DNA of 62,981 nucleotides, counting the filler, from Stramenopiles sp. TOSAG23-3 (Eukaryota), in NCBI GenBank assembly GCA_900128585.1. It is 8 parts of 8 records of this genome, joined end to end, with 100 filler letters (N's around TTAATTAATTAA, not from the genome) between each part and the next. Parts side by side here need not be neighbours in the genome. Positions count along the whole stretch, not along the records: positions 11,562 to 22,998 come from LT642739.1; 7 more parts are not named here. One strand, written 5' to 3'. Shown in pieces: positions 1-62,981 of the stretch; the stretch's first letter is position 1; each line of letters begins with the position of its first letter. The translations under genes and the position numbers were made by a program. A model generated the notes under the pieces. That model was not told where the DNA came from and searched no databases. It worked only from the letters and a program-made list of their open reading frames with translations.

Positions 1-1
1 G

Positions 2-3000
2 GAGTTTGCCCGCAGGGATGATATCAAAATGAACCAATCGTTCTCCAGGATGCTTGGGTTGCTGATGGCGGGCATCTACACGATGCAAGGCTTCAGTATG
101 TTCTACGGAGGATCGCTTATTTTCAATGGTCAAATTAATTCGAAAACTGGAAAACCTTTCACCGGCGCGGATGTCATAACAGTGTATTGGGCCTTGGTAA
201 TGGGAGTGTTCGGCCTTATGGGGATTAGCCCGTGGTTTTCTGCATACGGAAAGCTAAAGCCGGCAATGGAGACCTACTTTAAAATGGCCTTGAAAAACCA
301 GAGAAAAACAGGAGACAATGAATACTCACGAATCGAACAGAGCGATGGCAACGATGTCGGCCTCGGCGTTCCGCAAGCAAAAGAAGGAGCTCCGTTTGTT
401 CGTTTTCACGGGGTGTCCTTCCAGTATCCATCGCGAAGCACGAAACAGGTTGGACAAACACCTGACGGTGTGGAAAAGACGCAAGGCGATGGGGACGTGT
501 TGTCCGCGACGAAAGAGGAAAAGACGAACGACCTGCGTCCTGTACTGGACGATCTAAGCCTCGATATTTACCCGGGTCAAAAGATAGCACTTGTGGGGCA
601 ATCTGGTTCAGGCAAAAGCACCGTGGCACAATTACTGGAAAGATTCTACGATGTTTCCAGTGGGACAATAGAGATCAATGGTGTCGAGCTAAAGTCTTTG
701 TCTGTGAACAAATTTCGAAAAATTACTAGCTTCGTGACGCAAGAACCTGTGCTGTTTGGAGGATTAACGCTGAGAGAAAACATCATCTTGGGCCTTGCAA
801 AGAAGCTTGCAACAGAGGAGAATATAATCCGTGCGTGCAAGCAATCGTTGATTTGGGACGTCATTGAAGGCTTGCCGGACGGCTTAAACACAATGCCAGG
901 GACTGGGGGGCTGGGCCTCTCGGGCGGTCAAAAACAGCGAATAGCGATTGCGCGTGCACTGATGAGAAACCCAAAGCTTCTTATATTAGATGAAGCAACC
1001 AGCGCGTTGGACTATGCGAGCGAAAAGCTTGTTCAAGAAACGCTCGACAATCTAATTCACAACGCAAGGGACAAGGCAAAGCTGACAATTGTGACAATTG
1101 CCCACCGTTTGTCAACTGTGCAGAATGCGGACAAAATTTATGTTTTAAAAGAGGGGCAAATACTAGAGCATGGCACCCATGCTGACCTGTATGCCAAAGA
1201 AGGCGAATACTACAATCTTGTTAAGTTGCAAGAAGCGAAAGGGCTCGATGGGCATGCCGTAGAAATAGCCGACGAACAGGAAGGCATCGAACAAGCCAAT
1301 GTGTCCTCGAATAGCAACAAGAGCAGTTCCAAAGACCCTCAACAAGTTTCCAGTCCATCATTGTCATCATCGTTGTCCGAGCAAACTACCACTAGCACAT
1401 GGGAAGAGACGCGCAAGAAAATGGAAATGCAACGGAAACGAGAAAAGGAAAAGCTGGAAGAGTTTAAGAATAAAAAATTAATCTGGCGCTTGTTTTATTT
1501 GAACTCCCCGTTCGAACGGATGCTGTATATCCCAGCGTGGATAGGGTCGGTCCTCCAAGGATGCATGCAACCGCTTTCTGCCTTGTTGGTGACATTGTCG
1601 ATGGGCGCATTTTATGAGCCCGACAAAGCTAATATGAAGCGTCAGGTGGACTTGATAGGTATGTCATACATTGGACTGGCCGTGGCAGGTTACGTATTAA
1701 ATGTAATTACTCAACGGCTGTATGCATATTCCGGGTCGTTCATAACAATGAGGCTGCAGTGCTTGTGCGCAGAAAGCCTGCTTGGGCAAGAATGTGGGTG
1801 GTTTGAAGAATCCCCTCTCCAAGCGCCAGGTGCAGTACTGTCTCTACTAACAGAGAGAGCATGGCAAGTATCTACGCTAACCGGTCAGCAGCTGGCCACA
1901 AACATTAACGCAATCAGTGGCATTGTGAGTGGATTGCTTCTTGGATTTATTTTTGCGTGGAAGTTAGCGTTGGCGATGTGCTTGTTTGTTCCACTGTTTA
2001 TGTTGGCACTGTACCAGGGCGCAAAAGTGAATTCAAGCAATAGCTGGTTAAAAGATGGGGATGAACAGCTTGCCGCTGCTGGCAGTTTGGTCGCTGAAGG
2101 CATCACAAATTTAAGAACAATTCGGTCGTTGGGTTGTGAGGCCGCCAACGAGTTTTGCTTCCTGTACCATTCAAGTATGCAACGCATTTTAAATCGAGAC
2201 TTTAAGAAGGCGATTCGTCAGGCAACAATAAATGGGTGCTTTCAAGCAATGTCATTTGGGTTTTATATTGTTGGGTTCGGGTTTGGATATTATTTCATGG
2301 CCACCGATGGGTTGAAGTTTACCAATATGTTCGTTTGTGTGCTATGCATCACGTCGGGAGCCCAGGCTGCAAGCTCAAGCGGTGGGTGGCTCCCTGATGT
2401 TGCAAAGGGGCAAGTTGCAGCAGCGGAAATGTTTGAAATCATTGACAGGACCCCAAAAATCAGGATAGCGGACTTCAAGATAGCAGGGTTTCCTGCTGTG
2501 TCTTCACGAAACCACCAACTTTCACAAGACGAACAAGCAAAACTGTCCAAGTACGGAGTCTCTGTCGAATATGCCGAAGCCAAGAGGGCTCAGCAGGCGC
2601 GCGATCGAGACCTTTCGTTAAAGTGGAACAAGAGAGAAAAAGAAAAGAAGAAAATAAAGAAGGAGGCAGAAGCCAAAGCAAAAGCACTGAAGAAGAGTGG
2701 TATAAGCGCAGAGAAGGGGCACCAGGAGGACGAAGAGAACGAAGATCGTTATTTGGCAAAGCTTGTGAAGAAAGAAATACTTGAATGTATTGACCTTCCA
2801 CTCCTGTTTTATCGTGAAAGGGCGCATTTACTTCGGTCGAAATGGCTTGACTGGAAACGCCTCCATTCCAAGCCAACGGAAGCCAGAATACTTAGCATCC
2901 AAACGGACAATTCGTTTTGCTTGACTTCTGAATGGATAATTACTCAGATTGAATTTCTAGGCGTTTCTTTCAATTATCCATCTAGACCTACTGTTCCTGT

Positions 3001-3793
3001 CCTTGAGAACCTTAGTTTTGTTATCCAAAGAGGGCAGAGTGTCGGTTTGGTTGGACCCTCCGGCGGTGGCAAATCTACAGTGTTTCAACTTTTGCAACGG
3101 CTGTATGACCCGGAAAGTGGTGCCATCTATATTACCTTTCAAAATTCGAGTGGAGTCACTGTGAAAAAGAATTTAAAAGAGATAGACCAGCTTTGCGAGT
3201 ATCGATCAAGGATTGGATACGTGGGACAAGAGCCTGTTTTGTTCAATTTAAGTTGTCTTGAGAATGTCATGTATGGGTTAGGTGCAGACATGCGAAAGCA
3301 ACTGTCGAACGAAGACATTCAAAATATTGCTGATTTGTGCAACATCGACTTTGTGGAACCCCTTTTTAAAGCAGCCGATACCGAAACGACGGCAAGAATA
3401 TCCGACGTGGTCATGGATAAGCTTGAATGGACAGACGATCTTCTGGGCGCAAAAGCACAAAAGGTAAGCGGAGGGCAAAAACAGAGATTGGCCATCATGC
3501 GGGCGTTGCTGAGACAACCCGAGCTTCTGATGCTAGACGAAGCCACTAGTGCGTTAGACTCTCGTTCTGAGAAAGAAGTGCAAACCGCAATTGACAAAGC
3601 AACACAGTCTTCGCGTGATACACAGACGACCATAACAATTGCTCACCGACTTTCGACTATTCAAGACTGCGACCTAATATTAGTCATATCCGAGGGAGCA
3701 GTGGTGGAGCAAGGAAACCATGAAACGTTAATGGCAAAGGGAGATGCCTCCGGGTTGTATTGTAGGTTGGTAGAACACGCGAAGAGAAATTGA
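2..3793 (+). CDS. Full-size ABCB (MDR/P-glycoprotein-like) transporter, 5'-partial
   Basis: End of TMD1, NBD1 (GQSGSGKST, LSGGQKQR, LILDEATSALD), TMD2 and NBD2 (GPSGGGKST, VSGGQKQR, LMLDEATSALD); frame is open from the window start. Confidence 0.95.
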   Translation, partial: EFARRDDIKMNQSFSRMLGLLMAGIYTMQGFSMFYGGSLIFNGQINSKTGKPFTGADVITVYWALVMGVFGLMGISPWFSAYGKLKPAMETYFKMALKNQRKTGDNEYSRIEQSDGNDVGLGVPQAKEGAPFVRFHGVSFQYPSRSTKQVGQTPDGVEKTQGDGDVLSATKEEKTNDLRPVLDDLSLDIYPGQKIALVGQSGSGKSTVAQLLERFYDVSSGTIEINGVELKSLSVNKFRKITSFVTQEPVLFGGLTLRENIILGLAKKLATEENIIRACKQSLIWDVIEGLPDGLNTMPGTGGLGLSGGQKQRIAIARALMRNPKLLILDEATSALDYASEKLVQETLDNLIHNARDKAKLTIVTIAHRLSTVQNADKIYVLKEGQILEHGTHADLYAKEGEYYNLVKLQEAKGLDGHAVEIADEQEGIEQANVSSNSNKSSSKDPQQVSSPSLSSSLSEQTTTSTWEETRKKMEMQRKREKEKLEEFKNKKLIWRLFYLNSPFERMLYIPAWIGSVLQGCMQPLSALLVTLSMGAFYEPDKANMKRQVDLIGMSYIGLAVAGYVLNVITQRLYAYSGSFITMRLQCLCAESLLGQECGWFEESPLQAPGAVLSLLTERAWQVSTLTGQQLATNINAISGIVSGLLLGFIFAWKLALAMCLFVPLFMLALYQGAKVNSSNSWLKDGDEQLAAAGSLVAEGITNLRTIRSLGCEAANEFCFLYHSSMQRILNRDFKKAIRQATINGCFQAMSFGFYIVGFGFGYYFMATDGLKFTNMFVCVLCITSGAQAASSSGGWLPDVAKGQVAAAEMFEIIDRTPKIRIADFKIAGFPAVSSRNHQLSQDEQAKLSKYGVSVEYAEAKRAQQARDRDLSLKWNKREKEKKKIKKEAEAKAKALKKSGISAEKGHQEDEENEDRYLAKLVKKEILECIDLPLLFYRERAHLLRSKWLDWKRLHSKPTEARILSIQTDNSFCLTSEWIITQIEFLGVSFNYPSRPTVPVLENLSFVIQRGQSVGLVGPSGGGKSTVFQLLQRLYDPESGAIYITFQNSSGVTVKKNLKEIDQLCEYRSRIGYVGQEPVLFNLSCLENVMYGLGADMRKQLSNEDIQNIADLCNIDFVEPLFKAADTETTARISDVVMDKLEWTDDLLGAKAQKVSGGQKQRLAIMRALLRQPELLMLDEATSALDSRSEKEVQTAIDKATQSSRDTQTTITIAHRLSTIQDCDLILVISEGAVVEQGNHETLMAKGDASGLYCRLVEHAKRN

Positions 3794-4368
3794 AAAACGA
3801 AACCCTAATTCTAAACTCTGATGAAAATATGCCATATACGAGAGGACAGTTAAAAACAAGAACAATATGGGGGCATATGACCACATACAATATATTATTA
3901 CTTATTACATGAGTAATAATAGCAATCAATTCTACTTGAAGACTTAGTATTTTCTCAGTAAAAACAATCAGAAGGTTGTATTTTGCAGATAGCCGAAGGA
4001 AGAGTCATTCATATCTAAAATATTCTCATAGTGAATGAATAGGATACAATTTTTTTTAATACTTGTAATACATGTAGTGTTCGTCATATTGTTATTCTCT
4101 TGGTTGTAATTTTATTTCCCTTTTTGTATTTATTAAGAGCATATAAGTACTATACGTATATATTTGTCATAATATGATCGACAGAATGAAGAAGGAAGAA
4201 CGTTGTTGTATCTCTGAAGAAACAAATTATATTATAGCAATTATAGACGTGAACGTTGACGGGTAAGTTTCTTTTTTGGATGAAAAGCAATTTATTGCAA
4301 GCAGGAAAAGATTGGTTGCATTTGAAAACGGGTTATTTTGCCTATATTTTACCGGCTGCAGGAAAAAA

Positions 4369-4832
4369 ATGAAGCGATTGACAGCACTGTCTTGTGCATA
4401 CTCTTTGTTGGTGCTGTGCTTGCTCTTAGCAAGAGTTCATGGTGCGCAATCCTGGTCCGACTGGGCCAAGTCCGCGTTTGTGGCCCACGCAAAAGCCCCG
4501 GTGGATGCTTTAGAAGAATACATGACAGTGAAAGATAACGATGACGAAGCATGGAAATTTTCCCATGGAGCAATAACAGTGTCTCAAGATGATGGTACAT
4601 CTGCGCACACGTGCGTTCACCCGTATTACTACGATTGCAATGCATGCCCCATACTTGCCAACAGTTTGAAAAATGTGGCAAGAATATAAATGTGGCAAGA
4701 ATATGGGGGCATTCAAGCTGTCAAAATGAATGGAATAAAGGAAATAATATTGCAAAAGGTAGATGGGGACAACTAGGGTGTGCAACATGGTGGAGAAATG
4801 CCAAAGGGAGCGCAAGTCCGTGCACCGTGTGA
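4369..4832 (+). pseudogene. Small secreted Cys/Trp-rich protein frameshifted by a 17-bp tandem duplication
   Basis: Signal peptide MKRLTALSCAYSLLVLCLLLARVHGA; AAATGTGGCAAGAATAT is duplicated at 4671-4687 and 4688-4704, giving TAA at 4687-4689; removing one copy joins the frame to the stop at 4832. Confidence 0.6.
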
Positions 4833-4907
4833 ATCTGTGAGATTATAAATGAAAGCTAAATATTAATTTCTTAATAATGGATTTGAATTAGTATTTGATT
4901 TAAAGTG

Positions 4908-5010
4908 AAAACATACTATATATTTTGTTTTTTAAAGTGAGAGTCTTAAAACATACTATATAATTTGTTTTTTTTAATTTCTTAAAACATACTATATAAT
5001 TTGTTTTTTT
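4908..5010. repeat. Three spaced copies of AAAACATACTATATA(A/T)TTTGTTTTTT
   Basis: Direct repeats near 4908, 4948 and 4984. Confidence 0.8.
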
Positions 5011-5018
5011 AATTATGA

Positions 5019-5373
5019 TACTTAAAGCAGCCAATTTTTAGTTTTAAATATAAATAACATAACATTTAACGTATTTTTATTTTATCACACAACATTTTTT
5101 TATCTCTGAAACCATTAGGATTAGGGTATGAGGAAGCTAAATTTAATTACTTAAATAACAGCCAATTTTCTTGTTTTTATGATAATATGCTTCGTAAGAT
5201 CAAAAGAGAAAAACATTTATATTTACTTAAATAACAGCCAATTTTCTTGTTTTTTATTCATATCATGTATCATATGATATCATATTTAATGAATGTCTAA
5301 ATTTAGAGTTCAGTTCGCAGTATATTAATTTTAATTACATACTTAAAAATATAACAGACAATTTTCTTGTTTT
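5019..5373 (-). repeat. Cluster of four copies of the 3'-flank element (strand = strand reading AAAACAAGAAAATTGGCTG)
   Basis: TTACTTAAATAACAGCCAATTTTCTTGTTTT or variants at 5019-5045, 5127-5178, 5223-5255 and 5291-5373. Confidence 0.9.
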
Positions 5374-5380
5374 ATATATT

Positions 5381-6886
5381 TTACAATTTTCTCTTCTTTG
5401 CCTCCTGGTCTTGCTGTGCCAACAGCTTCGCTCGCAACTCTTCCCGCTGTTTTCGCATCGTTTCCGCCAACTCGCGCACGGCTGCTTCTTCCTCTTCGTC
5501 GCTTCTTGCAGGTGCACGACTGCGTGCAGTTCGACGCCTAGCATACTCCTCCGTCATCTCGTTTTCGTTTGCGTATATCAGCCGGTTTGAATCGATCATT
5601 TCCTTCCAGCCACTATTGCCTTCGTCGGCGTTGCTAAACAAATCTTGTTTCTCTGCCCGGCACATGCCCCAGCTTCCTCTCGCCAATTCTCCCAGCAATT
5701 GTGTTCTACTCCACCGCGCTACACCCCAAAATACGTGAACAACTGCCGCTGGGGCAGCGCTGCCCGCAGACTCTCCCACCCTTCTCTCGCAATCTGTTTT
5801 TGCGATTTTAGCGACCTCAAAATGGTCGGTGGACGCAACCCACATGTTTCCAACGATAAACACATTGTCATTTGCTTTTATCTCATCTGCATGATGGGCT
5901 TGAATTGACACCATCGCCACGGAGGGAAAGAATGGCATACACGGTCCACCAATATAATGTTTGTACATCAGGACATTTGCCTCGTCGTTGAATGCACCCG
6001 GCTTTATAATCCCCTGTACCAATGCGGGAAACGTCGATGGATTAACTTGTCGGGTGACATTTACTGCGTTTATACCGTCTTCCCCGTCACTGGCGCCATC
6101 ATTGTCTACTTGATATACTATGTACACGGATTCAATCCAATGAACCATACTGCGGACCTGGCGAATGTGGCCATTTGTCCGTAGCATCTGCGCCATGTCT
6201 CGACTGCTTTCCTTTGTGGCGACAATGAAGCACCCGGTTTGAAGAAGTGACGCCAACTCCTCTCCTGTAAACGACTGCATCATTTCGGCGCGGGAAGGAG
6301 GAGAAATTGAAAATTCACTGCGGCAAACGTTGCAAATAAACTGCCTCTCATCTCGCTCGTAAAATGCGGGGTGGGTCGGCTGTGAAACGATTACACTTCT
6401 TTGCCACCTTCGTAAACACTCTAAATGGACAAATTTTTGTCCGCCCTTACACTTGCACGGGGAAATCAATTGACCGTCTTCCTCCGCCCCACAGAAGCAG
6501 TATCTACACATCGCGTCCGTACCAGGCGGCATAGTTTCTAGCGCCAGGGGTTTCTGCGATTGCATAGACGGCTTACTCTCGGGAGCCTGATTGCCTGCAG
6601 ACTCCGTGGCTTTCAAAACGGCAGGACCTTCCCCCTTGGCGTCACTTCCCTCACTTTGGGGTGCTGGCACCTTTGCCGTCTGGGCCTGCAAGGCGGGAGC
6701 AGGAGGGGCGTCGCCTTCTATATCACTCTCAGAGTCTACAAAAGTGTACGTCTCTTGAAAATCTGTGATTTCGTCCACCAAGTCACTACGCAGCAATGTT
6801 TCTAGTTCTTCTGCAGAGGTCCCCGCGCCTACAACTTCAAGGTCCTCTTTACCCTCGCCCATCTCCTCCTCACCTTGTGTTGACAT
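5381..6886 (-). CDS. RING-CH (RINGv) E3 ligase fused to an AlgH/YqgE (DUF179)-like domain
   Basis: CRYC..SPCKCKGGQKFVHLECLRRW..CNVC RINGv; C-terminal YIGGP and VFWGVARWSRTQLLGELARGSW match the DUF179 pattern; first ATG at 6886. Confidence 0.8.
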   Translation of the reverse strand: MSTQGEEEMGEGKEDLEVVGAGTSAEELETLLRSDLVDEITDFQETYTFVDSESDIEGDAPPAPALQAQTAKVPAPQSEGSDAKGEGPAVLKATESAGNQAPESKPSMQSQKPLALETMPPGTDAMCRYCFCGAEEDGQLISPCKCKGGQKFVHLECLRRWQRSVIVSQPTHPAFYERDERQFICNVCRSEFSISPPSRAEMMQSFTGEELASLLQTGCFIVATKESSRDMAQMLRTNGHIRQVRSMVHWIESVYIVYQVDNDGASDGEDGINAVNVTRQVNPSTFPALVQGIIKPGAFNDEANVLMYKHYIGGPCMPFFPSVAMVSIQAHHADEIKANDNVFIVGNMWVASTDHFEVAKIAKTDCERRVGESAGSAAPAAVVHVFWGVARWSRTQLLGELARGSWGMCRAEKQDLFSNADEGNSGWKEMIDSNRLIYANENEMTEEYARRRTARSRAPARSDEEEEAAVRELAETMRKQREELRAKLLAQQDQEAKKRKL

Positions 6887-7908
6887 ACTGAAACGAACTA
6901 GCTGCCGTCGTGAAAGTGCAGAAAACACGCCAACAATTGGCCACAATACTACTAAATATTTTTCCCGTGTAAAATTGGTGCGTAATGAATTATCTAAAAA
7001 GTATTTCTTTCTTTCTTTCGACTCTTTCTTTCTTTCTTTTCTTCAAAATGATGATGATTAATATTATAGTGTTAATAAAAGACGACGACTAATAGTAAAT
7101 AATTGTACTATTTATATTACATACGTGTTTCACACAGTTGTTATTTTTAATATTATTTATATATAATAGACTAATACGAGTATTATAGTTGTTTTGTCGA
7201 AGAATGAATAGTCTAATAATAATATAATTTAATATTGATTGTACTTGTATAATATTATTTACCAATATAAATTGGTAGACTATTATAGTGAAAAGAAAAG
7301 AAAACATTTTTTGTTTTCTTATTTACTTACTCTCATCAACCTGCTTGTATTTTAATAGAACTCAGAAGTAAATAAACGCGAATATTTAATATTTACAATC
7401 TCAAATCTCAGCAGAGCAGGTTTCCTTCCTAGGTTTCAAAACCGAAATGCTAAGAATAGAATTAAATTTATTTATATAGACTACTAAAAATAATAATATA
7501 GATACTGTACAATGTACACTATTATGAATGAGCTGATGATGAAAAAACAGCTTCTTTTTTTTTTTTTTAATTTCCATTCTTCTTTATTACTCCTCGTCGT
7601 ATTATTATATTTTATTATTATTATTATATATTTATTATGATATTCGTTATAATAATAATAATAATAATAATAAAAAACACTAAAAAACAATTTACATTTA
7701 GATAGTCGTCTATATAATATATATTTTACTTCCACACACATGCCATACGGCACTCTTCTTTGTTCAAGATAAAATTCTTCTTCACTGAATCATTTGCTGC
7801 AGTGTATAAAATTACCAACAAATTTGTATATAATAGAAAGTGAATCGACAGAAAGTCTAATTTCATACTCACTACACCCAACGTTCTGGAAATCGACCAA
7901 GCAAACCC

Positions 7909-8604
7909 ATGGCAACCGTGTCCGAGATTTACAACACAAAATTTATCCCTGTTCGCGATGAACGTGGGATAACTGAAAACCATGTAAACTTCGTCAAAGG
8001 GAAAGAAGGAGCGGACCGAGTTTTATGTGTAGTTCCGCAGCTGATGGCGCAACACACCTATATTATTGAAGCCACCAAAAGGGATGGGAACCCAGCTGAG
8101 CTAGAAAAGTTTGACTTTTCCGATTGTGAATTCCATGGGTTCACTGTCGACCATGAAGAGGTAAAAGTAAAGCCTATTCCAATGTCCAGTCGACAGCTAA
8201 AATTTACCGTTACCTTTCTCAGCAGAGGTGAGTACATTTTGAAAGACTCAAAGGAAAACATTGTGATCATGAATGTCGACTCTGCTTCAGCAAAGCATGG
8301 GGTTGACGCGCACCTTTACTACGGCCAATACAACAACAAAATTAGCAAAACGAAGAAAGTTAGCAAGTACATACAAAAAATTGTTTGTGTGTGGGGAAAA
8401 TTTAAGCCCACCTCTATCCCTGAAAGAGAAGCAAACCATTTCCCAAAATACTATGAGCCCAATGACTGCAATCCATGGCCATGGCATATGAATCATAAAG
8501 TTACTAAGATTCCAAAGTTTATCGATGATAAAAAGAAAAAGCAGGAGAAAGAACAGAAGAAAGAAGAAGAAAAGAAGCAAACCGCCGACGACGACGACTT
8601 TTGA
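7909..8604 (+). CDS. Hypothetical protein, 231 aa, with charged C-terminal tail
   Basis: ATG-initiated ORF with coding-like composition between AT-rich spacers; no family recognised. Confidence 0.75.
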   Translation: MATVSEIYNTKFIPVRDERGITENHVNFVKGKEGADRVLCVVPQLMAQHTYIIEATKRDGNPAELEKFDFSDCEFHGFTVDHEEVKVKPIPMSSRQLKFTVTFLSRGEYILKDSKENIVIMNVDSASAKHGVDAHLYYGQYNNKISKTKKVSKYIQKIVCVWGKFKPTSIPEREANHFPKYYEPNDCNPWPWHMNHKVTKIPKFIDDKKKKQEKEQKKEEEKKQTADDDDF

Positions 8605-8785
8605 GCGTTTCTGCAGAGAGTGTTTTTTTAAAGTACCTTTTACCTAATTTAAGTTTATTTAAAAATATTTAAATTTATAAAAAGTAAAATGTTTCCATTT
8701 TTGATTGCAACGAAAATGTTTTCATTTGGCTTTGATCTTTTGAATCGTTTGTTACGCCGCGAGTATTTTGCCTTCTCCCTACATT

Positions 8786-11035
8786 CTACGACCGAAACCT
8801 CACCCCCTTTCGTTGGAGCAAATAGGTCTTAATCTGTTGGATAGTGACGCCTCGGCCTTTTTGCAAGATTCGGGCAGGCTTCACCCGGTTGCTGTGGTAC
8901 GTCACCATTATCGCAGATATGCTGAGTAAAAGAAGCCCCGATATTGCTAAAAAATCTCTACGATGCTTTCTTCCAGCAATTCCGAAACAATAGCAGCATG
9001 CTGAAACGAAAGCAATTACTACCCAAACAATGGAGTGCCAATATTCCCGCAAACCCAGATCATTTTTACAGTCCAAACAGTCCGTGTTGCTTCCGACCAT
9101 GCCGATATCAGACGCATTTTCACGTCCAGCATTTAGATAACTGTCGGAGTACTGAATCGAGTGAGAGGGCGGCTCGTGCAAAAGCCTCTGGTGCTCATTA
9201 TCCTCGTCCCCATCGCCCAAAGCCCCGGCCTTTTCTCTCGCCTTGACAACGTTTATCAACGTGCGTGTCCCGAAAGTGTCGAACAAGCAGTTCGGCCCAC
9301 GAAACGCTCGGTCGGACGCGGGGGGTGGGATATACTTCCCGGTAATTGGGTCCACTGCAGCCGCCCCTTTCGAATGGTTATGCAGCCCTTCAACAATTTT
9401 AGAATGGACGGCGTCTGTAATTGGATAAAACGCAGAGATAATGCACCACGAAATTATAGAGCAGCATGCAGGGACCAAGATGACCATCACTTTCAGGGCG
9501 AAGATAACCCCGTCGGCTTGCTCCACCGTACGGCCCAGGCCTGCACGATACCCAAACGACGCCAAAATTGCCATGCTCACAGCGCTGCTCGGAATATGAA
9601 GCCAGCGAGGGATCATCTCCATGTAACACACGAATTGCGCTTCTCTGCGCAAACCGATGTGAAGCTCGTCATAATCTATACAATCCGCCCTGATGGGCCG
9701 GTGCAAATAATGGACGCCGCCACCGGTCAAACCGACCCAGGCATGGCACAGGGCAAAAAGCCGCTCGTCTCCCTTGCCACAGAAACAGAAAATAATTACG
9801 TACGCTGGCAACCCTAAGACCCAGCCTGCGAGCCACGTAAACCTCTTGTCAACCCGGGCAAGAAATCCAGCCATGCTTGCGTTGGCCATCGCGCTCTTTC
9901 TAAAATTTGGATGCTCGACCCACTCAGGGGGGAGCGTGAAATAATCAACCAACCGGAGGTCGCGCTGGTTCCGACGCTTGATCTCTGCACGCGCGCAAGC
10001 ACGAGTGCTCTCGCAACTCACCCACATCCAAAATGGAGTTGCGCACAGCGCACAAAGCAAGCCGACAATCAGGATGATGGAGACCCACATTTCATATGAT
10101 TCCGGCTGGAGCACGTACTGCACGTAAAACGGTAGCAACCCTTCAGAGAACATGCCGGCCAGGGCGCTGACGGAATGGCCCGTCAGCAGCACCATGAAAG
10201 GACCGTTCGAAATGCAGTTTCGCAGTCCTGCAACGAACGGCATGGAAGGCCTGTTCTTATAAGACGGCTGCTCCCATAACTTCCACGGCTGTCTCGATGA
10301 AGCTTCGGCCCGCTCATTCTCGTCTTCTCGGTAATCAGTAAAGTACGCCAAGATCCAGAACGAAACGATCGTTGAGATCCCGCAAAAAAAAGCAAACGAT
10401 CCGAAGGCGGAAAAATGGTCCCCATGGTACTTTGCAACCAAGATTGCGGGCGCGGCGGCCCCTAAAATCCTCCCAGCGGCTGAAAAAACTGCCCTCCAAG
10501 CAAAAACGCTCGTGCGAGTGGCACAATCTTGCGTGACTTCAGCCCCAAGCGCCATCCACGGGATCCCGAGAGGGAACAACCCATGAGCAAGGGCGCAGAC
10601 CACGTACGTGCTAACAATGGTGCTCATGCTGGAACGGTGCGGTGGCAAGTACAGGCAGATGACCGCAATGGCCTTTATCGGGGCCCATAAAATATAGTAC
10701 ATTCTCCTTCTGCCTTTGAAGAGCCCATTTTTCACGGCAAAAGTATCCATCAGCCATCCCCAAAAGGGGAACAGGATTGTTTCTATTGCCCGCACAGACG
10801 CGTGCAGCATGCCAAACCGCATGGGCTCTATCCGGACGTCGTCGACGTAGAACTTGGTTTGAAATGTATTGTCGAACGTTTCTACGGCACGGTACGCAAG
10901 GCCAGGGAGCGCGTATATCGTCTTTGCAAATAGCGAAACGTTGTTCAAACGATTAAAGTCAGCCTGCTCACTCTCTGGTGCATCAGCAGCCCTTGTAGCC
11001 CCACCCCCTTCCCCACCACCGCCGTGAGAGCTCAT
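8786..11035 (-). CDS. MFS transporter, glycoside-pentoside-hexuronide (MelB/MFSD2-like) family
   Basis: Many TM helices; GWLMD..GRRR, PWMALGAEVT..RTSVFAWR and ADCIDYDELHIGLRREAQF motifs; first ATG at 11035. Confidence 0.85.
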   Translation of the reverse strand: MSSHGGGGEGGGATRAADAPESEQADFNRLNNVSLFAKTIYALPGLAYRAVETFDNTFQTKFYVDDVRIEPMRFGMLHASVRAIETILFPFWGWLMDTFAVKNGLFKGRRRMYYILWAPIKAIAVICLYLPPHRSSMSTIVSTYVVCALAHGLFPLGIPWMALGAEVTQDCATRTSVFAWRAVFSAAGRILGAAAPAILVAKYHGDHFSAFGSFAFFCGISTIVSFWILAYFTDYREDENERAEASSRQPWKLWEQPSYKNRPSMPFVAGLRNCISNGPFMVLLTGHSVSALAGMFSEGLLPFYVQYVLQPESYEMWVSIILIVGLLCALCATPFWMWVSCESTRACARAEIKRRNQRDLRLVDYFTLPPEWVEHPNFRKSAMANASMAGFLARVDKRFTWLAGWVLGLPAYVIIFCFCGKGDERLFALCHAWVGLTGGGVHYLHRPIRADCIDYDELHIGLRREAQFVCYMEMIPRWLHIPSSAVSMAILASFGYRAGLGRTVEQADGVIFALKVMVILVPACCSIISWCIISAFYPITDAVHSKIVEGLHNHSKGAAAVDPITGKYIPPPASDRAFRGPNCLFDTFGTRTLINVVKAREKAGALGDGDEDNEHQRLLHEPPSHSIQYSDSYLNAGRENASDIGMVGSNTDCLDCKNDLGLREYWHSIVWVVIAFVSACCYCFGIAGRKHRRDFLAISGLLLLSISAIMVTYHSNRVKPARILQKGRGVTIQQIKTYLLQRKGVRFRS

Positions 11036-11334
11036 GAGAACGACGGGAGCTCCGCTCTCCCCGGTGAACTTCAACCTACAAACACTGTTCGCGGAAGAAC
11101 GCCCACGGAGGATTGGTGTACAACAATGTCTAAATCTCTCTCCCTTTCCTCGCACTCTTGTAAATTTTCTTTGTACTCAAATCACATTGTTCCTTGTTTT
11201 AAACGTTATTCAAATACCTGTATAATTTTGAAACTCACTAGTGGGAATGGCATATATAAAAAACAATAATAAAAATGATGATGATGTGGCTTTTTTTTTT
11301 TTTAATAAATAATAATAATAATTTTAATAATTAT

Positions 11335-11399
11335 TCTTTCTTTCTTTCTTCTTTCTTCTTCTTGCTTTCTTTCTTTCTTTCATTCTTTCTTTCTTTCTC

Positions 11400-11459
<60 letters not shown>

Positions 11460-11461
11460 TC
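11335..11461. repeat. (TTTC)n microsatellite running into the contig end
   Basis: Seen directly. Confidence 0.95.
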
Positions 11462-11561
11462 NNNNNNNNNNNNNNNNNNNNNNNNNNNNNNNNNNNNNNN
11501 NNNNNTTAATTAATTAANNNNNNNNNNNNNNNNNNNNNNNNNNNNNNNNNNNNNNNNNNNN
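11462..11561. other. Artificial contig linker N44-TTAATTAATTAA-N44
   Basis: Identical 100-nt six-frame-stop spacer, repeated seven times in the window. Confidence 0.98.
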
Positions 11562-14500
11562 GAAGATAGCATAGAGGAGCGGAGGCTCTCGTACCTGGCG
11601 GACGTGCTCAACCCCGTGACCTGGCCCGAGGTGCTCCGCCGGTATGTAAATTTTTGGCTGCGGTACGGGGAGTACGAACGCCTCCAGAACAAGTTCGAGG
11701 AGTTCACCCAGGAGGCGCTCGCGGACGCCGTCACCACGATGACGGACAAGACGTACTTTCACCTCACCGAACCGGAAAAGCTGACCCTGCTGAGCTTCCT
11801 GGTCGACGAGCTCCTGGACACCCCCACGATAGTCGAACACATCCAGGCTAGCAAAGAGAAGCTGCGGGAGCTGCGGGCGGACAAGAAAGAGGACGACGTG
11901 GAGGCGCGGCGCGAGGAGGCCGACATGCGGAAGCGGCAACGCCGCCGGGAGAAGGGGCTGGACAGCAGCAGCAGCGAAGACGAAAGTAGCAGTAGCGAGG
12001 AAGAGAGCAGTAGCGAGGAGGACACCGAAAATAAAGTGGGCGACGACGCGGCGGAGGCCGGGGCGCCCGTGGACGGCGACGCGGCAGCAGCAGCGGCGCC
12101 ACCGTCGGCGGAGGCCGGGGCCGAGGGCGAGGAGAAGAAGGAAGCGGCAGCGGAGGAATCGTCGTCTGAGGAGTCGTCAACCGAGGAAGAAGAGTCCTCC
12201 TCCGAGGAAGAAGAGTCGGAAGAGGAAGACGAGTCGGAAGAGGACGCAGAGCCACCGTTATACATAGAGATCGAAGAAACTATTTTCAACGGAGACCCGA
12301 ACGACCGGAAAGCCATTTTAGCGCACAGAAAGTCTGTCGAAGCCAGGAAAGTAGCGATAAAAAGCACCCATTTGGCGTGGAAAAAGCGGCAAAAGGTAAA
12401 GGCCGCACAGAGGCGACAAAAGGAGATGAAGGCGCAGCGGGAGCTGATGGCGGAGCAGCAAAAGGAGGAGGAGCGGAAAATGGAAGTCTTGAAACGGGAG
12501 CAGGAGTGGGACTTGAAAGAAATCAAACGGCACGAAGCCCACGGTCGCGCCATCGCAAAGCCCGCCGCCGCGGTGAGGGCGGGAGGCGGGGCGCTGGGAA
12601 TGGACCGGGCGTTCAACGAATACTGGTTTTTTCCGGAAGCAGACACCACCAGACTGTACGTGCTCCCTGGAAATCCAGAAGACAACGGACTCGGGCGGGG
12701 CAGTTCCAGAGTGAAAAGCGAGACCCACTGGGGCGTTTACGAGTTCAAAGAAGACATCGAAGCCCTCGTCAAGTCCCTCCACTCCCGCGGGATACGTGAA
12801 AGCGCGTTGCTCAAGCGCCTCTCCGATCCCGTCGTTTACCACACGCTGACACGGCGGATGCGAAGCCGGGAAGCAGAGGAGATTGCGCGTCAAAAGGCGG
12901 CCGCGAAGAAGGCGAGGGCAGAGAAGTTGATCGACCGGGAGAAACTCTTGGCTGAGAAACGCGCCGCGGAAGAAGCGAGGAGGCAGCTGTTGATATCGCA
13001 GAGGACGTCGTCGCGGCGGGCGGCCGCGCACAAGGCCGTGTCCAACATGATCGGTAACCGGGTATTTGAAAGGCCGAAAGCGGAGAAAGACGAAGAGGAA
13101 GCTGCGCAGGGCTCGTCAAGGAAAAGGGATGACACGAACTTTTTGTCGTGGGCGAACACGACCCGGTCCAAGTACATTAATAGCGACCCAGAGTATTTCT
13201 CGTACGGCGGGTCCCCGCCGGCGGAAATCCCGTTCCAAAAGGCCTCAATCGAAAACAATGCCATCGGGTGCATGAAAGAGTACATGATGACGCTGGTGTC
13301 GTGCGCAGAAAGTTTTGACGTTGTTTTGCCTCCGGTGGTGGAAAGCTCATCGGCCCCTTCGGAGCCAGAGAAGTCGAAGGCACCGGCAGAGGATATCTTG
13401 GTGAAGCACGAAACCGAGGCCCAGGCGGGTGGCCCCGACGCGCCAGTGGCCCAGGCGGGCAGCGGCGAGGTGGCGCCGGGGGAGACCGTGCCGGCCGCCG
13501 ACGGGGTGAAGCACGAGGCGCCCACCGAGACGACGGGGCCCAGCAGTGCCCCAGAGGACGAATGGGACAGGTTCAGAGCCCACACCCAGACCATAGATAG
13601 CACGGAAAAGGCAGCCAAAGCCATTATTCGATTTGAAGATTGCTTGTTCAATCATGTCAAACAAACCCAGAGCCCTTTTCATCGCTGGAAAAGGCAAAAC
13701 AAGGAGGGGGGGGAAGAAAATAGCGACGGTGAGATGAGCATAGATGGGGAAGCAGGCGACGCGGACGATGGAGGTGATGGGGAAAACTCCGAATTCGAGT
13801 GGAGCGATGATGAGGAGTACGTCGTCTCCGCTGCTGCGGAGACAACCCCATGGGACACTCCGGGGGCGCGAGAAAAGTGGATCCAAAGCGTGCAGGATTC
13901 AAAGGGAAGAAAGAACGGAAGCTTTTACACCGCTTTCTTTCAACTGGTAGAGATCGTGTTTGGGTGGGTGAAAAGCCAGCAATTGGAACCAAAAGAGCAC
14001 CCAACGGCGGTTTCTCCCCAGGGCGACACAATGAAAGTCCCCGAAGGGGCGACACCAACGAACAAGATCGTCTGGGCGCGAATTCCAGGGTACCCCTGGT
14101 GGCCTGGCCGAGAATGCATCCCCGACCTGTCTGCGGAACCTCACCATACAAAAGTCTTGTTTTTCGAGGATTCAAGTGTGTGTTACGTGCCGAACAAGTT
14201 TGTGAAGCCCTGGAAAGACGGTGACAACGCCGACGAGTACGAGGAACTCTCGGAGCCCGTCATGGTGTCTGACCGCGTTAGGTTTTGGAATGCGGTAGTC
14301 TTTGCGTCAAATTTCAGCCAAAGATTCCCTTACGCCAAACAGAGAGTCAAACGGCCACTTGCGAAAGCGAAGAATGGGAAGGCGCCGAAGAAGGCCAAAC
14401 TGTCGAAAGGACCGAGGCCCAAGGACCCAAACAAGAAGAAGGCGCAAACTGCCAACCAACTCGCATACTTCGAGGCACTTAAAGACAATTACGATAAAAT

Positions 14501-15251
14501 GAAGATTTTGTACCCTGACGACAATGCGACGGAAAGAAACCGGCGCGCAAGGGAGTACTGGCATACGATGACCCAAGAAGAAAAGCAGGTGTACATAGAC
14601 CGTGCGGCGCTGACGGGGGCCCCCCTCGCTCGGGAGAGGAAACACAAAGAGAACTCTGCCCAGCAGGAAGCGTACTACGAAGTTGTTCGTGTCAATATCG
14701 AACGGTTCAAAGAAATGCACCCAGAGAAGAAGGGCTCGGAATGGAAATCGATGGCACGAGCAGAGTGGCATAAAATGCCGGATGCCCAGAAAAAGCCATA
14801 CATTGATGCAGCCATAAAGAAGGGGTTTAAGCATTCGGCGTGGTATGCCAAAATACAGAAACGAAAAGCGAGTAGTAAATCGACGCCAAAGAAAACCAAG
14901 AAGACAAAGCAAGCAGCGAAGAAGGCCGCGAAAATCCTTTCCAAGGCATCCGCACCAAGTGCAAAGCAGAGCAACGGTAATAGTGCGCTAAAGGCCGCGC
15001 CAGCCGTGCCAACGATTTCGGATCGCCAACCATTGCAGACGCAAAAGGCAGTTCTGCCCCCGCCCAGTTTGTCCTCCAACGATGCGCTTTTGCAGACTCA
15101 CAAGGTAGTTGTCCCACCCCCTGCTTCGGCTGCAGCGCCATCGACCAACGTTGCACCTCAACAGAATGAAACCCCTCTCCCGGCAGCGGATGACATAGCA
15201 CAATTTGCACCACCAAAGGCAGCGTTCAAATACACTGGGATTTCGCCTTAG
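11562..15251 (+). CDS. DDT/WHIM-WSD ISWI-partner-like chromatin protein with PWWP and two HMG-box-like repeats, 5'-partial
   Basis: LNPVTWPEVLRRY (DDT-like), EKLTLLSFLVDELL (WHIM1), LGMDRAFNEYWFF and LHSRGIRESALL (WSD), VWARIPGYPWWPG, W..M...EKQVY / W..MPDAQKKPY. Confidence 0.85.
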   Translation, partial: EDSIEERRLSYLADVLNPVTWPEVLRRYVNFWLRYGEYERLQNKFEEFTQEALADAVTTMTDKTYFHLTEPEKLTLLSFLVDELLDTPTIVEHIQASKEKLRELRADKKEDDVEARREEADMRKRQRRREKGLDSSSSEDESSSSEEESSSEEDTENKVGDDAAEAGAPVDGDAAAAAAPPSAEAGAEGEEKKEAAAEESSSEESSTEEEESSSEEEESEEEDESEEDAEPPLYIEIEETIFNGDPNDRKAILAHRKSVEARKVAIKSTHLAWKKRQKVKAAQRRQKEMKAQRELMAEQQKEEERKMEVLKREQEWDLKEIKRHEAHGRAIAKPAAAVRAGGGALGMDRAFNEYWFFPEADTTRLYVLPGNPEDNGLGRGSSRVKSETHWGVYEFKEDIEALVKSLHSRGIRESALLKRLSDPVVYHTLTRRMRSREAEEIARQKAAAKKARAEKLIDREKLLAEKRAAEEARRQLLISQRTSSRRAAAHKAVSNMIGNRVFERPKAEKDEEEAAQGSSRKRDDTNFLSWANTTRSKYINSDPEYFSYGGSPPAEIPFQKASIENNAIGCMKEYMMTLVSCAESFDVVLPPVVESSSAPSEPEKSKAPAEDILVKHETEAQAGGPDAPVAQAGSGEVAPGETVPAADGVKHEAPTETTGPSSAPEDEWDRFRAHTQTIDSTEKAAKAIIRFEDCLFNHVKQTQSPFHRWKRQNKEGGEENSDGEMSIDGEAGDADDGGDGENSEFEWSDDEEYVVSAAAETTPWDTPGAREKWIQSVQDSKGRKNGSFYTAFFQLVEIVFGWVKSQQLEPKEHPTAVSPQGDTMKVPEGATPTNKIVWARIPGYPWWPGRECIPDLSAEPHHTKVLFFEDSSVCYVPNKFVKPWKDGDNADEYEELSEPVMVSDRVRFWNAVVFASNFSQRFPYAKQRVKRPLAKAKNGKAPKKAKLSKGPRPKDPNKKKAQTANQLAYFEALKDNYDKMKILYPDDNATERNRRAREYWHTMTQEEKQVYIDRAALTGAPLARERKHKENSAQQEAYYEVVRVNIERFKEMHPEKKGSEWKSMARAEWHKMPDAQKKPYIDAAIKKGFKHSAWYAKIQKRKASSKSTPKKTKKTKQAAKKAAKILSKASAPSAKQSNGNSALKAAPAVPTISDRQPLQTQKAVLPPPSLSSNDALLQTHKVVVPPPASAAAPSTNVAPQQNETPLPAADDIAQFAPPKAAFKYTGISP

Positions 15252-15276
15252 TTTTTATCACAAACAAATATTAATT

Positions 15277-15299
15277 AAAAAAAAAACAAGAAAATTGGC
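15277..15299 (+). repeat. Short 3'-flank element copy
   Basis: A10-CAAGAAAATTGGC about 26 nt after the stop at 15251. Confidence 0.85.
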
Positions 15300-15337
15300 A
15301 AATATTAATAAAATTCTTTAAAAATAAAACTGGTAGG

Positions 15338-15768
15338 CATCGACGCAAATACAAATACCCATGTTCGGATCATGTATGGAGCACATTAGAGAATGATAGT
15401 CACGACTAAGTGACAAAGAATATATGGATCAGTGAAATCACAGGAGCTGAGACAAGTTCGCAGTATATGAAGGAACGTAAACCTTTGATCGACAAAAGGG
15501 GCAGATTCACTTTCGTGGTATCATATGAAGAAGATAAATTTTAATAGTGACAAGGGTATATCGATTATGTTAGTAAAACCAAAAGAGCAAGGATAAGTTC
15601 GCAGCTCATGAAGGAATGTAAACCTAGAATGTCTAAATCTAGATTTCAGTTCGCAGTACATTTTAATTTTAATTTTACTTAAATAACAGCCAATTTTCTT
15701 GTTTAAATTTTAATAACTTAAAATAACAGCCAATTTTCTTGTTTAATAACAGCCAATTTTTTGTTTTT
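15338..15768 (-). mobile_element. Composite long copy of the 3'-flank element with three tandem fixed ends
   Basis: Aligns with 50945-51155 (reverse complement), 51930-52139 and 62164-62485; fixed ends at 15675-15704, 15716-15744 and 15745-15768. Confidence 0.75.
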
Positions 15769-15866
15769 CAATATAAAACTGTGCTGTTGTTGTTGTTGTT
15801 GTGTAAATCAATCATCATCCATAATATACCCGTAGAGACAAACTCTGATCCCAATTATTGTTGTAG

Positions 15867-16373
15867 TTAGCATGCGGAGTCAACTTTCCATATTTCCGTC
15901 TGCTCATCGTTCATTTCACCTCTGTGTTTAAAACCATTTTTAGCAAGAACGCGTTTAGAAGCGTTATTTTGTCTATCTACAAGAGCAAATACACGATCAC
16001 CCACATCTTGTATTTGGTTACGAGCAAATTGTAACGCTAGATTTACTGCTTTCGTTGCCCGCCCACATCCTCGGTATGTTTCTAAAATGCCAAAACCGAT
16101 TTCAAAACCTCCATACTTTGCATTCTTCCGTACAAGGCAACAGCCGACAGGAGTCTTCTCGTCCAGTACAGTGAACATCCAACATTGCTGCTGTTTGCAG
16201 TTCTCTTCGGACCGATTGCAAAATTCCGCGATTTTCTCTTCTGGCAAAACACTCCCTCCTGCATTTTCTTTTATAATTAAGGGGTCTCGAAAAAAAGAGG
16301 ACAAAAATTTAAAGTCTGCTTGTGTATGGAGACGAATATTGACGCAGTTCTCCACCATTTTCTTTCCCTGCAT
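15867..16373 (-). CDS. GNAT acetyltransferase, RimJ/RimL-like
   Basis: FEIGFGILETYRGCGRAT motif A and NNASKRVLAKNGF motif B. Confidence 0.88.
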   Translation of the reverse strand: MQGKKMVENCVNIRLHTQADFKFLSSFFRDPLIIKENAGGSVLPEEKIAEFCNRSEENCKQQQCWMFTVLDEKTPVGCCLVRKNAKYGGFEIGFGILETYRGCGRATKAVNLALQFARNQIQDVGDRVFALVDRQNNASKRVLAKNGFKHRGEMNDEQTEIWKVDSAC

Positions 16374-16944
16374 ATTTTTTCCAACTCTCTCCTAAAATTA
16401 ATTTATCAGCTAATGTTTTTGAGTCCTCAGCAAAAACAGCCATTAGTTTATCTAAGATTTTTTGTTTAATCTTTGTTAATTAAATAAAAAAATAAAAAAT
16501 AAATAATAATAATGAATGAATAATATCTTTTACGATCGATCTTCTTTGTGTGGTGGAATTTTTGGTGTAATTATTATATAATAGCTTATAGTCTATTATG
16601 TTATTTAATTGTATTATTAGTGTCTAAACTATTTATTGAATTTATTATTATTTTCATTCTTCTTTGCGCTGCCTCCTGCCTCCTGCCTCCTCTTCTACAA
16701 TATTAATAATATAATATAGATAATACCATAATATAAGAAATATAAAAAAAAAACGGTTGTTTTTTTTTTTTAGTTGTTGTGTTGTTGAATCGACAAAGAA
16801 CAGTTTCAACATATTTTGTTATTTTTATTATTATGCATCGATCAAAACGAATTTACCGCGCAGTAACACCCGTGATGCATTTCGGATTTTATATTTGAAC
16901 ACAAGATTTACGTAGATGGGGGAAACTGAAAGAAACTTCAAGAG

Positions 16945-17742
16945 ATGATACCGTTCGACGATTCCTCTCGCGGCGTGGACCTGAATCTAGAGAGGGTTGG
17001 CTTTCGGCTGCCACTTGCTACAAGTAAAGTTTGGGTTAGGAACCTAAGGGCTTCAAGTTGCTGCTTAAACCGGGCTGGGGACGAGGAAACTCAAATTCAT
17101 TTTCAAACATGTAAAAATGGGGTGCGGTTTGTTCAATTAGTGGAAGATTACATGTCCCAGGTTGGTATGGTCGTCGATCTCGTTGTCTTCTTGAACCCCC
17201 AACAAAAGTCGACCAGTGCCCTAGTCTCTTACGCAAACGGCGACGCGGCGGCACGGGCAATACGAAGCTTGAACGATACTTTTGTCAGCGGTAGACGTAT
17301 TCGCGTGATGAATTACACTGCTACTGCTGCATCTGAAAAGTGGAGAAATTTCACCAAAGTCGGCAAACGAGAGCGCCAGTGCACGAAACTGGCAAACAGA
17401 CTGTTTGGCTTTCAAGGCTGGTCCAGTGTCATCTTGAAGGTCAACGTAGTCACAATAGAATCCATTGCTGGCCTTTGGTGCGTAGAGGCAGAGACAGAAG
17501 TAGACATTGTCGTGAAGTGTGGGAACGGGGTACTATTGGAGGATGATATGGTGGTGAGACAGCTGGGGAAAGCTTCCTGCACACACGTGAGCAAAACAGA
17601 GGCCATATCGCACAGCAGAAAGGAGAGCAAAAGCATTGCTCTGGTGTGCGCTTTCGAACGAATCGTAGTGGCAACCACGTTTGGTCAGAATACGGGGAAG
17701 GTTGTGATTCCCATGGTAAGTGGCGGAGCCACACAAATTTAA
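16945..17742 (+). CDS. RDM1: RRM plus Rad52/Rad22-motif protein (RDM1-like)
   Basis: RRM (SALVSYANGDAAARAIRSLNDTFVSGRRIRV) followed by CTKLANRLFGFQGWSS, the Rad52 N-terminal signature. Confidence 0.75.
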   Translation: MIPFDDSSRGVDLNLERVGFRLPLATSKVWVRNLRASSCCLNRAGDEETQIHFQTCKNGVRFVQLVEDYMSQVGMVVDLVVFLNPQQKSTSALVSYANGDAAARAIRSLNDTFVSGRRIRVMNYTATAASEKWRNFTKVGKRERQCTKLANRLFGFQGWSSVILKVNVVTIESIAGLWCVEAETEVDIVVKCGNGVLLEDDMVVRQLGKASCTHVSKTEAISHSRKESKSIALVCAFERIVVATTFGQNTGKVVIPMVSGGATQI

Positions 17743-17814
17743 AACGTCAATTGTACAGCCAAATTAGTAAACCTTAGACTCTTTCGGGAAGACAATAAGA
17801 TAAACTTCTTTTTT

Positions 17815-19245
17815 TTACAAAAAACTTCGTTTCTTTTCCATCGCAAAAAAGATGTCGCCACCAAACTTAAAGCCGGGGGGCACAAGCGGGGGCAGCGTCG
17901 CCAGTAAATTCTCCACGAATGTGAACCGTTTCGGCGTGGTTCGCGATATCGTCGTTTTCGCGACAGGCATTTCGTGGTATGCACACACGCGGTTCTCTTT
18001 TACCAATTTCAACAAAATTTTGCTTATGTTTTGAACAGCAAAATTCATTTTTGTCTTTGGTGTATCGACATACAATAGACGAGCAATTTGGATCGCCGTT
18101 TTCGGAAAGTGAAACTTTTCCATTGCCTCTACTAATTGGTTTTCTCGAGAATCTCGGTGCAGTATGTAGCGAGAAATGTAGCCAGCGCCGTCTTCAATAT
18201 ACGGGCCATGGCCCGGCATCAATCGCTTAGGGTTGCTTGCTAGCATTTTACGCAAACTTCCCATGTAATCGTACAAATCCATAAAAAACGTGGTACCGTA
18301 GCCCAATACCGTATCGCCGCTGAATAGGTCCGCATCTTCTAATAAAAACAGCGCCACGTGCCCTGGCGAATGGCCTGGCGTGTGCATCACTTGGAGCGAC
18401 GCCCCAACCGTGTTAAGTTCCATGCCATCGTGCAACTCGATAAATGGGAAGTCACCGTTCAAACATGCGTCCTGGAATCGCTTGGCACGTTTCATAAACC
18501 AATAGGTACGCTGGAGCTCTATTTTGCTACGCCCCAGGATATCCCAGCTCAAAAACTCGGCCGAATCTTCCCCCGGCCATTTGGGCATTTTCTTTTCTGC
18601 CAGTTTTAAAAATTCTTTGTCCGTCATGCCCCGCGTAAATTCTGGGCCTTGTTCCAAGAATGGAACAAGCCCTTGTGTCTCAATTACCTCCAGCATCGAT
18701 TGGTATTTAAACGCAATAGTAGTCATGGCAACAGGGACGTTTGGGCCAAATTCATCCTGCAACCGAGCGACGTTCCCATAGTGATCGGAGTGCATGTGAG
18801 TCACGACGATGAGCTCGATGCGTTTGCAGCCAACGGTCTGCATGCACTCTCGCAAGTTTGCAACAAACTCTTCTGTTCCGTAGCCTTCGTCGCCGGTGTC
18901 GATTAGGATTCGGCTGTCGCCTGTCCCTACCAAGTAACAATTTGTCCCGTTCAAAGTGAAATCGCTCGGGTTTTGCCCCAAGCATGAGGCTATTCGGGGC
19001 GAGATTATTTCAAACGCAGGCTGTGGAGGTGCTCTCTTTTTCGCTTCAAAACGTTTCATCCAGCGTGCTACAATGTTGCGCTTGGCGCCTTCGACGTAAA
19101 CGTCGTTAGCCGAGGAAGTCGCGCCAGATTTATTTGCCTGTCGCATCGCAGCACTCATTTCCCTCGTTAAAAACAAAGCACCCGGCGAACATACCTCCGG
19201 GGTTGACGAGCAACAGGGACACTTTGCTCCAAAAATAAGTTCCAT
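17815..19245 (-). CDS. LACTB2: Metallo-beta-lactamase fold endoribonuclease, LACTB2-like
   Basis: GQNPSDFTLNGTNCYLVG, LIDTG, THMHSDH, HTPGHSPGH, FSGDTVLG, PGHGP and a C-terminal winged-helix-like segment. Confidence 0.85.
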   Translation of the reverse strand: MELIFGAKCPCCSSTPEVCSPGALFLTREMSAAMRQANKSGATSSANDVYVEGAKRNIVARWMKRFEAKKRAPPQPAFEIISPRIASCLGQNPSDFTLNGTNCYLVGTGDSRILIDTGDEGYGTEEFVANLRECMQTVGCKRIELIVVTHMHSDHYGNVARLQDEFGPNVPVAMTTIAFKYQSMLEVIETQGLVPFLEQGPEFTRGMTDKEFLKLAEKKMPKWPGEDSAEFLSWDILGRSKIELQRTYWFMKRAKRFQDACLNGDFPFIELHDGMELNTVGASLQVMHTPGHSPGHVALFLLEDADLFSGDTVLGYGTTFFMDLYDYMGSLRKMLASNPKRLMPGHGPYIEDGAGYISRYILHRDSRENQLVEAMEKFHFPKTAIQIARLLYVDTPKTKMNFAVQNISKILLKLVKENRVCAYHEMPVAKTTISRTTPKRFTFVENLLATLPPLVPPGFKFGGDIFFAMEKKRSFL

Positions 19246-19422
19246 TGCCCAGTATTTTATCTATTGGGGAACGCTAATCTAGGAAATATGTAACCCACAC
19301 CTTTCAAGAACGTAAACAGTAACTAGATAAAATCGACATGAATGCCCGGCATCATCATCCAATTGGTTAATTTTCCAACTATTTATAATATATGGAATAC
19401 AGAATTGTTGGGAATATATATA

Positions 19423-19510
19423 GAAGAAGAAGAAGAAGAAGAAGAAGAAGAAGAAGAAGAAGAAGAAAAGAAAGAAGAAGAAGAAGAAGAAGAAGAAGAA
19501 GAAGAAGAGA
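19423..19510. repeat. (GAA)n microsatellite in a divergent spacer
   Basis: Seen directly. Confidence 0.95.
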
Positions 19511-20397
19511 AGATGATTTTTTTTTTTTATTGATGGATGATGAATATTAATATTTTTATTATATTGATGTTAAATGATGAATGATGATGATGGATTTTTT
19601 TTTTTTTTTTTAAATAATGGCTTCTTTTTTTAGTGAGAAAAAATACAAAAAATCAAATAATAATGTTTTAAGTTTATTTTAATGCTGTAATTATATTATA
19701 TTTAATATTTGCTGTGTCTATATACAAATTGTTACAAAATCGCCTTTCAGACAAAAACGCCTTGTTTTTATAAATCATCCAGAAACAAAAGAGCTTTTGT
19801 TCCGTTATTATTATTATATTTTAAATATATTATTATTCGGTTGCACTGCTATAATAATAATAGAGGAGCCTACGAGGACAGTTGGCTCTGCTCAGGAGAG
19901 GCAGCGCATTCTTCAGCAGCAGTTAGTCAGCAATAATTAGCAGCAAGCAGCAAGCAGCAGGACAATTTTTTTGGTTTAGAATTGTTGAACTACTTTGGTA
20001 GGTACAGCTATGGTAACGTAGGTAGTTTAAAGTAGTATTAATAGTACTCGTAGTGAGGAAGGGCGGATGGGGGTGTGTCAACTGTCAACCCAGGACGAGA
20101 ATAACGTCCATTGTATTCGGCGTATATCGAACAGGGCGGAGGATGGATGGGATGATGATGTACGATATTATGATGGTGGTGGATGGATGGGATGGTAAGA
20201 AAAAAAACGAACGTTCTTTCTTAACAAGGAAGACAACACAACATACACAACAAACCCACGAGCTTGCTATTATATTTGGACTACGAAAAGATGAACAGAC
20301 AAAGTACCGAGCGCTTTTCTTTCAATGTTCTGCAACGGAACAGCAACAAAGCGAGAAACACTGAAGCCACCTTTTTATCTCAATCGGTCGCATCACA

Positions 20398-22344
20398 ATG
20401 GCTGAACCACCACCAGAAGGAAGAAAGTTGATGAGGAAAAAGACATTTTCCGACCGCATTGCCAGTTTAAACGATGGCCACGAGGACACGGGTTTGGGAG
20501 AGAGTTTATTTTGGCTGTCAATTTTAAGGGCAACAGATACTAGTAAAAAACAGCGGAGGCGGTCCCTGAACCAGAAACCATTGTCCCCAACAGATGAAGA
20601 CGGTGAAGAAGATGGTTTTACGATAATGCGCAAGCCCTCTACCCAGACCGCCTACCACGTCGTATCCGATATGATAGATAGCGATATTGTAGAGCAGTTC
20701 GACTTGACCACGTCAAGTGTACAAGCCCTTTACAAAAGCTTTTGCACCGACGGCAAGGAAACTTTGACGCATGACGAGTTTCGAGTGGCCCTGGCACAGC
20801 AAGGTTTGCTAACATCCACGACCCGTAGCTCGAATTCCAATTTTGAGCGTTTGATACGAATTATAGACGAGGACAACGACGGTATTATCAATTTTGGAGA
20901 GTACTCCGCCTGCATCCAAAAGTTAAAGCTTGCAAATTTAATCATTGAGGAAGAAAACAGAAATTTGGCGACGAACAACGTGAACCATTCAACCGGGATT
21001 AACGTGTTAGAGTATTCAAATGCCATGGCAAGCGTCAAATTTCACATAAAAGACCCCAAAGAATTTTTGTACGGGGAGCGGGAGAAGGAGTGGGCGGTGA
21101 GGTGGGTCCATATCGAAGGGGACGACAAGTACAGTATGCTTCAGATGGCCACGAAATACCGCCTCCACCCAATGCACTTGGTAGACGCGCTGAGCATGCA
21201 TAAGCAGCAACCAAAGTTCCGGACTGACGACGGCCTCTTCTTTGTCATTTTTATGCAGATGCACTTAACGTCCAGGTCTTTGCGCGTTCTTCAAGAGTTC
21301 ATGAAAGACAAATCTACGAAGAAGATCTGCCCCCATCGGCCCAACTCCATCGTTGGTATATTTGACGAGCGCACCGGGGACGTGCCGCCCATGCTAATTG
21401 AGACCGTTCAGTGCCCCCTGGTTGCATTCGTTACTCCTGGGCCAGAGTACAAAACGGTGGTTACCGTTCGTGGGGAATGGGAGTTGCCGATTGATCACTA
21501 CAGTGAGGCCAGGTCTACAGAGACCAAAAACACGCCCGATTACATTTTTACACAGAACAACATGAAGGGAGATGTAAAGGCTGAAATCAGCAAAGAGGCC
21601 AGGCTTGATCCCACCGTAATTAGCAGTATCTCCACCATGTACGGAGAAGGATTTTTCACGACCGTTCTTAGAAAAATCCGAGACCCGCACAGCACAGTTC
21701 GCCGAGGGAATGGGGCTCGGTTGCTGTACAGTATCCTGGACGCATGTGTCACCACCATCAAACCGATCCTCCAGTGCTACCAAATACAGTTGGCGTGGTT
21801 TAGACAAGTGTTGGACCGGGATAGGACTCGGTTTCTGCACGTAAAAGCATTAATGTGCTATAAAAGGCAGCTTTGGGAAATGAAAGTAATGCTTGGCCCC
21901 TGCCGCAAAGTAACCAGTCATGTTATGGGACTTGTGGACGAACAACTGAGGGACTATTTTGAAGACGTAGACGACGAGTTGGACACTTCCATCGAAACGA
22001 TTAACATTTATATTGGCGTTTGCGAAGAGCTGAGTGAAGAATACCGGCATTACAACGACAAACAGCTGAATGATATTTTGCTCATTTTGACCGTTGTAAC
22101 GACCGTCCTACTCCCGATTCAGCTGATTACGGGTATCTTTGGAACGAATTTTGTAGACTTGGAGCCCTTTATGGAGTCTTCATATGGACTTGGCTACACC
22201 ACTGCAATAGGCACGGCACTGACAATCATGTTGACCGTAGCATTTTACTCATACCTGTACAAAAAGAACATCAGCAAAAAGGCGAGAGAAGCAATGAAAG
22301 AGGCGTTAGAACGAAGTCGGTCGCTTTCTGAATTAAAGTTGTAA
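20398..22344 (+). CDS. EF-hand plus CorA/ZntB family divalent cation transporter
   Basis: EF-hand DEDNDGIINFGE; VRWVHIEG, LHP..D, two C-terminal TM helices with P..LITGIFGTNF. Confidence 0.9.
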   Translation: MAEPPPEGRKLMRKKTFSDRIASLNDGHEDTGLGESLFWLSILRATDTSKKQRRRSLNQKPLSPTDEDGEEDGFTIMRKPSTQTAYHVVSDMIDSDIVEQFDLTTSSVQALYKSFCTDGKETLTHDEFRVALAQQGLLTSTTRSSNSNFERLIRIIDEDNDGIINFGEYSACIQKLKLANLIIEEENRNLATNNVNHSTGINVLEYSNAMASVKFHIKDPKEFLYGEREKEWAVRWVHIEGDDKYSMLQMATKYRLHPMHLVDALSMHKQQPKFRTDDGLFFVIFMQMHLTSRSLRVLQEFMKDKSTKKICPHRPNSIVGIFDERTGDVPPMLIETVQCPLVAFVTPGPEYKTVVTVRGEWELPIDHYSEARSTETKNTPDYIFTQNNMKGDVKAEISKEARLDPTVISSISTMYGEGFFTTVLRKIRDPHSTVRRGNGARLLYSILDACVTTIKPILQCYQIQLAWFRQVLDRDRTRFLHVKALMCYKRQLWEMKVMLGPCRKVTSHVMGLVDEQLRDYFEDVDDELDTSIETINIYIGVCEELSEEYRHYNDKQLNDILLILTVVTTVLLPIQLITGIFGTNFVDLEPFMESSYGLGYTTAIGTALTIMLTVAFYSYLYKKNISKKAREAMKEALERSRSLSELKL

Positions 22345-22357
22345 TCTAAAAAACTGA

Positions 22358-22552
22358 CAGGAACGTAAACTGTTAATTCACAAAAGGAGCAGATCCACAT
22401 TCGCGGTATATGAAGACATCATGAGCGTAAAACGGGGAAGTGTCTATTAAAAAAACTGTAAATGAATTAAACAAGAAAATTGGCTGTTATTGAATTTAAA
22501 TAACTAAGAAAAAGTACTTAAAATAACAACAGGGCCAATTTTTTGTTTTTTT
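22358..22552. repeat. 3'-flank element pieces in a convergent spacer
   Basis: Internal fragment 22358-22417 (-), fixed end 22469-22491 (+), degenerate fixed end 22515-22552 (-). Confidence 0.85.
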
Positions 22553-22592
22553 TAAGAAAGTGCTTTGCACAGAGATTGAAACGATTGAAACT

Positions 22593-22754
22593 TTAAAATT
22601 CGTACAAAGTGTATGATGCTTCGTAAAAGTTTGTAAGAAAGCGTGTACACAGAATTACGCGCAACGCTTGCTGGCATCTTTCCCGCCGATTTCTTCTATT
22701 TAACACGCTCAATGCGTACTCGACTTCTTGACGATGCGCGGAAGAGAATGACAT
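22593..22754 (-). CDS. Possible small ORF or gene remnant (53 aa)
   Basis: ATG-initiated, more GC-rich than its flanks, followed in sense by a 3'-flank element copy. Confidence 0.3.
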   Translation of the reverse strand: MSFSSAHRQEVEYALSVLNRRNRRERCQQALRVILCTRFLTNFYEASYTLYEF

Positions 22755-22998
22755 TGCTTCCAATGTTAAACCCAAACTTAAAACCAAATCTATCCAAGTC
22801 TAACTAGTTGTCTACGTATTAGACGACTACAAAGAACTTGAAGTACAAAACAAATGGGTTGGGTTGTAAGAGTATGTATTCTTATGTAAACAAGTATAAT
22901 GTTTTGATAGGAAACGTTAATTCGTGTAATATGTAAAATAGCATATAAATAACATTGATAAAATTACATAAATACAGCATTAACAACAATAATAATGT

Positions 22999-23098
22999 NN
23001 NNNNNNNNNNNNNNNNNNNNNNNNNNNNNNNNNNNNNNNNNNTTAATTAATTAANNNNNNNNNNNNNNNNNNNNNNNNNNNNNNNNNNNNNNNNNNNN
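22999..23098. other. Artificial contig linker
   Basis: N44-TTAATTAATTAA-N44. Confidence 0.98.
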
Positions 23099-23626
23099 GA
23101 AGAAGGAAGAAGAAAAAGAAGAAGAAGAAGGAAGAAGAAAAAAAGAAGTCACCACCGGCTATAATAAAGAAGTCGTCTCTAATAAAAAAAAGTCTAATAA
23201 TAATACTACTAGCTACAGGACTAAATAATAATAATTAATAATAATAATGTTATTAGCTAATAATAATAATAATACGGCGGCGGCGGTAGGTAGTAATAAT
23301 AAAAAACAACAAAAGTTGATGATGAAAAAAGTAAGACGACTATCTTTCTTTTCTTCAACAATAATATAGTTTTGCGTCGAACATTCTTTATTTTCTGTTC
23401 TTTATTTTCTGCGGAAATGTTATCATTTGTTTTGTAGACATTTAGAAGAACTTTTGTGAAAGAACGTATATCGTTCGTAATCCCGCGTCGCGTTGTATTT
23501 ATATATAGTGTGTTTGTAAAATTTCTTAAATCGACCCTTGCGTATATACGTACGACGCGGAGGAGATAATTTTCAGAACATTTAGTTCACGAGTCGTTGT
23601 GTAGATAAACTGGTACTGAATATACG

Positions 23627-24304
23627 ATGGGTGACAACGAAGGTGGTGCTCCAAAAAAACCGGAAGTTCCGGAGCCATTAAACAACTATGGTGTCAGTGC
23701 ACTTCTCCACTACGCGACTGCGAACGGCGACATTGAAGAGAGTTACCGTTTGATCCTTGAAGAAAACGCCAGTGTTCATAGTCTTAATTCCACCCGGTCC
23801 ACCCCGTTGCACATTGCGGCAGGGAGTGGGTTTTACACAATGGTGGAAATGTTGCTGGAGCAAGGAGCCGAAGTTGACAGAAAAGAAAGCAACGAAATCG
23901 GGGCGTACATTCCCCTGCACTGCGCCGTCAAGGGGAACCATATACAAATAGCAGAACTATTGCTGGGGCATGGGTCGGACCCGAACGCAGAGGACGTGAA
24001 CAAAATGACGCCGCTCCATTACTGCGCCAGGATGCCAGACCACGACGACATGGCGCGTTTGCTACTAGCGAAGGGTGGAAACCCGGAACTGAAGGACGAG
24101 AACGGGTACAACGCTTCGTACTGGGCTCAAGAAATGCGTAACAAACCGTTTCTGAAAATAAATGGAATACCGGAACCAGAATCGCCAGGGGTGGAGGATT
24201 TGATCAGCCTGATCAAAGCCCGGAAAGAGGAGTACTCTGCGAAAGTAGGCGGCGGGAAGAAGAAAGATGATGGAGGGAAGAAGAAAAAGAAGAAGAAGAA
24301 GTAA
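23627..24304 (+). CDS. Ankyrin-repeat protein with poly-Lys C-terminus
   Basis: SALLHYA, TPLHIAA, PLHCAV and TPLHYCA repeats. Confidence 0.92.
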   Translation: MGDNEGGAPKKPEVPEPLNNYGVSALLHYATANGDIEESYRLILEENASVHSLNSTRSTPLHIAAGSGFYTMVEMLLEQGAEVDRKESNEIGAYIPLHCAVKGNHIQIAELLLGHGSDPNAEDVNKMTPLHYCARMPDHDDMARLLLAKGGNPELKDENGYNASYWAQEMRNKPFLKINGIPEPESPGVEDLISLIKARKEEYSAKVGGGKKKDDGGKKKKKKKK

Positions 24305-24463
24305 AAAGGCGATCGAGACAATTCGATCATTCATGCGTATAAAAGCTAATATTTTGAATAATGTTCAAACACATAAAAAATTGCGAGGTTACACCACGTT
24401 AAAATTAACAACAAAACATTTACGAACCAAAAACTCTTTCTTTCTTCCTCCCATCCAACAATA

Positions 24464-24973
24464 CTATTCTCCGCTGGCCCCCGAGTCACTGAGTAACCCG
24501 AGCCGGGATTTCCTTTGGCTTTCGTGGTGCAAGGTGTGCGTCGCAAGTAGCTCAGCGGCACGGGCATGCGCACGCGCCCTTGTGTTGACTGGGACAAACG
24601 GCAATGCGTACAAAATTTCAGACAAAAACAGGGCAAAAGAGAGCGAGGCGTCAGATCGAGGGTACAGCTTCATGCTCAACGCTACCAAAGCTTTGCAAAA
24701 CTGCAAAAAATTTATTGTCACCTCGTGGGAGCACACCGAGTTGAAAATAATATCGACGTCATTCACCGTGATCTGTGCACCGATGCAGCACGTTTCATCT
24801 ACCACACCACCTTGCGGCTTCAACACCCCAGGCAACTCGTATTGCAAGTCTAAAAATTCCTTCCTGGACATTCTATAGTTCGATTTGCACTTGACCCCGT
24901 GCTCTTGCTTGAAAGCGGACACGTTCGTCGAATACTCCTGGAATACCCTTCGCAAAGCAGCGTCCTGAATCAT
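24464..24973 (-). CDS. p25-alpha/TPPP-like (EF-hand-fold) protein
   Basis: LRRVFQEY..MSRKEF..ITVNDVDIIFNSV..INFLQFCKALVALSMKLYP resembles the p25-alpha domain. Confidence 0.6.
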   Translation of the reverse strand: MIQDAALRRVFQEYSTNVSAFKQEHGVKCKSNYRMSRKEFLDLQYELPGVLKPQGGVVDETCCIGAQITVNDVDIIFNSVCSHEVTINFLQFCKALVALSMKLYPRSDASLSFALFLSEILYALPFVPVNTRARAHARAAELLATHTLHHESQRKSRLGLLSDSGASGE

Positions 24974-25159
24974 ACCAGCTTTATTTTGTTTTAATAATAT
25001 CAACTAGAGCGATTAAACCCTAATGAAAAAAAACACTGCGTTTGTAAAGCAAAACTAAATCAATTGCACTGATCTACAAGATCAACTTTATATATCCGAT
25101 GTGAAATGAATAACAAACGAAGAACTCCATAATTAATAAAAAAATAATACTGTATTATT

Positions 25160-25167
25160 ATTTTTTT

Positions 25168-25209
<42 letters not shown>

Positions 25210-25597
25210 CTTCTTCTTCTTTCTTCTTCTTTTTTTCTTTCTTCTTCTTCTTCTCCTCTTCTTCTTCCTTCTTCTTAATATAATATCAGACGACTATTAT
25301 CATAAGCACAGCAAGGTTATAATAAATATTATTATTAGTAAAAAAAAAAAGAAAGAAGAAGAAGAAATAAGCAGTCCTCAGCCTACTACAGTATAATAAT
25401 AATACAAACTGTAATTTATATATACACAGCATTATTAGGAGGAGGTGGGACGGAAGAAGAGAGAGAAAAAGTTGAAAGAAGAAGAAGAGAAGAAGAAGAA
25501 GAAGAAGAAGAAGAAGAAGAAGAAAGAAGAAGAAGAAGAAGAGAAGAAGAAAGAAAGAAGAAGAAGAAGAGGAAGAAAGAAGAAGAAGAAGGAGGAG
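25160..25597. repeat. poly(T)/(TTC)n and (GAA)n tracts in a divergent spacer
   Basis: Pyrimidine tract 25160-25276 and purine tract 25453-25597. Confidence 0.9.
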
Positions 25598-25783
25598 GCA
25601 CGACGACGAGGAGGACGTTTTTAAACTTTAATATGCTGTACAAGGAAACAGTAAAAGCGGTGAATGAAATTACCTGAACGAGCCCCCGATGTCCTTTTCA
25701 ACAATAACCATCAAACCCGGACAAAGATTTCGAAAGTTACGCAGTTCGTTTTACATGTGGTACATATATACAATCAGTACAGC

Positions 25784-26164
25784 ATGGTGCGGGTAAAGAC
25801 ACGACATTTGACGGTAAAGGTAAAGACTTCCACGGGCGTGCCGTTGCAGGCGTACCAGTTCGTGACGGCGTTGAGGAAATCGATCGATGAAACGTTTGGA
25901 TGTTTTGGACTGGCACAGGTGGATTCTTCGCTCCATGTAAGCCAAGACGCAGTGGACAAGACTTTGTTTAAAGTCCGATGTTTACGCGAAACGAAAACGA
26001 TGGTTCACGGGGCAATTACGTTCGTATCTCAAGTGAGGGACGCCCGAGTCGTTTGCTCTGTGATAGATATGAAGGGTGTCGTTCGATCCGACCGATTTAA
26101 AATTTCACGCACGTCGAAGAAGAAGCGGAAAAGAAAAGCTTTCGAGTCCGCCCTGGGAAAATGA
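25784..26164 (+). CDS. POP5: RNase P/MRP subunit POP5
   Basis: MVRVKTRHL, SIDETFGCFGLA, VRCLR and GAITFVSQV match the Rpp14/Pop5 pattern. Confidence 0.8.
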   Translation: MVRVKTRHLTVKVKTSTGVPLQAYQFVTALRKSIDETFGCFGLAQVDSSLHVSQDAVDKTLFKVRCLRETKTMVHGAITFVSQVRDARVVCSVIDMKGVVRSDRFKISRTSKKKRKRKAFESALGK

Positions 26165-26300
26165 CGACGAGATGCCCTCGGCAAACGGGTCTCGTGTTCG
26201 TAAAATTCTTACTCTTATTTCTTATTATTGTATATAAATTTATATTTTTTCGCTTTATCATAGGAAAAAGTTTACACCGCTTTCATTATAAAATTAATAA

Positions 26301-26332
26301 AAAAGCAAAAAATAGGCTCTGTTATTTAAGTA
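26301..26332 (+). repeat. Degenerate 3'-flank element copy
   Basis: AAAAGCAAAAAATAGGCTCTGTTATTTAAGTA after the POP5 stop. Confidence 0.65.
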
Positions 26333-26534
26333 CTTTGTAATTAAAATTTATTTTCATGTTTAAAAAACAAAAACAAAACTTTGTATTAATTAAAAAAATA
26401 CGCTGCTAACATTACGAGCGTTTATTGTGAACTTTTAATTTTATCGTTCGCAATAAAAACAAAATGGAATTAACATTTGTTGGGACAAATATCCAAAACC
26501 AAACATACTACCACTCACTCCTCTGTCTCCTATC

Positions 26535-28535
26535 CTACTGCAATGGGCTTTCCGCCTTCCGCTTCTCTCCAACTGTGCCAGTGCTTGGGTTTAGCGGCTG
26601 GAAGAGTTCGATGGCGCTCCTTTGGCAGTGCATACGGACATGCGAGCCGTCCGCTAGTGCAATGTCGACGAGTCTCACCGTGTACATTTTGTGATCTAAA
26701 TTATACGATTGGACGACTCCGCGCAGCGAGGATTGGCCCATTGCGATTTCGACGCGGTCGCGAGGGCGCGGAGAAAGTTGTGTGACGACCGACAGTTCGC
26801 CGGCAAGAACGTGCGCGACACCAAACGGCAGCCTTACCGCCAAGGTCCCAGTCTCCCGAAACCGACTAGTATCCCCGACGACGCCGCCAAGGCTCGCTAC
26901 GTGCAGCAGGGTCACGGCGTCCCCCACGGCAGGCTGGAGGTCTGCCCCGTACCTGCTCCCGACCAACGGCTTGCGGTGCCCTCTGCCCGTGCTTCGAAGG
27001 ATCTTTCTCCGGGTAGCGAACGGCAAGTCTTCCAGGTTTCCCCATATACGCATCCATTCGCTGCTTTGCTCTTCTACATGTAACGGCGTGTCGGCAACTT
27101 TAGCGAGCGTCGCGATGCTGCTCTCGAGCTTGCCCACCAGGCCTTGCAGTTCCAGCTCTGCGTGCATTCGTTTCTGCACGGTCGGCGACTCGAACAGGTC
27201 CAATCCAGCAGCCTTTGGGGCGGTACGTTTTATAATTTGCAGCATGCCCCGCATGCAATTCGACCTGCCACCGTTGGGGCCAACGTACCAAGTCTCCACT
27301 CGACCTTTGAAAATGCCAAACTGCCTCGGCCGCTGGACCGTCTTCCACCCGGGAGGCATTTTTTGCCGCCCCATCCCCTTCAGCGCTCGGAGCTGCTCCA
27401 TTATCCGAAGGATCATGCCCCCATGGGACGTGAGAACCTGCTTCGCCCTGGACTCTGGAATATCTATATTTGCAAACGGAGAGTCGTAATCCTCCTCCTC
27501 CTCCTCCTCCAATACGCCTACGGCTTGGCCCCGCCGCTTTTCACGCATTTTTTTCCGCTGGAGGTACCACCTACGCAGCCGAACTTTTAGGGCCCCAATG
27601 TCTGTGTACGGGACCCTGGTCCAGTCGCAAAGGAGCCGCCGCGCCAGGCACTTTGAAACCACGGAGGACTTGATCATGCGCAGGGTCTCGCCCGCCGCTT
27701 CGTATGTCTCGATCAGCCGAAACATGGTCTCCCTCTGGCTCTTCAGCAAAGTGCTCAGGCTTTCATGGATGACCAGGTCCACTCGATGCTTCGTATCGTT
27801 GTAAAATACGTTGGCCTTTTCAACGTTCTGAAGGGCATTCGACAACTTTTTCGAAGCGTTGCCGAGGAGAAGGACGTTGCGGCCGCTGAGGCCAAGGACA
27901 GGACCTGCGTCTTCCTCGGCGGGCAAGAACTCGTTCAAAACGGTGACACTACCTTTCATCATGTGAATTCTCTTCAACGGTCGTTGCGGCGGGGGGAGGG
28001 TGGCCATGACACGTTTCCCCCCAAGCACCACTTTCTCCCGGCGCGCTTTTAGGGCGTTTTCTTTTCCCATCTGCTGGGACAGCATGCTGTCGCCTTGAAT
28101 GGACGTTTCCATCTGTTTCATGAACTCCTCCAGGTACGTTCCGTAGTACGACGTTTCGGGGTCGACCTCCTCGTCCTCCTCGTCGCTCCCAGGCAGGCTC
28201 GTTTCAAGCGCATCAAACTTGCAGTACGCAAGGGTAGGTGCGTCGCCCCAACCAAGCACTTCCACGCAGTAGATTTCGTCTATAGACCGAAAGGACTTTA
28301 CCAGGCCCGTGAGCCCCCCGAGCCTAAGCTTGACCTCTTCCCCGACCAGGGCGCGCGCGCGTATCGTTCTAAAATCATCCCGTCGACAGTGAATATACGC
28401 CGGCTGGGAATTTGCCAGCGTCCATTCAAGCGACCTAAGGGTGTATATTTCACCCACAATGTTGTAACTTATAATCTGGCATTTCATCTCCCCAAATTTT
28501 AGAAATAGCACCCCTTCCCCGACGAGGTCTGCCAT
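26535..28535 (-). CDS. Multidomain protein with an MBD-like (methyl-CpG-binding fold) segment and SH3/Tudor-like beta repeats
   Basis: MPPGWKTVQRPRQFGIFKGRVETWYVGPNG resembles the MBD consensus; long GC-rich ORF; probable start at 28535. Confidence 0.65.
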   Translation of the reverse strand: MADLVGEGVLFLKFGEMKCQIISYNIVGEIYTLRSLEWTLANSQPAYIHCRRDDFRTIRARALVGEEVKLRLGGLTGLVKSFRSIDEIYCVEVLGWGDAPTLAYCKFDALETSLPGSDEEDEEVDPETSYYGTYLEEFMKQMETSIQGDSMLSQQMGKENALKARREKVVLGGKRVMATLPPPQRPLKRIHMMKGSVTVLNEFLPAEEDAGPVLGLSGRNVLLLGNASKKLSNALQNVEKANVFYNDTKHRVDLVIHESLSTLLKSQRETMFRLIETYEAAGETLRMIKSSVVSKCLARRLLCDWTRVPYTDIGALKVRLRRWYLQRKKMREKRRGQAVGVLEEEEEEDYDSPFANIDIPESRAKQVLTSHGGMILRIMEQLRALKGMGRQKMPPGWKTVQRPRQFGIFKGRVETWYVGPNGGRSNCMRGMLQIIKRTAPKAAGLDLFESPTVQKRMHAELELQGLVGKLESSIATLAKVADTPLHVEEQSSEWMRIWGNLEDLPFATRRKILRSTGRGHRKPLVGSRYGADLQPAVGDAVTLLHVASLGGVVGDTSRFRETGTLAVRLPFGVAHVLAGELSVVTQLSPRPRDRVEIAMGQSSLRGVVQSYNLDHKMYTVRLVDIALADGSHVRMHCQRSAIELFQPLNPSTGTVGEKRKAESPLQ

Positions 28536-28974
28536 CCTACACAAAAGCACCGCAGCGCAGCCCAATCGTTCACCCACCACACACAGAGCTATACCCCAGT
28601 TCCCCAAAAAACAATAAGAACCAAAGCTGTGATCACAATATATAACTTTACAGACTAAATGAAAGGGAAAACGAAAAGGATAAGTTATCATTTCGTAATT
28701 CACATTAATAGCTAGTCGTCTTTATTTCTTTATACATAAAATACAAGTCTATATTCTTTATATAGATATGAATATAAAAAATAATATTTTTTATTATTAA
28801 TTTTTTACTACTAATTTTTTTTTACACAGTAGTATTTATAGTCTACGATATAATTTAATAAAGAAGTGATCGCTCCTCGCTCCTCCTGCCTGCCCCGCCC
28901 GTGGGGAGGAGAAGAAGAGAAAGAAGAAGGAGAGGACGACAGAGGGGGACGGAGGAGGAAGGATCGAATTTGAT

Positions 28975-29240
28975 TTTTTCTTCTTTCTTCTCTTCTTCTT
29001 CTTCTTCTTCTTCTTCTTCTTCTTCTTCTATCTTCTTCTTTCTTCTTTCTTCTTCTATCTTCTTCTTTCTTCTTCTTCTTTCTTCTTCTTCTATCTTCTT
29101 CTTCATTCTTCTTCTTCTATCTTCTTCTTCTCTTCTTCTTCTTCTTCTTCTTCTTCTTCTTCTTCTTTCTTCTTCTTCTTCTTCTTTTAATTCTTCTTTT
29201 ATCTTCTTCTTTCTTCTTCTTCTTCTTCATTCTTCTTCTT
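28975..29240. repeat. (TTC)n compound microsatellite in a divergent spacer
   Basis: Seen directly. Confidence 0.95.
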
Positions 29241-29697
29241 TATATTATTATATAAATATTAATAATAGAAGATGTAAATATAATAATAATAATAATACTC
29301 TGACCTCTGACCTCGTTGTTTTATTTGAATTTTTTAATTAATTGTATAAAAATATCTAGTTTATATAAATACCATCCAATCGTGGAATAGTATGAAAACG
29401 GAATACTCAATCCACTCAAGCAACTCCTCCTCACATCATCACAGCTATTTATTAGAATATTATATAATGATGTACTACCAGCAGCAGCAGGAGCAGGGGC
29501 GGGGGGAGTTTTTTTTAATTGAAATTGAATAATTTGAATTTGAAGAAATTACAAAAAAATATACGATCTAATATATATTATGTAAAAGAAAAGGTTTTAA
29601 CAGAAATGTTCGAATAAGTTGACTGTTTTTAATTTAATTTAATTAATCTTTTTACGTTGAATCGAAACGTATCTCTGTTTTTTCGCATCCTTTTGCC

Positions 29698-30429
29698 ATG
29701 ATGGCCGCGAATTTACTTGCTACCACGAAGAAGCGGAAGAGCAACGAGCTTCGGACCGTTTCGAGTTCGGGGCTGACGGTGCACCAGTACCTAGAAAACG
29801 AGAAGAAAAAAATCATCGAGGCAGTCCAAGCGGCGCTGGGCGATCAAGTGAATCGTTTGCGTGCCGAGTTTGAGGAGGGCAAGGTGGAGTTGGAGAAGGA
29901 ATTAGAAACGTTGTTGGAAGGGAACGCAGGGGACGAGGAAAACGGTGTCTCCGCCGCCAACCAAGAGGGCGTGGCGACCGAGGCGGGCGAGAAGGCGGGC
30001 AAGGGCGGCGCGGCGGACTCAGAGAACGTCGCGGCAAATAGTAGCAGCTCCAGCGACACCGCCGACGCCAAGGAACCACAGAAAAAAACATCCAAGGCGA
30101 TCCTTCGCGTGCACGTAGCCCAGGGCGAGCACGCTGGGGAAAAGTTTACGTTCAAGAAATCGAACCGCATGCAAGTAATGATCGGTCGCTCCACAGGGAA
30201 ACGGTTCAAAAAGGGGGGGATTAGTCTCCCCAAAGACGGGGAAGTGAGCACGACCCACGGAAAGATTTGGGTAGTGAAAGGGGACATATGTTTCACGGAT
30301 CTGGGGAGCACGAACGGATCGTTTCTCAACGGGGAAGAACTAGAGAATCGAGTGCCCTATATTTTGAATCACAACGACAAGCTGCGTGTGGGTCAGTGTA
30401 TCTTGCATTGCACGCACGAAGAATTCTAG
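29698..30429 (+). CDS. Coiled-coil plus C-terminal FHA domain protein
   Basis: IGRS..VSTTHG..DLGSTNGSFLNG. Confidence 0.9.
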   Translation: MMAANLLATTKKRKSNELRTVSSSGLTVHQYLENEKKKIIEAVQAALGDQVNRLRAEFEEGKVELEKELETLLEGNAGDEENGVSAANQEGVATEAGEKAGKGGAADSENVAANSSSSSDTADAKEPQKKTSKAILRVHVAQGEHAGEKFTFKKSNRMQVMIGRSTGKRFKKGGISLPKDGEVSTTHGKIWVVKGDICFTDLGSTNGSFLNGEELENRVPYILNHNDKLRVGQCILHCTHEEF

Positions 30430-30666
30430 TAAGATTTTGGCGAATGGGGGTATTCATCGAGAACAACTAACAGTGAAAAAACAAATTATATACTAAGTGA
30501 TACACTCACACTCACAGTATTTCGGGCAAAGCTGCGAAAGACATCACCACATTAAGTACGAATTAATATAAGAGCAAGAACCTTTAAGCTTTAAGAACTT
30601 ACCTTAAAAATGAAAACGTTAAAAAAAACATTCTGAAAATACGAAAACACCTCACACTCCACCACG

Positions 30667-32502
30667 TCACTTCCGGGCCTGTCTGCGATACGCCTGGAAC
30701 CTTTCGATAGAACGTTCGCTTCGAATGGTATCGATTTTCCGAAACCTTGCGACGAAAAAACCTATCGTGTCGTCCTTGCCATGAGGATTGAAGCGACGGA
30801 CCATATTGCACTGGGCACTTGTCAAACCGTGCCCTTCCAGCCCCCGCTCCCCAAGCCTGCACGTAGGTTCAGGAAGCGGAATGAGTTCAAGCGGGTACTG
30901 CTCCAGCGTGTTCGCAACGACGACTTCGTTTTCCAACGGGTTGAACGTGCAGGTACTGTAGACCATCGAGCCGCCCGGTTTTAACAGAAAAGCAGCAGTA
31001 AACATAAGGCTCTCTTGCTGGCTTTTAATTCCTTTCAGGTCACCCAGCGTGAAGTCTTGAGCCAGCCGTGGGCGCAACCCGAGTGCAGAGCACGGCCCAT
31101 CCAGCAACACCTTGTCAAAGGTCTCGGCAGGAAACCCCCGTATTCTCACCACGCTGTCCACGTCACCGTCGGCTTTTCGTTTCGCACTCTCGCGCGAGGC
31201 AGCGTCCCCCATAATTTCTTCGACAGTATGAAACAGTTTTGTCGGCTTCTGGCCACGGGAATTGTGCTTCTTCTTCTTGCTCGCCTTAATGGCTTTGCAT
31301 CGCTCCAGGGCAGGGTTGTGCTTTCGCAACGCCTTCGGCTTCGGCCTGGACCGGCGAGCGGACATCGACGGAAACCACTTTGCCATGCCTACAGTCAGGC
31401 CCAGCGCAAGCCCAAGGTGCGGGCCGTCGTCGCAAAGCTTCGGATCGGGCACTAAATTATGCCATTCCGCTGAGGGTTCTTCCGCTTGCCCCGCTTCTTC
31501 GCCCTCCCCCACTGCTGCGCAGCCGTTGCCCGCAGGACTGGGAGCCCCTCCCGAGTTCTTGGGCAACACTGCATTCGTGGAATCGGCGTAAAATGCTCGG
31601 ACAATCGTAATCCCCAATCGTCGACACAACTGTTTGATTCGCGCAACTTTGTTGTAGGACCGGTCCAAAGCCACCACAAGACCTTTGTTGTTCATTAGCT
31701 GCGCAAGGTGAGACGTTTTCCCCCCGGGGGCGGCACAGAGGTCGATGACGGTATCGTTTTCAGAAGGGGCCAAGGCGTGGGCCGCGATGGCAGACGGTAA
31801 GTTCTGCATAAAAATGTAGTTGGGAAGCACCCCGTTCATGGAGGGTGCGTCCCGTCCCCAACGTTCTACGACCTCAATCCCGAGTCCAGACGGCATTCCT
31901 GTGAACACCAAGCGACGATCCATCTTAAGGACACCAACACCAACAAAAACGACCCTGTTCTTCAAAAAGTCACCCACGGGAGAGCCACGAACGACACGAC
32001 ATTCGTTCTGCTCCAGCAGCGCCAAAATAGTCACGGTGCTCCCTTCCGTTTTGCAGCCTTTCGACAGGCTCAAAATCCCTTTCGCGTATATGTCGCTGCC
32101 CCTTAACACTGCTTCCGCGCACCGCCTGTCGACGATTGCGTGGTACCCCGGCAGGGTGGACGGATTTGGAAAACCAGGCGCCGGAAGGGCGCTGGGAACT
32201 ACTATGATGTCCTGCAACAGTCCGTGAAGTTTCGCGGAGACGGCCGGCCGCCCTGTTCGCAACAGCCTAGAGTTAAACTCCGTGAGCGCAACGTTCACGT
32301 GCCCCAAGGCCTCCTTCGCCGTCGTCGTCAGGGTATTTACACGCAGCGCCGTGTATTTCGGAGCCATCGCCAGCTTTTCTCGAATCATCTGGTATTCTTC
32401 GGCACCAAAGCATTCTTTAAAATACGAAGCCGTGCTTTCTGGAAAACTAGCCACGTTTCGGAGCGGTATATCGCGGGAACCGGCGGCTACCACGCTCGCC
32501 AT
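30667..32502 (-). CDS. NSUN6: RNA m5C methyltransferase, NSUN6-like (PUA plus RsmB/NOP2)
   Basis: CAEAVLRGSDIYAKG (PUA), QNLPS, DLCAAPGGKT, LLDGPCSALGLRP, YSTCT..ENE, IGFFVA. Confidence 0.9.
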   Translation of the reverse strand: MASVVAAGSRDIPLRNVASFPESTASYFKECFGAEEYQMIREKLAMAPKYTALRVNTLTTTAKEALGHVNVALTEFNSRLLRTGRPAVSAKLHGLLQDIIVVPSALPAPGFPNPSTLPGYHAIVDRRCAEAVLRGSDIYAKGILSLSKGCKTEGSTVTILALLEQNECRVVRGSPVGDFLKNRVVFVGVGVLKMDRRLVFTGMPSGLGIEVVERWGRDAPSMNGVLPNYIFMQNLPSAIAAHALAPSENDTVIDLCAAPGGKTSHLAQLMNNKGLVVALDRSYNKVARIKQLCRRLGITIVRAFYADSTNAVLPKNSGGAPSPAGNGCAAVGEGEEAGQAEEPSAEWHNLVPDPKLCDDGPHLGLALGLTVGMAKWFPSMSARRSRPKPKALRKHNPALERCKAIKASKKKKHNSRGQKPTKLFHTVEEIMGDAASRESAKRKADGDVDSVVRIRGFPAETFDKVLLDGPCSALGLRPRLAQDFTLGDLKGIKSQQESLMFTAAFLLKPGGSMVYSTCTFNPLENEVVVANTLEQYPLELIPLPEPTCRLGERGLEGHGLTSAQCNMVRRFNPHGKDDTIGFFVARFRKIDTIRSERSIERFQAYRRQARK

Positions 32503-32986
32503 GGCAAAGGGCTGTACCGTCTCTTTCTGTTGAACTGATCGCCGGGACAAAAGAAGGCCGGCAAGAACTCTGGGAGAAGATAATGATTTAAAAAAAATAT
32601 AATTAGGACGTAAATGAATGCATTTCTCACTTCGTATAAATTATATATATACAAAGAAGTGTGGCAATAATATTTTAAACTGTATTATTTTTTTATAATA
32701 CTTGTTGGTAATATAAAATTCACGTGGTGGTTGGTGGTGTGTCGTGCCGAAGAGCGGCGAGAAGAGGACGAGGAGACAGCAGGAGAATGAAAAAAGGTCG
32801 GAGTGAGAAGCAGCAGAGACAATAACAAATAACAAATAAAATAACAAACGAAAAAACAAAAAGAAAAAATTAAGTAAATACAGCACGGGTACTTTGTCAT
32901 CATGGGCATATATTTTAGGACCCCCCATCGGCGACATCGGTGTTCAAGTGTGATACTTTAAACTTCTGTGTTTTTGGACGACTAGT

Positions 32987-34528
32987 TTATGAAAGAAGGT
33001 TCGTCTCCATCTTCTGTACCAAGAGATCGTCAAAGGTTTGAACGGTAATTGCGGAATCGATGCTGATCGTCTGCGTTGGATCGGTTGTACAACCATCTTC
33101 TTCCTGATCCACTTCACCTTCTTCTTCCTCCTCCTCCTCCTCCTGTCCCTCGCCCAACCCTGTGACCAACTCGTAAACGGCATCTTCGCTCAGTTGCCCA
33201 ATGCTCAAGTTTGCTTTCTTCAAGGCTTTTTCAAAAAAATTGCTAATGATCTTAATATCCCTTCGCAAGTACTGCAATGCCTTTGGGTGTTTTACGTCCA
33301 CCGCTTGGCCTACGTCGATTACGTAAAGCTCGTGCTTGCTGACGAGCAAATTATACTCTGACAAGTCTGCATGAACGAGTTTACAGTTTTGATAAAGGTT
33401 TTTGATCAAGGCAATTACCTTGATGTAGTACCTGCGTAATTTCTTCGGTGTCCACTCCCGAACTTCTTTCAGTTGCTTTGCGGCCCTACCGTTCGTGTGG
33501 ATCAAGCTCATTACCAACATGGAATCAATCACAGAGTATGCTTTTGGGCAACATATGCCGGCCTTTTCCATTCGTTTGTAATTTCGAAACTCCTTCTCCG
33601 CCCATATTTTCAAAGCTGCCGTGTATTTTTGGTTTGAAAAATTCGAGCTGTGGTACCGGGGGTCGCCCTCCACGTAATCCGACCTATTTTGAAAGTCAGA
33701 CAGGGTGGTAAAGTACAGCTTCACGGCCAGATACTTTTTCTCTCGTACGGTGGCACCCCCCTCGTCCTTCGTTTGGACAGAACCTGGTTCTGTCGGCATT
33801 CCGGCCCCGTACGCAGAGCATACACACGCCTCTTTCCCCTGACGAATTACATTGCTGACAAAATCCAACGCCCCTCGGTTGATCAGCTTCAGTATCCCAC
33901 GTCTAGTTCGGGCGTCAAACGCCCCATTTTTTGTCTTGCGCATTTCGACAGCATTTCGACCCCCAAACCCTCGCCCGTTGGCCTTGGCTTGCTTCTTCAT
34001 GAATTCGTTGATGCTGTTGTAGACAGAGTTAGTCAGCGTTGTGTCCTCCGACAATTGCCCTAAATTAGAAGACATGGTGTTCTTCTCTAACCTCTTCATG
34101 TTCCGTCTCCCACTCACTTTCGCACTGTGCTTGTTAATGTCGCTTGCAACGAACTTTGTTTCATCTTCGCCGTCCTCGTACCATTCGTCAACGTAGTCCT
34201 CGTCCGCCTCCCTTTCCAGCCCAGTCGGCGCCGCCAAGTCCGTCGCAAACCGCAACTTTGAGCTGCCCATTCTCCGGTTCGACTCCTTCGCGGCCTGCTC
34301 GTGCGCTTCTTGCCCCTTCAGCTGCTCCTCTAACTGTATCGCTTTTGCCAAATTCTCGTCATCTTTAGTGTTGGGCGTGACATTCACCACGTTCTCGTCG
34401 CTGTCTTCAAGCATCATATTTTTCGCCTCGTCGACAGAGATAACCCCCTGGTCAACAAGCTGCTGCAAATCGTTCGACAGGGGCACAGAGGTCGCCTTCG
34501 TTTCGTTCTCGGCCCTCCCCTCGCCTGT
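32987..34528 (-). CDS. RIO-family atypical kinase (RIOK3-like), 5'-partial
   Basis: GKEACV, WAEKEFRN, LVHADLSEYN, IDVGQAV; upstream KHSAKVSGRRNMKRLE is RIOK3-like; frame is open to the contig end. Confidence 0.88.
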   Translation of the reverse strand, partial: TGEGRAENETKATSVPLSNDLQQLVDQGVISVDEAKNMMLEDSDENVVNVTPNTKDDENLAKAIQLEEQLKGQEAHEQAAKESNRRMGSSKLRFATDLAAPTGLEREADEDYVDEWYEDGEDETKFVASDINKHSAKVSGRRNMKRLEKNTMSSNLGQLSEDTTLTNSVYNSINEFMKKQAKANGRGFGGRNAVEMRKTKNGAFDARTRRGILKLINRGALDFVSNVIRQGKEACVCSAYGAGMPTEPGSVQTKDEGGATVREKKYLAVKLYFTTLSDFQNRSDYVEGDPRYHSSNFSNQKYTAALKIWAEKEFRNYKRMEKAGICCPKAYSVIDSMLVMSLIHTNGRAAKQLKEVREWTPKKLRRYYIKVIALIKNLYQNCKLVHADLSEYNLLVSKHELYVIDVGQAVDVKHPKALQYLRRDIKIISNFFEKALKKANLSIGQLSEDAVYELVTGLGEGQEEEEEEEEGEVDQEEDGCTTDPTQTISIDSAITVQTFDDLLVQKMETNLLS

Positions 34529-34628
34529 NNNNNNNNNNNNNNNNNNNNNNNNNNNNNNNNNNNNNNNNNNNNTTAATTAATTAANNNNNNNNNNNNNNNN
34601 NNNNNNNNNNNNNNNNNNNNNNNNNNNN
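34529..34628. other. Artificial contig linker
   Basis: N44-TTAATTAATTAA-N44. Confidence 0.98.
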
Positions 34629-36032
34629 TCCCGGGCAAATGATGAAAAGCGAAGTAAAATAAGAAAAATGCAGGCCATGTTGGAGACGGCGCAAAAGCAA
34701 GTGTCAGAGGAGGAGGACAAAGTGGATGCGTTGAAGGAAATGTTAGAAAGGGAGCGAGAGCGCCACGGCCGCCATGTCGCCGAGCTGGAGCGCCACCATA
34801 GTGAACTGTTAGAGACAAAAGTTAAAGAGCGCGTGGAGGATGCAAAAGCGGAGGCGCAGGCACAAATGGAGTCGATGAAAAAGAAGGTGGAGGAGATGCA
34901 GGCTGTTTTGAAAGCGGAAATTACACAGCGTCGTAAACTTCACAACAAAGTAATGGAGTTTGAAGGAAACATACGAGTGTACTGCCGACTCCGTCCCCCG
35001 AACAAAATCGAGTTGAAGGCAAACGATGGCCAAGGGGAAATTGTTACCCAAGCCGACGATGCCACCGGCATAGTCTCCGTCAACGCATGTATACAAGGGG
35101 CCACCACAAGGAATGTAAATAGCAAGTTCGAGTTTGATTCCGGCTTTGCGCCGACGACGCCACAGTTGGACGTTTTTGATAGGGTTTCACCCTTTGTTAC
35201 CAGCGCCATGGATGGTTACAACTGTTGCATCTTTGCCTACGGCCAGACGGGGAGCGGAAAGACGCATACCATGCAAGGGCCAACGTCGGATCGTGGGGTT
35301 AATGTTCGTGCCCTGTACAAAATGTTTTCTGAAGCGCAACTGCGCAGGGACAATTTCGGCATTGAGTTTTCATTCCGCCTGAGCATGTGCGAAATATACA
35401 AGGAAGAAGTCTACGATTTGTTGGGAGAGCAAGGCGAGAATGGAATACGCCAGAGCATGAAACTGCGTCAGGGCGAAAAGAACCTGGTGTACGCCGAAGG
35501 GTTGACATTAATCCCGGTCGACGACGCCGAAAGCGTTGAAGCGATTGTGCAGCTAGGGCAGAAAAATAGAAGTGTGGGGTCGCATAATTTTAATGAACAT
35601 AGCTCCCGCTCGCATTTGGTTGTCACCGTCCACATAACCGCCTGGTCCAAAGCGTCCGAGTCCAGCAGCGACAAACCAAAGAAGAAGAGGCAGTCCCAAT
35701 TGAACCTGATCGATTTAGCGGGGAGTGAACGGCTTGAGAAAACCGGGGCATCCGGGGAACGGCTGAAAGAGGCACAGGCGATCAACAAAAGCTTGTCTGC
35801 ACTTGGCGATGTCATCGGCGCGCTTGGGCGAGGAGGGAAGCATGTCCCATACAGAAATTCAAAGCTCACTTGGCTGCTTAGCAGTTCGCTGAACGGAAGG
35901 TCCAAAGTGCTGATGCTCGTTTGCATCTCACCTACTCTGATGTGCACACCTGAAACACTGTGCAGCCTTCAGTTTGCACAGCGGTGCCGTGCGACAAGCC
36001 TTGGGAGAGCGAAAAAAAATGCAGCAGAGTGA
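34629..36032 (+). CDS. Kinesin-14 (C-terminal motor), 5'-partial
   Basis: Neck RRKLHNKVMEFEGNIRVYCRLRP, GQTGSGKT, NEHSSRSH, DLAGSE, HVPYRNSKLT. Confidence 0.95.
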   Translation, partial: SRANDEKRSKIRKMQAMLETAQKQVSEEEDKVDALKEMLERERERHGRHVAELERHHSELLETKVKERVEDAKAEAQAQMESMKKKVEEMQAVLKAEITQRRKLHNKVMEFEGNIRVYCRLRPPNKIELKANDGQGEIVTQADDATGIVSVNACIQGATTRNVNSKFEFDSGFAPTTPQLDVFDRVSPFVTSAMDGYNCCIFAYGQTGSGKTHTMQGPTSDRGVNVRALYKMFSEAQLRRDNFGIEFSFRLSMCEIYKEEVYDLLGEQGENGIRQSMKLRQGEKNLVYAEGLTLIPVDDAESVEAIVQLGQKNRSVGSHNFNEHSSRSHLVVTVHITAWSKASESSSDKPKKKRQSQLNLIDLAGSERLEKTGASGERLKEAQAINKSLSALGDVIGALGRGGKHVPYRNSKLTWLLSSSLNGRSKVLMLVCISPTLMCTPETLCSLQFAQRCRATSLGRAKKNAAE

Positions 36033-36100
36033 CGTATTAGTGCCATACAGTGTAAGTTTGCCATAAAATTATTTAACGAAAGTATATTAAATTAAGTTTT

Positions 36101-36125
36101 AAAAACAAGAAAATTGGCTGTTATT
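36101..36125 (+). repeat. 3'-flank element fixed end
   Basis: AAAAACAAGAAAATTGGCTGTTATT about 70 nt after the kinesin stop. Confidence 0.9.
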
Positions 36126-36392
36126 TTTATTATATTAAATCAGGGTTTTTCTTTCTAAAATAATAAAAAATGTGTGCAAAATACAAGCACTATATCTACT
36201 TTAGAATTACGGATTTAGGCAACCACAACACAAGTCTAGCCGATTGTTTCTAATTGTTAAGTAACATACTATATAATCATATTTTTCAATAAAATATTTG
36301 TGCTTTTTCAATAACAGCCAGAGTTGGTTTACAGCCCCATATTTTTTATACTTTTGTTTCATTGCTTTCATGCAGTTTCAAATTGTTTTACC

Positions 36393-37771
36393 CTAACGCC
36401 CTTCGCTAGGCACTATTTTGACGGGAACTACCTTCCTGTCTTTAGATTCCCGATGCATCTGGTTTATTTTTGCCAGCGAGACGTACAAGGTGCCGAACAG
36501 GCAAGCTACGCTTATGACAAAAAACAGTATGTCAAGGATAATAAGAAGCGAGCCAATACTATCCCGTTCACCGGAAGTGCTGGATGAAATCAGCACTATG
36601 GCACTTAAAAACTTAAACAATGTTGACAAAAACGACATTTGACATAGCCAGAAAACGACTCGGTTCTTTTGCGGCTGCAAGAAATTCAACGTACAGCAAG
36701 AGATACCACATGCCATCACTGCAACACTAGCTTGCAGCGCCGGTCTGTGCTGCAAGTAGATAATTACTCCTGTCAAAAACATTTTTCGAACAATTTCATG
36801 GACTTCCCACCCTTCACTGCCTTTTTTATAGTTAGAGTACAAAAATCCCACTCTGGCTTGTATTTGTCCGGAGTAGAGCTGAGATCTGTACGCATAAAAA
36901 TAACACCCCATGAAGAGAGGAAAGCCAATTGTGAACGAAGTTGCTATCAGCAGCACGTATGGCAAAAACGAGTTCCATTCCGACGCAAAGCATTGCATAC
37001 TGTAATCTTGTTTCAAAAAAGCATAGTCCACCTCAACTGTATGGCAATTAAAGTACTCAAAAACTTTTCTAGTCACAGGAGTGTGAAACAGCAAAAACAA
37101 TTGGACGGCTACGTTCAAAGCTTGGGAAGTAACTCTTTGGTTTCTCCACCACGACAGTAATTGGGGGCGATCTAGAGCCATGAGTCTTTCAGTGAATTTT
37201 TCTTCATTCATTTCCACAATTTTCTCCTTCTTCTGTTCGAATCGTAGAAGCTGGCTGTACTCCTTTTCGTCCAAAGTACCACTATGGTCTTGATCAATCA
37301 TGATGAACATCTCATGGGACACATCTTTGACTTCCTTTTCCGTGTTTCCCTGTCTTGAAATCACTTTCTTCCCTCGAAAGTATACCCATAGACCGATGAG
37401 GCAAGCAAATATGGGCAACAGTGACATGGTAAAAAAGCTTGTTGTGAAGTTGACACCTGGAAAACAGCTTGCACCACTCCAAAGCCTGAAATTGTAAACA
37501 GCCGCAACTTGTATGCATGACCTTCTTTTAAGTAATTGTTCCTGTAGAATGTAGTGTACCTTTCAGTGGTCTCATTGAACGTACCCGTTAAATTTAAAAC
37601 CCCATTATTGACCTCGACAGTAGAATCAAAAGGGCAAGACTCATTAAAAACTACATAGTTCCCAACAACGGGCATGTCATCACACCAGGACGCCTGCGAG
37701 ATCTGTACAGCCGCCAAGGCTGCTAGTAGCACCTGCCAGAAATTAAATCGAACACATATCAAAACAAGCAT
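36393..37771 (-). pseudogene. Signal peptide plus EF-hand plus multi-TM membrane protein, split over two frames
   Basis: 37771 ORF has a signal peptide; 37427-36393 ORF has DQDHSGTLDEKE, LKQDYSMQC, GFLYSNY and WEVHEIVRKMFLTG, typical of protist 7-8TM C-terminal modules; frames overlap near 37490. Confidence 0.6.
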
Positions 37772-37919
37772 TTTTTAAGCGACAATGGACGAGCTCTATG
37801 TTATTTCTAAAGAAAATCTCTGATTGCTTCGTGAATCCATTTCAAACCAAATGCATGTACTCTTTAACTATTATGCAACTTTCGCTACTTCTTATATTTT
37901 ATTGTACATTCTATATATA

Positions 37920-38080
37920 ACAAAAAAATAACCGATTTTTTTTTTACAAATGTTCGGTATAAATAATATATTAATATTATTTATACAGTTGTTCTTGACC
38001 GCACTTCTTCCTATACCGAACATTTGTAAAAAAAAAATCGGTTATTTTTTTGTCTAGGAAGTGCGGTCAAGAACTGTATA
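37920..38080. repeat. Interlocked inverted repeats (A-B-A'-B')
   Basis: Perfect 42-bp IR at 37920-37961 and 38012-38053; second IR at 37982-38012 and 38056-38080. Confidence 0.92.
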
Positions 38081-38482
38081 TTATTTTTATAAGAAGAGGA
38101 CACAGCTCGTGGCATTATAATAGACGCCTCGTATTTACCGTTGCTAGTAAGTAGTGTCAGACGACTACCAACAGTTTGTTAGATTAAACTTTTTTTTCGC
38201 TTCTATTTTGTTAATCTAGACACTATTTGTTTCATCATCATTATTCTTCATTACCAGGGTATTACCAAGGTAGCTACCACCGGTAATAAAAAAATAAAAA
38301 AATATGGGAAATTCAAAAGGGTTTGAGGAGGTATATTTGGTAGCTGGCATTTGCGTGAAACCAGTCTTCGCAAAAGCTTGGATCACTGTGGTGACTCGAA
38401 AAGCGTTGAATCATTCGAAATATTTAAACCAACGAACTGTTTTCAGACGACAAAAGACCCTTCCTTTACTCACCGATTTTAA

Positions 38483-39400
38483 ATGTTAAAACGGGTATTT
38501 TATGAGTTTGGGGTAATAAGTTTCATTTCGCACGTGTTGAAAGCTGCGGCGTTGCCGTTGGCTTTCACGCTTGTCTTGTACTTCTTTCGAACACCCCGCG
38601 AGGCGTCAGATAAACACAATGGAATGACTATTGTTGGTGGTACGGCAAAGTATGCGCTGAGGAAGACATGCACGTGCGATTGCTGGGACGGGCGTTTCAA
38701 AGGACCTTATGGACGAGGGCATTACAAGTCTATATTTTTCAACATGGAAGAGCAGACTGGATATATACTGACCAATGTTGTTGTGTTCTTTTCCTTCGGG
38801 GAAAAGGCGCTGTGGCGATTTTTAAAGCTGCTAAACGAGAAGAAAGTCCGCATTTCATCCGCAGTGATTCTTGCAGGGACTTTAATCCCCCTTTGGTATG
38901 GCATGTGGATGAATTTTAATTACATCAATGATCGATTTTACAAAATGTTTTACAGCCAGTTATTTTTCACGTTGACCGAGCTGGTCAGTGCCGGCCTGGC
39001 GATGCGCTTTTTAGATGGTTCAAACAAAGGCGACGTAGACGGTCCTGCGCCGAAGCTCGCAAAGGCATCGTGGACAATTATAATAATATGCATTGTACAC
39101 ATTATTCAATCAGGTGCCGACCAAATGGTGGACAACCTTATCCATGGGCATGTGGGCGATGGTCGTGGGTTAGGTACGAGGGATTTAGCATTTTTTCTGT
39201 GCGATCTGACACAGCTGTGTGCCGCTTCCTTTCAGCTCTACAAACTGCTAAAGTCTAAACGCGAACCCGAGAACCTGGATAAGAATGAGCAAACAAGCCG
39301 TTATGGAAAAAATCAATTCAGGAAGGAAGGGAAAATTGCATTTCTTGTTGCCATCGGATTGCTCGTGCATTTACAGTTTTGGGCGTACCATAAAACATAA
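38483..39400 (+). CDS. Uncharacterised multi-pass membrane protein with a CTCDCWDG motif
   Basis: 305-aa ORF with several hydrophobic helices; CTCDCWDGRFKGPY and NYINDRFY..FYSQLFFTLTE look conserved. Confidence 0.8.
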   Translation: MLKRVFYEFGVISFISHVLKAAALPLAFTLVLYFFRTPREASDKHNGMTIVGGTAKYALRKTCTCDCWDGRFKGPYGRGHYKSIFFNMEEQTGYILTNVVVFFSFGEKALWRFLKLLNEKKVRISSAVILAGTLIPLWYGMWMNFNYINDRFYKMFYSQLFFTLTELVSAGLAMRFLDGSNKGDVDGPAPKLAKASWTIIIICIVHIIQSGADQMVDNLIHGHVGDGRGLGTRDLAFFLCDLTQLCAASFQLYKLLKSKREPENLDKNEQTSRYGKNQFRKEGKIAFLVAIGLLVHLQFWAYHKT

Positions 39401-39409
39401 AGGATTTTT

Positions 39410-39529
39410 AAAGCAAGAGATTGGCTTTAAAGATTTGCTGTTATTTAAGTAATTAAAATATTATCTCTCATATATGTACCGCGAAAATGAATCTGCTCCT
39501 TTTGTGCAATTAAAGGTTTATACGTTCCT
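39410..39529 (+). repeat. 3'-flank element copy of about 120 bp
   Basis: Starts 10 nt after the stop; GCTGTTATTTAAGTAATTAAAAT..ATGTACCGCGAAAATGAATCTGCTCCTTTT..AAAGGTTTATACGTTCCT. Confidence 0.88.
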
Positions 39530-39798
39530 AAATTCTTTAGCTTATTATTAAAAGAGTAATTTCGGTGTTGAGCTGCATTTTTATTTTTTCCATGTACTCA
39601 AAAATTAAATCGATTTAATGTTTCATTTTTCTTTTAATCTAATGATGATGATGTGTGTACATGTAAGTGTAAGAATCTAAAGATACTTTTTTTATTTTAA
39701 AGATAAACCTGAATTAGTTTTTTTCCTTTTACGTATCATAGTCGTCTATATACTCCTCGTAATAACCAAAATAAATTTACCTTTCCGAAAGACCCTCC

Positions 39799-40638
39799 TC
39801 ATCTCTGGCAATAAATTGTAACTAGAAAACCACATAGAGGAACAACAAAACGGAAAACAAAACGTTTGATTTGTAAATGCCTCCTGGAAGATTCAAACAG
39901 TTGAAAATGATTGAGCAAAGCCAAAAACGCAACGTACAACCCAATGTAAACGATGCCACCCGGACCAAACTTTTCTATTACCTTTCCACACAATATGATG
40001 GGGAACGGAGTAAGCACCAGGCTATTGAAGGTCTTGCTTTCAAAAATGCGCGCAACCTGCAGAAAGCATCGTTTTTGCCGTTCTGCACGAATTTGAGCCA
40101 AATATTCTTCCTGTCGGCCCCAGCTTTCTGGTAGATGCTGAAGCGGTATACGCTTGATCATTTCCGCGTAAATTTTCCACTTAGTTTGGGCCCTGCACTG
40201 CTGGCACGACCATGTGACGCTCGAGTACGCAAACGGGGTTTCTTGGTACGTCCACATTGGGTGGGGAATGAACTGGCCATTCTGACACTCTTTACACGAA
40301 TACTTGAAACAGTAAGTTTGGCCCAGAAGACAAGGCTCGCATATTTTGTTTTCTTCGTCAACAATGACTCGAGGTTGGCGACAAACGCGACACTGGTCGA
40401 TCCTGTCGACGACGGTAGCCTCACCGTCGGCAGACAGGGTAAAGTACGAACGACAGCTTGGGCAACGGCCATACCCATCTGCGGAAACTATCTCAATGCA
40501 TGGGCGGCAATAGTGCATAGTGGATTCCTCTCTATGGCAACATGTCATGATGCACTCATTTTCTGAATCCTCGTAGCAAATGGTACAAGTAAAGCGCCCG
40601 CCTTCCGGCACAGCCATGTCACCCTCGCTTGTTGCCAT
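39799..40638 (-). CDS. RING-finger protein with extra CxxC pairs and C-terminal TM helices
   Basis: CTIC..CCH..HYCRPC..CPSCR, further CRVC, CEPC, CKEC and CQQC, hydrophobic C-terminus. Confidence 0.8.
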   Translation of the reverse strand: MATSEGDMAVPEGGRFTCTICYEDSENECIMTCCHREESTMHYCRPCIEIVSADGYGRCPSCRSYFTLSADGEATVVDRIDQCRVCRQPRVIVDEENKICEPCLLGQTYCFKYSCKECQNGQFIPHPMWTYQETPFAYSSVTWSCQQCRAQTKWKIYAEMIKRIPLQHLPESWGRQEEYLAQIRAERQKRCFLQVARIFESKTFNSLVLTPFPIILCGKVIEKFGPGGIVYIGLYVAFLALLNHFQLFESSRRHLQIKRFVFRFVVPLCGFLVTIYCQR

Positions 40639-41062
40639 AACGGTCGTGTGGTGGCTCGAACTTTTTTAGTTGCAGAAGAATTGCAGAAATATATGAATAC
40701 TTATGTTATTCAATAATACGCCGAAGTATGAAACCATTACTAATTTTGTTTCATATTTGACATACAACGATAATTCTACTTGGTTACTCCTTCTGTGATG
40801 ATTCTTGATTATGGTGGTTGGGAATTCATTCATCGTCTTCTTCTTTTTGTTGTTTTGTGTTGAGGAGAGTTTGATGATGATTGAGAGAGGAGATGATGAG
40901 ATGATGATGATTTTGATGTTGGATGATTCTTCTTGCTTCTTTTTTTCTTCTTCTATTTTATTATTTACTACCACCATGGTATTACAGGTATTATGCGTAG
41001 TATTAATAATACCGTAAAATATTATAGTCTATTTATTATTACAACATATCATAATATCATCA

Positions 41063-41312
41063 TCTTTTTCTCTTCTTCTTTTCTTCTCTTTTTTCTCTCT
41101 CTTTTTTCTTCTTCTTCTTTTTTTGTTTTTTCTTCTTCTTCTTTTTTTGTTTCTTCTCTTTCTTTTCTTTTTTTTTGTTTCTTCTCTTTCTCTTCTTCTT
41201 TTTTTTTGTTTCTTCTCTTTCTTTTTCTTTTTTTGTTTCTTCTCTTTCTCTTCTTCTTCTTTTTTTGTTTCTTTCTTCTTCTTCTTTTTTTGTTTCTTCT
41301 TCTTTTTTTGTT
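41063..41312. repeat. Polypyrimidine minisatellite, unit about T8GTTTCTTCTCTTTCTCTTCTTC
   Basis: Several degenerate units, each containing a T-run followed by GTTTCTT. Confidence 0.9.
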
Positions 41313-41717
41313 CCGTCGGTCGGGGGTGTGTTGGTGTGGAGATGTGGTCAGCGCGTCACATTCTTCTTCTTCACCACAACATTCAATCATCATCATTCAT
41401 CACACAATTAATTATAATAAAATTAAATATACAAATAGTGCTGAGTAACATATAATAATAAATGTAATAATAATTTTAATAATATTTTTATTAATAAAAA
41501 ATAATAAGAGTATTACTATGTAGTGAGAAGTACGAGGTAGTCGTCGTCCTTCTTCTGTATCTTAATAAGAGATCTTCTTTTCTTATAACCTATAGAACCG
41601 ACCGACCCTCTTTCAAATTCAAAGCAACCAACAACAACTGTCGTATTCCATATATGTACAATTTTTTGCAACGATATCTTTCTTGCATTTACAACACCTT
41701 CGTTTTTTCACAAAGAA

Positions 41718-43568
41718 ATGCTTTCCCATTCATTGTTCCTTGTAAGTTTGGTTCTAGTCGGGGCACAGGCGTCGCCGCTCCCAGGCTGCCAGACCTACCA
41801 TGACAACCAGTGCCAAGGAAATACAATAACGACAAACGCAAGCATGGGCGAACGCCGTTGGTTTACCCCTGCCCGTGGAACAAAGGGTTACTTGCCATCG
41901 TTTCAAGATTACTCCCACCTTGTTGGGTACACGTCCATCACGTACAGTGCGGATCGGTCGACCGCCACCGTGTCGGTGAACGCCGTTCACAAGGACTCCT
42001 CCGTTACCCTGACGTACATTTTTGACGGGACACAAGCGTCATCGCCTTCCATGGGTTTCAGCTCGTCGAACTTCACAGACAAACCCTTGAAAGTTTCGGT
42101 CAAAGGAAGTGACGGAACGAACTTGGACCTGGAACCTGTCGACTTCTTGTGGAACGTCCAAAAGTTGAAAACACCAGCTGCTGGAGACTATCGCAACGGC
42201 CAGAAAGGCGCCATCGTGGAAATGTTTGGCTGGCCTGACGAAGACATCCTGGAGGAGTGTGAGTTCTTGGCCAAGTCTGGGTATATGGGGGTAAAGTTGT
42301 ACCCTCACCAAGAGCAAGTCATGGCGGCGGAACCGTTCCAAAACCTGCTGAATCCATGGTACTTTATGTACCAACCAGTATCGTACAGGCTGCAGGGACG
42401 CATGGGCTCACGCGATGACCTTCGCAAGTTGATCACCACCTGCCGCGGCCTGGGTGTTCGTGTATACGCAGATGCCGTGGTGAACCACATGACTGGAGGG
42501 GGCAACGACATGGGACTGCACCGTAACGCGGCCGGATCTTCGTGCACAAAGTGGGGGAATAAGTCATCGTCCCTTGCAGACGTTGAAGGCGGCCCGTCGC
42601 CTTATTACACGCAAGATTTTGTGTACACGACGTCCCCGAGCACGGGCCTGCCCCAATCGCAGGAATTTCCCGCCGCCGCGTACGGCCCGTTGGATTTTCA
42701 CTGCGAGCGTGTATTGAACTCGTGGAACGACCCGTTGGACTTGAACGCTGGGTGGTTGACCGGCTTGGTCGATTTGAACACAGAGTTGGACCACGTGCAG
42801 GAGCGAATTGCCGCTTATTTAACGGACTTGCTAAGCATTGGTATTAGTGGGTTCAGGATGGACGCCGCGAAGCACATGAAGCCGGACGACCTTGTGAGCA
42901 TATTTTCAAAGCTAAAGCGAAACATGGGCGGCGCGTTGCCGGACGATTTTATCACCTGGTGGGAAATTTTGCTAGGTGGAGAGTCGGACTTGCTGATGTG
43001 CAATGCAGGCAGCGGTTACAATTATGGGGGTTACTTAGTGAAAGCGTTCCAAGCCGCAGGTTTCGACCAAACCGACCTGGACAAGATCAAGATATGGAAC
43101 AGTGGCTACCCGAAGGAAACCGCCAAGGGTCTGGTTGATTGCGACCCCAACTCGCCAAAAATCCGATCCGTCATCCAAAACGACGATGCCGACCAGCAAA
43201 ACCCAGGAAGCTCGAGCCGCGACATGGGCAACGATGGTTGCGTTCTTATCAAGGGTTGTTCTGTCCAAGATCACCGCGCGTTTGAAGTAAAGCTCTTCAC
43301 GTCGCCCAATGGTGCCTCGGACAACAACAACGATTTTCCCATTCGAGTCGTGCTCTCGTCGTTTTACTGGTATGGCAACCAACTCCAAGGCATTCCAGAT
43401 GGAAAGTCCGACTGTTCGCTGTGCACAACAAACTGTGATGGGTGCCAGAGTGTCCCGAAAACGGCCGCGCACGACCCCTCTTCAACAGGGTACGACAAGA
43501 CCGGTTACACCCGTGTCCACAGAGATGGCGCTATAATCCAGGCCATGAGAAGTTGGATGGGTTTGTAA
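41718..43568 (+). CDS. Secreted alpha-amylase (GH13)
   Basis: Signal peptide; GAIVEMFGW, YQPVSY, DAVVNH, GFRMDAAKH, WWEIL, QNDDAD. Confidence 0.92.
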   Translation: MLSHSLFLVSLVLVGAQASPLPGCQTYHDNQCQGNTITTNASMGERRWFTPARGTKGYLPSFQDYSHLVGYTSITYSADRSTATVSVNAVHKDSSVTLTYIFDGTQASSPSMGFSSSNFTDKPLKVSVKGSDGTNLDLEPVDFLWNVQKLKTPAAGDYRNGQKGAIVEMFGWPDEDILEECEFLAKSGYMGVKLYPHQEQVMAAEPFQNLLNPWYFMYQPVSYRLQGRMGSRDDLRKLITTCRGLGVRVYADAVVNHMTGGGNDMGLHRNAAGSSCTKWGNKSSSLADVEGGPSPYYTQDFVYTTSPSTGLPQSQEFPAAAYGPLDFHCERVLNSWNDPLDLNAGWLTGLVDLNTELDHVQERIAAYLTDLLSIGISGFRMDAAKHMKPDDLVSIFSKLKRNMGGALPDDFITWWEILLGGESDLLMCNAGSGYNYGGYLVKAFQAAGFDQTDLDKIKIWNSGYPKETAKGLVDCDPNSPKIRSVIQNDDADQQNPGSSSRDMGNDGCVLIKGCSVQDHRAFEVKLFTSPNGASDNNNDFPIRVVLSSFYWYGNQLQGIPDGKSDCSLCTTNCDGCQSVPKTAAHDPSSTGYDKTGYTRVHRDGAIIQAMRSWMGL

Positions 43569-44549
43569 TATCTTTGAGTAAAATTATTCATAACATTTTT
43601 ATCACGTGTGGTAAAACTCAAAAACAAAATATTATTTTGATTTTACTCCCATCTTTACTTCGGATGAAAAATAAATTATATAGTATGATATCATACTCTA
43701 AATGAGAGTCTGAAAGCATGCTATATATAATATTGCTCGCTTTTCTAATTTACTCTAATAAGTACGTATTGATGACGGCTATTGTTGGTGACTCGTATGT
43801 ATATATTGCATGACCTCTAGATGCTGTGTTGGATATGAAGCTGCACTGCCGCTGAGTGACACTGCTATCATATTCTATGTCACCACCAAGCTCAGCAGAG
43901 TTCGATGCAAATGTTCATATGCGGAAATATTTTCTGCGCTGATAATATGATATATTGTTTAAAATTAACGAAATACCACTATCGGAGAAATATATGGATA
44001 AATCGGGGGTCGTACATCATAAACCATGAAAAATTAATGTTGTGCTTTACTATTGCATTTCCTAGTCTAGTTAAAATATACTACCTAAAATCTTTATTTT
44101 CTTTCTTTTTTTCTTCCTATTTTTTTAGTTAAACTATTTTTTCGTAAATATCGACTCGGAATACATATATATAGCATCGCTAATAAAAAATTACCGCCAA
44201 AGATGCCTTTTATTGATACGAGGATGGATGACAGGTACCTGTCAAATTTTGTTGTGCGTAAAAAATGATGTTTAGCAGATAGCATGGAGTAAAGAAGAAA
44301 GAAAAAAACACCCTTTTTTTGTTTTCACATGTTATTACATACATTTTCATCATCATCCATCATCACAGGAGGTCAGTTCGTAGGAGTCAGGGGAAGTAGT
44401 GAGTATTATTATTATCTCCATACATCCTCAGCTCAGAAAACAAACGACAATTACATTGTTAAAAAAAAAACACACACACACAAACAAAACAAATATTATA
44501 CTGAAGCCAAATAAGTAAAAGATTTAATTAAGAACGAATAATCTACGAA

Positions 44550-46034
44550 ATGAAACGAATCATATTGTCAGACCCTGCACACCTAGTCACTGCACGCTTC
44601 TCGTACCCGAAACCTGCAGAATGCAACGACTATTCTAACGCTACTGAATCAAGATGCCTCGCACCTAGTATCTCCGCTTTTCAAAGTGTAATCCCCCTAG
44701 CGTGGGCTCAAGAAGATGATTTAGCGACAAACTTGATGCGTGTAATCGATGCTGAAAGATTTTATCCATTAATTTTGACGTTTTTTGCACTTGTTATGAT
44801 TTTTTATTACAATTGCTTCCTGAAAGTTTACGCCAGTGCCAACGCAAAGATTGTGCTGAGGGAAAAGAAAGCTGCAATATCGAGTGCAATGTCGACTGCA
44901 TTGAATTGGAAAGTATCCGCAAATAAACTTCGCAAGGAAAAGCTAAACAAAATCCTCGAGCAAAAAGACACAAACGAAAAAACTGAAATCCATGACATTG
45001 ACCCGGACAATGAGTTGGAAAAAAATGACGCACAAATACAGTACGAATTGGACTTGCAAATACCATCACCTTCGAAACTTTATGAACTGCTCTACGATGA
45101 AAATGAACAAAGAAAATCGTTATACTTTGGTATCGATCAATTGAAATTCGAGAAATTGGAAAAACTACTTTACTCAAGTTTGAAAGCCACGCTGAACGAG
45201 TATACTAACTCAACGCAAAAAGCGCGACAACCGAAAAAGTTTCCGTTGCTGGACTGGCAGCATTTTTCTGAAGTTTTGCCATTCCAAGATGGGATTCGTT
45301 TGAAAGAATTAGTGCAATTAGTCCGGAAAAAAATCAAGAAAAATATCGGCTCTCATGTGATACCAGTGACGGAGTTACGAAATGCTGAAGACTGCCTAGA
45401 AAGAATTGGTTCCGAAAGAATTGGTGGGTACAAAATCCTTTTGCAAATGGCATTGCCCTCGTTACCCTTTCTTCTAGCAAGTCTAACTTTGAGTACGTTT
45501 AAAACTTGGGGTGATGTTATGGTATTTTCAAGCAGATCAACAATGTTAAATGCCATCGATATGAGTTCAGAAGAAAGCTTGCACTTAATACAGCGGACGA
45601 CACTGTCATTCTTGGCTCTACGCGGTTTTTTTGAGTGCACTGGGATGCTATGCCATCTGTTGCGTACCAAAGCTGCCGGAAAGTTTTCTTTGCCACTGCG
45701 AACTGCAGTTATGCAAGGTTTGCTACGTCAGGATATTGAGTATTTTGATCGCCAAAAAATTCAGCCCTTGATCGATGCAGCTACGGAGCAAAGCCAGAAG
45801 TTGTCATGGGTATTTTTTCAACTCCCATTAGAACTGATTGGATGCCTAACTGGCATTATTACAGCCTCTACAATGATTAAAAGGATGGCCCCAGACATGT
45901 TCTTAATTACATTCTGTCCATGCATCATTATGGGAACAACCCATTATTTTATTTGCCGATTCATGGAAAAAAAATGGATACGACGTGGAAAGCTGAGAGA
46001 AAATACGAAAGAAAAAGCATCGCAGCTACTGAAC
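44550..46034 (+). CDS. ABCB-type transporter N-terminal/TMD part, 3'-partial
   Basis: LRTAVMQGLLRQDIEYFD TMD motif; cut by the contig end. Confidence 0.75.
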
Positions 46035-46134
46035 NNNNNNNNNNNNNNNNNNNNNNNNNNNNNNNNNNNNNNNNNNNNTTAATTAATTAANNNNNNNNNN
46101 NNNNNNNNNNNNNNNNNNNNNNNNNNNNNNNNNN
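46035..46134. other. Artificial contig linker
   Basis: N44-TTAATTAATTAA-N44. Confidence 0.98.
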
Positions 46135-46554
46135 TTGCCCCGTTCCTATAATATTCTATAAATTTATACTTATAATGTTGTATACTCTTGTAGTCAATGC
46201 TGTGTGATTTGTCGAATAGACTTGAACGGACTTCTCGTAGAATGTAGATGAAAAATCAACGTTCGTGTCTATTTAAATTTAGATTACAAATTCCTGTACT
46301 CCATCCATTTGGTGGCATTAGGACGACTGTTATTTTCTTTTTTTCTTCTTCTTCTTCTTCTTTCTCATCATTCCAAAAAAAAATTATTATTATTTTAACA
46401 AAACTGCTGCTACTTTTGTTTCGTTTCTTCTACGCCTGAACTGATGTGATCGTGCGGCCCCTTAACTAACACCAGCCACATGTCTAGGGAAAACCAAGTA
46501 TGATAAAAGGTGTTTTTCTTCCACCAAGCGGTATAACAAGAAAAACGTTACAAC

Positions 46555-49500
46555 ATGGGCGATCCTGCAAACTTTGAAGCGACTCGCGCTTTGCTGAGTG
46601 GAAACGAACAGTCTCATAAAGTCCCTTTTATCCATAATGCCGTAATCAATTCACCTCTAAACCAACGGACAAACACTTCATCGCTAAGAAAGAGAGGTAC
46701 AAATGCACTGTCGAGTAGAGTTGAAAAGGCGGTGCATTTAAAGGATGAACAGTTAAAGCTATTACAAGGTCAGAATAAGGAACTACTGAAAACTATTGAA
46801 TGTATGGAAATAGAAATTGAGGGCGAAAAGAAAAGAGTAGATCAGCAACAGTCAGTAATACTCAAGATCCAGGATGAAAACATCATTCTCAAGACCAAAC
46901 TTCGAAGAACCTCAGACGAGGTACGCATAGCTTGCGAAGCTGCATTTCAAAGGCAAGTTGAGTCAAGTCAACACCAGACGCAAGTAATGGCTGCCCAAAA
47001 TACTGAATTATTAAAAATGCTTAAGTCGGAAGAAGCTAAACTCTCGGGGGTTAGAAGTGAACTATCAATTTTAGAAAAAAAATACAAAAGCACCGTGAGC
47101 CATTTAGAACATATTCGTGGAGAAATGGAAGTAAATAGGGAGGAACTATTTGCAAAATTGCAAAAATCGCAGCAAAGAGAGAAGGAACTGAATCATGAGC
47201 TCGAACGTAAGATGGAACGAGTTCGGGGTCAGCGTATCACTATCAAGTCACAGGAAGAGAAGTTGATTAAAGTATCGAACGCAAATGTTGAATTGAACCA
47301 CATATTGTTAGACAGTCAACGTGCAGCAAACAACGCAAAAGAAGTCATACAAAACACCACTGCCAAAAGTATCAACGACCTTGAGAAAGAGACATCTGAT
47401 GTTAAGTTACAATTAAAGTTGAAAACTCAGGAACTTGAACATTTTCGAATTGATGCAGAATCGCAATCGAATCAACTGAAAGAAATGGCTGAGAAAGTCT
47501 TTTTATTGATTGACCGTGTAAAAGATGCAGAATCTATGAAAATACCTTTGGAAAATACAATAGCTCGACAGAAAAATGATATAAAATCGGCCAAAACCCG
47601 TCTAATCCGTGTCGAGATAGAACGCGATGAAGCTGAGAAAGAAGCGCGCCGATTCGGAGTCGAGTTGCGAAAAATGAAAAGTGTAACAAAAAAGACAATA
47701 GTAAAATTAGACGGCTTAAAAAAACTCTCTAGCTCTGAGAAGCTCTTGAGAAACCGAGAGCAACGAGCTAAGCGAGAAATTGAAGAAAGCTACAAAGCAT
47801 TAAGCGGCCGTGTCTCTTATCTGTTGAATAAATCTGCGCTGGACGAAGAGTCTCGTGCAAATGCTCGCATAGATGTAAAGAAACTAGAACATCAATGCCG
47901 CGAAATGAACAAAACTGTAGAAAATTTACGGGCGAAGCTGCGCAATGCCAAAGAAACAAACAAAGTGTTGAGTGAAGCTATGCGGCTCAAGGAAGAGGAA
48001 GTAGAAAAACTCCATGTGCACAGCAAATTAAGAGAATGGACGAAAAAATCAAATAATCGAACAGAAGTTTCCGACAAACAGCATGCATTCGGCAAACGGA
48101 ATGCAGACAAAATAGGAACTGGAAATAATTTGAAATCCATGAACATACCAACGCAAGCCGAAAGAAAAAGTAGAAAAATTGTCTCTAGTGGAACAATTTT
48201 TAGTGTTGTTGTGCCCATTCATAGTAAGAATAAAAGTCATATATATGTAAAGGCAAAGAAAGGAGACAGTCATTCGAAAAGAGTTTTGGAAAAGTTGCAA
48301 ATAAACGAGTTTTTCCTTTATTTAAGTAGTAGACCACAAAAGAAGCGCATGGAAATTGTAGCTCTCAAAATGACCCAGATATTGGGTGCATTGCGTGTGT
48401 CAGAGGCTCTGTCAGCCTCGCGTGGAAGAAAAGCCCAGATATTTTCCGATCGTTTGCAGTCAGAGATTGACATGCTCCGACGGAAGGCGCAATACCAGGC
48501 CGAACGAATTCTGGAGGAGGAAGAAGCAAAGCGCAAAGCTCTGGTGAAGTACTTGAGTTCGATGATTAAGAAAAAAGCTACGTACGCATTCCCTGAAGAC
48601 AACATTCCCAAGAAAACCGCTGTGTTAGGCAAAAAACAGAATGCCGAAGACACCTTAAGTGAGCAGAGGGATGAATCAAAGGAAGCTGCTTCTATCGTTG
48701 GCATAAATAATCCTAGCAAATTAACAACCCCCGTTTATGAACCAAGTAAATCGCGACTGCCAGGCCATAAACTAGGTATTAGTTTGCGCGATTGTAGAGT
48801 AGGAGATGAAGAAATTCATGCACTAGTAGCTATTTTGTCACCAAACGACAATGTTCAAGTAATCGATCTAACAAACAATCAAATCACAAATACTGGATGT
48901 CGAGGAATAGCAACATACTTACGCATGACTAGAAATTTGGAAGTGTTGGATTTGCGTGGGAATGAAATTGGTATGGTAGGTATTCGCATCTTAGCCGAAG
49001 CTGTTGAACACAATGGTAGGGTCAAACACGTTTTCGTTCATGACAAGCAACGAATCGAAGCTTTGGGGAATAACTCAATGGATGAACAAATACAGGGCCA
49101 GGTAACTACTTCTGACAAGGACAAAACCACAGAAAAGAAGAACCGCACAACTGAAGACGAAACGGGCTATGTACAGACAACATTAGTTATTAGTATAGGG
49201 GATCAAAACAATTCAAGGGTGACGGAAGGCGATAAAAAACCGACATTCCAGGCAAATTTTACTTCATACCCGACTTCCGAAGATAATCGGCTCAATAAGA
49301 CACCACTTGATAAACGTATTATTGATATGGAATCTCATATAGGACTTGTTGCAAATGCACCCTCCGAAACCCTCGAGTCAGAAGCAGAAAAGTGGGTCAT
49401 AAGAGCAGAAAATATCGATAAAACTAGAGGGATAAATAGTGTCCCGCTTGGCTGGCTAGGGAATGCTGTCAATACTGTAAACCACGAAGTTGTTGAGTCC

Positions 49501-49890
49501 CCTTTAACCAGGAGAATCCGTACTTTGGAGAGTCGTTTAGCAGATACAGATTTCGCCTCAGAAAGTTTCCTTCAAACAGCAGAAAATATGACAGCCGGTA
49601 TTTTGAAACAGGATACATCGACAAATAGAGATTTGACAGAGAAAAGACTGGAACAAAAACATGATAAAACAAATTTAACTGCGAATACTCCAGCACTATC
49701 AAAGTTATTAGAAAGAAATAGAGCTTCTCAAACAAAACAACAAAGAAGAAACAGATTGGCTAAGAAACATAAAACCATAGAACACTCCACGACCGACAAA
49801 ACAAGTGGTATCTCTCGTTCAAGAGCAGTACGAGCAGCATACGCTGCGCGTACTTTGTCTCGTCCTCATAGTGCTTCTGCGATACACTAA
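46555..49890 (+). CDS. Long coiled-coil protein with RNI-like leucine-rich repeats
   Basis: Heptad-rich N-terminal half; ISLRDCRVGDEE, IDLTNNQITNTG and LDLRGNEIGMVG repeats. Confidence 0.88.
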   Translation: MGDPANFEATRALLSGNEQSHKVPFIHNAVINSPLNQRTNTSSLRKRGTNALSSRVEKAVHLKDEQLKLLQGQNKELLKTIECMEIEIEGEKKRVDQQQSVILKIQDENIILKTKLRRTSDEVRIACEAAFQRQVESSQHQTQVMAAQNTELLKMLKSEEAKLSGVRSELSILEKKYKSTVSHLEHIRGEMEVNREELFAKLQKSQQREKELNHELERKMERVRGQRITIKSQEEKLIKVSNANVELNHILLDSQRAANNAKEVIQNTTAKSINDLEKETSDVKLQLKLKTQELEHFRIDAESQSNQLKEMAEKVFLLIDRVKDAESMKIPLENTIARQKNDIKSAKTRLIRVEIERDEAEKEARRFGVELRKMKSVTKKTIVKLDGLKKLSSSEKLLRNREQRAKREIEESYKALSGRVSYLLNKSALDEESRANARIDVKKLEHQCREMNKTVENLRAKLRNAKETNKVLSEAMRLKEEEVEKLHVHSKLREWTKKSNNRTEVSDKQHAFGKRNADKIGTGNNLKSMNIPTQAERKSRKIVSSGTIFSVVVPIHSKNKSHIYVKAKKGDSHSKRVLEKLQINEFFLYLSSRPQKKRMEIVALKMTQILGALRVSEALSASRGRKAQIFSDRLQSEIDMLRRKAQYQAERILEEEEAKRKALVKYLSSMIKKKATYAFPEDNIPKKTAVLGKKQNAEDTLSEQRDESKEAASIVGINNPSKLTTPVYEPSKSRLPGHKLGISLRDCRVGDEEIHALVAILSPNDNVQVIDLTNNQITNTGCRGIATYLRMTRNLEVLDLRGNEIGMVGIRILAEAVEHNGRVKHVFVHDKQRIEALGNNSMDEQIQGQVTTSDKDKTTEKKNRTTEDETGYVQTTLVISIGDQNNSRVTEGDKKPTFQANFTSYPTSEDNRLNKTPLDKRIIDMESHIGLVANAPSETLESEAEKWVIRAENIDKTRGINSVPLGWLGNAVNTVNHEVVESPLTRRIRTLESRLADTDFASESFLQTAENMTAGILKQDTSTNRDLTEKRLEQKHDKTNLTANTPALSKLLERNRASQTKQQRRNRLAKKHKTIEHSTTDKTSGISRSRAVRAAYAARTLSRPHSASAIH

Positions 49891-49937
49891 CAAATATCAT
49901 ACGCCGTTTATTATATTTAAAAAAGGGGGGCAGACAA

Positions 49938-50521
49938 GAATGTGATGGCGATCTCCTAGGTAAGGACTTCTCTACCCGGGAGTCCGACCGTGACTGTGAG
50001 GCTTGGGTTGGTGTAAGAGACATTGCTCGCTGGAAATGTCTTGGCATCTATAAGGAGGCTTCTCTTCTCGCATATTTTTGAGATTAACCCTACCCTGGAT
50101 TTGAGGCTTTCAATGAACGATTATCGGATAGTGGATCTGAACCAGTACTGGGGCACAGTACTGAATTTTGCCGTAGGAACGCCAAAGAGAAACACAAAGG
50201 GGGCTTCCAGCTCCGCTTCAGACGAGCACACAAGCAACTTATCCCCTGCCCTCTAGGACTCAACTTTTCCACATCGGTAGCAGTCATTGCGATCAATGGG
50301 TATGCGATACACGACAGCATGTTCATGGATAACATGGTCGAATTAGTGTTCATGGATTGGCTGATTTAGCAGATTTGCAAATTAGTGAAAGTATCGGTCT
50401 TTCGATCGATTATGAGGATGTTGACTATGATGAGGATACTATTATGAGAGAATTCAATTGGGGTGATCCGGTTTTAGAAGATGAATCTAAACACCAAAAT
50501 GTAAATCGTACGGCCCGATAG
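49938..50521 (+). pseudogene. Decayed coding-like fragment of unknown origin
   Basis: GC-richer block; one frame reads ECDGDLLG..LAYF*D*PYPGFEAF..MDWLI, then shifts to ADLQISESIG..NRTAR*. Confidence 0.35.
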
Positions 50522-50588
50522 GTTCCAAGGCCAGGAAAGGGTGCCGATTTTAGAAATTACTTCGATTCATAGTTCATAAATTTTAATT

Positions 50589-52228
50589 AAAAACAAAATA
50601 ATGGCTCCTATTTAAGTAAATTAAAAACAAGAAAATTGGCTGTTACGACCCTCCCCCGACATCTCAACCCACAGATGACAATCCCTTGACTGATTTACAA
50701 GACAGACAACGATAACCTCTAAAACAATTAAGCCGCTGCTTGGAAAATCGTACAAGGATTGAGTCACCTATGAGTGAGATATCGGATGAGGAAGTTGANN
50801 NNNNNNNNNCGATTCGGATCGTGCATGGAGTCCATCTATCGATTAGTAAAACCACAAGAGCAAAGATAAGTTCGAAATTTAGAGTTCAGTTCGCAGTACA
50901 TTAATTTTAATTACTTAAATAACAGCCAATTTTCTTGTTTTTTTATTTAAGTAATTAAAATTTATCTTCTTCATGTACAGCGAATGTGAATCTGCTCCTT
51001 CTGTTCACATAAAAAGTTTATTTTACTTCATGTACTGCGAACTTATCTTTGCTCCTGTGATTTTACTAATCAATTTACTCTTGTCACTTAGTCTAGACTA
51101 TCATTCTCTGATATACTCCATGCATAACTCGAATGGATATTTAGATTTCCGACGATGACAAATGACCCGTAATCAACTTCCTCACCCGATGTCTCATCCA
51201 TAGATAAATCAGACACTGTGTGATATTTTCCAAGCAGCGGCGTAAATGTTTTGAAGGTGCTCATTTTCTGTCTTGTAAATCCGTCAAAGAATTTAAAAAC
51301 AAAAACTGAATGACAGTTTATCTAAATTTTAAGTAAATGTTTCAATTTGATGTTAAACCACCCTAAGGTTAATTAATCGAACTTTTTATTATTTAATACG
51401 AGGATTTGCGGTGATTGAACACTGAGGTTGTTTTTGCAGGATCAAAATTGGTTGGAAGAAGAAAAACGGAAGGTGCCGAGGGAATCGAGTACGCCCAGTT
51501 TAAAAGGTAACAGAAAGCATAAATATAAGCGTTATTTGAACTGAGATGCCGCGTTATTCAATACACTGATTCGGATCATGCATAGAGTACACATGAAAAT
51601 GATAGTGAAGACTGAGGGACAAGGGTATATTGATTACTAAAATCACAACAGTAGAGATCAGTTCGCAATACATTAATTTTAATTACTTAAATAACAGCCA
51701 CGAGCATTCCAGCAGCGATGATTTCGGTAGTGCCCTGACTATAATAGTGTCAGTTCAATCCTCAATACAATCCAGCAAGGAGCAATCCAGCATCGCCCCG
51801 ACCCTAGTAGTGCCACCCTCGGATGAAGACACAGAGATACAATCCTCAACACAATCATCAGAAGAAGGGAACCAGAGCATTGCCAGCAGGGCGAGACTCA
51901 ACAGGCACGCCAACGAACCACAACCTACCGATTCGGATATGCGTGCAGTACATCTGAGATTGATAGTCAACACAAAGTGACAAGGGTATATTGATTAGTA
52001 AAACCACAAGAGCAGAGATAAGTTCGCAGTACATGCAGGAACGTAAACCTCTAATGGATAAAAGGAGCAGATTCATTTTCGCGGTACATGAGAAAAGCTA
52101 AATCTAAATTACTTAAATAACAGCCAATTTTCTGTTTTTAATGTTTATATTTAGTAGTGGTTGATTAAGGGTTTAACACGGAAATTTTAAGAGTAAGGTA
52201 CTTAAATAACAGCCAATTTTCTTGTTTT
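50589..52228. mobile_element. Nest of 3'-flank element copies, including the longest ones
   Basis: Copies at 50589-50645 (+, two starts), 50675-50944 (-), 50945-51290 (+), 51568-51699 (-), 51930-52139 (-) and 52199-52228 (-). Confidence 0.8.
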
Positions 52229-52312
52229 CAATTACAACCAGTTAGCCAATCTGTTTTCTGTGCTTGCACCAGTGTCCTTTAAGCCATTGTAACCCTTTTT
52301 CAAATACCGTCT

Positions 52313-54577
52313 TCAGACCTCCCTGGTTACATACACTAAACTAAAATGGTTGCCTCTTGATCGGCAAACGCCACTCAAAACAACTTTTCTTTCATGAAAG
52401 AAAGTATAAACAACGTTCTTCTCCTTTTCATCCTCTAGACCAGCAAGTGACAAAAGTTGTGATGTGCTATTCATTATTTGGCATATGGAACTATCCTCTA
52501 CCAAACTAACTTCACCGAAAAAGTCACGATTTTCCATATATACTTGCTTTGTTCTTAACCACACCCCGATAGATAAACTTTCAAATATATGTCCAGATTT
52601 ATTTTTGAAATATTTCCTATTCTTTACGAGATAATTTGCATTACTATAAGATAATATATATTGATCAGCATGAGTGCGCAGACTTCGAGCATTAGTTTCT
52701 TTGTTGAGGGTAGGTCCAATAAATACTGACTTTTGTGTAGAATACTCCTCCAGTTTCTCGGTTAATGAATGGATATCAACAATTATGTCATCTGTGATCA
52801 CGTATAAAAACGCAAACGTTCCAACTTGTTTAATAATTTGTTCCATTCCCCACAATGTAACATATGGGGTGTATGAGTGCTGTCCTGACAAGAGCATATC
52901 TGCATTGTTACATTTTTTCGAGGTGACATTTCCATTTCCGCTTTCGTTGGTCAACAAAAATCGTATTATAATACGGTCATGTTTTCCTGTAGTTTTCCCC
53001 CAAGTATGTCTGATAAATTTTCTTTGCTCAATATTTCTTGAGGGTGATTTCACAAGCATTACTAACATGATTCCTACAGGAGTTTTTTTTATGGGACCAA
53101 TACCAGGGGGTTTCCTAGAAAGAAAAGAAATTGAAGCCACTTCGGTGGTTAAATTCAAATTTGTCGACAATGCACGACTGCCTCTATCTTCTTTTATGTC
53201 ATAATTTGTTTTGATGGATACAGATCGACATATCTGGCATGCCAATGAATTTATGTTACTGTTGAGTAAACGGCAGAAGTGGGCCCTGGGGGCTTCCATT
53301 CTCCACCGGTGCAGTTCATCGTACATAGAATCATTTGCATGGTAGACTTTAATGGCTCTTGCTAATTGAGCAATGGAATAATAGTCATCGACATGGATAA
53401 ATGAGTTTGGTGACGGGGCATACTGCTCTACCACTTTTCTTCCAATCCCACTAAATATCGGCACAGTTCCTGCTATGAAAGCATCATATAATTTTTCGCT
53501 AATTAAAGCACCATGAAAATATCCTTGAAAAGCTAGTGTAAACTTAAATTTTTTCAGAACAATAACTTTCTCTTGCCAGTAAGGGTAGGACCCCTTCTCA
53601 AAAGGCCAAGGCCTATTATTCAAACACTTGCCAAAACAAGCAATTTCTACATAGGACATTAAATCTCGTACGACACGGTCGCGTTTTTCTCTGCAATTCC
53701 GACTAATATAGGAAACTGCTGTGGTACTTGCAACAAAGGAAGTTGCTGTAATGCCCCGAAAGTACATATTAATAGAACATGCGCCCCAGATGTGGAAACG
53801 ATATAAATTAAAAGGTATGTCAGCCGAATCAGAATCATAAGTGGATATGAAATCCAGACTTTGAAGCAACCTCCTATTTGACCATATATCTGGTCGACCA
53901 CCAAAAGGATCAAGAATATCCTCTTCGCTAAAGCCTATCCATATGTTTCGTTTCACTGATTTACTTTTGCCACCGCAAGAGGAGTTGTAAGGAATCTTCC
54001 CTGACAATTTTCCATAGGACCAGTCCAAAGGGAACAGAAACGCATCGTATCGCTGTGCCATTTTCTCCCAAAAAGTACAGTGCCTGGACAGCAGCTTTGC
54101 CTTGTAAGATAATTTTGGAAATTCATATTTACATTTCACGGGGCAATTGCCTAACTGCATTTCGGAGAACAGCTTTTTTACGTAAGGAACATATGATGGC
54201 ACAAAAATAGATACTTCAAGATTCCTATGAACGCTCCTAATTGTTTCATCCCGGTTTCTGTTGCAAACTTTACAGGAAAAATAACAGTGGGCCTTGTTTA
54301 AGGCGTCCAGCTTACGTGCACTCTTTCTAATACCGTCCCATTGCTCGGAAGTAGAAGTATATGCAAAATTGTGACAAGGGTACTTCTGTAGATCATTTAT
54401 AACTTCAGTAAAATATTGATGGGGTTCTGGTAACGCCCCGTTACTGTCAAGATTATTTAATTGTTTTCTGAAGAAAGGTAGAGGGCAGTACGCATTCCCG
54501 ATATCGAAAGCACTTTGACGCTTGCCTGAACATGACGTATGACATAAAATGAAAATATAAACCCACAAACACTTCAT
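52313..54577 (-). CDS. Alpha-1,3-fucosyltransferase (GT10) fused to a GT31 beta-1,3-galactosyltransferase-like domain
   Basis: Signal/anchor; FKFTLAFQG..ISEKLYDAFIAGTVPI and SFIHVDDY (GT10); VKSPSRNIEQRKFIRHTWG and ITDDIIVD (GT31-like). Confidence 0.85.
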   Translation of the reverse strand: MKCLWVYIFILCHTSCSGKRQSAFDIGNAYCPLPFFRKQLNNLDSNGALPEPHQYFTEVINDLQKYPCHNFAYTSTSEQWDGIRKSARKLDALNKAHCYFSCKVCNRNRDETIRSVHRNLEVSIFVPSYVPYVKKLFSEMQLGNCPVKCKYEFPKLSYKAKLLSRHCTFWEKMAQRYDAFLFPLDWSYGKLSGKIPYNSSCGGKSKSVKRNIWIGFSEEDILDPFGGRPDIWSNRRLLQSLDFISTYDSDSADIPFNLYRFHIWGACSINMYFRGITATSFVASTTAVSYISRNCREKRDRVVRDLMSYVEIACFGKCLNNRPWPFEKGSYPYWQEKVIVLKKFKFTLAFQGYFHGALISEKLYDAFIAGTVPIFSGIGRKVVEQYAPSPNSFIHVDDYYSIAQLARAIKVYHANDSMYDELHRWRMEAPRAHFCRLLNSNINSLACQICRSVSIKTNYDIKEDRGSRALSTNLNLTTEVASISFLSRKPPGIGPIKKTPVGIMLVMLVKSPSRNIEQRKFIRHTWGKTTGKHDRIIIRFLLTNESGNGNVTSKKCNNADMLLSGQHSYTPYVTLWGMEQIIKQVGTFAFLYVITDDIIVDIHSLTEKLEEYSTQKSVFIGPTLNKETNARSLRTHADQYILSYSNANYLVKNRKYFKNKSGHIFESLSIGVWLRTKQVYMENRDFFGEVSLVEDSSICQIMNSTSQLLSLAGLEDEKEKNVVYTFFHERKVVLSGVCRSRGNHFSLVYVTREV

Positions 54578-54748
54578 GTAATTTAGACATTGTGATAATA
54601 AATTTATCTCTCGCCAGTTCCAGAATTTATCTGGGTGTTTTGATTACAGAAAACCAGTCAGAAAACTAGTAGGGCCTGAAACGAATGTTAAACAGCTTTT
54701 TGCAAGACTTACTGATGTAAATAATTATTACCAGTACCAAGGCACAGA

Positions 54749-54822
54749 GTACCGTACCCGGTTCCAGTATAATACCTGTACCGGTACAGGTAGGCACAGG
54801 TATAATACCTGTACACCGGTAT
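54749..54822. repeat. GTAC/TACC-rich palindromic cluster
   Basis: Perfect palindrome TACCTGTACCGGTACAGGTA at 54773-54792 and hairpin ACAGGTA-TAA-TACCTGT at 54796-54812. Confidence 0.85.
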
Positions 54823-57496
54823 TAGCAGTTAGTAGTAGAGGCTGGGCAGCAATGTATTAAATAATAATTTGACGAATCATCGTCGTGTATAGATCTCTGT
54901 TCTGTTGGCATATTATTTTAATTTAATTAAGCCTCCTAATCGGGCGAGAAGCGGGTTGTCCCGCCAACCAAGGGCACGTTCCAGTAGCGAGAACCCATAA
55001 TACATTTTTACTGAACCTATTCTAAACTCGAATATATGTGGCATGGTATCAAGAAGACTGTACATTACAAGTCGAATGTGAATCTATTTTTGTTAGTGTG
55101 TACAATAATATAATGGGGTAAATTGTACTTTTAAAATGAGTCAATCATTTATTTTGATTGGCTAACACCTGCTGATTTAAGGGGGGGGGTCCTCGGTCGG
55201 TCGAAATATGCAGCGTTCGTGGTTTTAAGGAACATATTAGTTATATTATAATGAAGAATCACAACTGTCAAGTTGTGGATGATACCTTAGAGACGTCGAA
55301 TACCTTAAACGAACTATTAGAACGAGTGAGGACCTCTACTAATTGTGAAGCAATGAACAAGAAGAAGAGCGACGACAACGACGATAGAAGAATAAAGGGA
55401 GTCGATTCAACGAACCACACTTGTAGAACACACACTTCACTACGTTCAGAGCAATAAGTGGTGGAAAACAAGAGAACGAGTTCGTAGTATCAAGTAAAAA
55501 CACCAGCTTACATTTCTTTATATAATGTTTTATATTGCTAAATAGGAATATATTGTACTTATTACTCCTTACATGACGGTTTTGTTTTATGGTCGATAAT
55601 GCTACTGGCCAAACATCGGTGGCATCGACTCGCCCTCTCGGTCGGTCAATGATATACCTTATGTTTGCTAACGCTCCAGCCTAAACTCCTGCTATATATT
55701 CTATCCTTCAAAAAAAAATTTCAACGTTTGGTTTTCTCTTTTTCTTTGATGGTAGATTATATAAATCTAAGCCACTGTTTAGTTCGATAATTTGGAAACT
55801 CCAGTGCTTCCACGCTTTTCCGTTGGGATCGTGGGCTACCGGCTTCGTCTGGCCGGTTTACTGTATTTTCCTACTATCGTGTTACACCACTTACCAGGGG
55901 CGTCACTAAGCCCACTACGTATATATGGACCTCCCTGCATGGTGTCTTCGTTTACTCACCAACCTTTTTCTGGTTCTCTGTCACTCATCCATGGGACTTT
56001 CTCTGGGTGTGCCCGCTATCCTCTGTGTGCCGCACACCGGCTTGTTCTCTTGGGCACTTGCTTTGCTTCTTTGGGGATAAACCTCTCCCCTCTTTTTCTT
56101 GTTCCTCCTTTTCTCTATAATTTGTCGGCTACACTTCGTTTTCGCCTCCTCACTTTTTCAACACTCCAAGTGTTTTCCAGCTCAGCAAGAATCAGTATGT
56201 ACTCCATACTTTCTTCTTTGTTTTCCGCTCGAGTTCTTGCCATTTCTCATATTGATGCATCGGCGATCTACACTCATAGGTGCGCCCACGTCTTCTGCTA
56301 TCGCGTCCTCCTAACTTATTTATTTTTCTCTGCTCATTGATTCTCCTTGGTTAAGGTATTGTACGCCAATACCTATCTTGATTTCTGTACTTATTAACGT
56401 CGCTTCATCCACAGACTAGATTCAATATTTTCAAGTACAAATTTACAGTATTAGTATTTTTGTATTTTTATGCCTATAAAATATGTTTTAGGAGTTTGAA
56501 ATTGGACTTTTTACTAGTAAAATCTTAGTATACTAAGGCTACAATGAAAACAGTATTGCATTAACATCAACACACGCAAAACGCAAAAATAAAGGTGATT
56601 TTAATAACATCGTTTTGTATGCTGCGATAATGTTGTAACAAATTCCGATGCTATCTACTTGCTAGCGACTATGAACGGCAGATTTTGTTTTCGATTTCCT
56701 AATTTTTTTTCATTTTTCAATGGTATGTGGATGCTACACAAAAACTGAAGAAAAAATATTTTCACCAGCAGATCCAGAGTGTATTTTTTCATGAGTCCTT
56801 AAAAATAATTGTAAAATTATGTTTTAAGCCTAGATTTAGTAGTATAAGGAATAAGTACCTATGGTCAGGATTTTTTTGCCTATTTTAATGGTAGTAGGAT
56901 GCTATTTTTTCAATGTTATTTCTATAGTAATTGCCAGTTTGCTACTCTCCTGTTTCCTAATACTATGTCTATTGTAAAAAGAAAATCTCAAGAATAGATC
57001 ACACACGTCCCTGACGTCTTCTCTTCAGAATGTCCACCAATGTAGATAATAATAGTTGAGTAGTTCTCTCGGCACTAGAGATACGGTTTGTAATATTAGT
57101 AACAAATTGTCAATTCAATTTACATACTTCGTCATTTCAACCTTCGAATTTGTTGTTTGTTTTCATTGTAAGCGATCATTTTATAACAGATGGTGTACGA
57201 TGTATATGCACCGCATATATAGAGTTATCATTGAGTATTGCAATATTTTATGTTGTTGGTCAATCTCAAGCACCGATAACTACTTCATTACTCCTAAATT
57301 CAAAAAATCACTACACCTCCCCCTGAAAAAAAAGCACACATACACCCCAAAAGCCCCAAGGGCCCGAGGCGAAACATACAGTAGAAACAGTTGTTTACGA
57401 GCAGATGAATTTTTTTATTTTTTTTTTTTTTTTTGATTATTTTTTGATTTTATAACATGAAAATAGCACTGACCTAAATTGATAGCGTTGTGCAGC

Positions 57497-57596
57497 NNNN
57501 NNNNNNNNNNNNNNNNNNNNNNNNNNNNNNNNNNNNNNNNTTAATTAATTAANNNNNNNNNNNNNNNNNNNNNNNNNNNNNNNNNNNNNNNNNNNN
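57497..57596. other. Artificial contig linker
   Basis: N44-TTAATTAATTAA-N44. Confidence 0.98.
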
Positions 57597-57723
57597 AGAA
57601 GAAAAAGAAGAAAGAAGAAAGAAGAAAGAAGAAGAAGAAGAAGAAGAAGGAGAAGAAGAAGAAGAAGAAGAAGAAAGAAGAAAGAAGAAGAAGAAGAAGA
57701 AGAAGGAGAAGGAGAAGAAGAAG
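57597..57723. repeat. (GAA)n microsatellite at contig start
   Basis: Seen directly. Confidence 0.95.
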
Positions 57724-58214
57724 ACGTAGATAGACGACTAATATAATAAATACTAACTGATAATAATAAAAAATAAAAAAAAAATAATAATAAAAATTAT
57801 TATTATTATTATTATATCGATCATCTCATAAAAAAATTACAAAAATTCCAATCTGTGTATTACTAGTAAAATTCGTTTTCTCAGCGGTTATTCTCTCTCA
57901 TCACAAGTTCGATTAAATTGTAACTAAACACGAACATATTCGGAGTTTAACATGTGCGTATACTGCTCTTAACCCGTCTATTACGCTCAAGCAACAGTTT
58001 TTGCTTTTCTTGGGATACTAGGCGGAGTAGCCGCAGAAAGTTTTCAACAGTTCGCTGATCCGCACCAAGGAAGGCGGGTTTTGCTTTTTTAGCAACAGGT
58101 TGGAGAGAGTTCTCCGCGGCTTGGCTTCATAACTACATTCACGGTTAAACACCGAGCAGTACGAAGCTTTTATATTCCTAACAGAGTAAAAAATTTGGGA
58201 TCAACGGGGACGAT

Positions 58215-58916
58215 ATGGTCTCGATCATGGGTGGGACGGTAAACGATTCGCCGCGAATCAATTGTATGGTAAAATTGTTCACAGAAAAATTGCCCATAGT
58301 GTGCAAAGTAGCGGTGCGGCAGAGCGAAGCATCTGTGCAGCACGCAGCCCTGATCCTTCATGCTGATCAAGGTACCATTTCCCTCAACTTAGTCTCCAGC
58401 ACGGACCAATTTTACCAATTGCAATGGTCTATGGAAAACGTAGAAGAATTCAAAGAAGGTTGCGGCTTTAGCAATTGTGATAACGAGGTGTTTGTTCGAA
58501 ATTTTTTACAAGCAGTTGAAGTTGCGCAAGTTCAATTTGAAATTAGGAACGGGCAGCCAGTGTCGGCCAGCGTACTGCCATTGCTGAACACTCGGGAATG
58601 TAAGATTCGTCTTAAATTTGTGAAAGAAGCGAGCTTTTACGAGATGCTCATTTGTATATGCTTCAAAAGAAAATCTGCAGATTTTTTGTGTACGGCTGCT
58701 AGGAAAGGGAGCCAACCGAAACAAGATCCCGGGCAGGAAAGAACTGAAACCCTGCCGTCTGCCGCCGGCGCTGGCCTTCCTCTGCCAGCTCCCCGAAGGA
58801 ACCAGAAGGGTCCTGCAATTGGTGTGATACTTCCATCGCATAAGCCGCTAAGGTACAAAAAAAAACGAAAGAAAAATAGGAATTCTTCACATGATGGTGA
58901 AAAGAAAGCAAAATAG
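58215..58916 (+). CDS. Hypothetical nuclear protein, possibly with an XRCC4/XLF/PAXX-like head
   Basis: 233-aa ORF with a beta-rich N-terminal region, low-complexity tail and NLS-like KKKRKK; fold call is only a resemblance. Confidence 0.6.
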   Translation: MVSIMGGTVNDSPRINCMVKLFTEKLPIVCKVAVRQSEASVQHAALILHADQGTISLNLVSSTDQFYQLQWSMENVEEFKEGCGFSNCDNEVFVRNFLQAVEVAQVQFEIRNGQPVSASVLPLLNTRECKIRLKFVKEASFYEMLICICFKRKSADFLCTAARKGSQPKQDPGQERTETLPSAAGAGLPLPAPRRNQKGPAIGVILPSHKPLRYKKKRKKNRNSSHDGEKKAK

Positions 58917-59325
58917 TAGAGCAAGCGTGCTGTGAAATTACAGTACTCGTATTCGTCTATGATAGTCATATTGTTATGATAACGACCTAAAAAACAGCTT
59001 TTATATTTTATTTTATTTAAATATTATTTGGTACGAAGAAGACCGTCCGTCCTAAAATATTTATAAAAAAATAATAAGTAAAAAATAGATTCCAGCAGTT
59101 AGGTGTATAAATAGGGTATCTGAACCACTGGTAGTACGTGGACTCCTGGTATTAATAGTCTTCTACGAGGTAATAATGTAAAAGGCAATATTAATTATTA
59201 TTGCTCATCGTATGACGTTATTTTATTTGGCTTAAATTACTACGAGTACACTGGTCGCTGCGTGGGCTGCATCACTTTTGATCCTATTGATCGCAAGGAT
59301 GATTCGCTCCCGCATCGCTTCCGCT

Positions 59326-59425
59326 NNNNNNNNNNNNNNNNNNNNNNNNNNNNNNNNNNNNNNNNNNNNTTAATTAATTAANNNNNNNNNNNNNNNNNNN
59401 NNNNNNNNNNNNNNNNNNNNNNNNN
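59326..59425. other. Artificial contig linker
   Basis: N44-TTAATTAATTAA-N44. Confidence 0.98.
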
Positions 59426-60700
59426 CTGGTGAAGCAATGCGACGCATACCTGGGATGTTGCAACCTTTTGCGGGTCATGCAGTCGATGAAGGGAAGCTAT
59501 CGTTCAGACGATCCCTTCTTTATTTTGTTAACGGATATGTCTGACCCGGCCCGTATGCGGGCGTTGCGGGATGCCCTCATTACTCCCCAGATTGACAGAA
59601 TCCGGCTCGCTTTGGACGTCTGCCAAACGTGCCGTATCGAAGAAGAGCCGGTGCACGCCGCGTGGGGGCTAGCACTTGTCCGTATGGGCGAATTTCGCGA
59701 GGCTCGAGTGAAATTTGCGGCTTGCTTGCCGAAACTTCCGAGCGATCGGGTGAACATGTTCGTGCGAGAAATTGTGTCTATTATAAAGAACAATGCTTTG
59801 CACCCATGCGGGATGGAAGATATAACCGACCGCCATGTCGATTCTTCCTTCATTGTGATGAGCGAGGGTATTTGGTCCTCGAAACCCATGGACACGCTGG
59901 CCTTAACAAACAAACAAATGGATTCCTCCGCGTCGAAAAAGGAAGGTAACCTTTCCCCCGAACTTCGCTCTGAGTGCCTGCACTATATAGAGACATACAG
60001 TGTCGCTCACGGAGGATCAAAAGACTTGGTGAAGTTTTACATTTCACAAAGTCTCGTGAAAGAAGCCTGCCTATGTGTAGTGGCCCAGCGTCTTCCAAAA
60101 TCAATTTTTGTGGAAATTGTAGTTCGTTCCAGCGTCGATAAAGGGCACACTTCAGAGTTGATCAAAATATTGGAACGAATAGATGCATCGCTGACAGTAG
60201 TCAGGCCTTACTTGCAGGGGATGTGCCAGTGGTTGCATCGCCAGGAAAGGCACCATTTGCTGCTGGTGACCCAGGTGCTAATGAAGGACCACATTGGGGC
60301 GGCATTTACATGCGAGCGCCTCTTCGATGCGGCCCACGGCTTCGATGAACGCATGGAGCACCTTCGCCAGGTGAATGATCATTTCACTGCCGCATTGTCA
60401 CAGTCGGCGAAGGTGCGAATTTCGGCGCTATCATTAGAGTGTGCGAAAGAAATTGGTATCAAGGATTTTGCAAGCAACGAGACCGCAATTCGAAGGAGAA
60501 TCCTATTAGTGGGGCTACAAATGGCCGTACTGAAACTGCTCCCTGCCACACGGACACCAGCATTGATCGCGGTTGGAGTTGCGGCGGAAAGCGAGGACGA
60601 ACGCCAGAGCCAGAAGGAGAGGCAAGATGAGACGCTGGGTATGGTAAAAAAAATCGATCCAAGGCTTTGGACAGAATTAAGCCGAGCGCTTGGTAGGTAA
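59426..60700 (+). CDS. ZFYVE26: Spastizin/ZFYVE26-like C-terminal region, 5'-partial
   Basis: LRDALI..DRIRLALDVCQTCRIEEEPVHAAWGLALVRMGEFREARVKFAACL and QVLMKDHIGAAFTC resemble the ZFYVE26 C-terminus. Confidence 0.75.
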   Translation: MVKQCDAYLGCCNLLRVMQSMKGSYRSDDPFFILLTDMSDPARMRALRDALITPQIDRIRLALDVCQTCRIEEEPVHAAWGLALVRMGEFREARVKFAACLPKLPSDRVNMFVREIVSIIKNNALHPCGMEDITDRHVDSSFIVMSEGIWSSKPMDTLALTNKQMDSSASKKEGNLSPELRSECLHYIETYSVAHGGSKDLVKFYISQSLVKEACLCVVAQRLPKSIFVEIVVRSSVDKGHTSELIKILERIDASLTVVRPYLQGMCQWLHRQERHHLLLVTQVLMKDHIGAAFTCERLFDAAHGFDERMEHLRQVNDHFTAALSQSAKVRISALSLECAKEIGIKDFASNETAIRRRILLVGLQMAVLKLLPATRTPALIAVGVAAESEDERQSQKERQDETLGMVKKIDPRLWTELSRALGR

Positions 60701-60736
60701 AATGGGTTTAATCTATTACTTGTAAATTTACAAGTT

Positions 60737-60756
60737 AAACCAAGAAAATTGGCTGT
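60737..60756 (+). repeat. 3'-flank element fixed end
   Basis: AAACCAAGAAAATTGGCTGT about 37 nt after the stop. Confidence 0.85.
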
Positions 60757-61153
60757 CGTTTTTATTATATAGTGCGTCAGTCGTCTATATACTTATAAGT
60801 ATAAATAGCTTTTTTTAGATAAAATTATTATATCTCCTTTAATAAGGCAATAGCATAGAGTTAAAACACGGTTTTTATGCAGGGCCGGCAGGATCCAAAA
60901 TAATAAATACTCTATACTACTACACTAACGAACTAAGCGCCAAGGTTCTGCTGACTAACTCTTTCGTTTTGAATGAAACAACAAGAAGAAAGAAAGAAAA
61001 GTTAGAACATATTATAATAATATCAAGTTAGAAAAGGAAGAAGAATGAAAATAGTAGATCCTGCCTCGATGATTCGCACGTATTAATCGGTTTGAGAACG
61101 TTTTGTTGAGCCTTACTTAGGATTGCACATAAAAAAAGGTCAAGATAGTATCA

Positions 61154-61253
61154 NNNNNNNNNNNNNNNNNNNNNNNNNNNNNNNNNNNNNNNNNNNNTTA
61201 ATTAATTAANNNNNNNNNNNNNNNNNNNNNNNNNNNNNNNNNNNNNNNNNNNN
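61154..61253. other. Artificial contig linker
   Basis: N44-TTAATTAATTAA-N44. Confidence 0.98.
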
Positions 61254-61259
61254 ACGAGG

Positions 61260-62075
61260 ATGGAGCCTACCCGTGAGTCCAGGAAGAACCACGGCCACGC
61301 CGTCTTGGATTTCAACAAACCATGGGGAGATGTTTGGCACGCACTGAAACATTTAGGATGGAAATGGGTTCGGGGGGACTTGGTGCACGATTACTTCTAC
61401 TTGATGCCGGACGTCCCGTCGAAAAAGTGGGGAGAATTGGGCGTCAACATGTTCGAATCGCCGGAAAGCGTTGTCGCATTTTTAAAACAGGAAGACCAAG
61501 AGGGGGGCGGCGGTGGCTCTTCGTCGAGGGCAGGCTGCGACGAGAGTATTACGGCTGATGCGAAACGTTTGCTACCCGGGCTTGTCAAGGCTGTCACGGC
61601 GCTGCACGGTGGCGCGCCCCGTGCCCAACGACGGCACACCAGGCAGCACAATCTGTTTTTTGTAGCCGTATGGGATGCGTTACGGAAGAAGATTCAGGAG
61701 GAACATTCCGTAGATGTCAACGCGATTGGGGGCGTAGAGGCATTGAAGCGGTTTGCGACCAATGCGTGTTTTCAGAACGACTCGGGTGACCGGACGGTGT
61801 CCTTGGCCACGAAAAAATCTGCGAATTCCAACGCTAAGGCCAGCCGAAAGACCGGAATGGCCCGACCGGCAGGAAGGTCGAGACCAAAGCCAAAAGCGAA
61901 GAAGCAGGGCCGCCCCGGGTCGTCCTCGAAAACGGCAACAAGGTTTACGAGAGTATCCCGGCGCCCAGTTCGAAAGAGGAAGTCCGCGCTGGCGGCGTGG
62001 GAGTTTCTTGGTACACGGCCGAACCGGGGCAACACCACCCCGTTCTTGAAGCAGTTGAAAGAGAGCAAGAAGTGA
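61260..62075 (+). CDS. Hypothetical basic protein with a W..L...GW..Y..P..G...F module, possibly 5'-partial
   Basis: WGDVWHALKHLGWKWVRGDLVHDYFYLMPDV..GVNMFESPESVVAFL resembles a small domain I recall from oomycete and diatom proteins. Confidence 0.7.
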   Translation: MEPTRESRKNHGHAVLDFNKPWGDVWHALKHLGWKWVRGDLVHDYFYLMPDVPSKKWGELGVNMFESPESVVAFLKQEDQEGGGGGSSSRAGCDESITADAKRLLPGLVKAVTALHGGAPRAQRRHTRQHNLFFVAVWDALRKKIQEEHSVDVNAIGGVEALKRFATNACFQNDSGDRTVSLATKKSANSNAKASRKTGMARPAGRSRPKPKAKKQGRPGSSSKTATRFTRVSRRPVRKRKSALAAWEFLGTRPNRGNTTPFLKQLKESKK

Positions 62076-62163
62076 AGACAGGCGCCGGGTTGAGAGTATA
62101 AGTGCATTCTTCTCTTCTTGGAAATGATTTTAAAAATATTAAGTTATCTTAATTACTTATCTT

Positions 62164-62485
62164 AAAACAAGAAAATTGGCTGTTATTTATAATAAGTAAA
62201 ATTAAATTTAGCGCTTCCTATTAAGTAATTAAAATTAATGTACTGCGATCTTGAAAACAAAAAACTGGGGGCTGCTATTTTAAAGTACAAAGTAATTAAA
62301 ATGTATCGTCTTTTAACCGCGAATATGAATCTGCTCCTTGAGCACATGAAAAGTTTTACTTTCCTTCGTATCTCTGCTCCAAAAAACTGCGGTTTTACTA
62401 ACTTTACTATATATTGTCACTTAGTCTAGACTATCATTCTCTGATGAACTCCAATCATAACCCGAATGGATATTTGGATTTCCGA
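62164..62485 (+). mobile_element. Composite long copy of the 3'-flank element
   Basis: Fixed end at 62164, restart near 62253, then TGTCACTTAGTCTAGACTATCATTCTCTGAT..CGAATGGATATTT matching 51082-51152. Confidence 0.85.
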
Positions 62486-62542
62486 ATATAAAAGATGATA
62501 TTAAATAATTCTTTAAAAACAAAAAACTAATTAGGACCAACC

Positions 62543-62981
62543 TCAAACTTGGCTAATTCCATTGCCAGCCCTGACTCGTGCGAGCACAGAGTCGCGGTAA
62601 ATTTCAACGGCAGGTGTATCACGTTTTGCCAGCCCCCGGAGCTTTAACGAGGCAAATTTTCGCTCGGCATGCAGGCAGACTTCTTTAATATCGCGCCCGG
62701 ACAAACCGCTCGAAAGCACAACGAGCGAGGCCAATTCATTCTTGCTAAGCTGTTTTGCATAACGTTTGAATATGGACCCTCGTTCGGCATCGTTGGGGAG
62801 TCCAAAATGAATCCTGAACGACAAAATGTGGGGAAAAGGTGGTGGAACAGTTAGGCGTGCCCATCCACTGTCGCCAGCGCAGAAACAGTCGAAGAGAGGA
62901 AGGAAGTACTTACATAAGATCAAACCGTGATAGCAAGGCAGCGTCCAGGTCGGACTTGCGGTTCGTTGCGCACACGGTCAG
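62543..62981 (-). CDS. AAA+ ATPase C-terminal part, two exons (62981-62914, 62813-62543), 5'-partial
   Basis: Splicing gives CATNRKSDLDAALLSRFDLMIHFGLPNDAER..GLSGRDIKEVC (second region of homology and lid). Confidence 0.92.
62814..62913 (-). other. Canonical 100-nt spliceosomal intron
   Basis: GTAAGT donor, CTAAC branch point, pyrimidine tract, TTCAG acceptor; removal restores the AAA motif. Confidence 0.93.

Follow-up and report, generated by a model that had tools for sequence, protein, structure and literature searches.

The repeat that recurs behind the genes of Stramenopiles sp. TOSAG23-3 most probably represents, in complement, the 3' terminus of a family of non-LTR (LINE-like) retrotransposons, whose copies crowd behind stop codons, usually tail-first; we put the probability of this reading at about 0.7. 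The kind of element is a known one and it is the insertion pattern that is unusual, with truncated copies lying just past stop codons and the tail directed toward the gene.

Detection and extent of the repeat

The window is the whole stretch of DNA that was analysed, 62,981 nt with filler, in which eight pieces of the genome (GCA_900128585.1) are joined end to end. The first 20 nt of the motif match 15 times in the window (0.01 expected) on seven of the eight pieces, in agreement with the preliminary description that the repeat is real, and the 38-mer motif matches three times with up to 3 mismatches (0 expected). When a profile built from the motif's first 33 nt was run on the window with nhmmer, 36 rows resulted, of which 23 have E<1; the 13 rows with E>=9.6 are chance-like 8-16-nt matches and were left out of the count. 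All 23 matches lie on the 3' side of long ORFs, in spacers, on seven of the eight pieces, and none is in the promoter-side spacers or coding sequences of the window, as had been described. The genome is compact and gene orientation alternates.

Copies of the repeat, referred to as family 1, have one fixed end and another that is cut at ~17 to at least 370 nt. At least 20 copies share the end ...CCAATTTTCTTG(T)n, in which the T-run is 3 to 10 long, and the longer copies reach into the UTR and the end of the ORF. Very short solo tails (17-26 nt) and degenerate remnants keep the core GGCTGTTATTTAAGTA. The fixed and truncated ends had been correctly recognized, but the end earlier called A-rich is the complement of the element's T-rich 3' end, so the element is antisense to the host gene and the polarity first assigned to it was reversed. 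The family 1 copies are as follows, the strand in each row being that of the element's own ORF sense, such that the motif as first described is the complement.

5019..5039, +, degenerate tail remnant (nhmmer E=0.073)
5111..5180, +, ~70-nt 5'-truncated copy, tail toward the RINGv/DUF179 gene stop 5381(-); 66 nt (5115-5180) are 100% identical to positions 3628-3693 of contig L001
5216..5257, +, ~40-nt 5'-truncated copy (20-mer and nhmmer matches)
5291..5379, +, ~89-nt older copy (~85% identity), tail end 2-8 nt from stop 5381(-)
15280..15299, -, shortest copy, CCAATTTTCTTG plus T10, tail toward stop 15251(+); flanked by an 11-nt direct repeat, CAAATATTAAT (3 of 500 shuffles reach 11 nt)
15338..15768, +, long copy (15338-15705: ORF end, 3'UTR and tail) followed head-to-tail by 40-nt and 25-nt copies, tails pointing to the GNAT gene stop 15867(-)
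22358..22416, +, internal (UTR) fragment lacking a tail
22466..22492, -, 25-nt tail copy, 122 nt past the CorA gene stop 22344(+) (20-mer and nhmmer)
22516..22548, +, degenerate tail toward a putative 68-aa ORF ending at 22593(-) (nhmmer)
26297..26336, -, degenerate tail, 132 nt past the Rpp14 gene stop 26164(+) (nhmmer)
36099..36127, -, 26-nt tail copy, 67 nt past the kinesin stop 36032(+) (20-mer and nhmmer); candidate 10-nt TSD TATATTAAAT (length reached by 9 of 500 shuffles)
36307..36320, +, partial tail remnant, 73 nt from stop 36393(-) (nhmmer E=0.3)
39404..39529, -, ~125-nt diverged copy, beginning 4 nt past stop 39400(+)
50586..50645, -, two short tail copies, one degenerate, ~700 nt past stop 49890(+) (nhmmer)
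50645..50946, +, copy with the last ~50 element-ORF codons, 3'UTR and tail, and an assembly gap inside (50799-50809); tblastn 76% over 50 aa, blastn 89.6% (50645-50798 against L001 3357-3510)
50943..51300, -, ~358-nt copy lacking the last 19 tail nt, tail-to-tail against 50645..50946
51565..51700, +, copy lacking the last 13 tail nt
51701..52142, +, copy with the C-terminal coding part of the ORF, a variant 3'UTR and tail; 51768-51919 is 88-90% identical to L001 3203-3322
52198..52232, +, ~34-nt tail copy, 81 nt from the fucosyltransferase gene stop 52313(-) (20-mer and nhmmer)
60738..60757, -, 20-nt tail copy, 37 nt past stop 60700(+) (20-mer and nhmmer)
62162..62251, -, ~90-nt copy, 87 nt past stop 62075(+)
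62270..62498, -, ~230-nt diverged copy, degenerate tail plus UTR/ORF end (includes an nhmmer match)

One of the genes first listed, that ending at 22593(-), is only the putative 68-aa ORF, which a degenerate tail faces.

The element encodes a reverse transcriptase

An exact 22-mer search of the genome contigs gave a single match, contig L001, which carries a 5'-open ORF of 1191 aa (2-3577, +); the 116-nt UTR behind this ORF closes with the motif in reverse complement. Reverse-complemented, the motif is the T-rich 3' end (...TAACAGCCAATTTTCTTGTTTTT) of a retroelement that carries an ORF. In the window copies the last ORF codons are likewise contiguous with UTR and tail, and the element in RNA sense reads ORF, stop, ~100-250-nt 3'UTR and TTACTTAAATAACAGCCAATTTTCTTG(T)3-10.

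The ORF order is reverse transcriptase (RT), a long linker, a Cys/His cluster and a predicted PD-(D/E)XK-like nuclease; L001 is cut inside the RT, P0123 (a relative 41% identical to the L001 ORF) is truncated and the database copies are fragments, so that the class assignment is read from the RT onward, and an LTR or another architecture upstream of it is possible but less probable. The L001 ORF opens inside the RT with QGTQQGDPIG and AFADDLNIV, and P0123 adds PDAKNAFNT and YADD, such that motifs A, B and C of an RT can be made out. Pfam scans of the whole L001 ORF and P0123 proteins gave no match, and the first 309 aa of P0123 match RVT_1 with E=5.5e-4 and 20.1 bits, below the curated cut-off of 29.6. 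The nearest Atlas clusters are reverse transcriptase / RVT_1 (0.94-0.95), and the representative library contains 295 protein fragments of this ORF family, most of them short.

A Cys/His cluster (CPC..C..H..C..H) is visible in the L001 ORF, and residues 703-978 gave an AF2 model with pLDDT 75 and pTM 0.71. PD-(D/E)XK nucleases make up nearly all of the best 50 matches listed in a VIA fold search of this model, including the Prp8 endonuclease-like domain (Z 5.5, rmsd 5.1, 121 aligned), R2 8ibw_C 934-1083 (Z 5.0, rmsd 4.2, 126 aligned) and R2Tg 9dou_A (Z 4.7, rmsd 3.9, 121 aligned), and the best Foldseek match is the restriction enzyme Bse634I (E=0.06); these are weak fold matches (Z<=5.5, Foldseek E>=0.06), and a Z under 8 can mean a common arrangement. 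The order of RT, Cys/His motif and PD-(D/E)XK nuclease is that of R2, as described in PMC4838377.

Retroposition marks, age and abundance

The common 3' end combined with graded truncation from 17 nt to at least 370 nt is the 5' truncation typical of non-LTR retrotransposons, a LINE-type feature not identified as such in the preliminary description; family 1 copies also form head-to-tail arrays. A 3' tail rich in T instead of A is uncommon among LINEs and speaks against the assignment. Direct repeats were sought around 13 copies and found at two (11 and 10 nt) and at none of the other 11; the two candidate TSDs, CAAATATTAAT and TATATTAAAT, differ from each other.

Some copies are 95-100% identical to other copies, and because the 66-nt copy is 100% identical to one in an unrelated assembly we favour recent transposition over an old conserved signal. 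Contigs from two independent metagenome runs read across the insertions at 15280-15483 and at 22358-22544, which are therefore shared and old. Summed contig depth, which is not a copy number, is 3060 and 6272 over 15382-15763 in two DNA metagenome runs, as compared to ~5-7 on the flanking genes; by this measure family 1 is very high in copy number in metagenomes holding the host organism.

Placement and polarity

Family 1 is present in 9 of 14 3'-side spacers and absent from all 12 5'-side (promoter) spacers and from both tandem spacers (Fisher p=7e-4), in a sample that is small (8 pieces, ~28 gene ends). This is in keeping with the preliminary suggestion of a mobile element concentrated in gene 3' flanks, the sequence being the 3' terminal portion of an RT-encoding retroelement. 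The distance earlier given, about 8-140 nt past the stop, is close to that of first copies (4-132 nt); further copies lie up to ~700-1370 nt away (spacer 49891-52312). At approximately 11-13 of the 28 gene ends, a copy lies no more than ~130 nt past the stop.

The position of copies on the sense strand after a stop had also been put forward, but 11 of the 14 3'-side spacers are convergent, lying between two gene ends, and there the observation tests nothing because either orientation satisfies it for one of the two genes. In such spacers orientation carries little information, so that the evidence for polarity is weaker than first thought. The informative comparison is whether the tail points toward the nearer stop, which it does at 11 of the 14 loci (p=0.029, binomial test), the facing classes having been assigned by hand from profile matches and copy alignments. 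The exceptions, at three loci, are 22466-22492, the tail-to-tail pair 50941/50943 and 62162-62498. Within the window the 3'-side bias is upheld, and the polarity is upheld in part.

A second short repeat, family 2, has a T-tail resembling that of family 1 and ends ...TTTGTTTTTT.

4896..5010, +, three short head-to-tail copies ending ...ACATACTATATAATTTGTTTTTT, T-tails toward stop 5381(-)
30476..30499, -, copy with T-tail ~47 nt from the FHA gene stop 30429(+)
36263..36286, +, copy with T-tail toward stop 36393(-)
43666..43689, -, copy in a tandem (3'-to-5') spacer, ~98 nt past the amylase-like gene stop 43568(+), tail toward the stop

Family 2 follows the polarity of family 1 at all four loci and may use the same machinery. 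No full-length family 2 copy was seen in the window, and as regards a SINE-type head (tRNA-, 7SL- or 5S-derived), scans of the window found neither a tRNA nor an Rfam family. With both families included, 10 of 14 3'-side and 0 of 12 5'-side spacers are occupied (p=2e-4), and the tail is toward the nearer stop at 15 of 18 loci (p=0.004).

No common motif was found among the stop-to-tail sequences compared, and the insertion specificity is positional and polar, not for a sequence. Simple pairing of a U-tail with an A-run fails to explain the polarity, because the sense strand shows no marked excess of A past the stops (AT skew +0.05, as compared to +0.09 upstream of starts).

Alternative explanations

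The strongest competitor, which we regard as possible but clearly the less probable, is that the same element integrates nearly at random and that purifying selection leaves only tail-to-gene copies in 3' flanks, copies in coding sequence, in promoters and in orientations disturbing 3'-end formation having been purged. A gene-dense genome with alternating gene orientation suits this scenario, as do the two old insertions shared by metagenome runs, the breaking of the polarity rule at 3 of 14 loci, and the unoccupied convergent spacers, which are just 72-237 nt long, such that a surviving insertion is necessarily close to a stop. However, the 5'-side spacers are equally long in total (8809 nt, against 8384 nt on the 3' side, or 5668 nt without repeats) yet contain no copies; the youngest-looking copies (95-100% identical) are all in 3' flanks with polarity kept; the three to four independent same-orientation copies with unrelated spacers at 5019-5379 are hard to obtain by filtering alone; and family 2 has the same polarity at its four loci. 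We regard integration bias for transcription-termination zones as the likelier cause of the placement, at roughly even odds.

It is unlikely that the complement of the tail (AAAACAAGAAAATTGGCTGTTATTTAAGTA on the gene sense strand) has been co-opted for 3'-end formation, termination or mRNA regulation, with solo tails maintained by selection. The share of gene ends with a nearby copy and the retention of the GGCTGTTATTTAAGTA core in solo tails and remnants are in its favour, and the repeat is present in RNA-library contigs (the bin with the repeat has summed depths of 32.7 and 212, as compared to 0-4 on genes). The Leishmania SIDER retroposons in 3'UTRs, described as regulating mRNA in PMC5509151 and PMC5689007, provide a precedent. 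Yet about half or more of the gene ends have no copy, the distance from stop to copy varies from 4 to 132 nt, copies are stacked in tandem, and identity of up to 100% between loci and assemblies fits recent transposition. Neither strand of the repeat shows a conserved RNA structure (z 0.4-1.5), and the Rfam scan of the window returned no family. The repeat-to-gene depth ratio in the RNA runs (~16-85) is also far below that in the DNA runs (~560-920), a weak measure, and among the matches listed in the contig-level RNA data there are no poly(A) loose ends. The domesticated long 3'-end processing signal that was the other initial proposal has no direct support.

That the repeat is what remains of a DNA transposon (a MITE bounded by terminal inverted repeats, or a rolling-circle element of Helitron type) is very improbable: the one inverted motif pair, around ~300 nt at 50625-50941, is a 5'-truncated (+) copy abutting an independent short (-) tail, with an ORF end and UTR in a single orientation inside, and most copies have a single tail that is contiguous with the RT-encoding ORF. 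Helitrons too show copies with fixed and variable ends and tandem arrays, and their ends are 5'-TC and 3'-CTRR with a subterminal 3' hairpin; here the copies terminate in CTTG(T)n, form no stable hairpin and are linked to an RT ORF, not to Rep/helicase. Introners, which lie inside coding regions and are spliced out, were rejected, as Pfam domains reach the C-terminal ends before stops (kinesin 325/327, CorA 292/292) and convergent neighbours leave no room for more exons.

Comparison with known systems

Restriction-like-endonuclease (RLE) non-LTR retrotransposons (R2, R4, NeSL/Utopia, CRE) resemble this element in their single ORF with RT, Cys/His motif and C-terminal PD-(D/E)XK-type nuclease, the last being predicted here from weak fold matches, and in having 5'-truncated copies with a common 3' end, non-random sites and short head-to-tail copies. 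The RT of R2 undergoes template jumping, which is compatible with head-to-tail copies. The element differs in its T-run tail, in an RVT_1 similarity below threshold, and in having no conserved target sequence, only position and polarity behind protein-coding genes. Known RLE elements, according to PMC4640811, target one defined repeat (rRNA, spliced-leader or U2 snRNA genes, or microsatellites).

The Dictyostelium TRE5 and TRE3 elements are also LINE-type and occupy safe havens in a gene-dense protist genome, integrating at a fixed side and distance of a gene class and so avoiding damage, according to PMC5391098, PMC3159450 and PMC5006619. In these same sources they use RNA polymerase III genes via TFIIIB/C, whereas the neighbours here are ordinary protein-coding genes and scans of the window found no tRNA or Rfam RNA gene. 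Leishmania SIDER1 and SIDER2 are similar in being hundreds or more of short truncated LINE-derived copies mainly behind coding sequences, but are extinct, are located within polycistronic units and work in the sense direction inside 3'UTRs; in the window, by contrast, some copies are young (95-100% identical) and the element is antisense to the gene. Eukaryotic poly(A) and termination signals share the position shortly past stops and the strand polarity, and differ from these transposon-derived copies of 17 to >370 nt, which occur in arrays at under half of gene ends with variable spacing.

A plausible mechanism and its implications

A plausible scenario is that copies arise by target-primed reverse transcription that starts at the tail and stops early. 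From the observed copy orientation, the cDNA primer would be a 3'-OH on the sense strand of the host gene, a few to ~130 nt past the stop. Integration bias could work through sense-strand DNA that is exposed or nicked at termination zones, or through replication forks that converge there; its effect would be reinforced by purifying selection, the genome being compact. Less probably, retrotransposition may be coupled to the termination zone itself, with sense-strand priming just past the poly(A) site at a 3'-OH exposed by transcription (in an R-loop or displaced strand) or by converging replication forks. If so, the 3' flank of every protein-coding gene would be a polar safe haven for the element, and the antisense tail now behind some 40% of genes would have been drawn into 3'-end formation or termination in an abundant marine protist.

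The repeat and its identity

The A-rich motif that the preliminary description placed behind stop codons is a genuine, non-random repeat (family 1). The full 38-mer has three matches in the window at up to 3 mismatches, with 0 expected; the first 20 nt of it match 15 times versus 0.01 expected. A profile built from the first 33 nt returns 36 rows in the window, of which 23 have E<1; the other 13 are short and chance-like (E of at least 9.6) and are left out. All 23 counted matches lie in spacers past the stops of long ORFs, on seven of the eight pieces, and the claim that copies sit after stops holds to this extent. One end is constant and the other variable, also as described, with copy lengths of 17, 20, 23, 25, 26, ~34 and 40 nt, and longer copies of 66-70, ~89, ~125 and at least 350 nt. 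The tail shows no conserved RNA structure on either strand (z 0.4-1.5).

The exact 22-nt core of the motif has a single match in the prokaryote genome collection, the 4.1-kb contig L001, which is likely a eukaryotic contig contaminating, through binning, a bin labelled as a bacterial MAG; within that bin the motif occurs on L001 alone. The viral contig collection contains no exact 22-mer match and no relative of the L001 ORF. This ORF (1191 aa, plus strand) is open at its 5' side, has its last position at 3577, and is followed by a 116-nt UTR ending ...TTACTTAAATAACAGCCAATTTTCTTGTTTTT, the reverse complement of the motif. Longer copies in the window have the last ORF codons directly joined to the UTR and tail, and the repeat is therefore the 3' end of an ORF-bearing element, of which the antisense lies on the sense strand of the host gene. 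The core of the earlier observation is thus explained as a known kind of element viewed from the 'wrong' strand.

Window copies compared with L001
50645-50798, copy with ORF end, 89.6% identity to L001 3357-3510, protein 76% over 50 aa
51768-51919, copy with ORF end, 88-90% identity to L001
51173-51293, third copy with ORF end, on the other strand
5115-5180, short copy, 100% identity to L001 3628-3693

Immediately past the retroelement tail, L001 carries a foldback or palindromic element (3731-4100; arms of 153 nt, 92% complementary, with 35 nt between them) that is weakly similar to window 7222-7316.

A reverse transcriptase with a nuclease-like C-terminal domain

The L001 ORF begins within a reverse transcriptase (QGTQQGDPIG, AFADDLNIV), and a protein relative that is 41% identical to it, P0123, reaches further N-terminal (PDAKNAFNT, YADD). 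The first 309 residues of P0123 match Pfam RVT_1 with E=5.5e-4 and 20.1 bits, under the curated 29.6, and Pfam scans of the whole L001 ORF, P0123 and a further protein, P0122, give no reverse transcriptase match. Protein language-model neighbours are reverse-transcriptase clusters (0.94-0.95). PDB sequence searches found no match (165 positions kept in the A1 profile). A whole-protein model of P0123 has a pLDDT of 54 and no usable fold match (Foldseek E of at least 0.3); a helical bundle (301-435) dominates its VIA list, in which LINE-1 ORF2p (Z 5.9) and the RT of a group II intron (Z 5.5) appear amid many unrelated rows. The representative library contains 295 relatives of the ORF, nearly all short fragments and none a full-length element protein; a search for relatives that are longer or complete at the N terminus returned P0123 alone.

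After the reverse transcriptase, the L001 ORF continues with a linker of ~450 aa, a Cys/His cluster and a nuclease-like domain. An AF2 model of residues 703-978 (pLDDT 75, pTM 0.71) gives a VIA list made up almost uniformly of PD-(D/E)XK nucleases: the Prp8 endonuclease-like domain (Z 5.5 and 5.4), influenza PA endonuclease (Z 5.1), VRR_NUC (Z 5.0), the R2 RLE (8ibw_C 934-1083, Z 5.0, rmsd 4.2, 126 aligned; 9dou_A, Z 4.7), Hjc and several restriction enzymes. The top Foldseek match is Bse634I (E=0.06). These scores are individually weak, and their weight comes from the coherence of the list. The R2-type architecture is outlined as RT - CCHC - PD-(D/E)XK (PMC4838377).

Marks of retroposition and abundance

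Graded 5' truncation with a common 3' end is a LINE hallmark. Head-to-tail arrays are seen too: in 15640-15768 a 40-nt and then a 25-nt copy come directly after a long one, and in 5019-5379 there are four copies with unrelated spacers of 33-35 nt between them. The number of Ts in the terminal run is between 3 and 10. Flanking direct repeats were found at two of 13 copies tested and are absent at the other 11.

Copies with flanking direct repeats
15277-15299, 23-nt insert, CCAATTTTCTTG+T10+A in element sense, flanked by CAAATATTAAT (11 nt; 3/500 shuffles)
36099-36127, copy flanked by TATATTAAAT (10 nt; 9/500 shuffles), with 3-6 extra bases between repeat and copy

Family 1 is clearly very abundant. 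Summed contig depth, which does not equal copy number, reaches 3060 and 6272 in the bin 15382-15763 in two DNA metagenome runs, versus ~5-7 on flanking genes, and 32.7 and 212 versus 0-4 in two RNA-library runs. Contigs from both DNA runs cross 15006/14430-15483 and 21756/22068-22544, so these insertions are common to separate populations. Joints across the repeats have sides of just 20-24 nt, and are therefore attributed to other copies and not to empty alleles. The presence of the repeat in RNA-library contigs means either that at least some copies are transcribed or that DNA was carried over into the library. We note that in RNA-library contigs of runs X16 and X17 the 15382-15763 repeat is fused to unrelated, partly coding-like sequence, with loose ends at 15616, 15697 and 15799.

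Placement and polarity at gene ends

The eight unlinked pieces, joined by N44-TTAATTAATTAA-N44, carry long eukaryotic ORFs apparently without introns, whose products include an ABC transporter, a kinesin-14, a WSD/PWWP/HMG protein, a CorA+EF-hand protein, a fucosyl/galactosyltransferase, and RIO1 and RsmB-like proteins. The nearest named relatives of the kinesin are from stramenopiles (43-48% identity), and many marine metagenome runs contain the locus. No tRNAs or Rfam families were found in the window.

Pieces of the window
1-11461
11562-22998
23099-34528
34629-46034
46135-57496
57597-59325
59426-61153
61254-62981

Gene orientation follows a near-perfect + - + - alternation, giving convergent 3' spacers and divergent 5' spacers with only two tandem junctions (32641-32986 and 43569-44531), and 11 of the 14 3'-side spacers are consequently convergent. 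With spacer classes set from long ORFs and Pfam-supported genes, family 1 occupies 9/14 3'-side, 0/12 5'-side and 0/2 tandem spacers (Fisher p=7e-4). Total spacer length is 8384 nt on the 3' side (5668 nt minus repeats), 8809 nt on the 5' side and 1309 nt in tandem; by length-based chance alone, finding all nine loci in 3' spacers has p ~1e-4. Convergent spacers without copies are very short (72-237 nt).

The preliminary description also held that copies lie on the sense strand of the gene they follow. They do lie behind stops, but any copy in a convergent spacer is on the sense strand past one of its two stops, so that strand is no test there. The gene said to end at 22593(-) amounts to an open 68-aa terminal ORF and not to any longer reading frame, translation of 22593-22998 (-) being otherwise interrupted by several stops; the ORF must be the terminal exon of a gene with introns or else not a gene at all.

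A more informative measure of polarity is whether the T-rich tail faces the nearer stop, which it does at 11 of 14 family 1 loci (p=0.029). The exceptions are 22466-22492, which is approximately equidistant, 62162-62498, and the 50941/50943 pair, arranged tail to tail in the middle of a 2.4-kb spacer. Polarity is constant across several hundred nt of array and reverses in the middle of a convergent spacer.

A second short repeat, family 2 (...TAAAACATACTATATAATTTGTTTTTT), has six matches in the window versus 0.07 expected. Its copies are truncated, head-to-tail and exclusively past stops, with the T-tail facing the nearer stop at all four loci, and the family could represent a non-autonomous companion of the LINE.

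Family 2 loci
4896-5010
30476-30499
36263-36286
43666-43689

One of these lies in a tandem spacer, ~98 nt past the upstream gene and ~840 nt ahead of the next start. With both families pooled, the polarity rule is kept at 15/18 loci (p=0.004), and 10/14 3'-side versus 0/12 5'-side spacers are occupied (p=2e-4).

Two other features of the spacers are worth recording. The ~700 nt that separate the stop at 49890 from the first tail, at 50586 (49891-50586), have coding-like composition (GC ~0.48) and contain a 93-aa ORF (50088-50366); they could be an uncalled small gene, an exon or another repeat, and if they hold a gene the tails at 50586-50645 lie ~65 nt past its end. Promoter-side spacers are occupied by long (GAA)n/(CTT)n and T-run microsatellites; several piece ends fall inside these, which are thus probably assembly break points.

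Microsatellites in promoter-side spacers
11310-11461
19412-19512
23099-23150
25157-25600
28965-29240
41040-41320
57597-57730

How the copies may have reached gene ends

The identity of the element, its antisense orientation to host genes, its 5' truncation and its enrichment past stops are shown by the data above. From these, the copies were most likely made by target-primed reverse transcription starting at the U-rich 3' end of the element RNA. The cDNA (AAAACAAG...) would then extend the sense strand of the host gene, which would put the priming 3'-OH on that strand, beyond the stop by a few to ~130 nt. Priming at the 50941/50943 junction would again be from a sense strand, that of the 3' tail of a resident copy. 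Polarity could be tied to the direction of transcription, through a non-template strand that is displaced or nicked where transcription terminates, or else to the direction of converging replication forks. The array-long polarity and its reversal within spacers fit such a link to transcription or fork direction, and fit a sequence motif less well. The window copies have no sequence in common ahead of their tails; TGTAA and AATAAA, considered as possible signals close upstream of the tail, are irregularly placed and not enriched, and the sense strand past stops is not especially A-rich, so that A-richness finds no support as an explanation for the polarity.

We put the odds that integration is targeted at about even. 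The main rival is that insertion is random and selection acting on the insertions explains where copies are found. A minor one is that the complement of the tail has been co-opted as a 3'-end signal. No poly(A)-type loose end was seen among the rows listed for the RNA-library contigs (9 and 16 of 30 bins covered). Readings of the repeat as a MITE, Helitron or introner were rejected on feature-by-feature class tests.

Relation to known elements

The element, of which the 3' part alone is recovered, is best classed as a LINE-type retrotransposon, probably of the RLE kind, with an unusual class of target. It appears to resemble RLE-bearing, site-specific LINEs in architecture and behaviour, with the nuclease assigned on weak fold scores; those LINEs use one repeated target sequence, whereas no such target feature was found here. 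Known site-specific LINE targets are rRNA, snRNA, spliced-leader, tRNA and telomeric sequences, and in the literature at the level of abstracts we found no described LINE preferring the 3' flank of protein-coding genes. The nearest functional analogues, as outlined in published accounts, are the Dictyostelium TRE elements, with polar, position-specific integration beside tRNA genes in a compact genome, and the Leishmania SIDERs, which are truncated retroposons found mostly in 3'UTRs. What is left as new is the polar build-up behind genes, a tail made of a T-run, and an RT/nuclease protein that is divergent and comes from marine fragments alone.

Annotators should be aware that the tails flag the ends of genes in antisense and interrupt assemblies. 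Should integration prove to be targeted, the element would have a new safe-haven strategy, one that could couple target-primed reverse transcription to the termination of transcription or replication, and it would count among candidate sources of new RT/nuclease specificities. If selection alone is responsible, it provides an example of hundreds of retroelement tails being tolerated in a compact genome, that of an uncultured but abundant marine eukaryote.

Follow-up and report, generated by a model that had tools for sequence, protein, structure and literature searches.

The array of repeats at positions 15338 to 15768 was located between the convergent ends of a WSD/PWWP/HMG protein ORF and a GNAT acetyltransferase gene. 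The window that was analysed, a stretch of 62,981 nucleotides from Stramenopiles sp. TOSAG23-3, consists of eight contigs joined by N44-TTAATTAATTAA-N44 spacers at positions 11462, 22999, 34529, 46035, 57497, 59326 and 61154, with an additional 11-N gap at 50799-50809. Since these are separate contigs, the loci at which an earlier note on this DNA had listed repeated restarts of the motif are situated on five different contigs. ORF annotation of the window (21 ORFs) revealed ordinary eukaryotic genes.

The array comprised four pieces in the same sense, on the plus strand and antisense to the GNAT gene, with lengths of 208, 159, 40 and 24 nt; the second, third and fourth pieces each terminated in ...AATAACAGCCAATTTTCTTGTTT or a close variant. 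This arrangement confirmed the earlier description of three motif starts (about 24, 40 and 155 nt, read in the sense of the GNAT gene) followed by a jump back near 15545, which leads into the 208-nt piece. When up to three mismatches were allowed, the 20-mer AACAGCCAATTTTCTTGTTT was matched 15 times in the window compared to 0.02 matches expected, and this number was reached in none of 100 shuffles; the repeats were therefore real and far beyond chance. Further multi-copy loci were detected at approximately 5007-5376, 50586-50645, 52113-52232 and 62162-62484, and in agreement with the restarts reported at 5019-5373, 50589-50645, 52109-52228 and 62164-62300, several copies were present at each. 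On the ORF map as read here, five or more of the clusters (at 5.0-5.4, 15.3-15.8, 39.4-39.5, 50.6-52.2 and 62.2-62.5 kb) are placed between the ends of convergent genes.

A nested insertion and other copies in the window

The four pieces were aligned to an intact reference copy at 51920-52145 (Table 1). The reference coverage of 15338-15545 and 15705-15744 overlapped by exactly 10 positions, corresponding to AAATTTTAAT, and the right-hand copy of this target-site duplication constitutes the first 10 nt of the 40-nt piece (15705-15714). An independent flank-repeat test flagged the left-hand region as a 12-nt flanking repeat, TAAATTTTAATA. Furthermore, the intervening piece at 15546-15704 scored 138 against the subfamily-1 copy at 50810-50945, compared to a score of 54 for 15338-15545. 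Given the 10-position overlap and the difference in subfamily, the jump back and one of the restarts represent a single older copy of approximately 240 nt that was split. The 159-nt piece is a later, independent insertion into that copy, with a duplication of its own. The 24-nt copy at 15745-15768 may have arisen when the same nick was used a second time, leaving a duplication of no more than 3 nt (T residues), or by a template jump.

Table 1. Positions of the flanking genes, the pieces of the array and the other family copies in the window
Feature	Position	Strand	Basis or remark
Four short same-sense copies: near 5030 (diverged), ~5117-5179, ~5216-5258, ~5292-5376	5007-5376	+	Motif matches, similarity
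Upstream gene, WSD/PWWP/HMG protein ORF	stop at 15251	+	ORF map
Partial tail in inverted orientation, 34 nt before older copy	15284-15303	-	20-mer match, 3 mismatches
Older copy, 5' part, subfamily 2	15338-15545	+	Reference positions 1-190; split at AAATTTTAAT
Left copy of target-site duplication, 10 nt, AAATTTTAAT	15536-15545	+	Sequence and alignment
Nested 5'-truncated 159-nt copy, subfamily 1, complete tail	15546-15704	+	Duplication on both sides
Older copy, 3' remainder (tail), 40 nt	15705-15744	+	Reference positions 181-218
Tail-only 24-nt copy, AATAACAGCCAATTTTTTGTTTTT, abutting older tail	15745-15768	+	Reference positions 197-220
Downstream gene, GNAT acetyltransferase	15870-16391	-	ORF map
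Internal fragment, same family	22358-22416		Similarity
Two very short head-to-head copies: 22469-22488 (-), near 22534 (+)	22466-22545	both	Motif matches
Solitary short copy	36099-36149	-	Motif match, similarity
Tailless internal family fragment	39430-39529	-	83% identity over 100 nt
Diverged tail of minus-strand copy (body 50955-51283), parted from body by later insert	50589-50619	-	Alignment
Insert flanked by 11-nt duplication TATTTAAGTAA	50620-50943	+	Duplication at 50609-50619 and 50944-50954
Minus-strand copy, body	50955-51283	-	Alignment
Short diverged tail-like piece beside minus-strand body	51284-51330		Alignment
Copy stopping at ...AATAACAGCC, without last ~14 nt, next copy immediately behind	51560-51699	+	Alignment
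Long copy; 5' 230 nt GC-richer and coding-like, adjoining element at other loci too	51700-52143	+	Alignment
Short tail copy	52185-52232	+	Motif match
Tail-only copy	60738-60757	-	2 mismatches
Three abutting copies: 62162-62217, 62218-62250, 62251-62484	62162-62484	-	Alignment

Each copy of the 5007-5376 cluster was followed by its own spacer. The insert at 50620-50943 consisted of an inverted 26-nt tail (50620-50645) and then a plus-strand copy of approximately 300 nt (50646-50943), starting CGACCC and containing the 11-N gap; it split the tail of the older minus-strand copy. Among the three abutting copies at 62162-62484, the first had a complete tail, the second was without its last ~21 nt and the third was long, with a diverged tail. 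At the junctions 51699/51700 and 62217/62218, a copy that had lost its last 14-21 nt was joined directly to the 5' end of another copy. These two junctions, together with the 24-nt copy at 15745, are beyond simple nesting.

A dispersed family with a fixed 3' end and target-site duplications

An exact-motif scan of metagenome contigs identified at least 133 related loci and, with the window included, at least 153 distinct exact-motif copies. The ends of these copies bore out the earlier proposal of one fixed end combined with variable truncation: among the matches listed, the 3' end was fixed and the 5' ends fell anywhere from approximately 20 to 340 nt upstream. The upstream extent was measured by contiguous alignment, with BLAST length estimates for some of the copies. 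Among the matches listed, the stretch of contiguous similarity within the family extended no more than 315 nt beyond the motif on its upstream side (278-315 nt in the top five) and shortened continuously to stubs of approximately 20 nt, many copies being stubs of 20-60 nt; in the same set, collinear similarity between loci never exceeded ~340 nt. The copies were separated into three subfamilies that had only the last ~40 nt in common. This shared tail reads ...AATTACTTAAATAACAGCCAATTTTCTTGTTTT, and copy ends read ...CTTGTTTT.

Target-site duplications were assessed by comparing the sequence just behind the tail with the 400 nt upstream in 142 testable copies, using shuffled pairings of the flanks as the control. 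Among the matches listed, exact flank repeats of at least 10, 11 and 12 nt were present in 43, 37 and 21 of the 142 copies, respectively, compared to 4.3%, 1.9% and 1.0% in the shuffled pairings. Repeats of at least 10 nt were absent from the other 99 copies, a result that is expected with short or decayed duplications but does not prove them. Forty of the copies listed had flank repeats of this length that were free of element words, for example TTAACTTCTTACAA, TAATTCTTGTTC and AAAGTTACTTCG. The duplications were 5-15 nt in length, with a median of 10-11 nt. Where an independent BLAST length estimate was available, it was compared with the distance to the upstream repeat: the two values were 315 and 315 nt (estimate second) at L037, 127 was estimated for a distance of 131 at L012, 153 for 150 at L113, 278 for 275 at L026 and 138 for 138 at the window copy 15685; agreement was less close at L017 (distance 307, estimate 286). 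The earlier observation that neither terminal inverted repeats nor target-site duplications were visible was thus upheld for the inverted repeats, most copies having a single tail, and overturned for the duplications, which were present at 15536/15705, at 50609/50944 and across the family.

Reconstruction of the pre-insertion sequence at 39 sites gave the consensus TTTTT/AA at the tail junction, with the nick at the slash. T was present at positions -5 to -1 in 23, 22, 24, 25 and 32 of the 39 sites, respectively (background T frequency 0.34), and A at +1 in 36 and at +2 in 26 sites. When the opposite end of the duplication was inspected by eye in the 40 listed sites, no pattern was seen. Since only the junction on the T-tail side was sequence specific, this junction is the priming side, at which the first nick was made, and the tail therefore corresponds to the 3' end of the RNA. 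The T run at the 3' junction was approximately 4-5 nt irrespective of whether the site offered none, one to three or more than five T residues. It is plausible that a U4-5 tail pairing to an A-ended primer underlies this constancy, which is equally compatible with a nick exactly at T/A without pairing. Pairing is not obligatory, as seven of the 40 sites had no T at all. The earlier suggestion that a U-tailed RNA anneals to A-rich 3' ends is accordingly plausible but unproven, the TTTTT/AA sites fitting either pairing or a simple endonuclease preference. The combination of variable-length duplications and 5' truncation is the footprint of target-primed reverse transcription, and cut-and-paste or rolling-circle DNA transposons do not fit it.

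The arrangement of neighbouring copies was then compared across loci. At four loci (L006, L097, L019 and L008) tandem copies were parted by their own duplications, which started directly behind the preceding tail, indicating that the tail junction had restored a nick site, which then served again. Of 100 copies lying no more than 300 nt from an exact copy, 17 were exact too, compared to 15 of 63 copies at least 600 nt away. These rates indicate that tandem neighbours differ in age, and the lack of any greater likeness between neighbours than between distant copies speaks against a single-event origin as the general case for the arrays. For the 197 tails, successive pairs no more than 600 nt apart comprised 29 in tandem, 18 head-to-head and 10 tail-to-tail, which is near the 2:1:1 ratio expected for independent insertions. 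Two of 17 head-to-head pairs lay wholly inside one flank repeat of at least 10 nt, compared to 0.6% in controls; these were the window locus with TATTTAAGTAA and L043 (with AGTAAGGGTA). The two halves of the pair at L043 were unequal in divergence, which weakens the case for a single event there. The enclosed pairs and the junctions 51699/51700 and 62217/62218 could each be the product of one event that involved twin priming or template switching.

Upstream coding sequence and transcripts

Extension of the longest copies, from which the earlier note had hoped to reach a master element encoding a reverse transcriptase, led instead to an orphan protein-coding family. No reverse transcriptase or endonuclease gene was present among the 21 window ORFs, nor was one detected (E≤1e-12) in the 48 longest of the 82 locus ORFs of at least 520 aa, 20 of these 48 having no family match at that threshold; a regular-expression search with a reverse transcriptase motif pair, which is a weak test, also gave no match. 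Long copies contained an open frame in the RNA sense with a stop codon approximately 90-110 nt before the tail, and the longest continued upstream into the orphan family, which is multi-copy, has an acidic, serine-rich C-terminus and includes a 535-aa ORF in other members. The family had no Pfam match at E≤0.01 and no sequence match in the PDB; sub-threshold similarity to the Ulp1 protease was seen in two of five related fragments at E≤10 (E = 0.044 and 0.16). Eleven close homologues of the 535-aa ORF were found, all without a name or domain, and its AlphaFold model was unusable (mean pLDDT 36.8). L037 and the window copy at 50646 started at the identical base (CGACCC...), and L020 and L012 read through that point. 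The RNA may originate from the orphan gene family, or this family may be a passenger or a piece of a larger element.

No Rfam family reached the gathering threshold in the window, and at E≤10 only chance-level matches, with no tRNA, 7SL or 5S, were obtained for two loci. The same searches (window, and two loci at E≤10) revealed no hammerhead motif. Four element tails folded no better than shuffled sequences (z = +1.4, -0.25, +1.0 and +1.2), indicating no stable structure in these tails.

Part of the window stretch was present in 20 of 24 listed public runs. Four runs were examined, all as contigs, which cannot show RNA ends or empty sites. Summed contig depth over 15624-15751 was approximately 8,000-9,700 in run X1 and 139-2,191 in run X5, compared to approximately 5-7 on the flanks; because contigs of other organisms are also summed, this depth is not a copy number. 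In the RNA run X15, depth was ~8.6 over the upstream gene, up to 530 over element sequence and 0 over the GNAT gene, a distribution that makes plain DNA carry-over unlikely. A contig from the polyA library X20 spanned 15196-15394, across the stop codon of the upstream gene and into the element (15338-15394). Loose contig ends ran on into other flanks and did not halt at the tail, and neither a discrete U-ended RNA nor an empty site was seen in these contigs. As RNA-library contigs hold element sequence, copies of the element appear inside longer transcripts. Parts of the window that were not covered in the RNA runs were left out of the evidence. Among the metagenome loci listed, there was no orthologue of the focal locus, the sole window match being L046, at 52192-53603, and no pair of filled and empty alleles was found among them, orthologous pairs being few. 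The region 15483-15721 was bridged by none of the contigs examined; joints there had sides of no more than 30 nt, derived from other repeat copies.

Origin of the array and relationship to known retroposons

In the array at 15338-15768, 5'-truncated copies of a single retroposon family have very probably piled up, having been generated by target-primed reverse transcription. The family RNA would have the sense of the plus strand at the focal locus, with the 3' end ...AAUAACAGCCAAUUUUCUUGUUUU, and an enzyme would copy it from nicks in T-rich/A-rich DNA with the consensus TTTTT/AA, possibly with the U tail pairing to the primer. Synthesis would usually abort after 20-340 nt. As the AT-rich tail of the element and its new junction contain nick sites, later copies would land inside or behind earlier ones, and such self-targeting would yield tandem, nested and inverted arrangements. 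One part of the earlier note's proposal, target-primed reverse transcription, here of a plus-sense RNA ending in ...CUUGUUUU, was supported by the fixed 3' end, the truncation, the variable-length duplications and the T-tail-specific junction.

Several other origins were weighed against this pile-up of independent insertions. A rather unlikely variant is that an enzyme, either Penelope-like or of another non-L1 type, starts on U-ended RNA from A-ended nicks on either strand; the parts of the arrays at 50620-50943, 51699/51700, 62217/62218 and 15745 would then represent template switching or double priming in single events, and the RNA would be the 3' end of the orphan multi-copy gene and not that of a classical LINE. 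It is unlikely that a Penelope-like enzyme, for example of the Chlamys/Naiad type, was responsible and that some tandem and inverted arrangements are its single-event 'pseudo-LTR' and inverted 5'-truncated structures. Comparable truncation, partial tandems, inverted copies and non-autonomous derivatives are described in the portions of PMC8557442 drawn on here, and the enclosure of two of the 17 head-to-head pairs by one flank repeat is consistent with such structures, but successive insertions, or twin priming by an enzyme of the LINE type, could account for these two pairs as well, the L043 halves differ in divergence, and the 29:18:10 orientations are close to the ratio for independent insertions. 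No reverse transcriptase/GIY-YIG gene was found in the window ORFs and the 48 longest locus ORFs, and no hammerhead motif or telomeric repeat tied the family to Penelope or Athena elements, the comparison drawn in the earlier note. That note had also favoured repeated copying in the manner of telomerase or Athena elements, in which one U-tailed RNA is copied, released and re-copied in a single event to give restarts of 24, 40 and 159 nt. The three focal pieces do abut without spacers and run from the same fixed end, the 24-nt copy has no resolvable duplication of its own, and two junctions join a copy minus its last 14-21 nt to the next 5' end. This explanation is nevertheless quite improbable: a separate 10-nt duplication flanks the 159-nt piece, whose subfamily is not that of the copy it splits, the 40-nt piece is the split copy's own tail, duplications intervene between copies in four tandem arrays elsewhere, and tandem neighbours, which are no more alike than distant copies, are often unequally diverged from the consensus. 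Furthermore, the cDNA ends at the restarts (...TT-3') are not complementary to a U tail, so realignment by pairing would have been unavailable.

Explanations without reverse transcription, or without transposition, were also considered. Replication slippage or unequal exchange could have duplicated the tail in place, and at 15685-15767 one and the same 20-mer does indeed occur as two of three tail motifs. This origin is very improbable, since the motif is dispersed over five window contigs and at least 133 foreign loci with unrelated flanks and the focal pieces differ in subfamily and in private changes; the greater likeness within loci than between them, which the earlier note had named as the sign of local slippage, was not observed (17/100 compared to 15/63), neighbours being no more alike than distant copies. 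Equally improbable is a role of the motif as a host signal in 3'-end formation or in termination, with selection keeping it behind genes. The position of at least five window clusters between convergent gene ends and the entry of a polyA-library contig into the element are consistent with such a role, but the copies occur in both orientations relative to the nearest gene, show duplications and variable truncation, and are missing from many genes, for example from the convergent genes 16930-17739 / 17818-19260. It is extremely improbable that the family is a DNA transposon or MITE bearing the terminal inverted repeats AAAAACAAGAAAATTGGCTGTTA ... TAACAGCCAATTTTCTTGTTTTT. The segments 50620-50644 / 50921-50945 form a perfect 23-nt inverted pair, and less exact pairs occur at 15284/15748 and 22469/22534; however, the left arm at 50620 shares its 11-nt duplication with the plus-strand copy, so that the duplication encloses an inverted tail plus a direct copy, and the pair interrupts a minus-strand copy that is older. 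This apparent 23-bp inverted repeat was therefore rejected as a MITE and assigned to a pile-up of the same kind. Most copies have a single tail, duplication length varies from 5 to 15 nt and the non-tail ends lie at arbitrary positions. Helitrons insert without target duplication and have 5'-TC and 3'-CTRR ends with a subterminal hairpin; a Helitron was ruled out by the duplications and by the copy ends given above. A SINE was also rejected, there being no pol III head derived from tRNA, 7SL or 5S among the Rfam matches (window, and two loci at E≤10) and the ORF of long copies continuing upstream.

The pile-up of retroposon copies was compared with known systems on the basis of excerpts from the papers cited. 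In the excerpt from Nishiyama and Ohshima 2018 (PMC6007223), RTE-related Au-like SINEs and their RTE LINE partners have T-ended, microsatellite-like tails, (GGUUUU)n being cited, and a 3' region common to the short element and its partner LINE; their target-site duplications tend to begin with T near a T stretch, and it was already proposed that the repeated nucleotide of the tail pairs with the cleaved strand or guides the cut. The family described here is closest in behaviour to these RTE-related T-tailed retroposons, which it resembles in its T-ended tail, shared 3' region and T-rich target. There were also differences from the elements of that excerpt. Their T stretch is a discrete peak ~10 nt upstream, whereas here T appears to abut the duplication (22-31 of 38 sites at -5 to -1) and is only mildly raised at -12 to -7 (17-23 of 38 sites, a small sample). 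They have a conserved 3' hairpin, whereas none was seen in the four folded tails; and here there was no pol III head, long copies had an ORF, and no RTE partner was present in the ORFs searched.

As described in part of PMC3747384, LINEs with 'stringent' recognition of the 3' tail are similar to this family in their fixed 3' end, 5' truncation and variable duplications, and a tail of ~40 nt conserved across otherwise different subfamilies is a further likeness; the AT-rich nick site resembles the L1-type TT/AA class of that source. The tail here is U-rich, in contrast to the poly(A) or simple repeats given there, and most copies are stubs of 20-60 nt. Stringent-type LINE tails are known for a stable RNA structure, in contrast to the four tails folded here. 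The Zepp LINE of Chlorella/Coccomyxa (excerpt of PMC3446292) also forms clusters of nested elements and is not evenly spread, but has one large cluster per chromosome, whereas many small intergenic clusters, mostly between convergent genes, were found here.

Penelope-like elements are described in the excerpt of PMC8557442 as having high levels of 5' truncation, partial tandems and, next to the 5' end, a 5'-truncated copy in inverted orientation, with non-autonomous derivatives that share 3' ends and a bias towards AT microsatellites; tandem and inverted structures of this kind are presented as typical of the group in the parts of PMC8557442 and PMC11167929 consulted. Because some protist clades lack hammerhead motifs according to the former source, the missing motif is compatible with Penelope-like membership. 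The likeness to these elements, Chlamys/Naiad included, extends to extensive 5' truncation, partial copies arrayed head to tail, a truncated copy inverted on the 5' side and non-autonomous relatives with shared 3' ends. The present family differs from that published description in that neither the reverse transcriptase/GIY-YIG gene nor the hammerhead was found, the orientations fit independent insertions and the focal tandem is a nesting with a target-site duplication.

These results open no new mechanism, the element being an ordinary kind of genomic parasite. They demonstrate that self-nesting can mimic inverted terminal repeats and apparent "restarts", and they add a protist retroposon with a U-ended tail and a TTTTT/AA target. 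For Stramenopiles sp. TOSAG23-3, much of the repeated DNA between genes can be attributed to this family, as can the breaks in short-read assembly that occur there.

Joined contigs, microsatellites and assembly breaks

The window was composed of eight contigs and was not a single molecule, the joints being marked by spacers of the form N44-TTAATTAATTAA-N44; distances and neighbourhoods that span a spacer are therefore meaningless. Long microsatellites, either (GAA)n/(CTT)n or T-rich, were present in the window, several of them directly at contig ends, and it is likely that these repeats caused assembly breaks. A metagenome contig of 1,412 nt (L046) was 99.86% identical to window positions 52192-53603, and its start fell within the short tail copy at 52185-52232, which again points to assembly breakage at the element.

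Spacers, microsatellites and orphan family members in the window and in metagenome-contig loci (L handles)
Feature	Sequence	Coordinates	Strand
Spacer	window	11462-11561	
Spacer	window	22999-23098	
Spacer	window	34529-34628	
Spacer	window	46035-46134	
Spacer	window	57497-57596	
Spacer	window	59326-59425	
Spacer	window	61154-61253	
Long (GAA)n/(CTT)n or T-rich microsatellite	window	11308-11461	
Same	window	19413-19512	
Same	window	25157-25600	
Same	window	28965-29250	
Same	window	41050-41320	
Same	window	57597-57740	
Orphan coding family member	L021	7661-9265	+
Same	L026	5091-5930	+
Same	L054	157-1173	-
Same	L077	1127-2566	+
Same	window	51700-51929	

An orphan coding family beside the element

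The element was adjoined by an orphan multi-copy coding family, for which 11 close homologues were recorded. The family showed the conserved stretch ...SLSYLAARQRWADWW... and an acidic, serine-rich C-terminus with motifs of the VVISSDDD- and SEISDEEVDY-type. No Pfam domain was found in this family; similarity of the ...ILIPINVKSTHWY... stretch to Ulp1 proteases was sub-threshold (E = 0.044 and 0.16), and the structure model had a pLDDT of 36.8.

Possible start and end points of the element

Two independent copies, one at approximately position 4186 of the metagenome-contig locus L037 and the other at window position 50646, began at the identical base (CGACCCTCCCCC...). In both, extra bases separated the target-site duplication from the start; one copy had AAT here, the second a 26-nt tail in inverted orientation. 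This point, which was read through in two other copies, may represent a preferred RNA 5' end or a break point.

At window position 15662, loose ends from two public sequencing runs (X1 and X15, the latter an RNA run) carried an A run after ...AATTTTAATTACTT, where the final ~21 nt of the tail would normally stand. This continuation, observed in six contigs from DNA sequencing and two from RNA sequencing, suggests that there is a form of the element, either variant or polyadenylated, that stops before AACAGCC.
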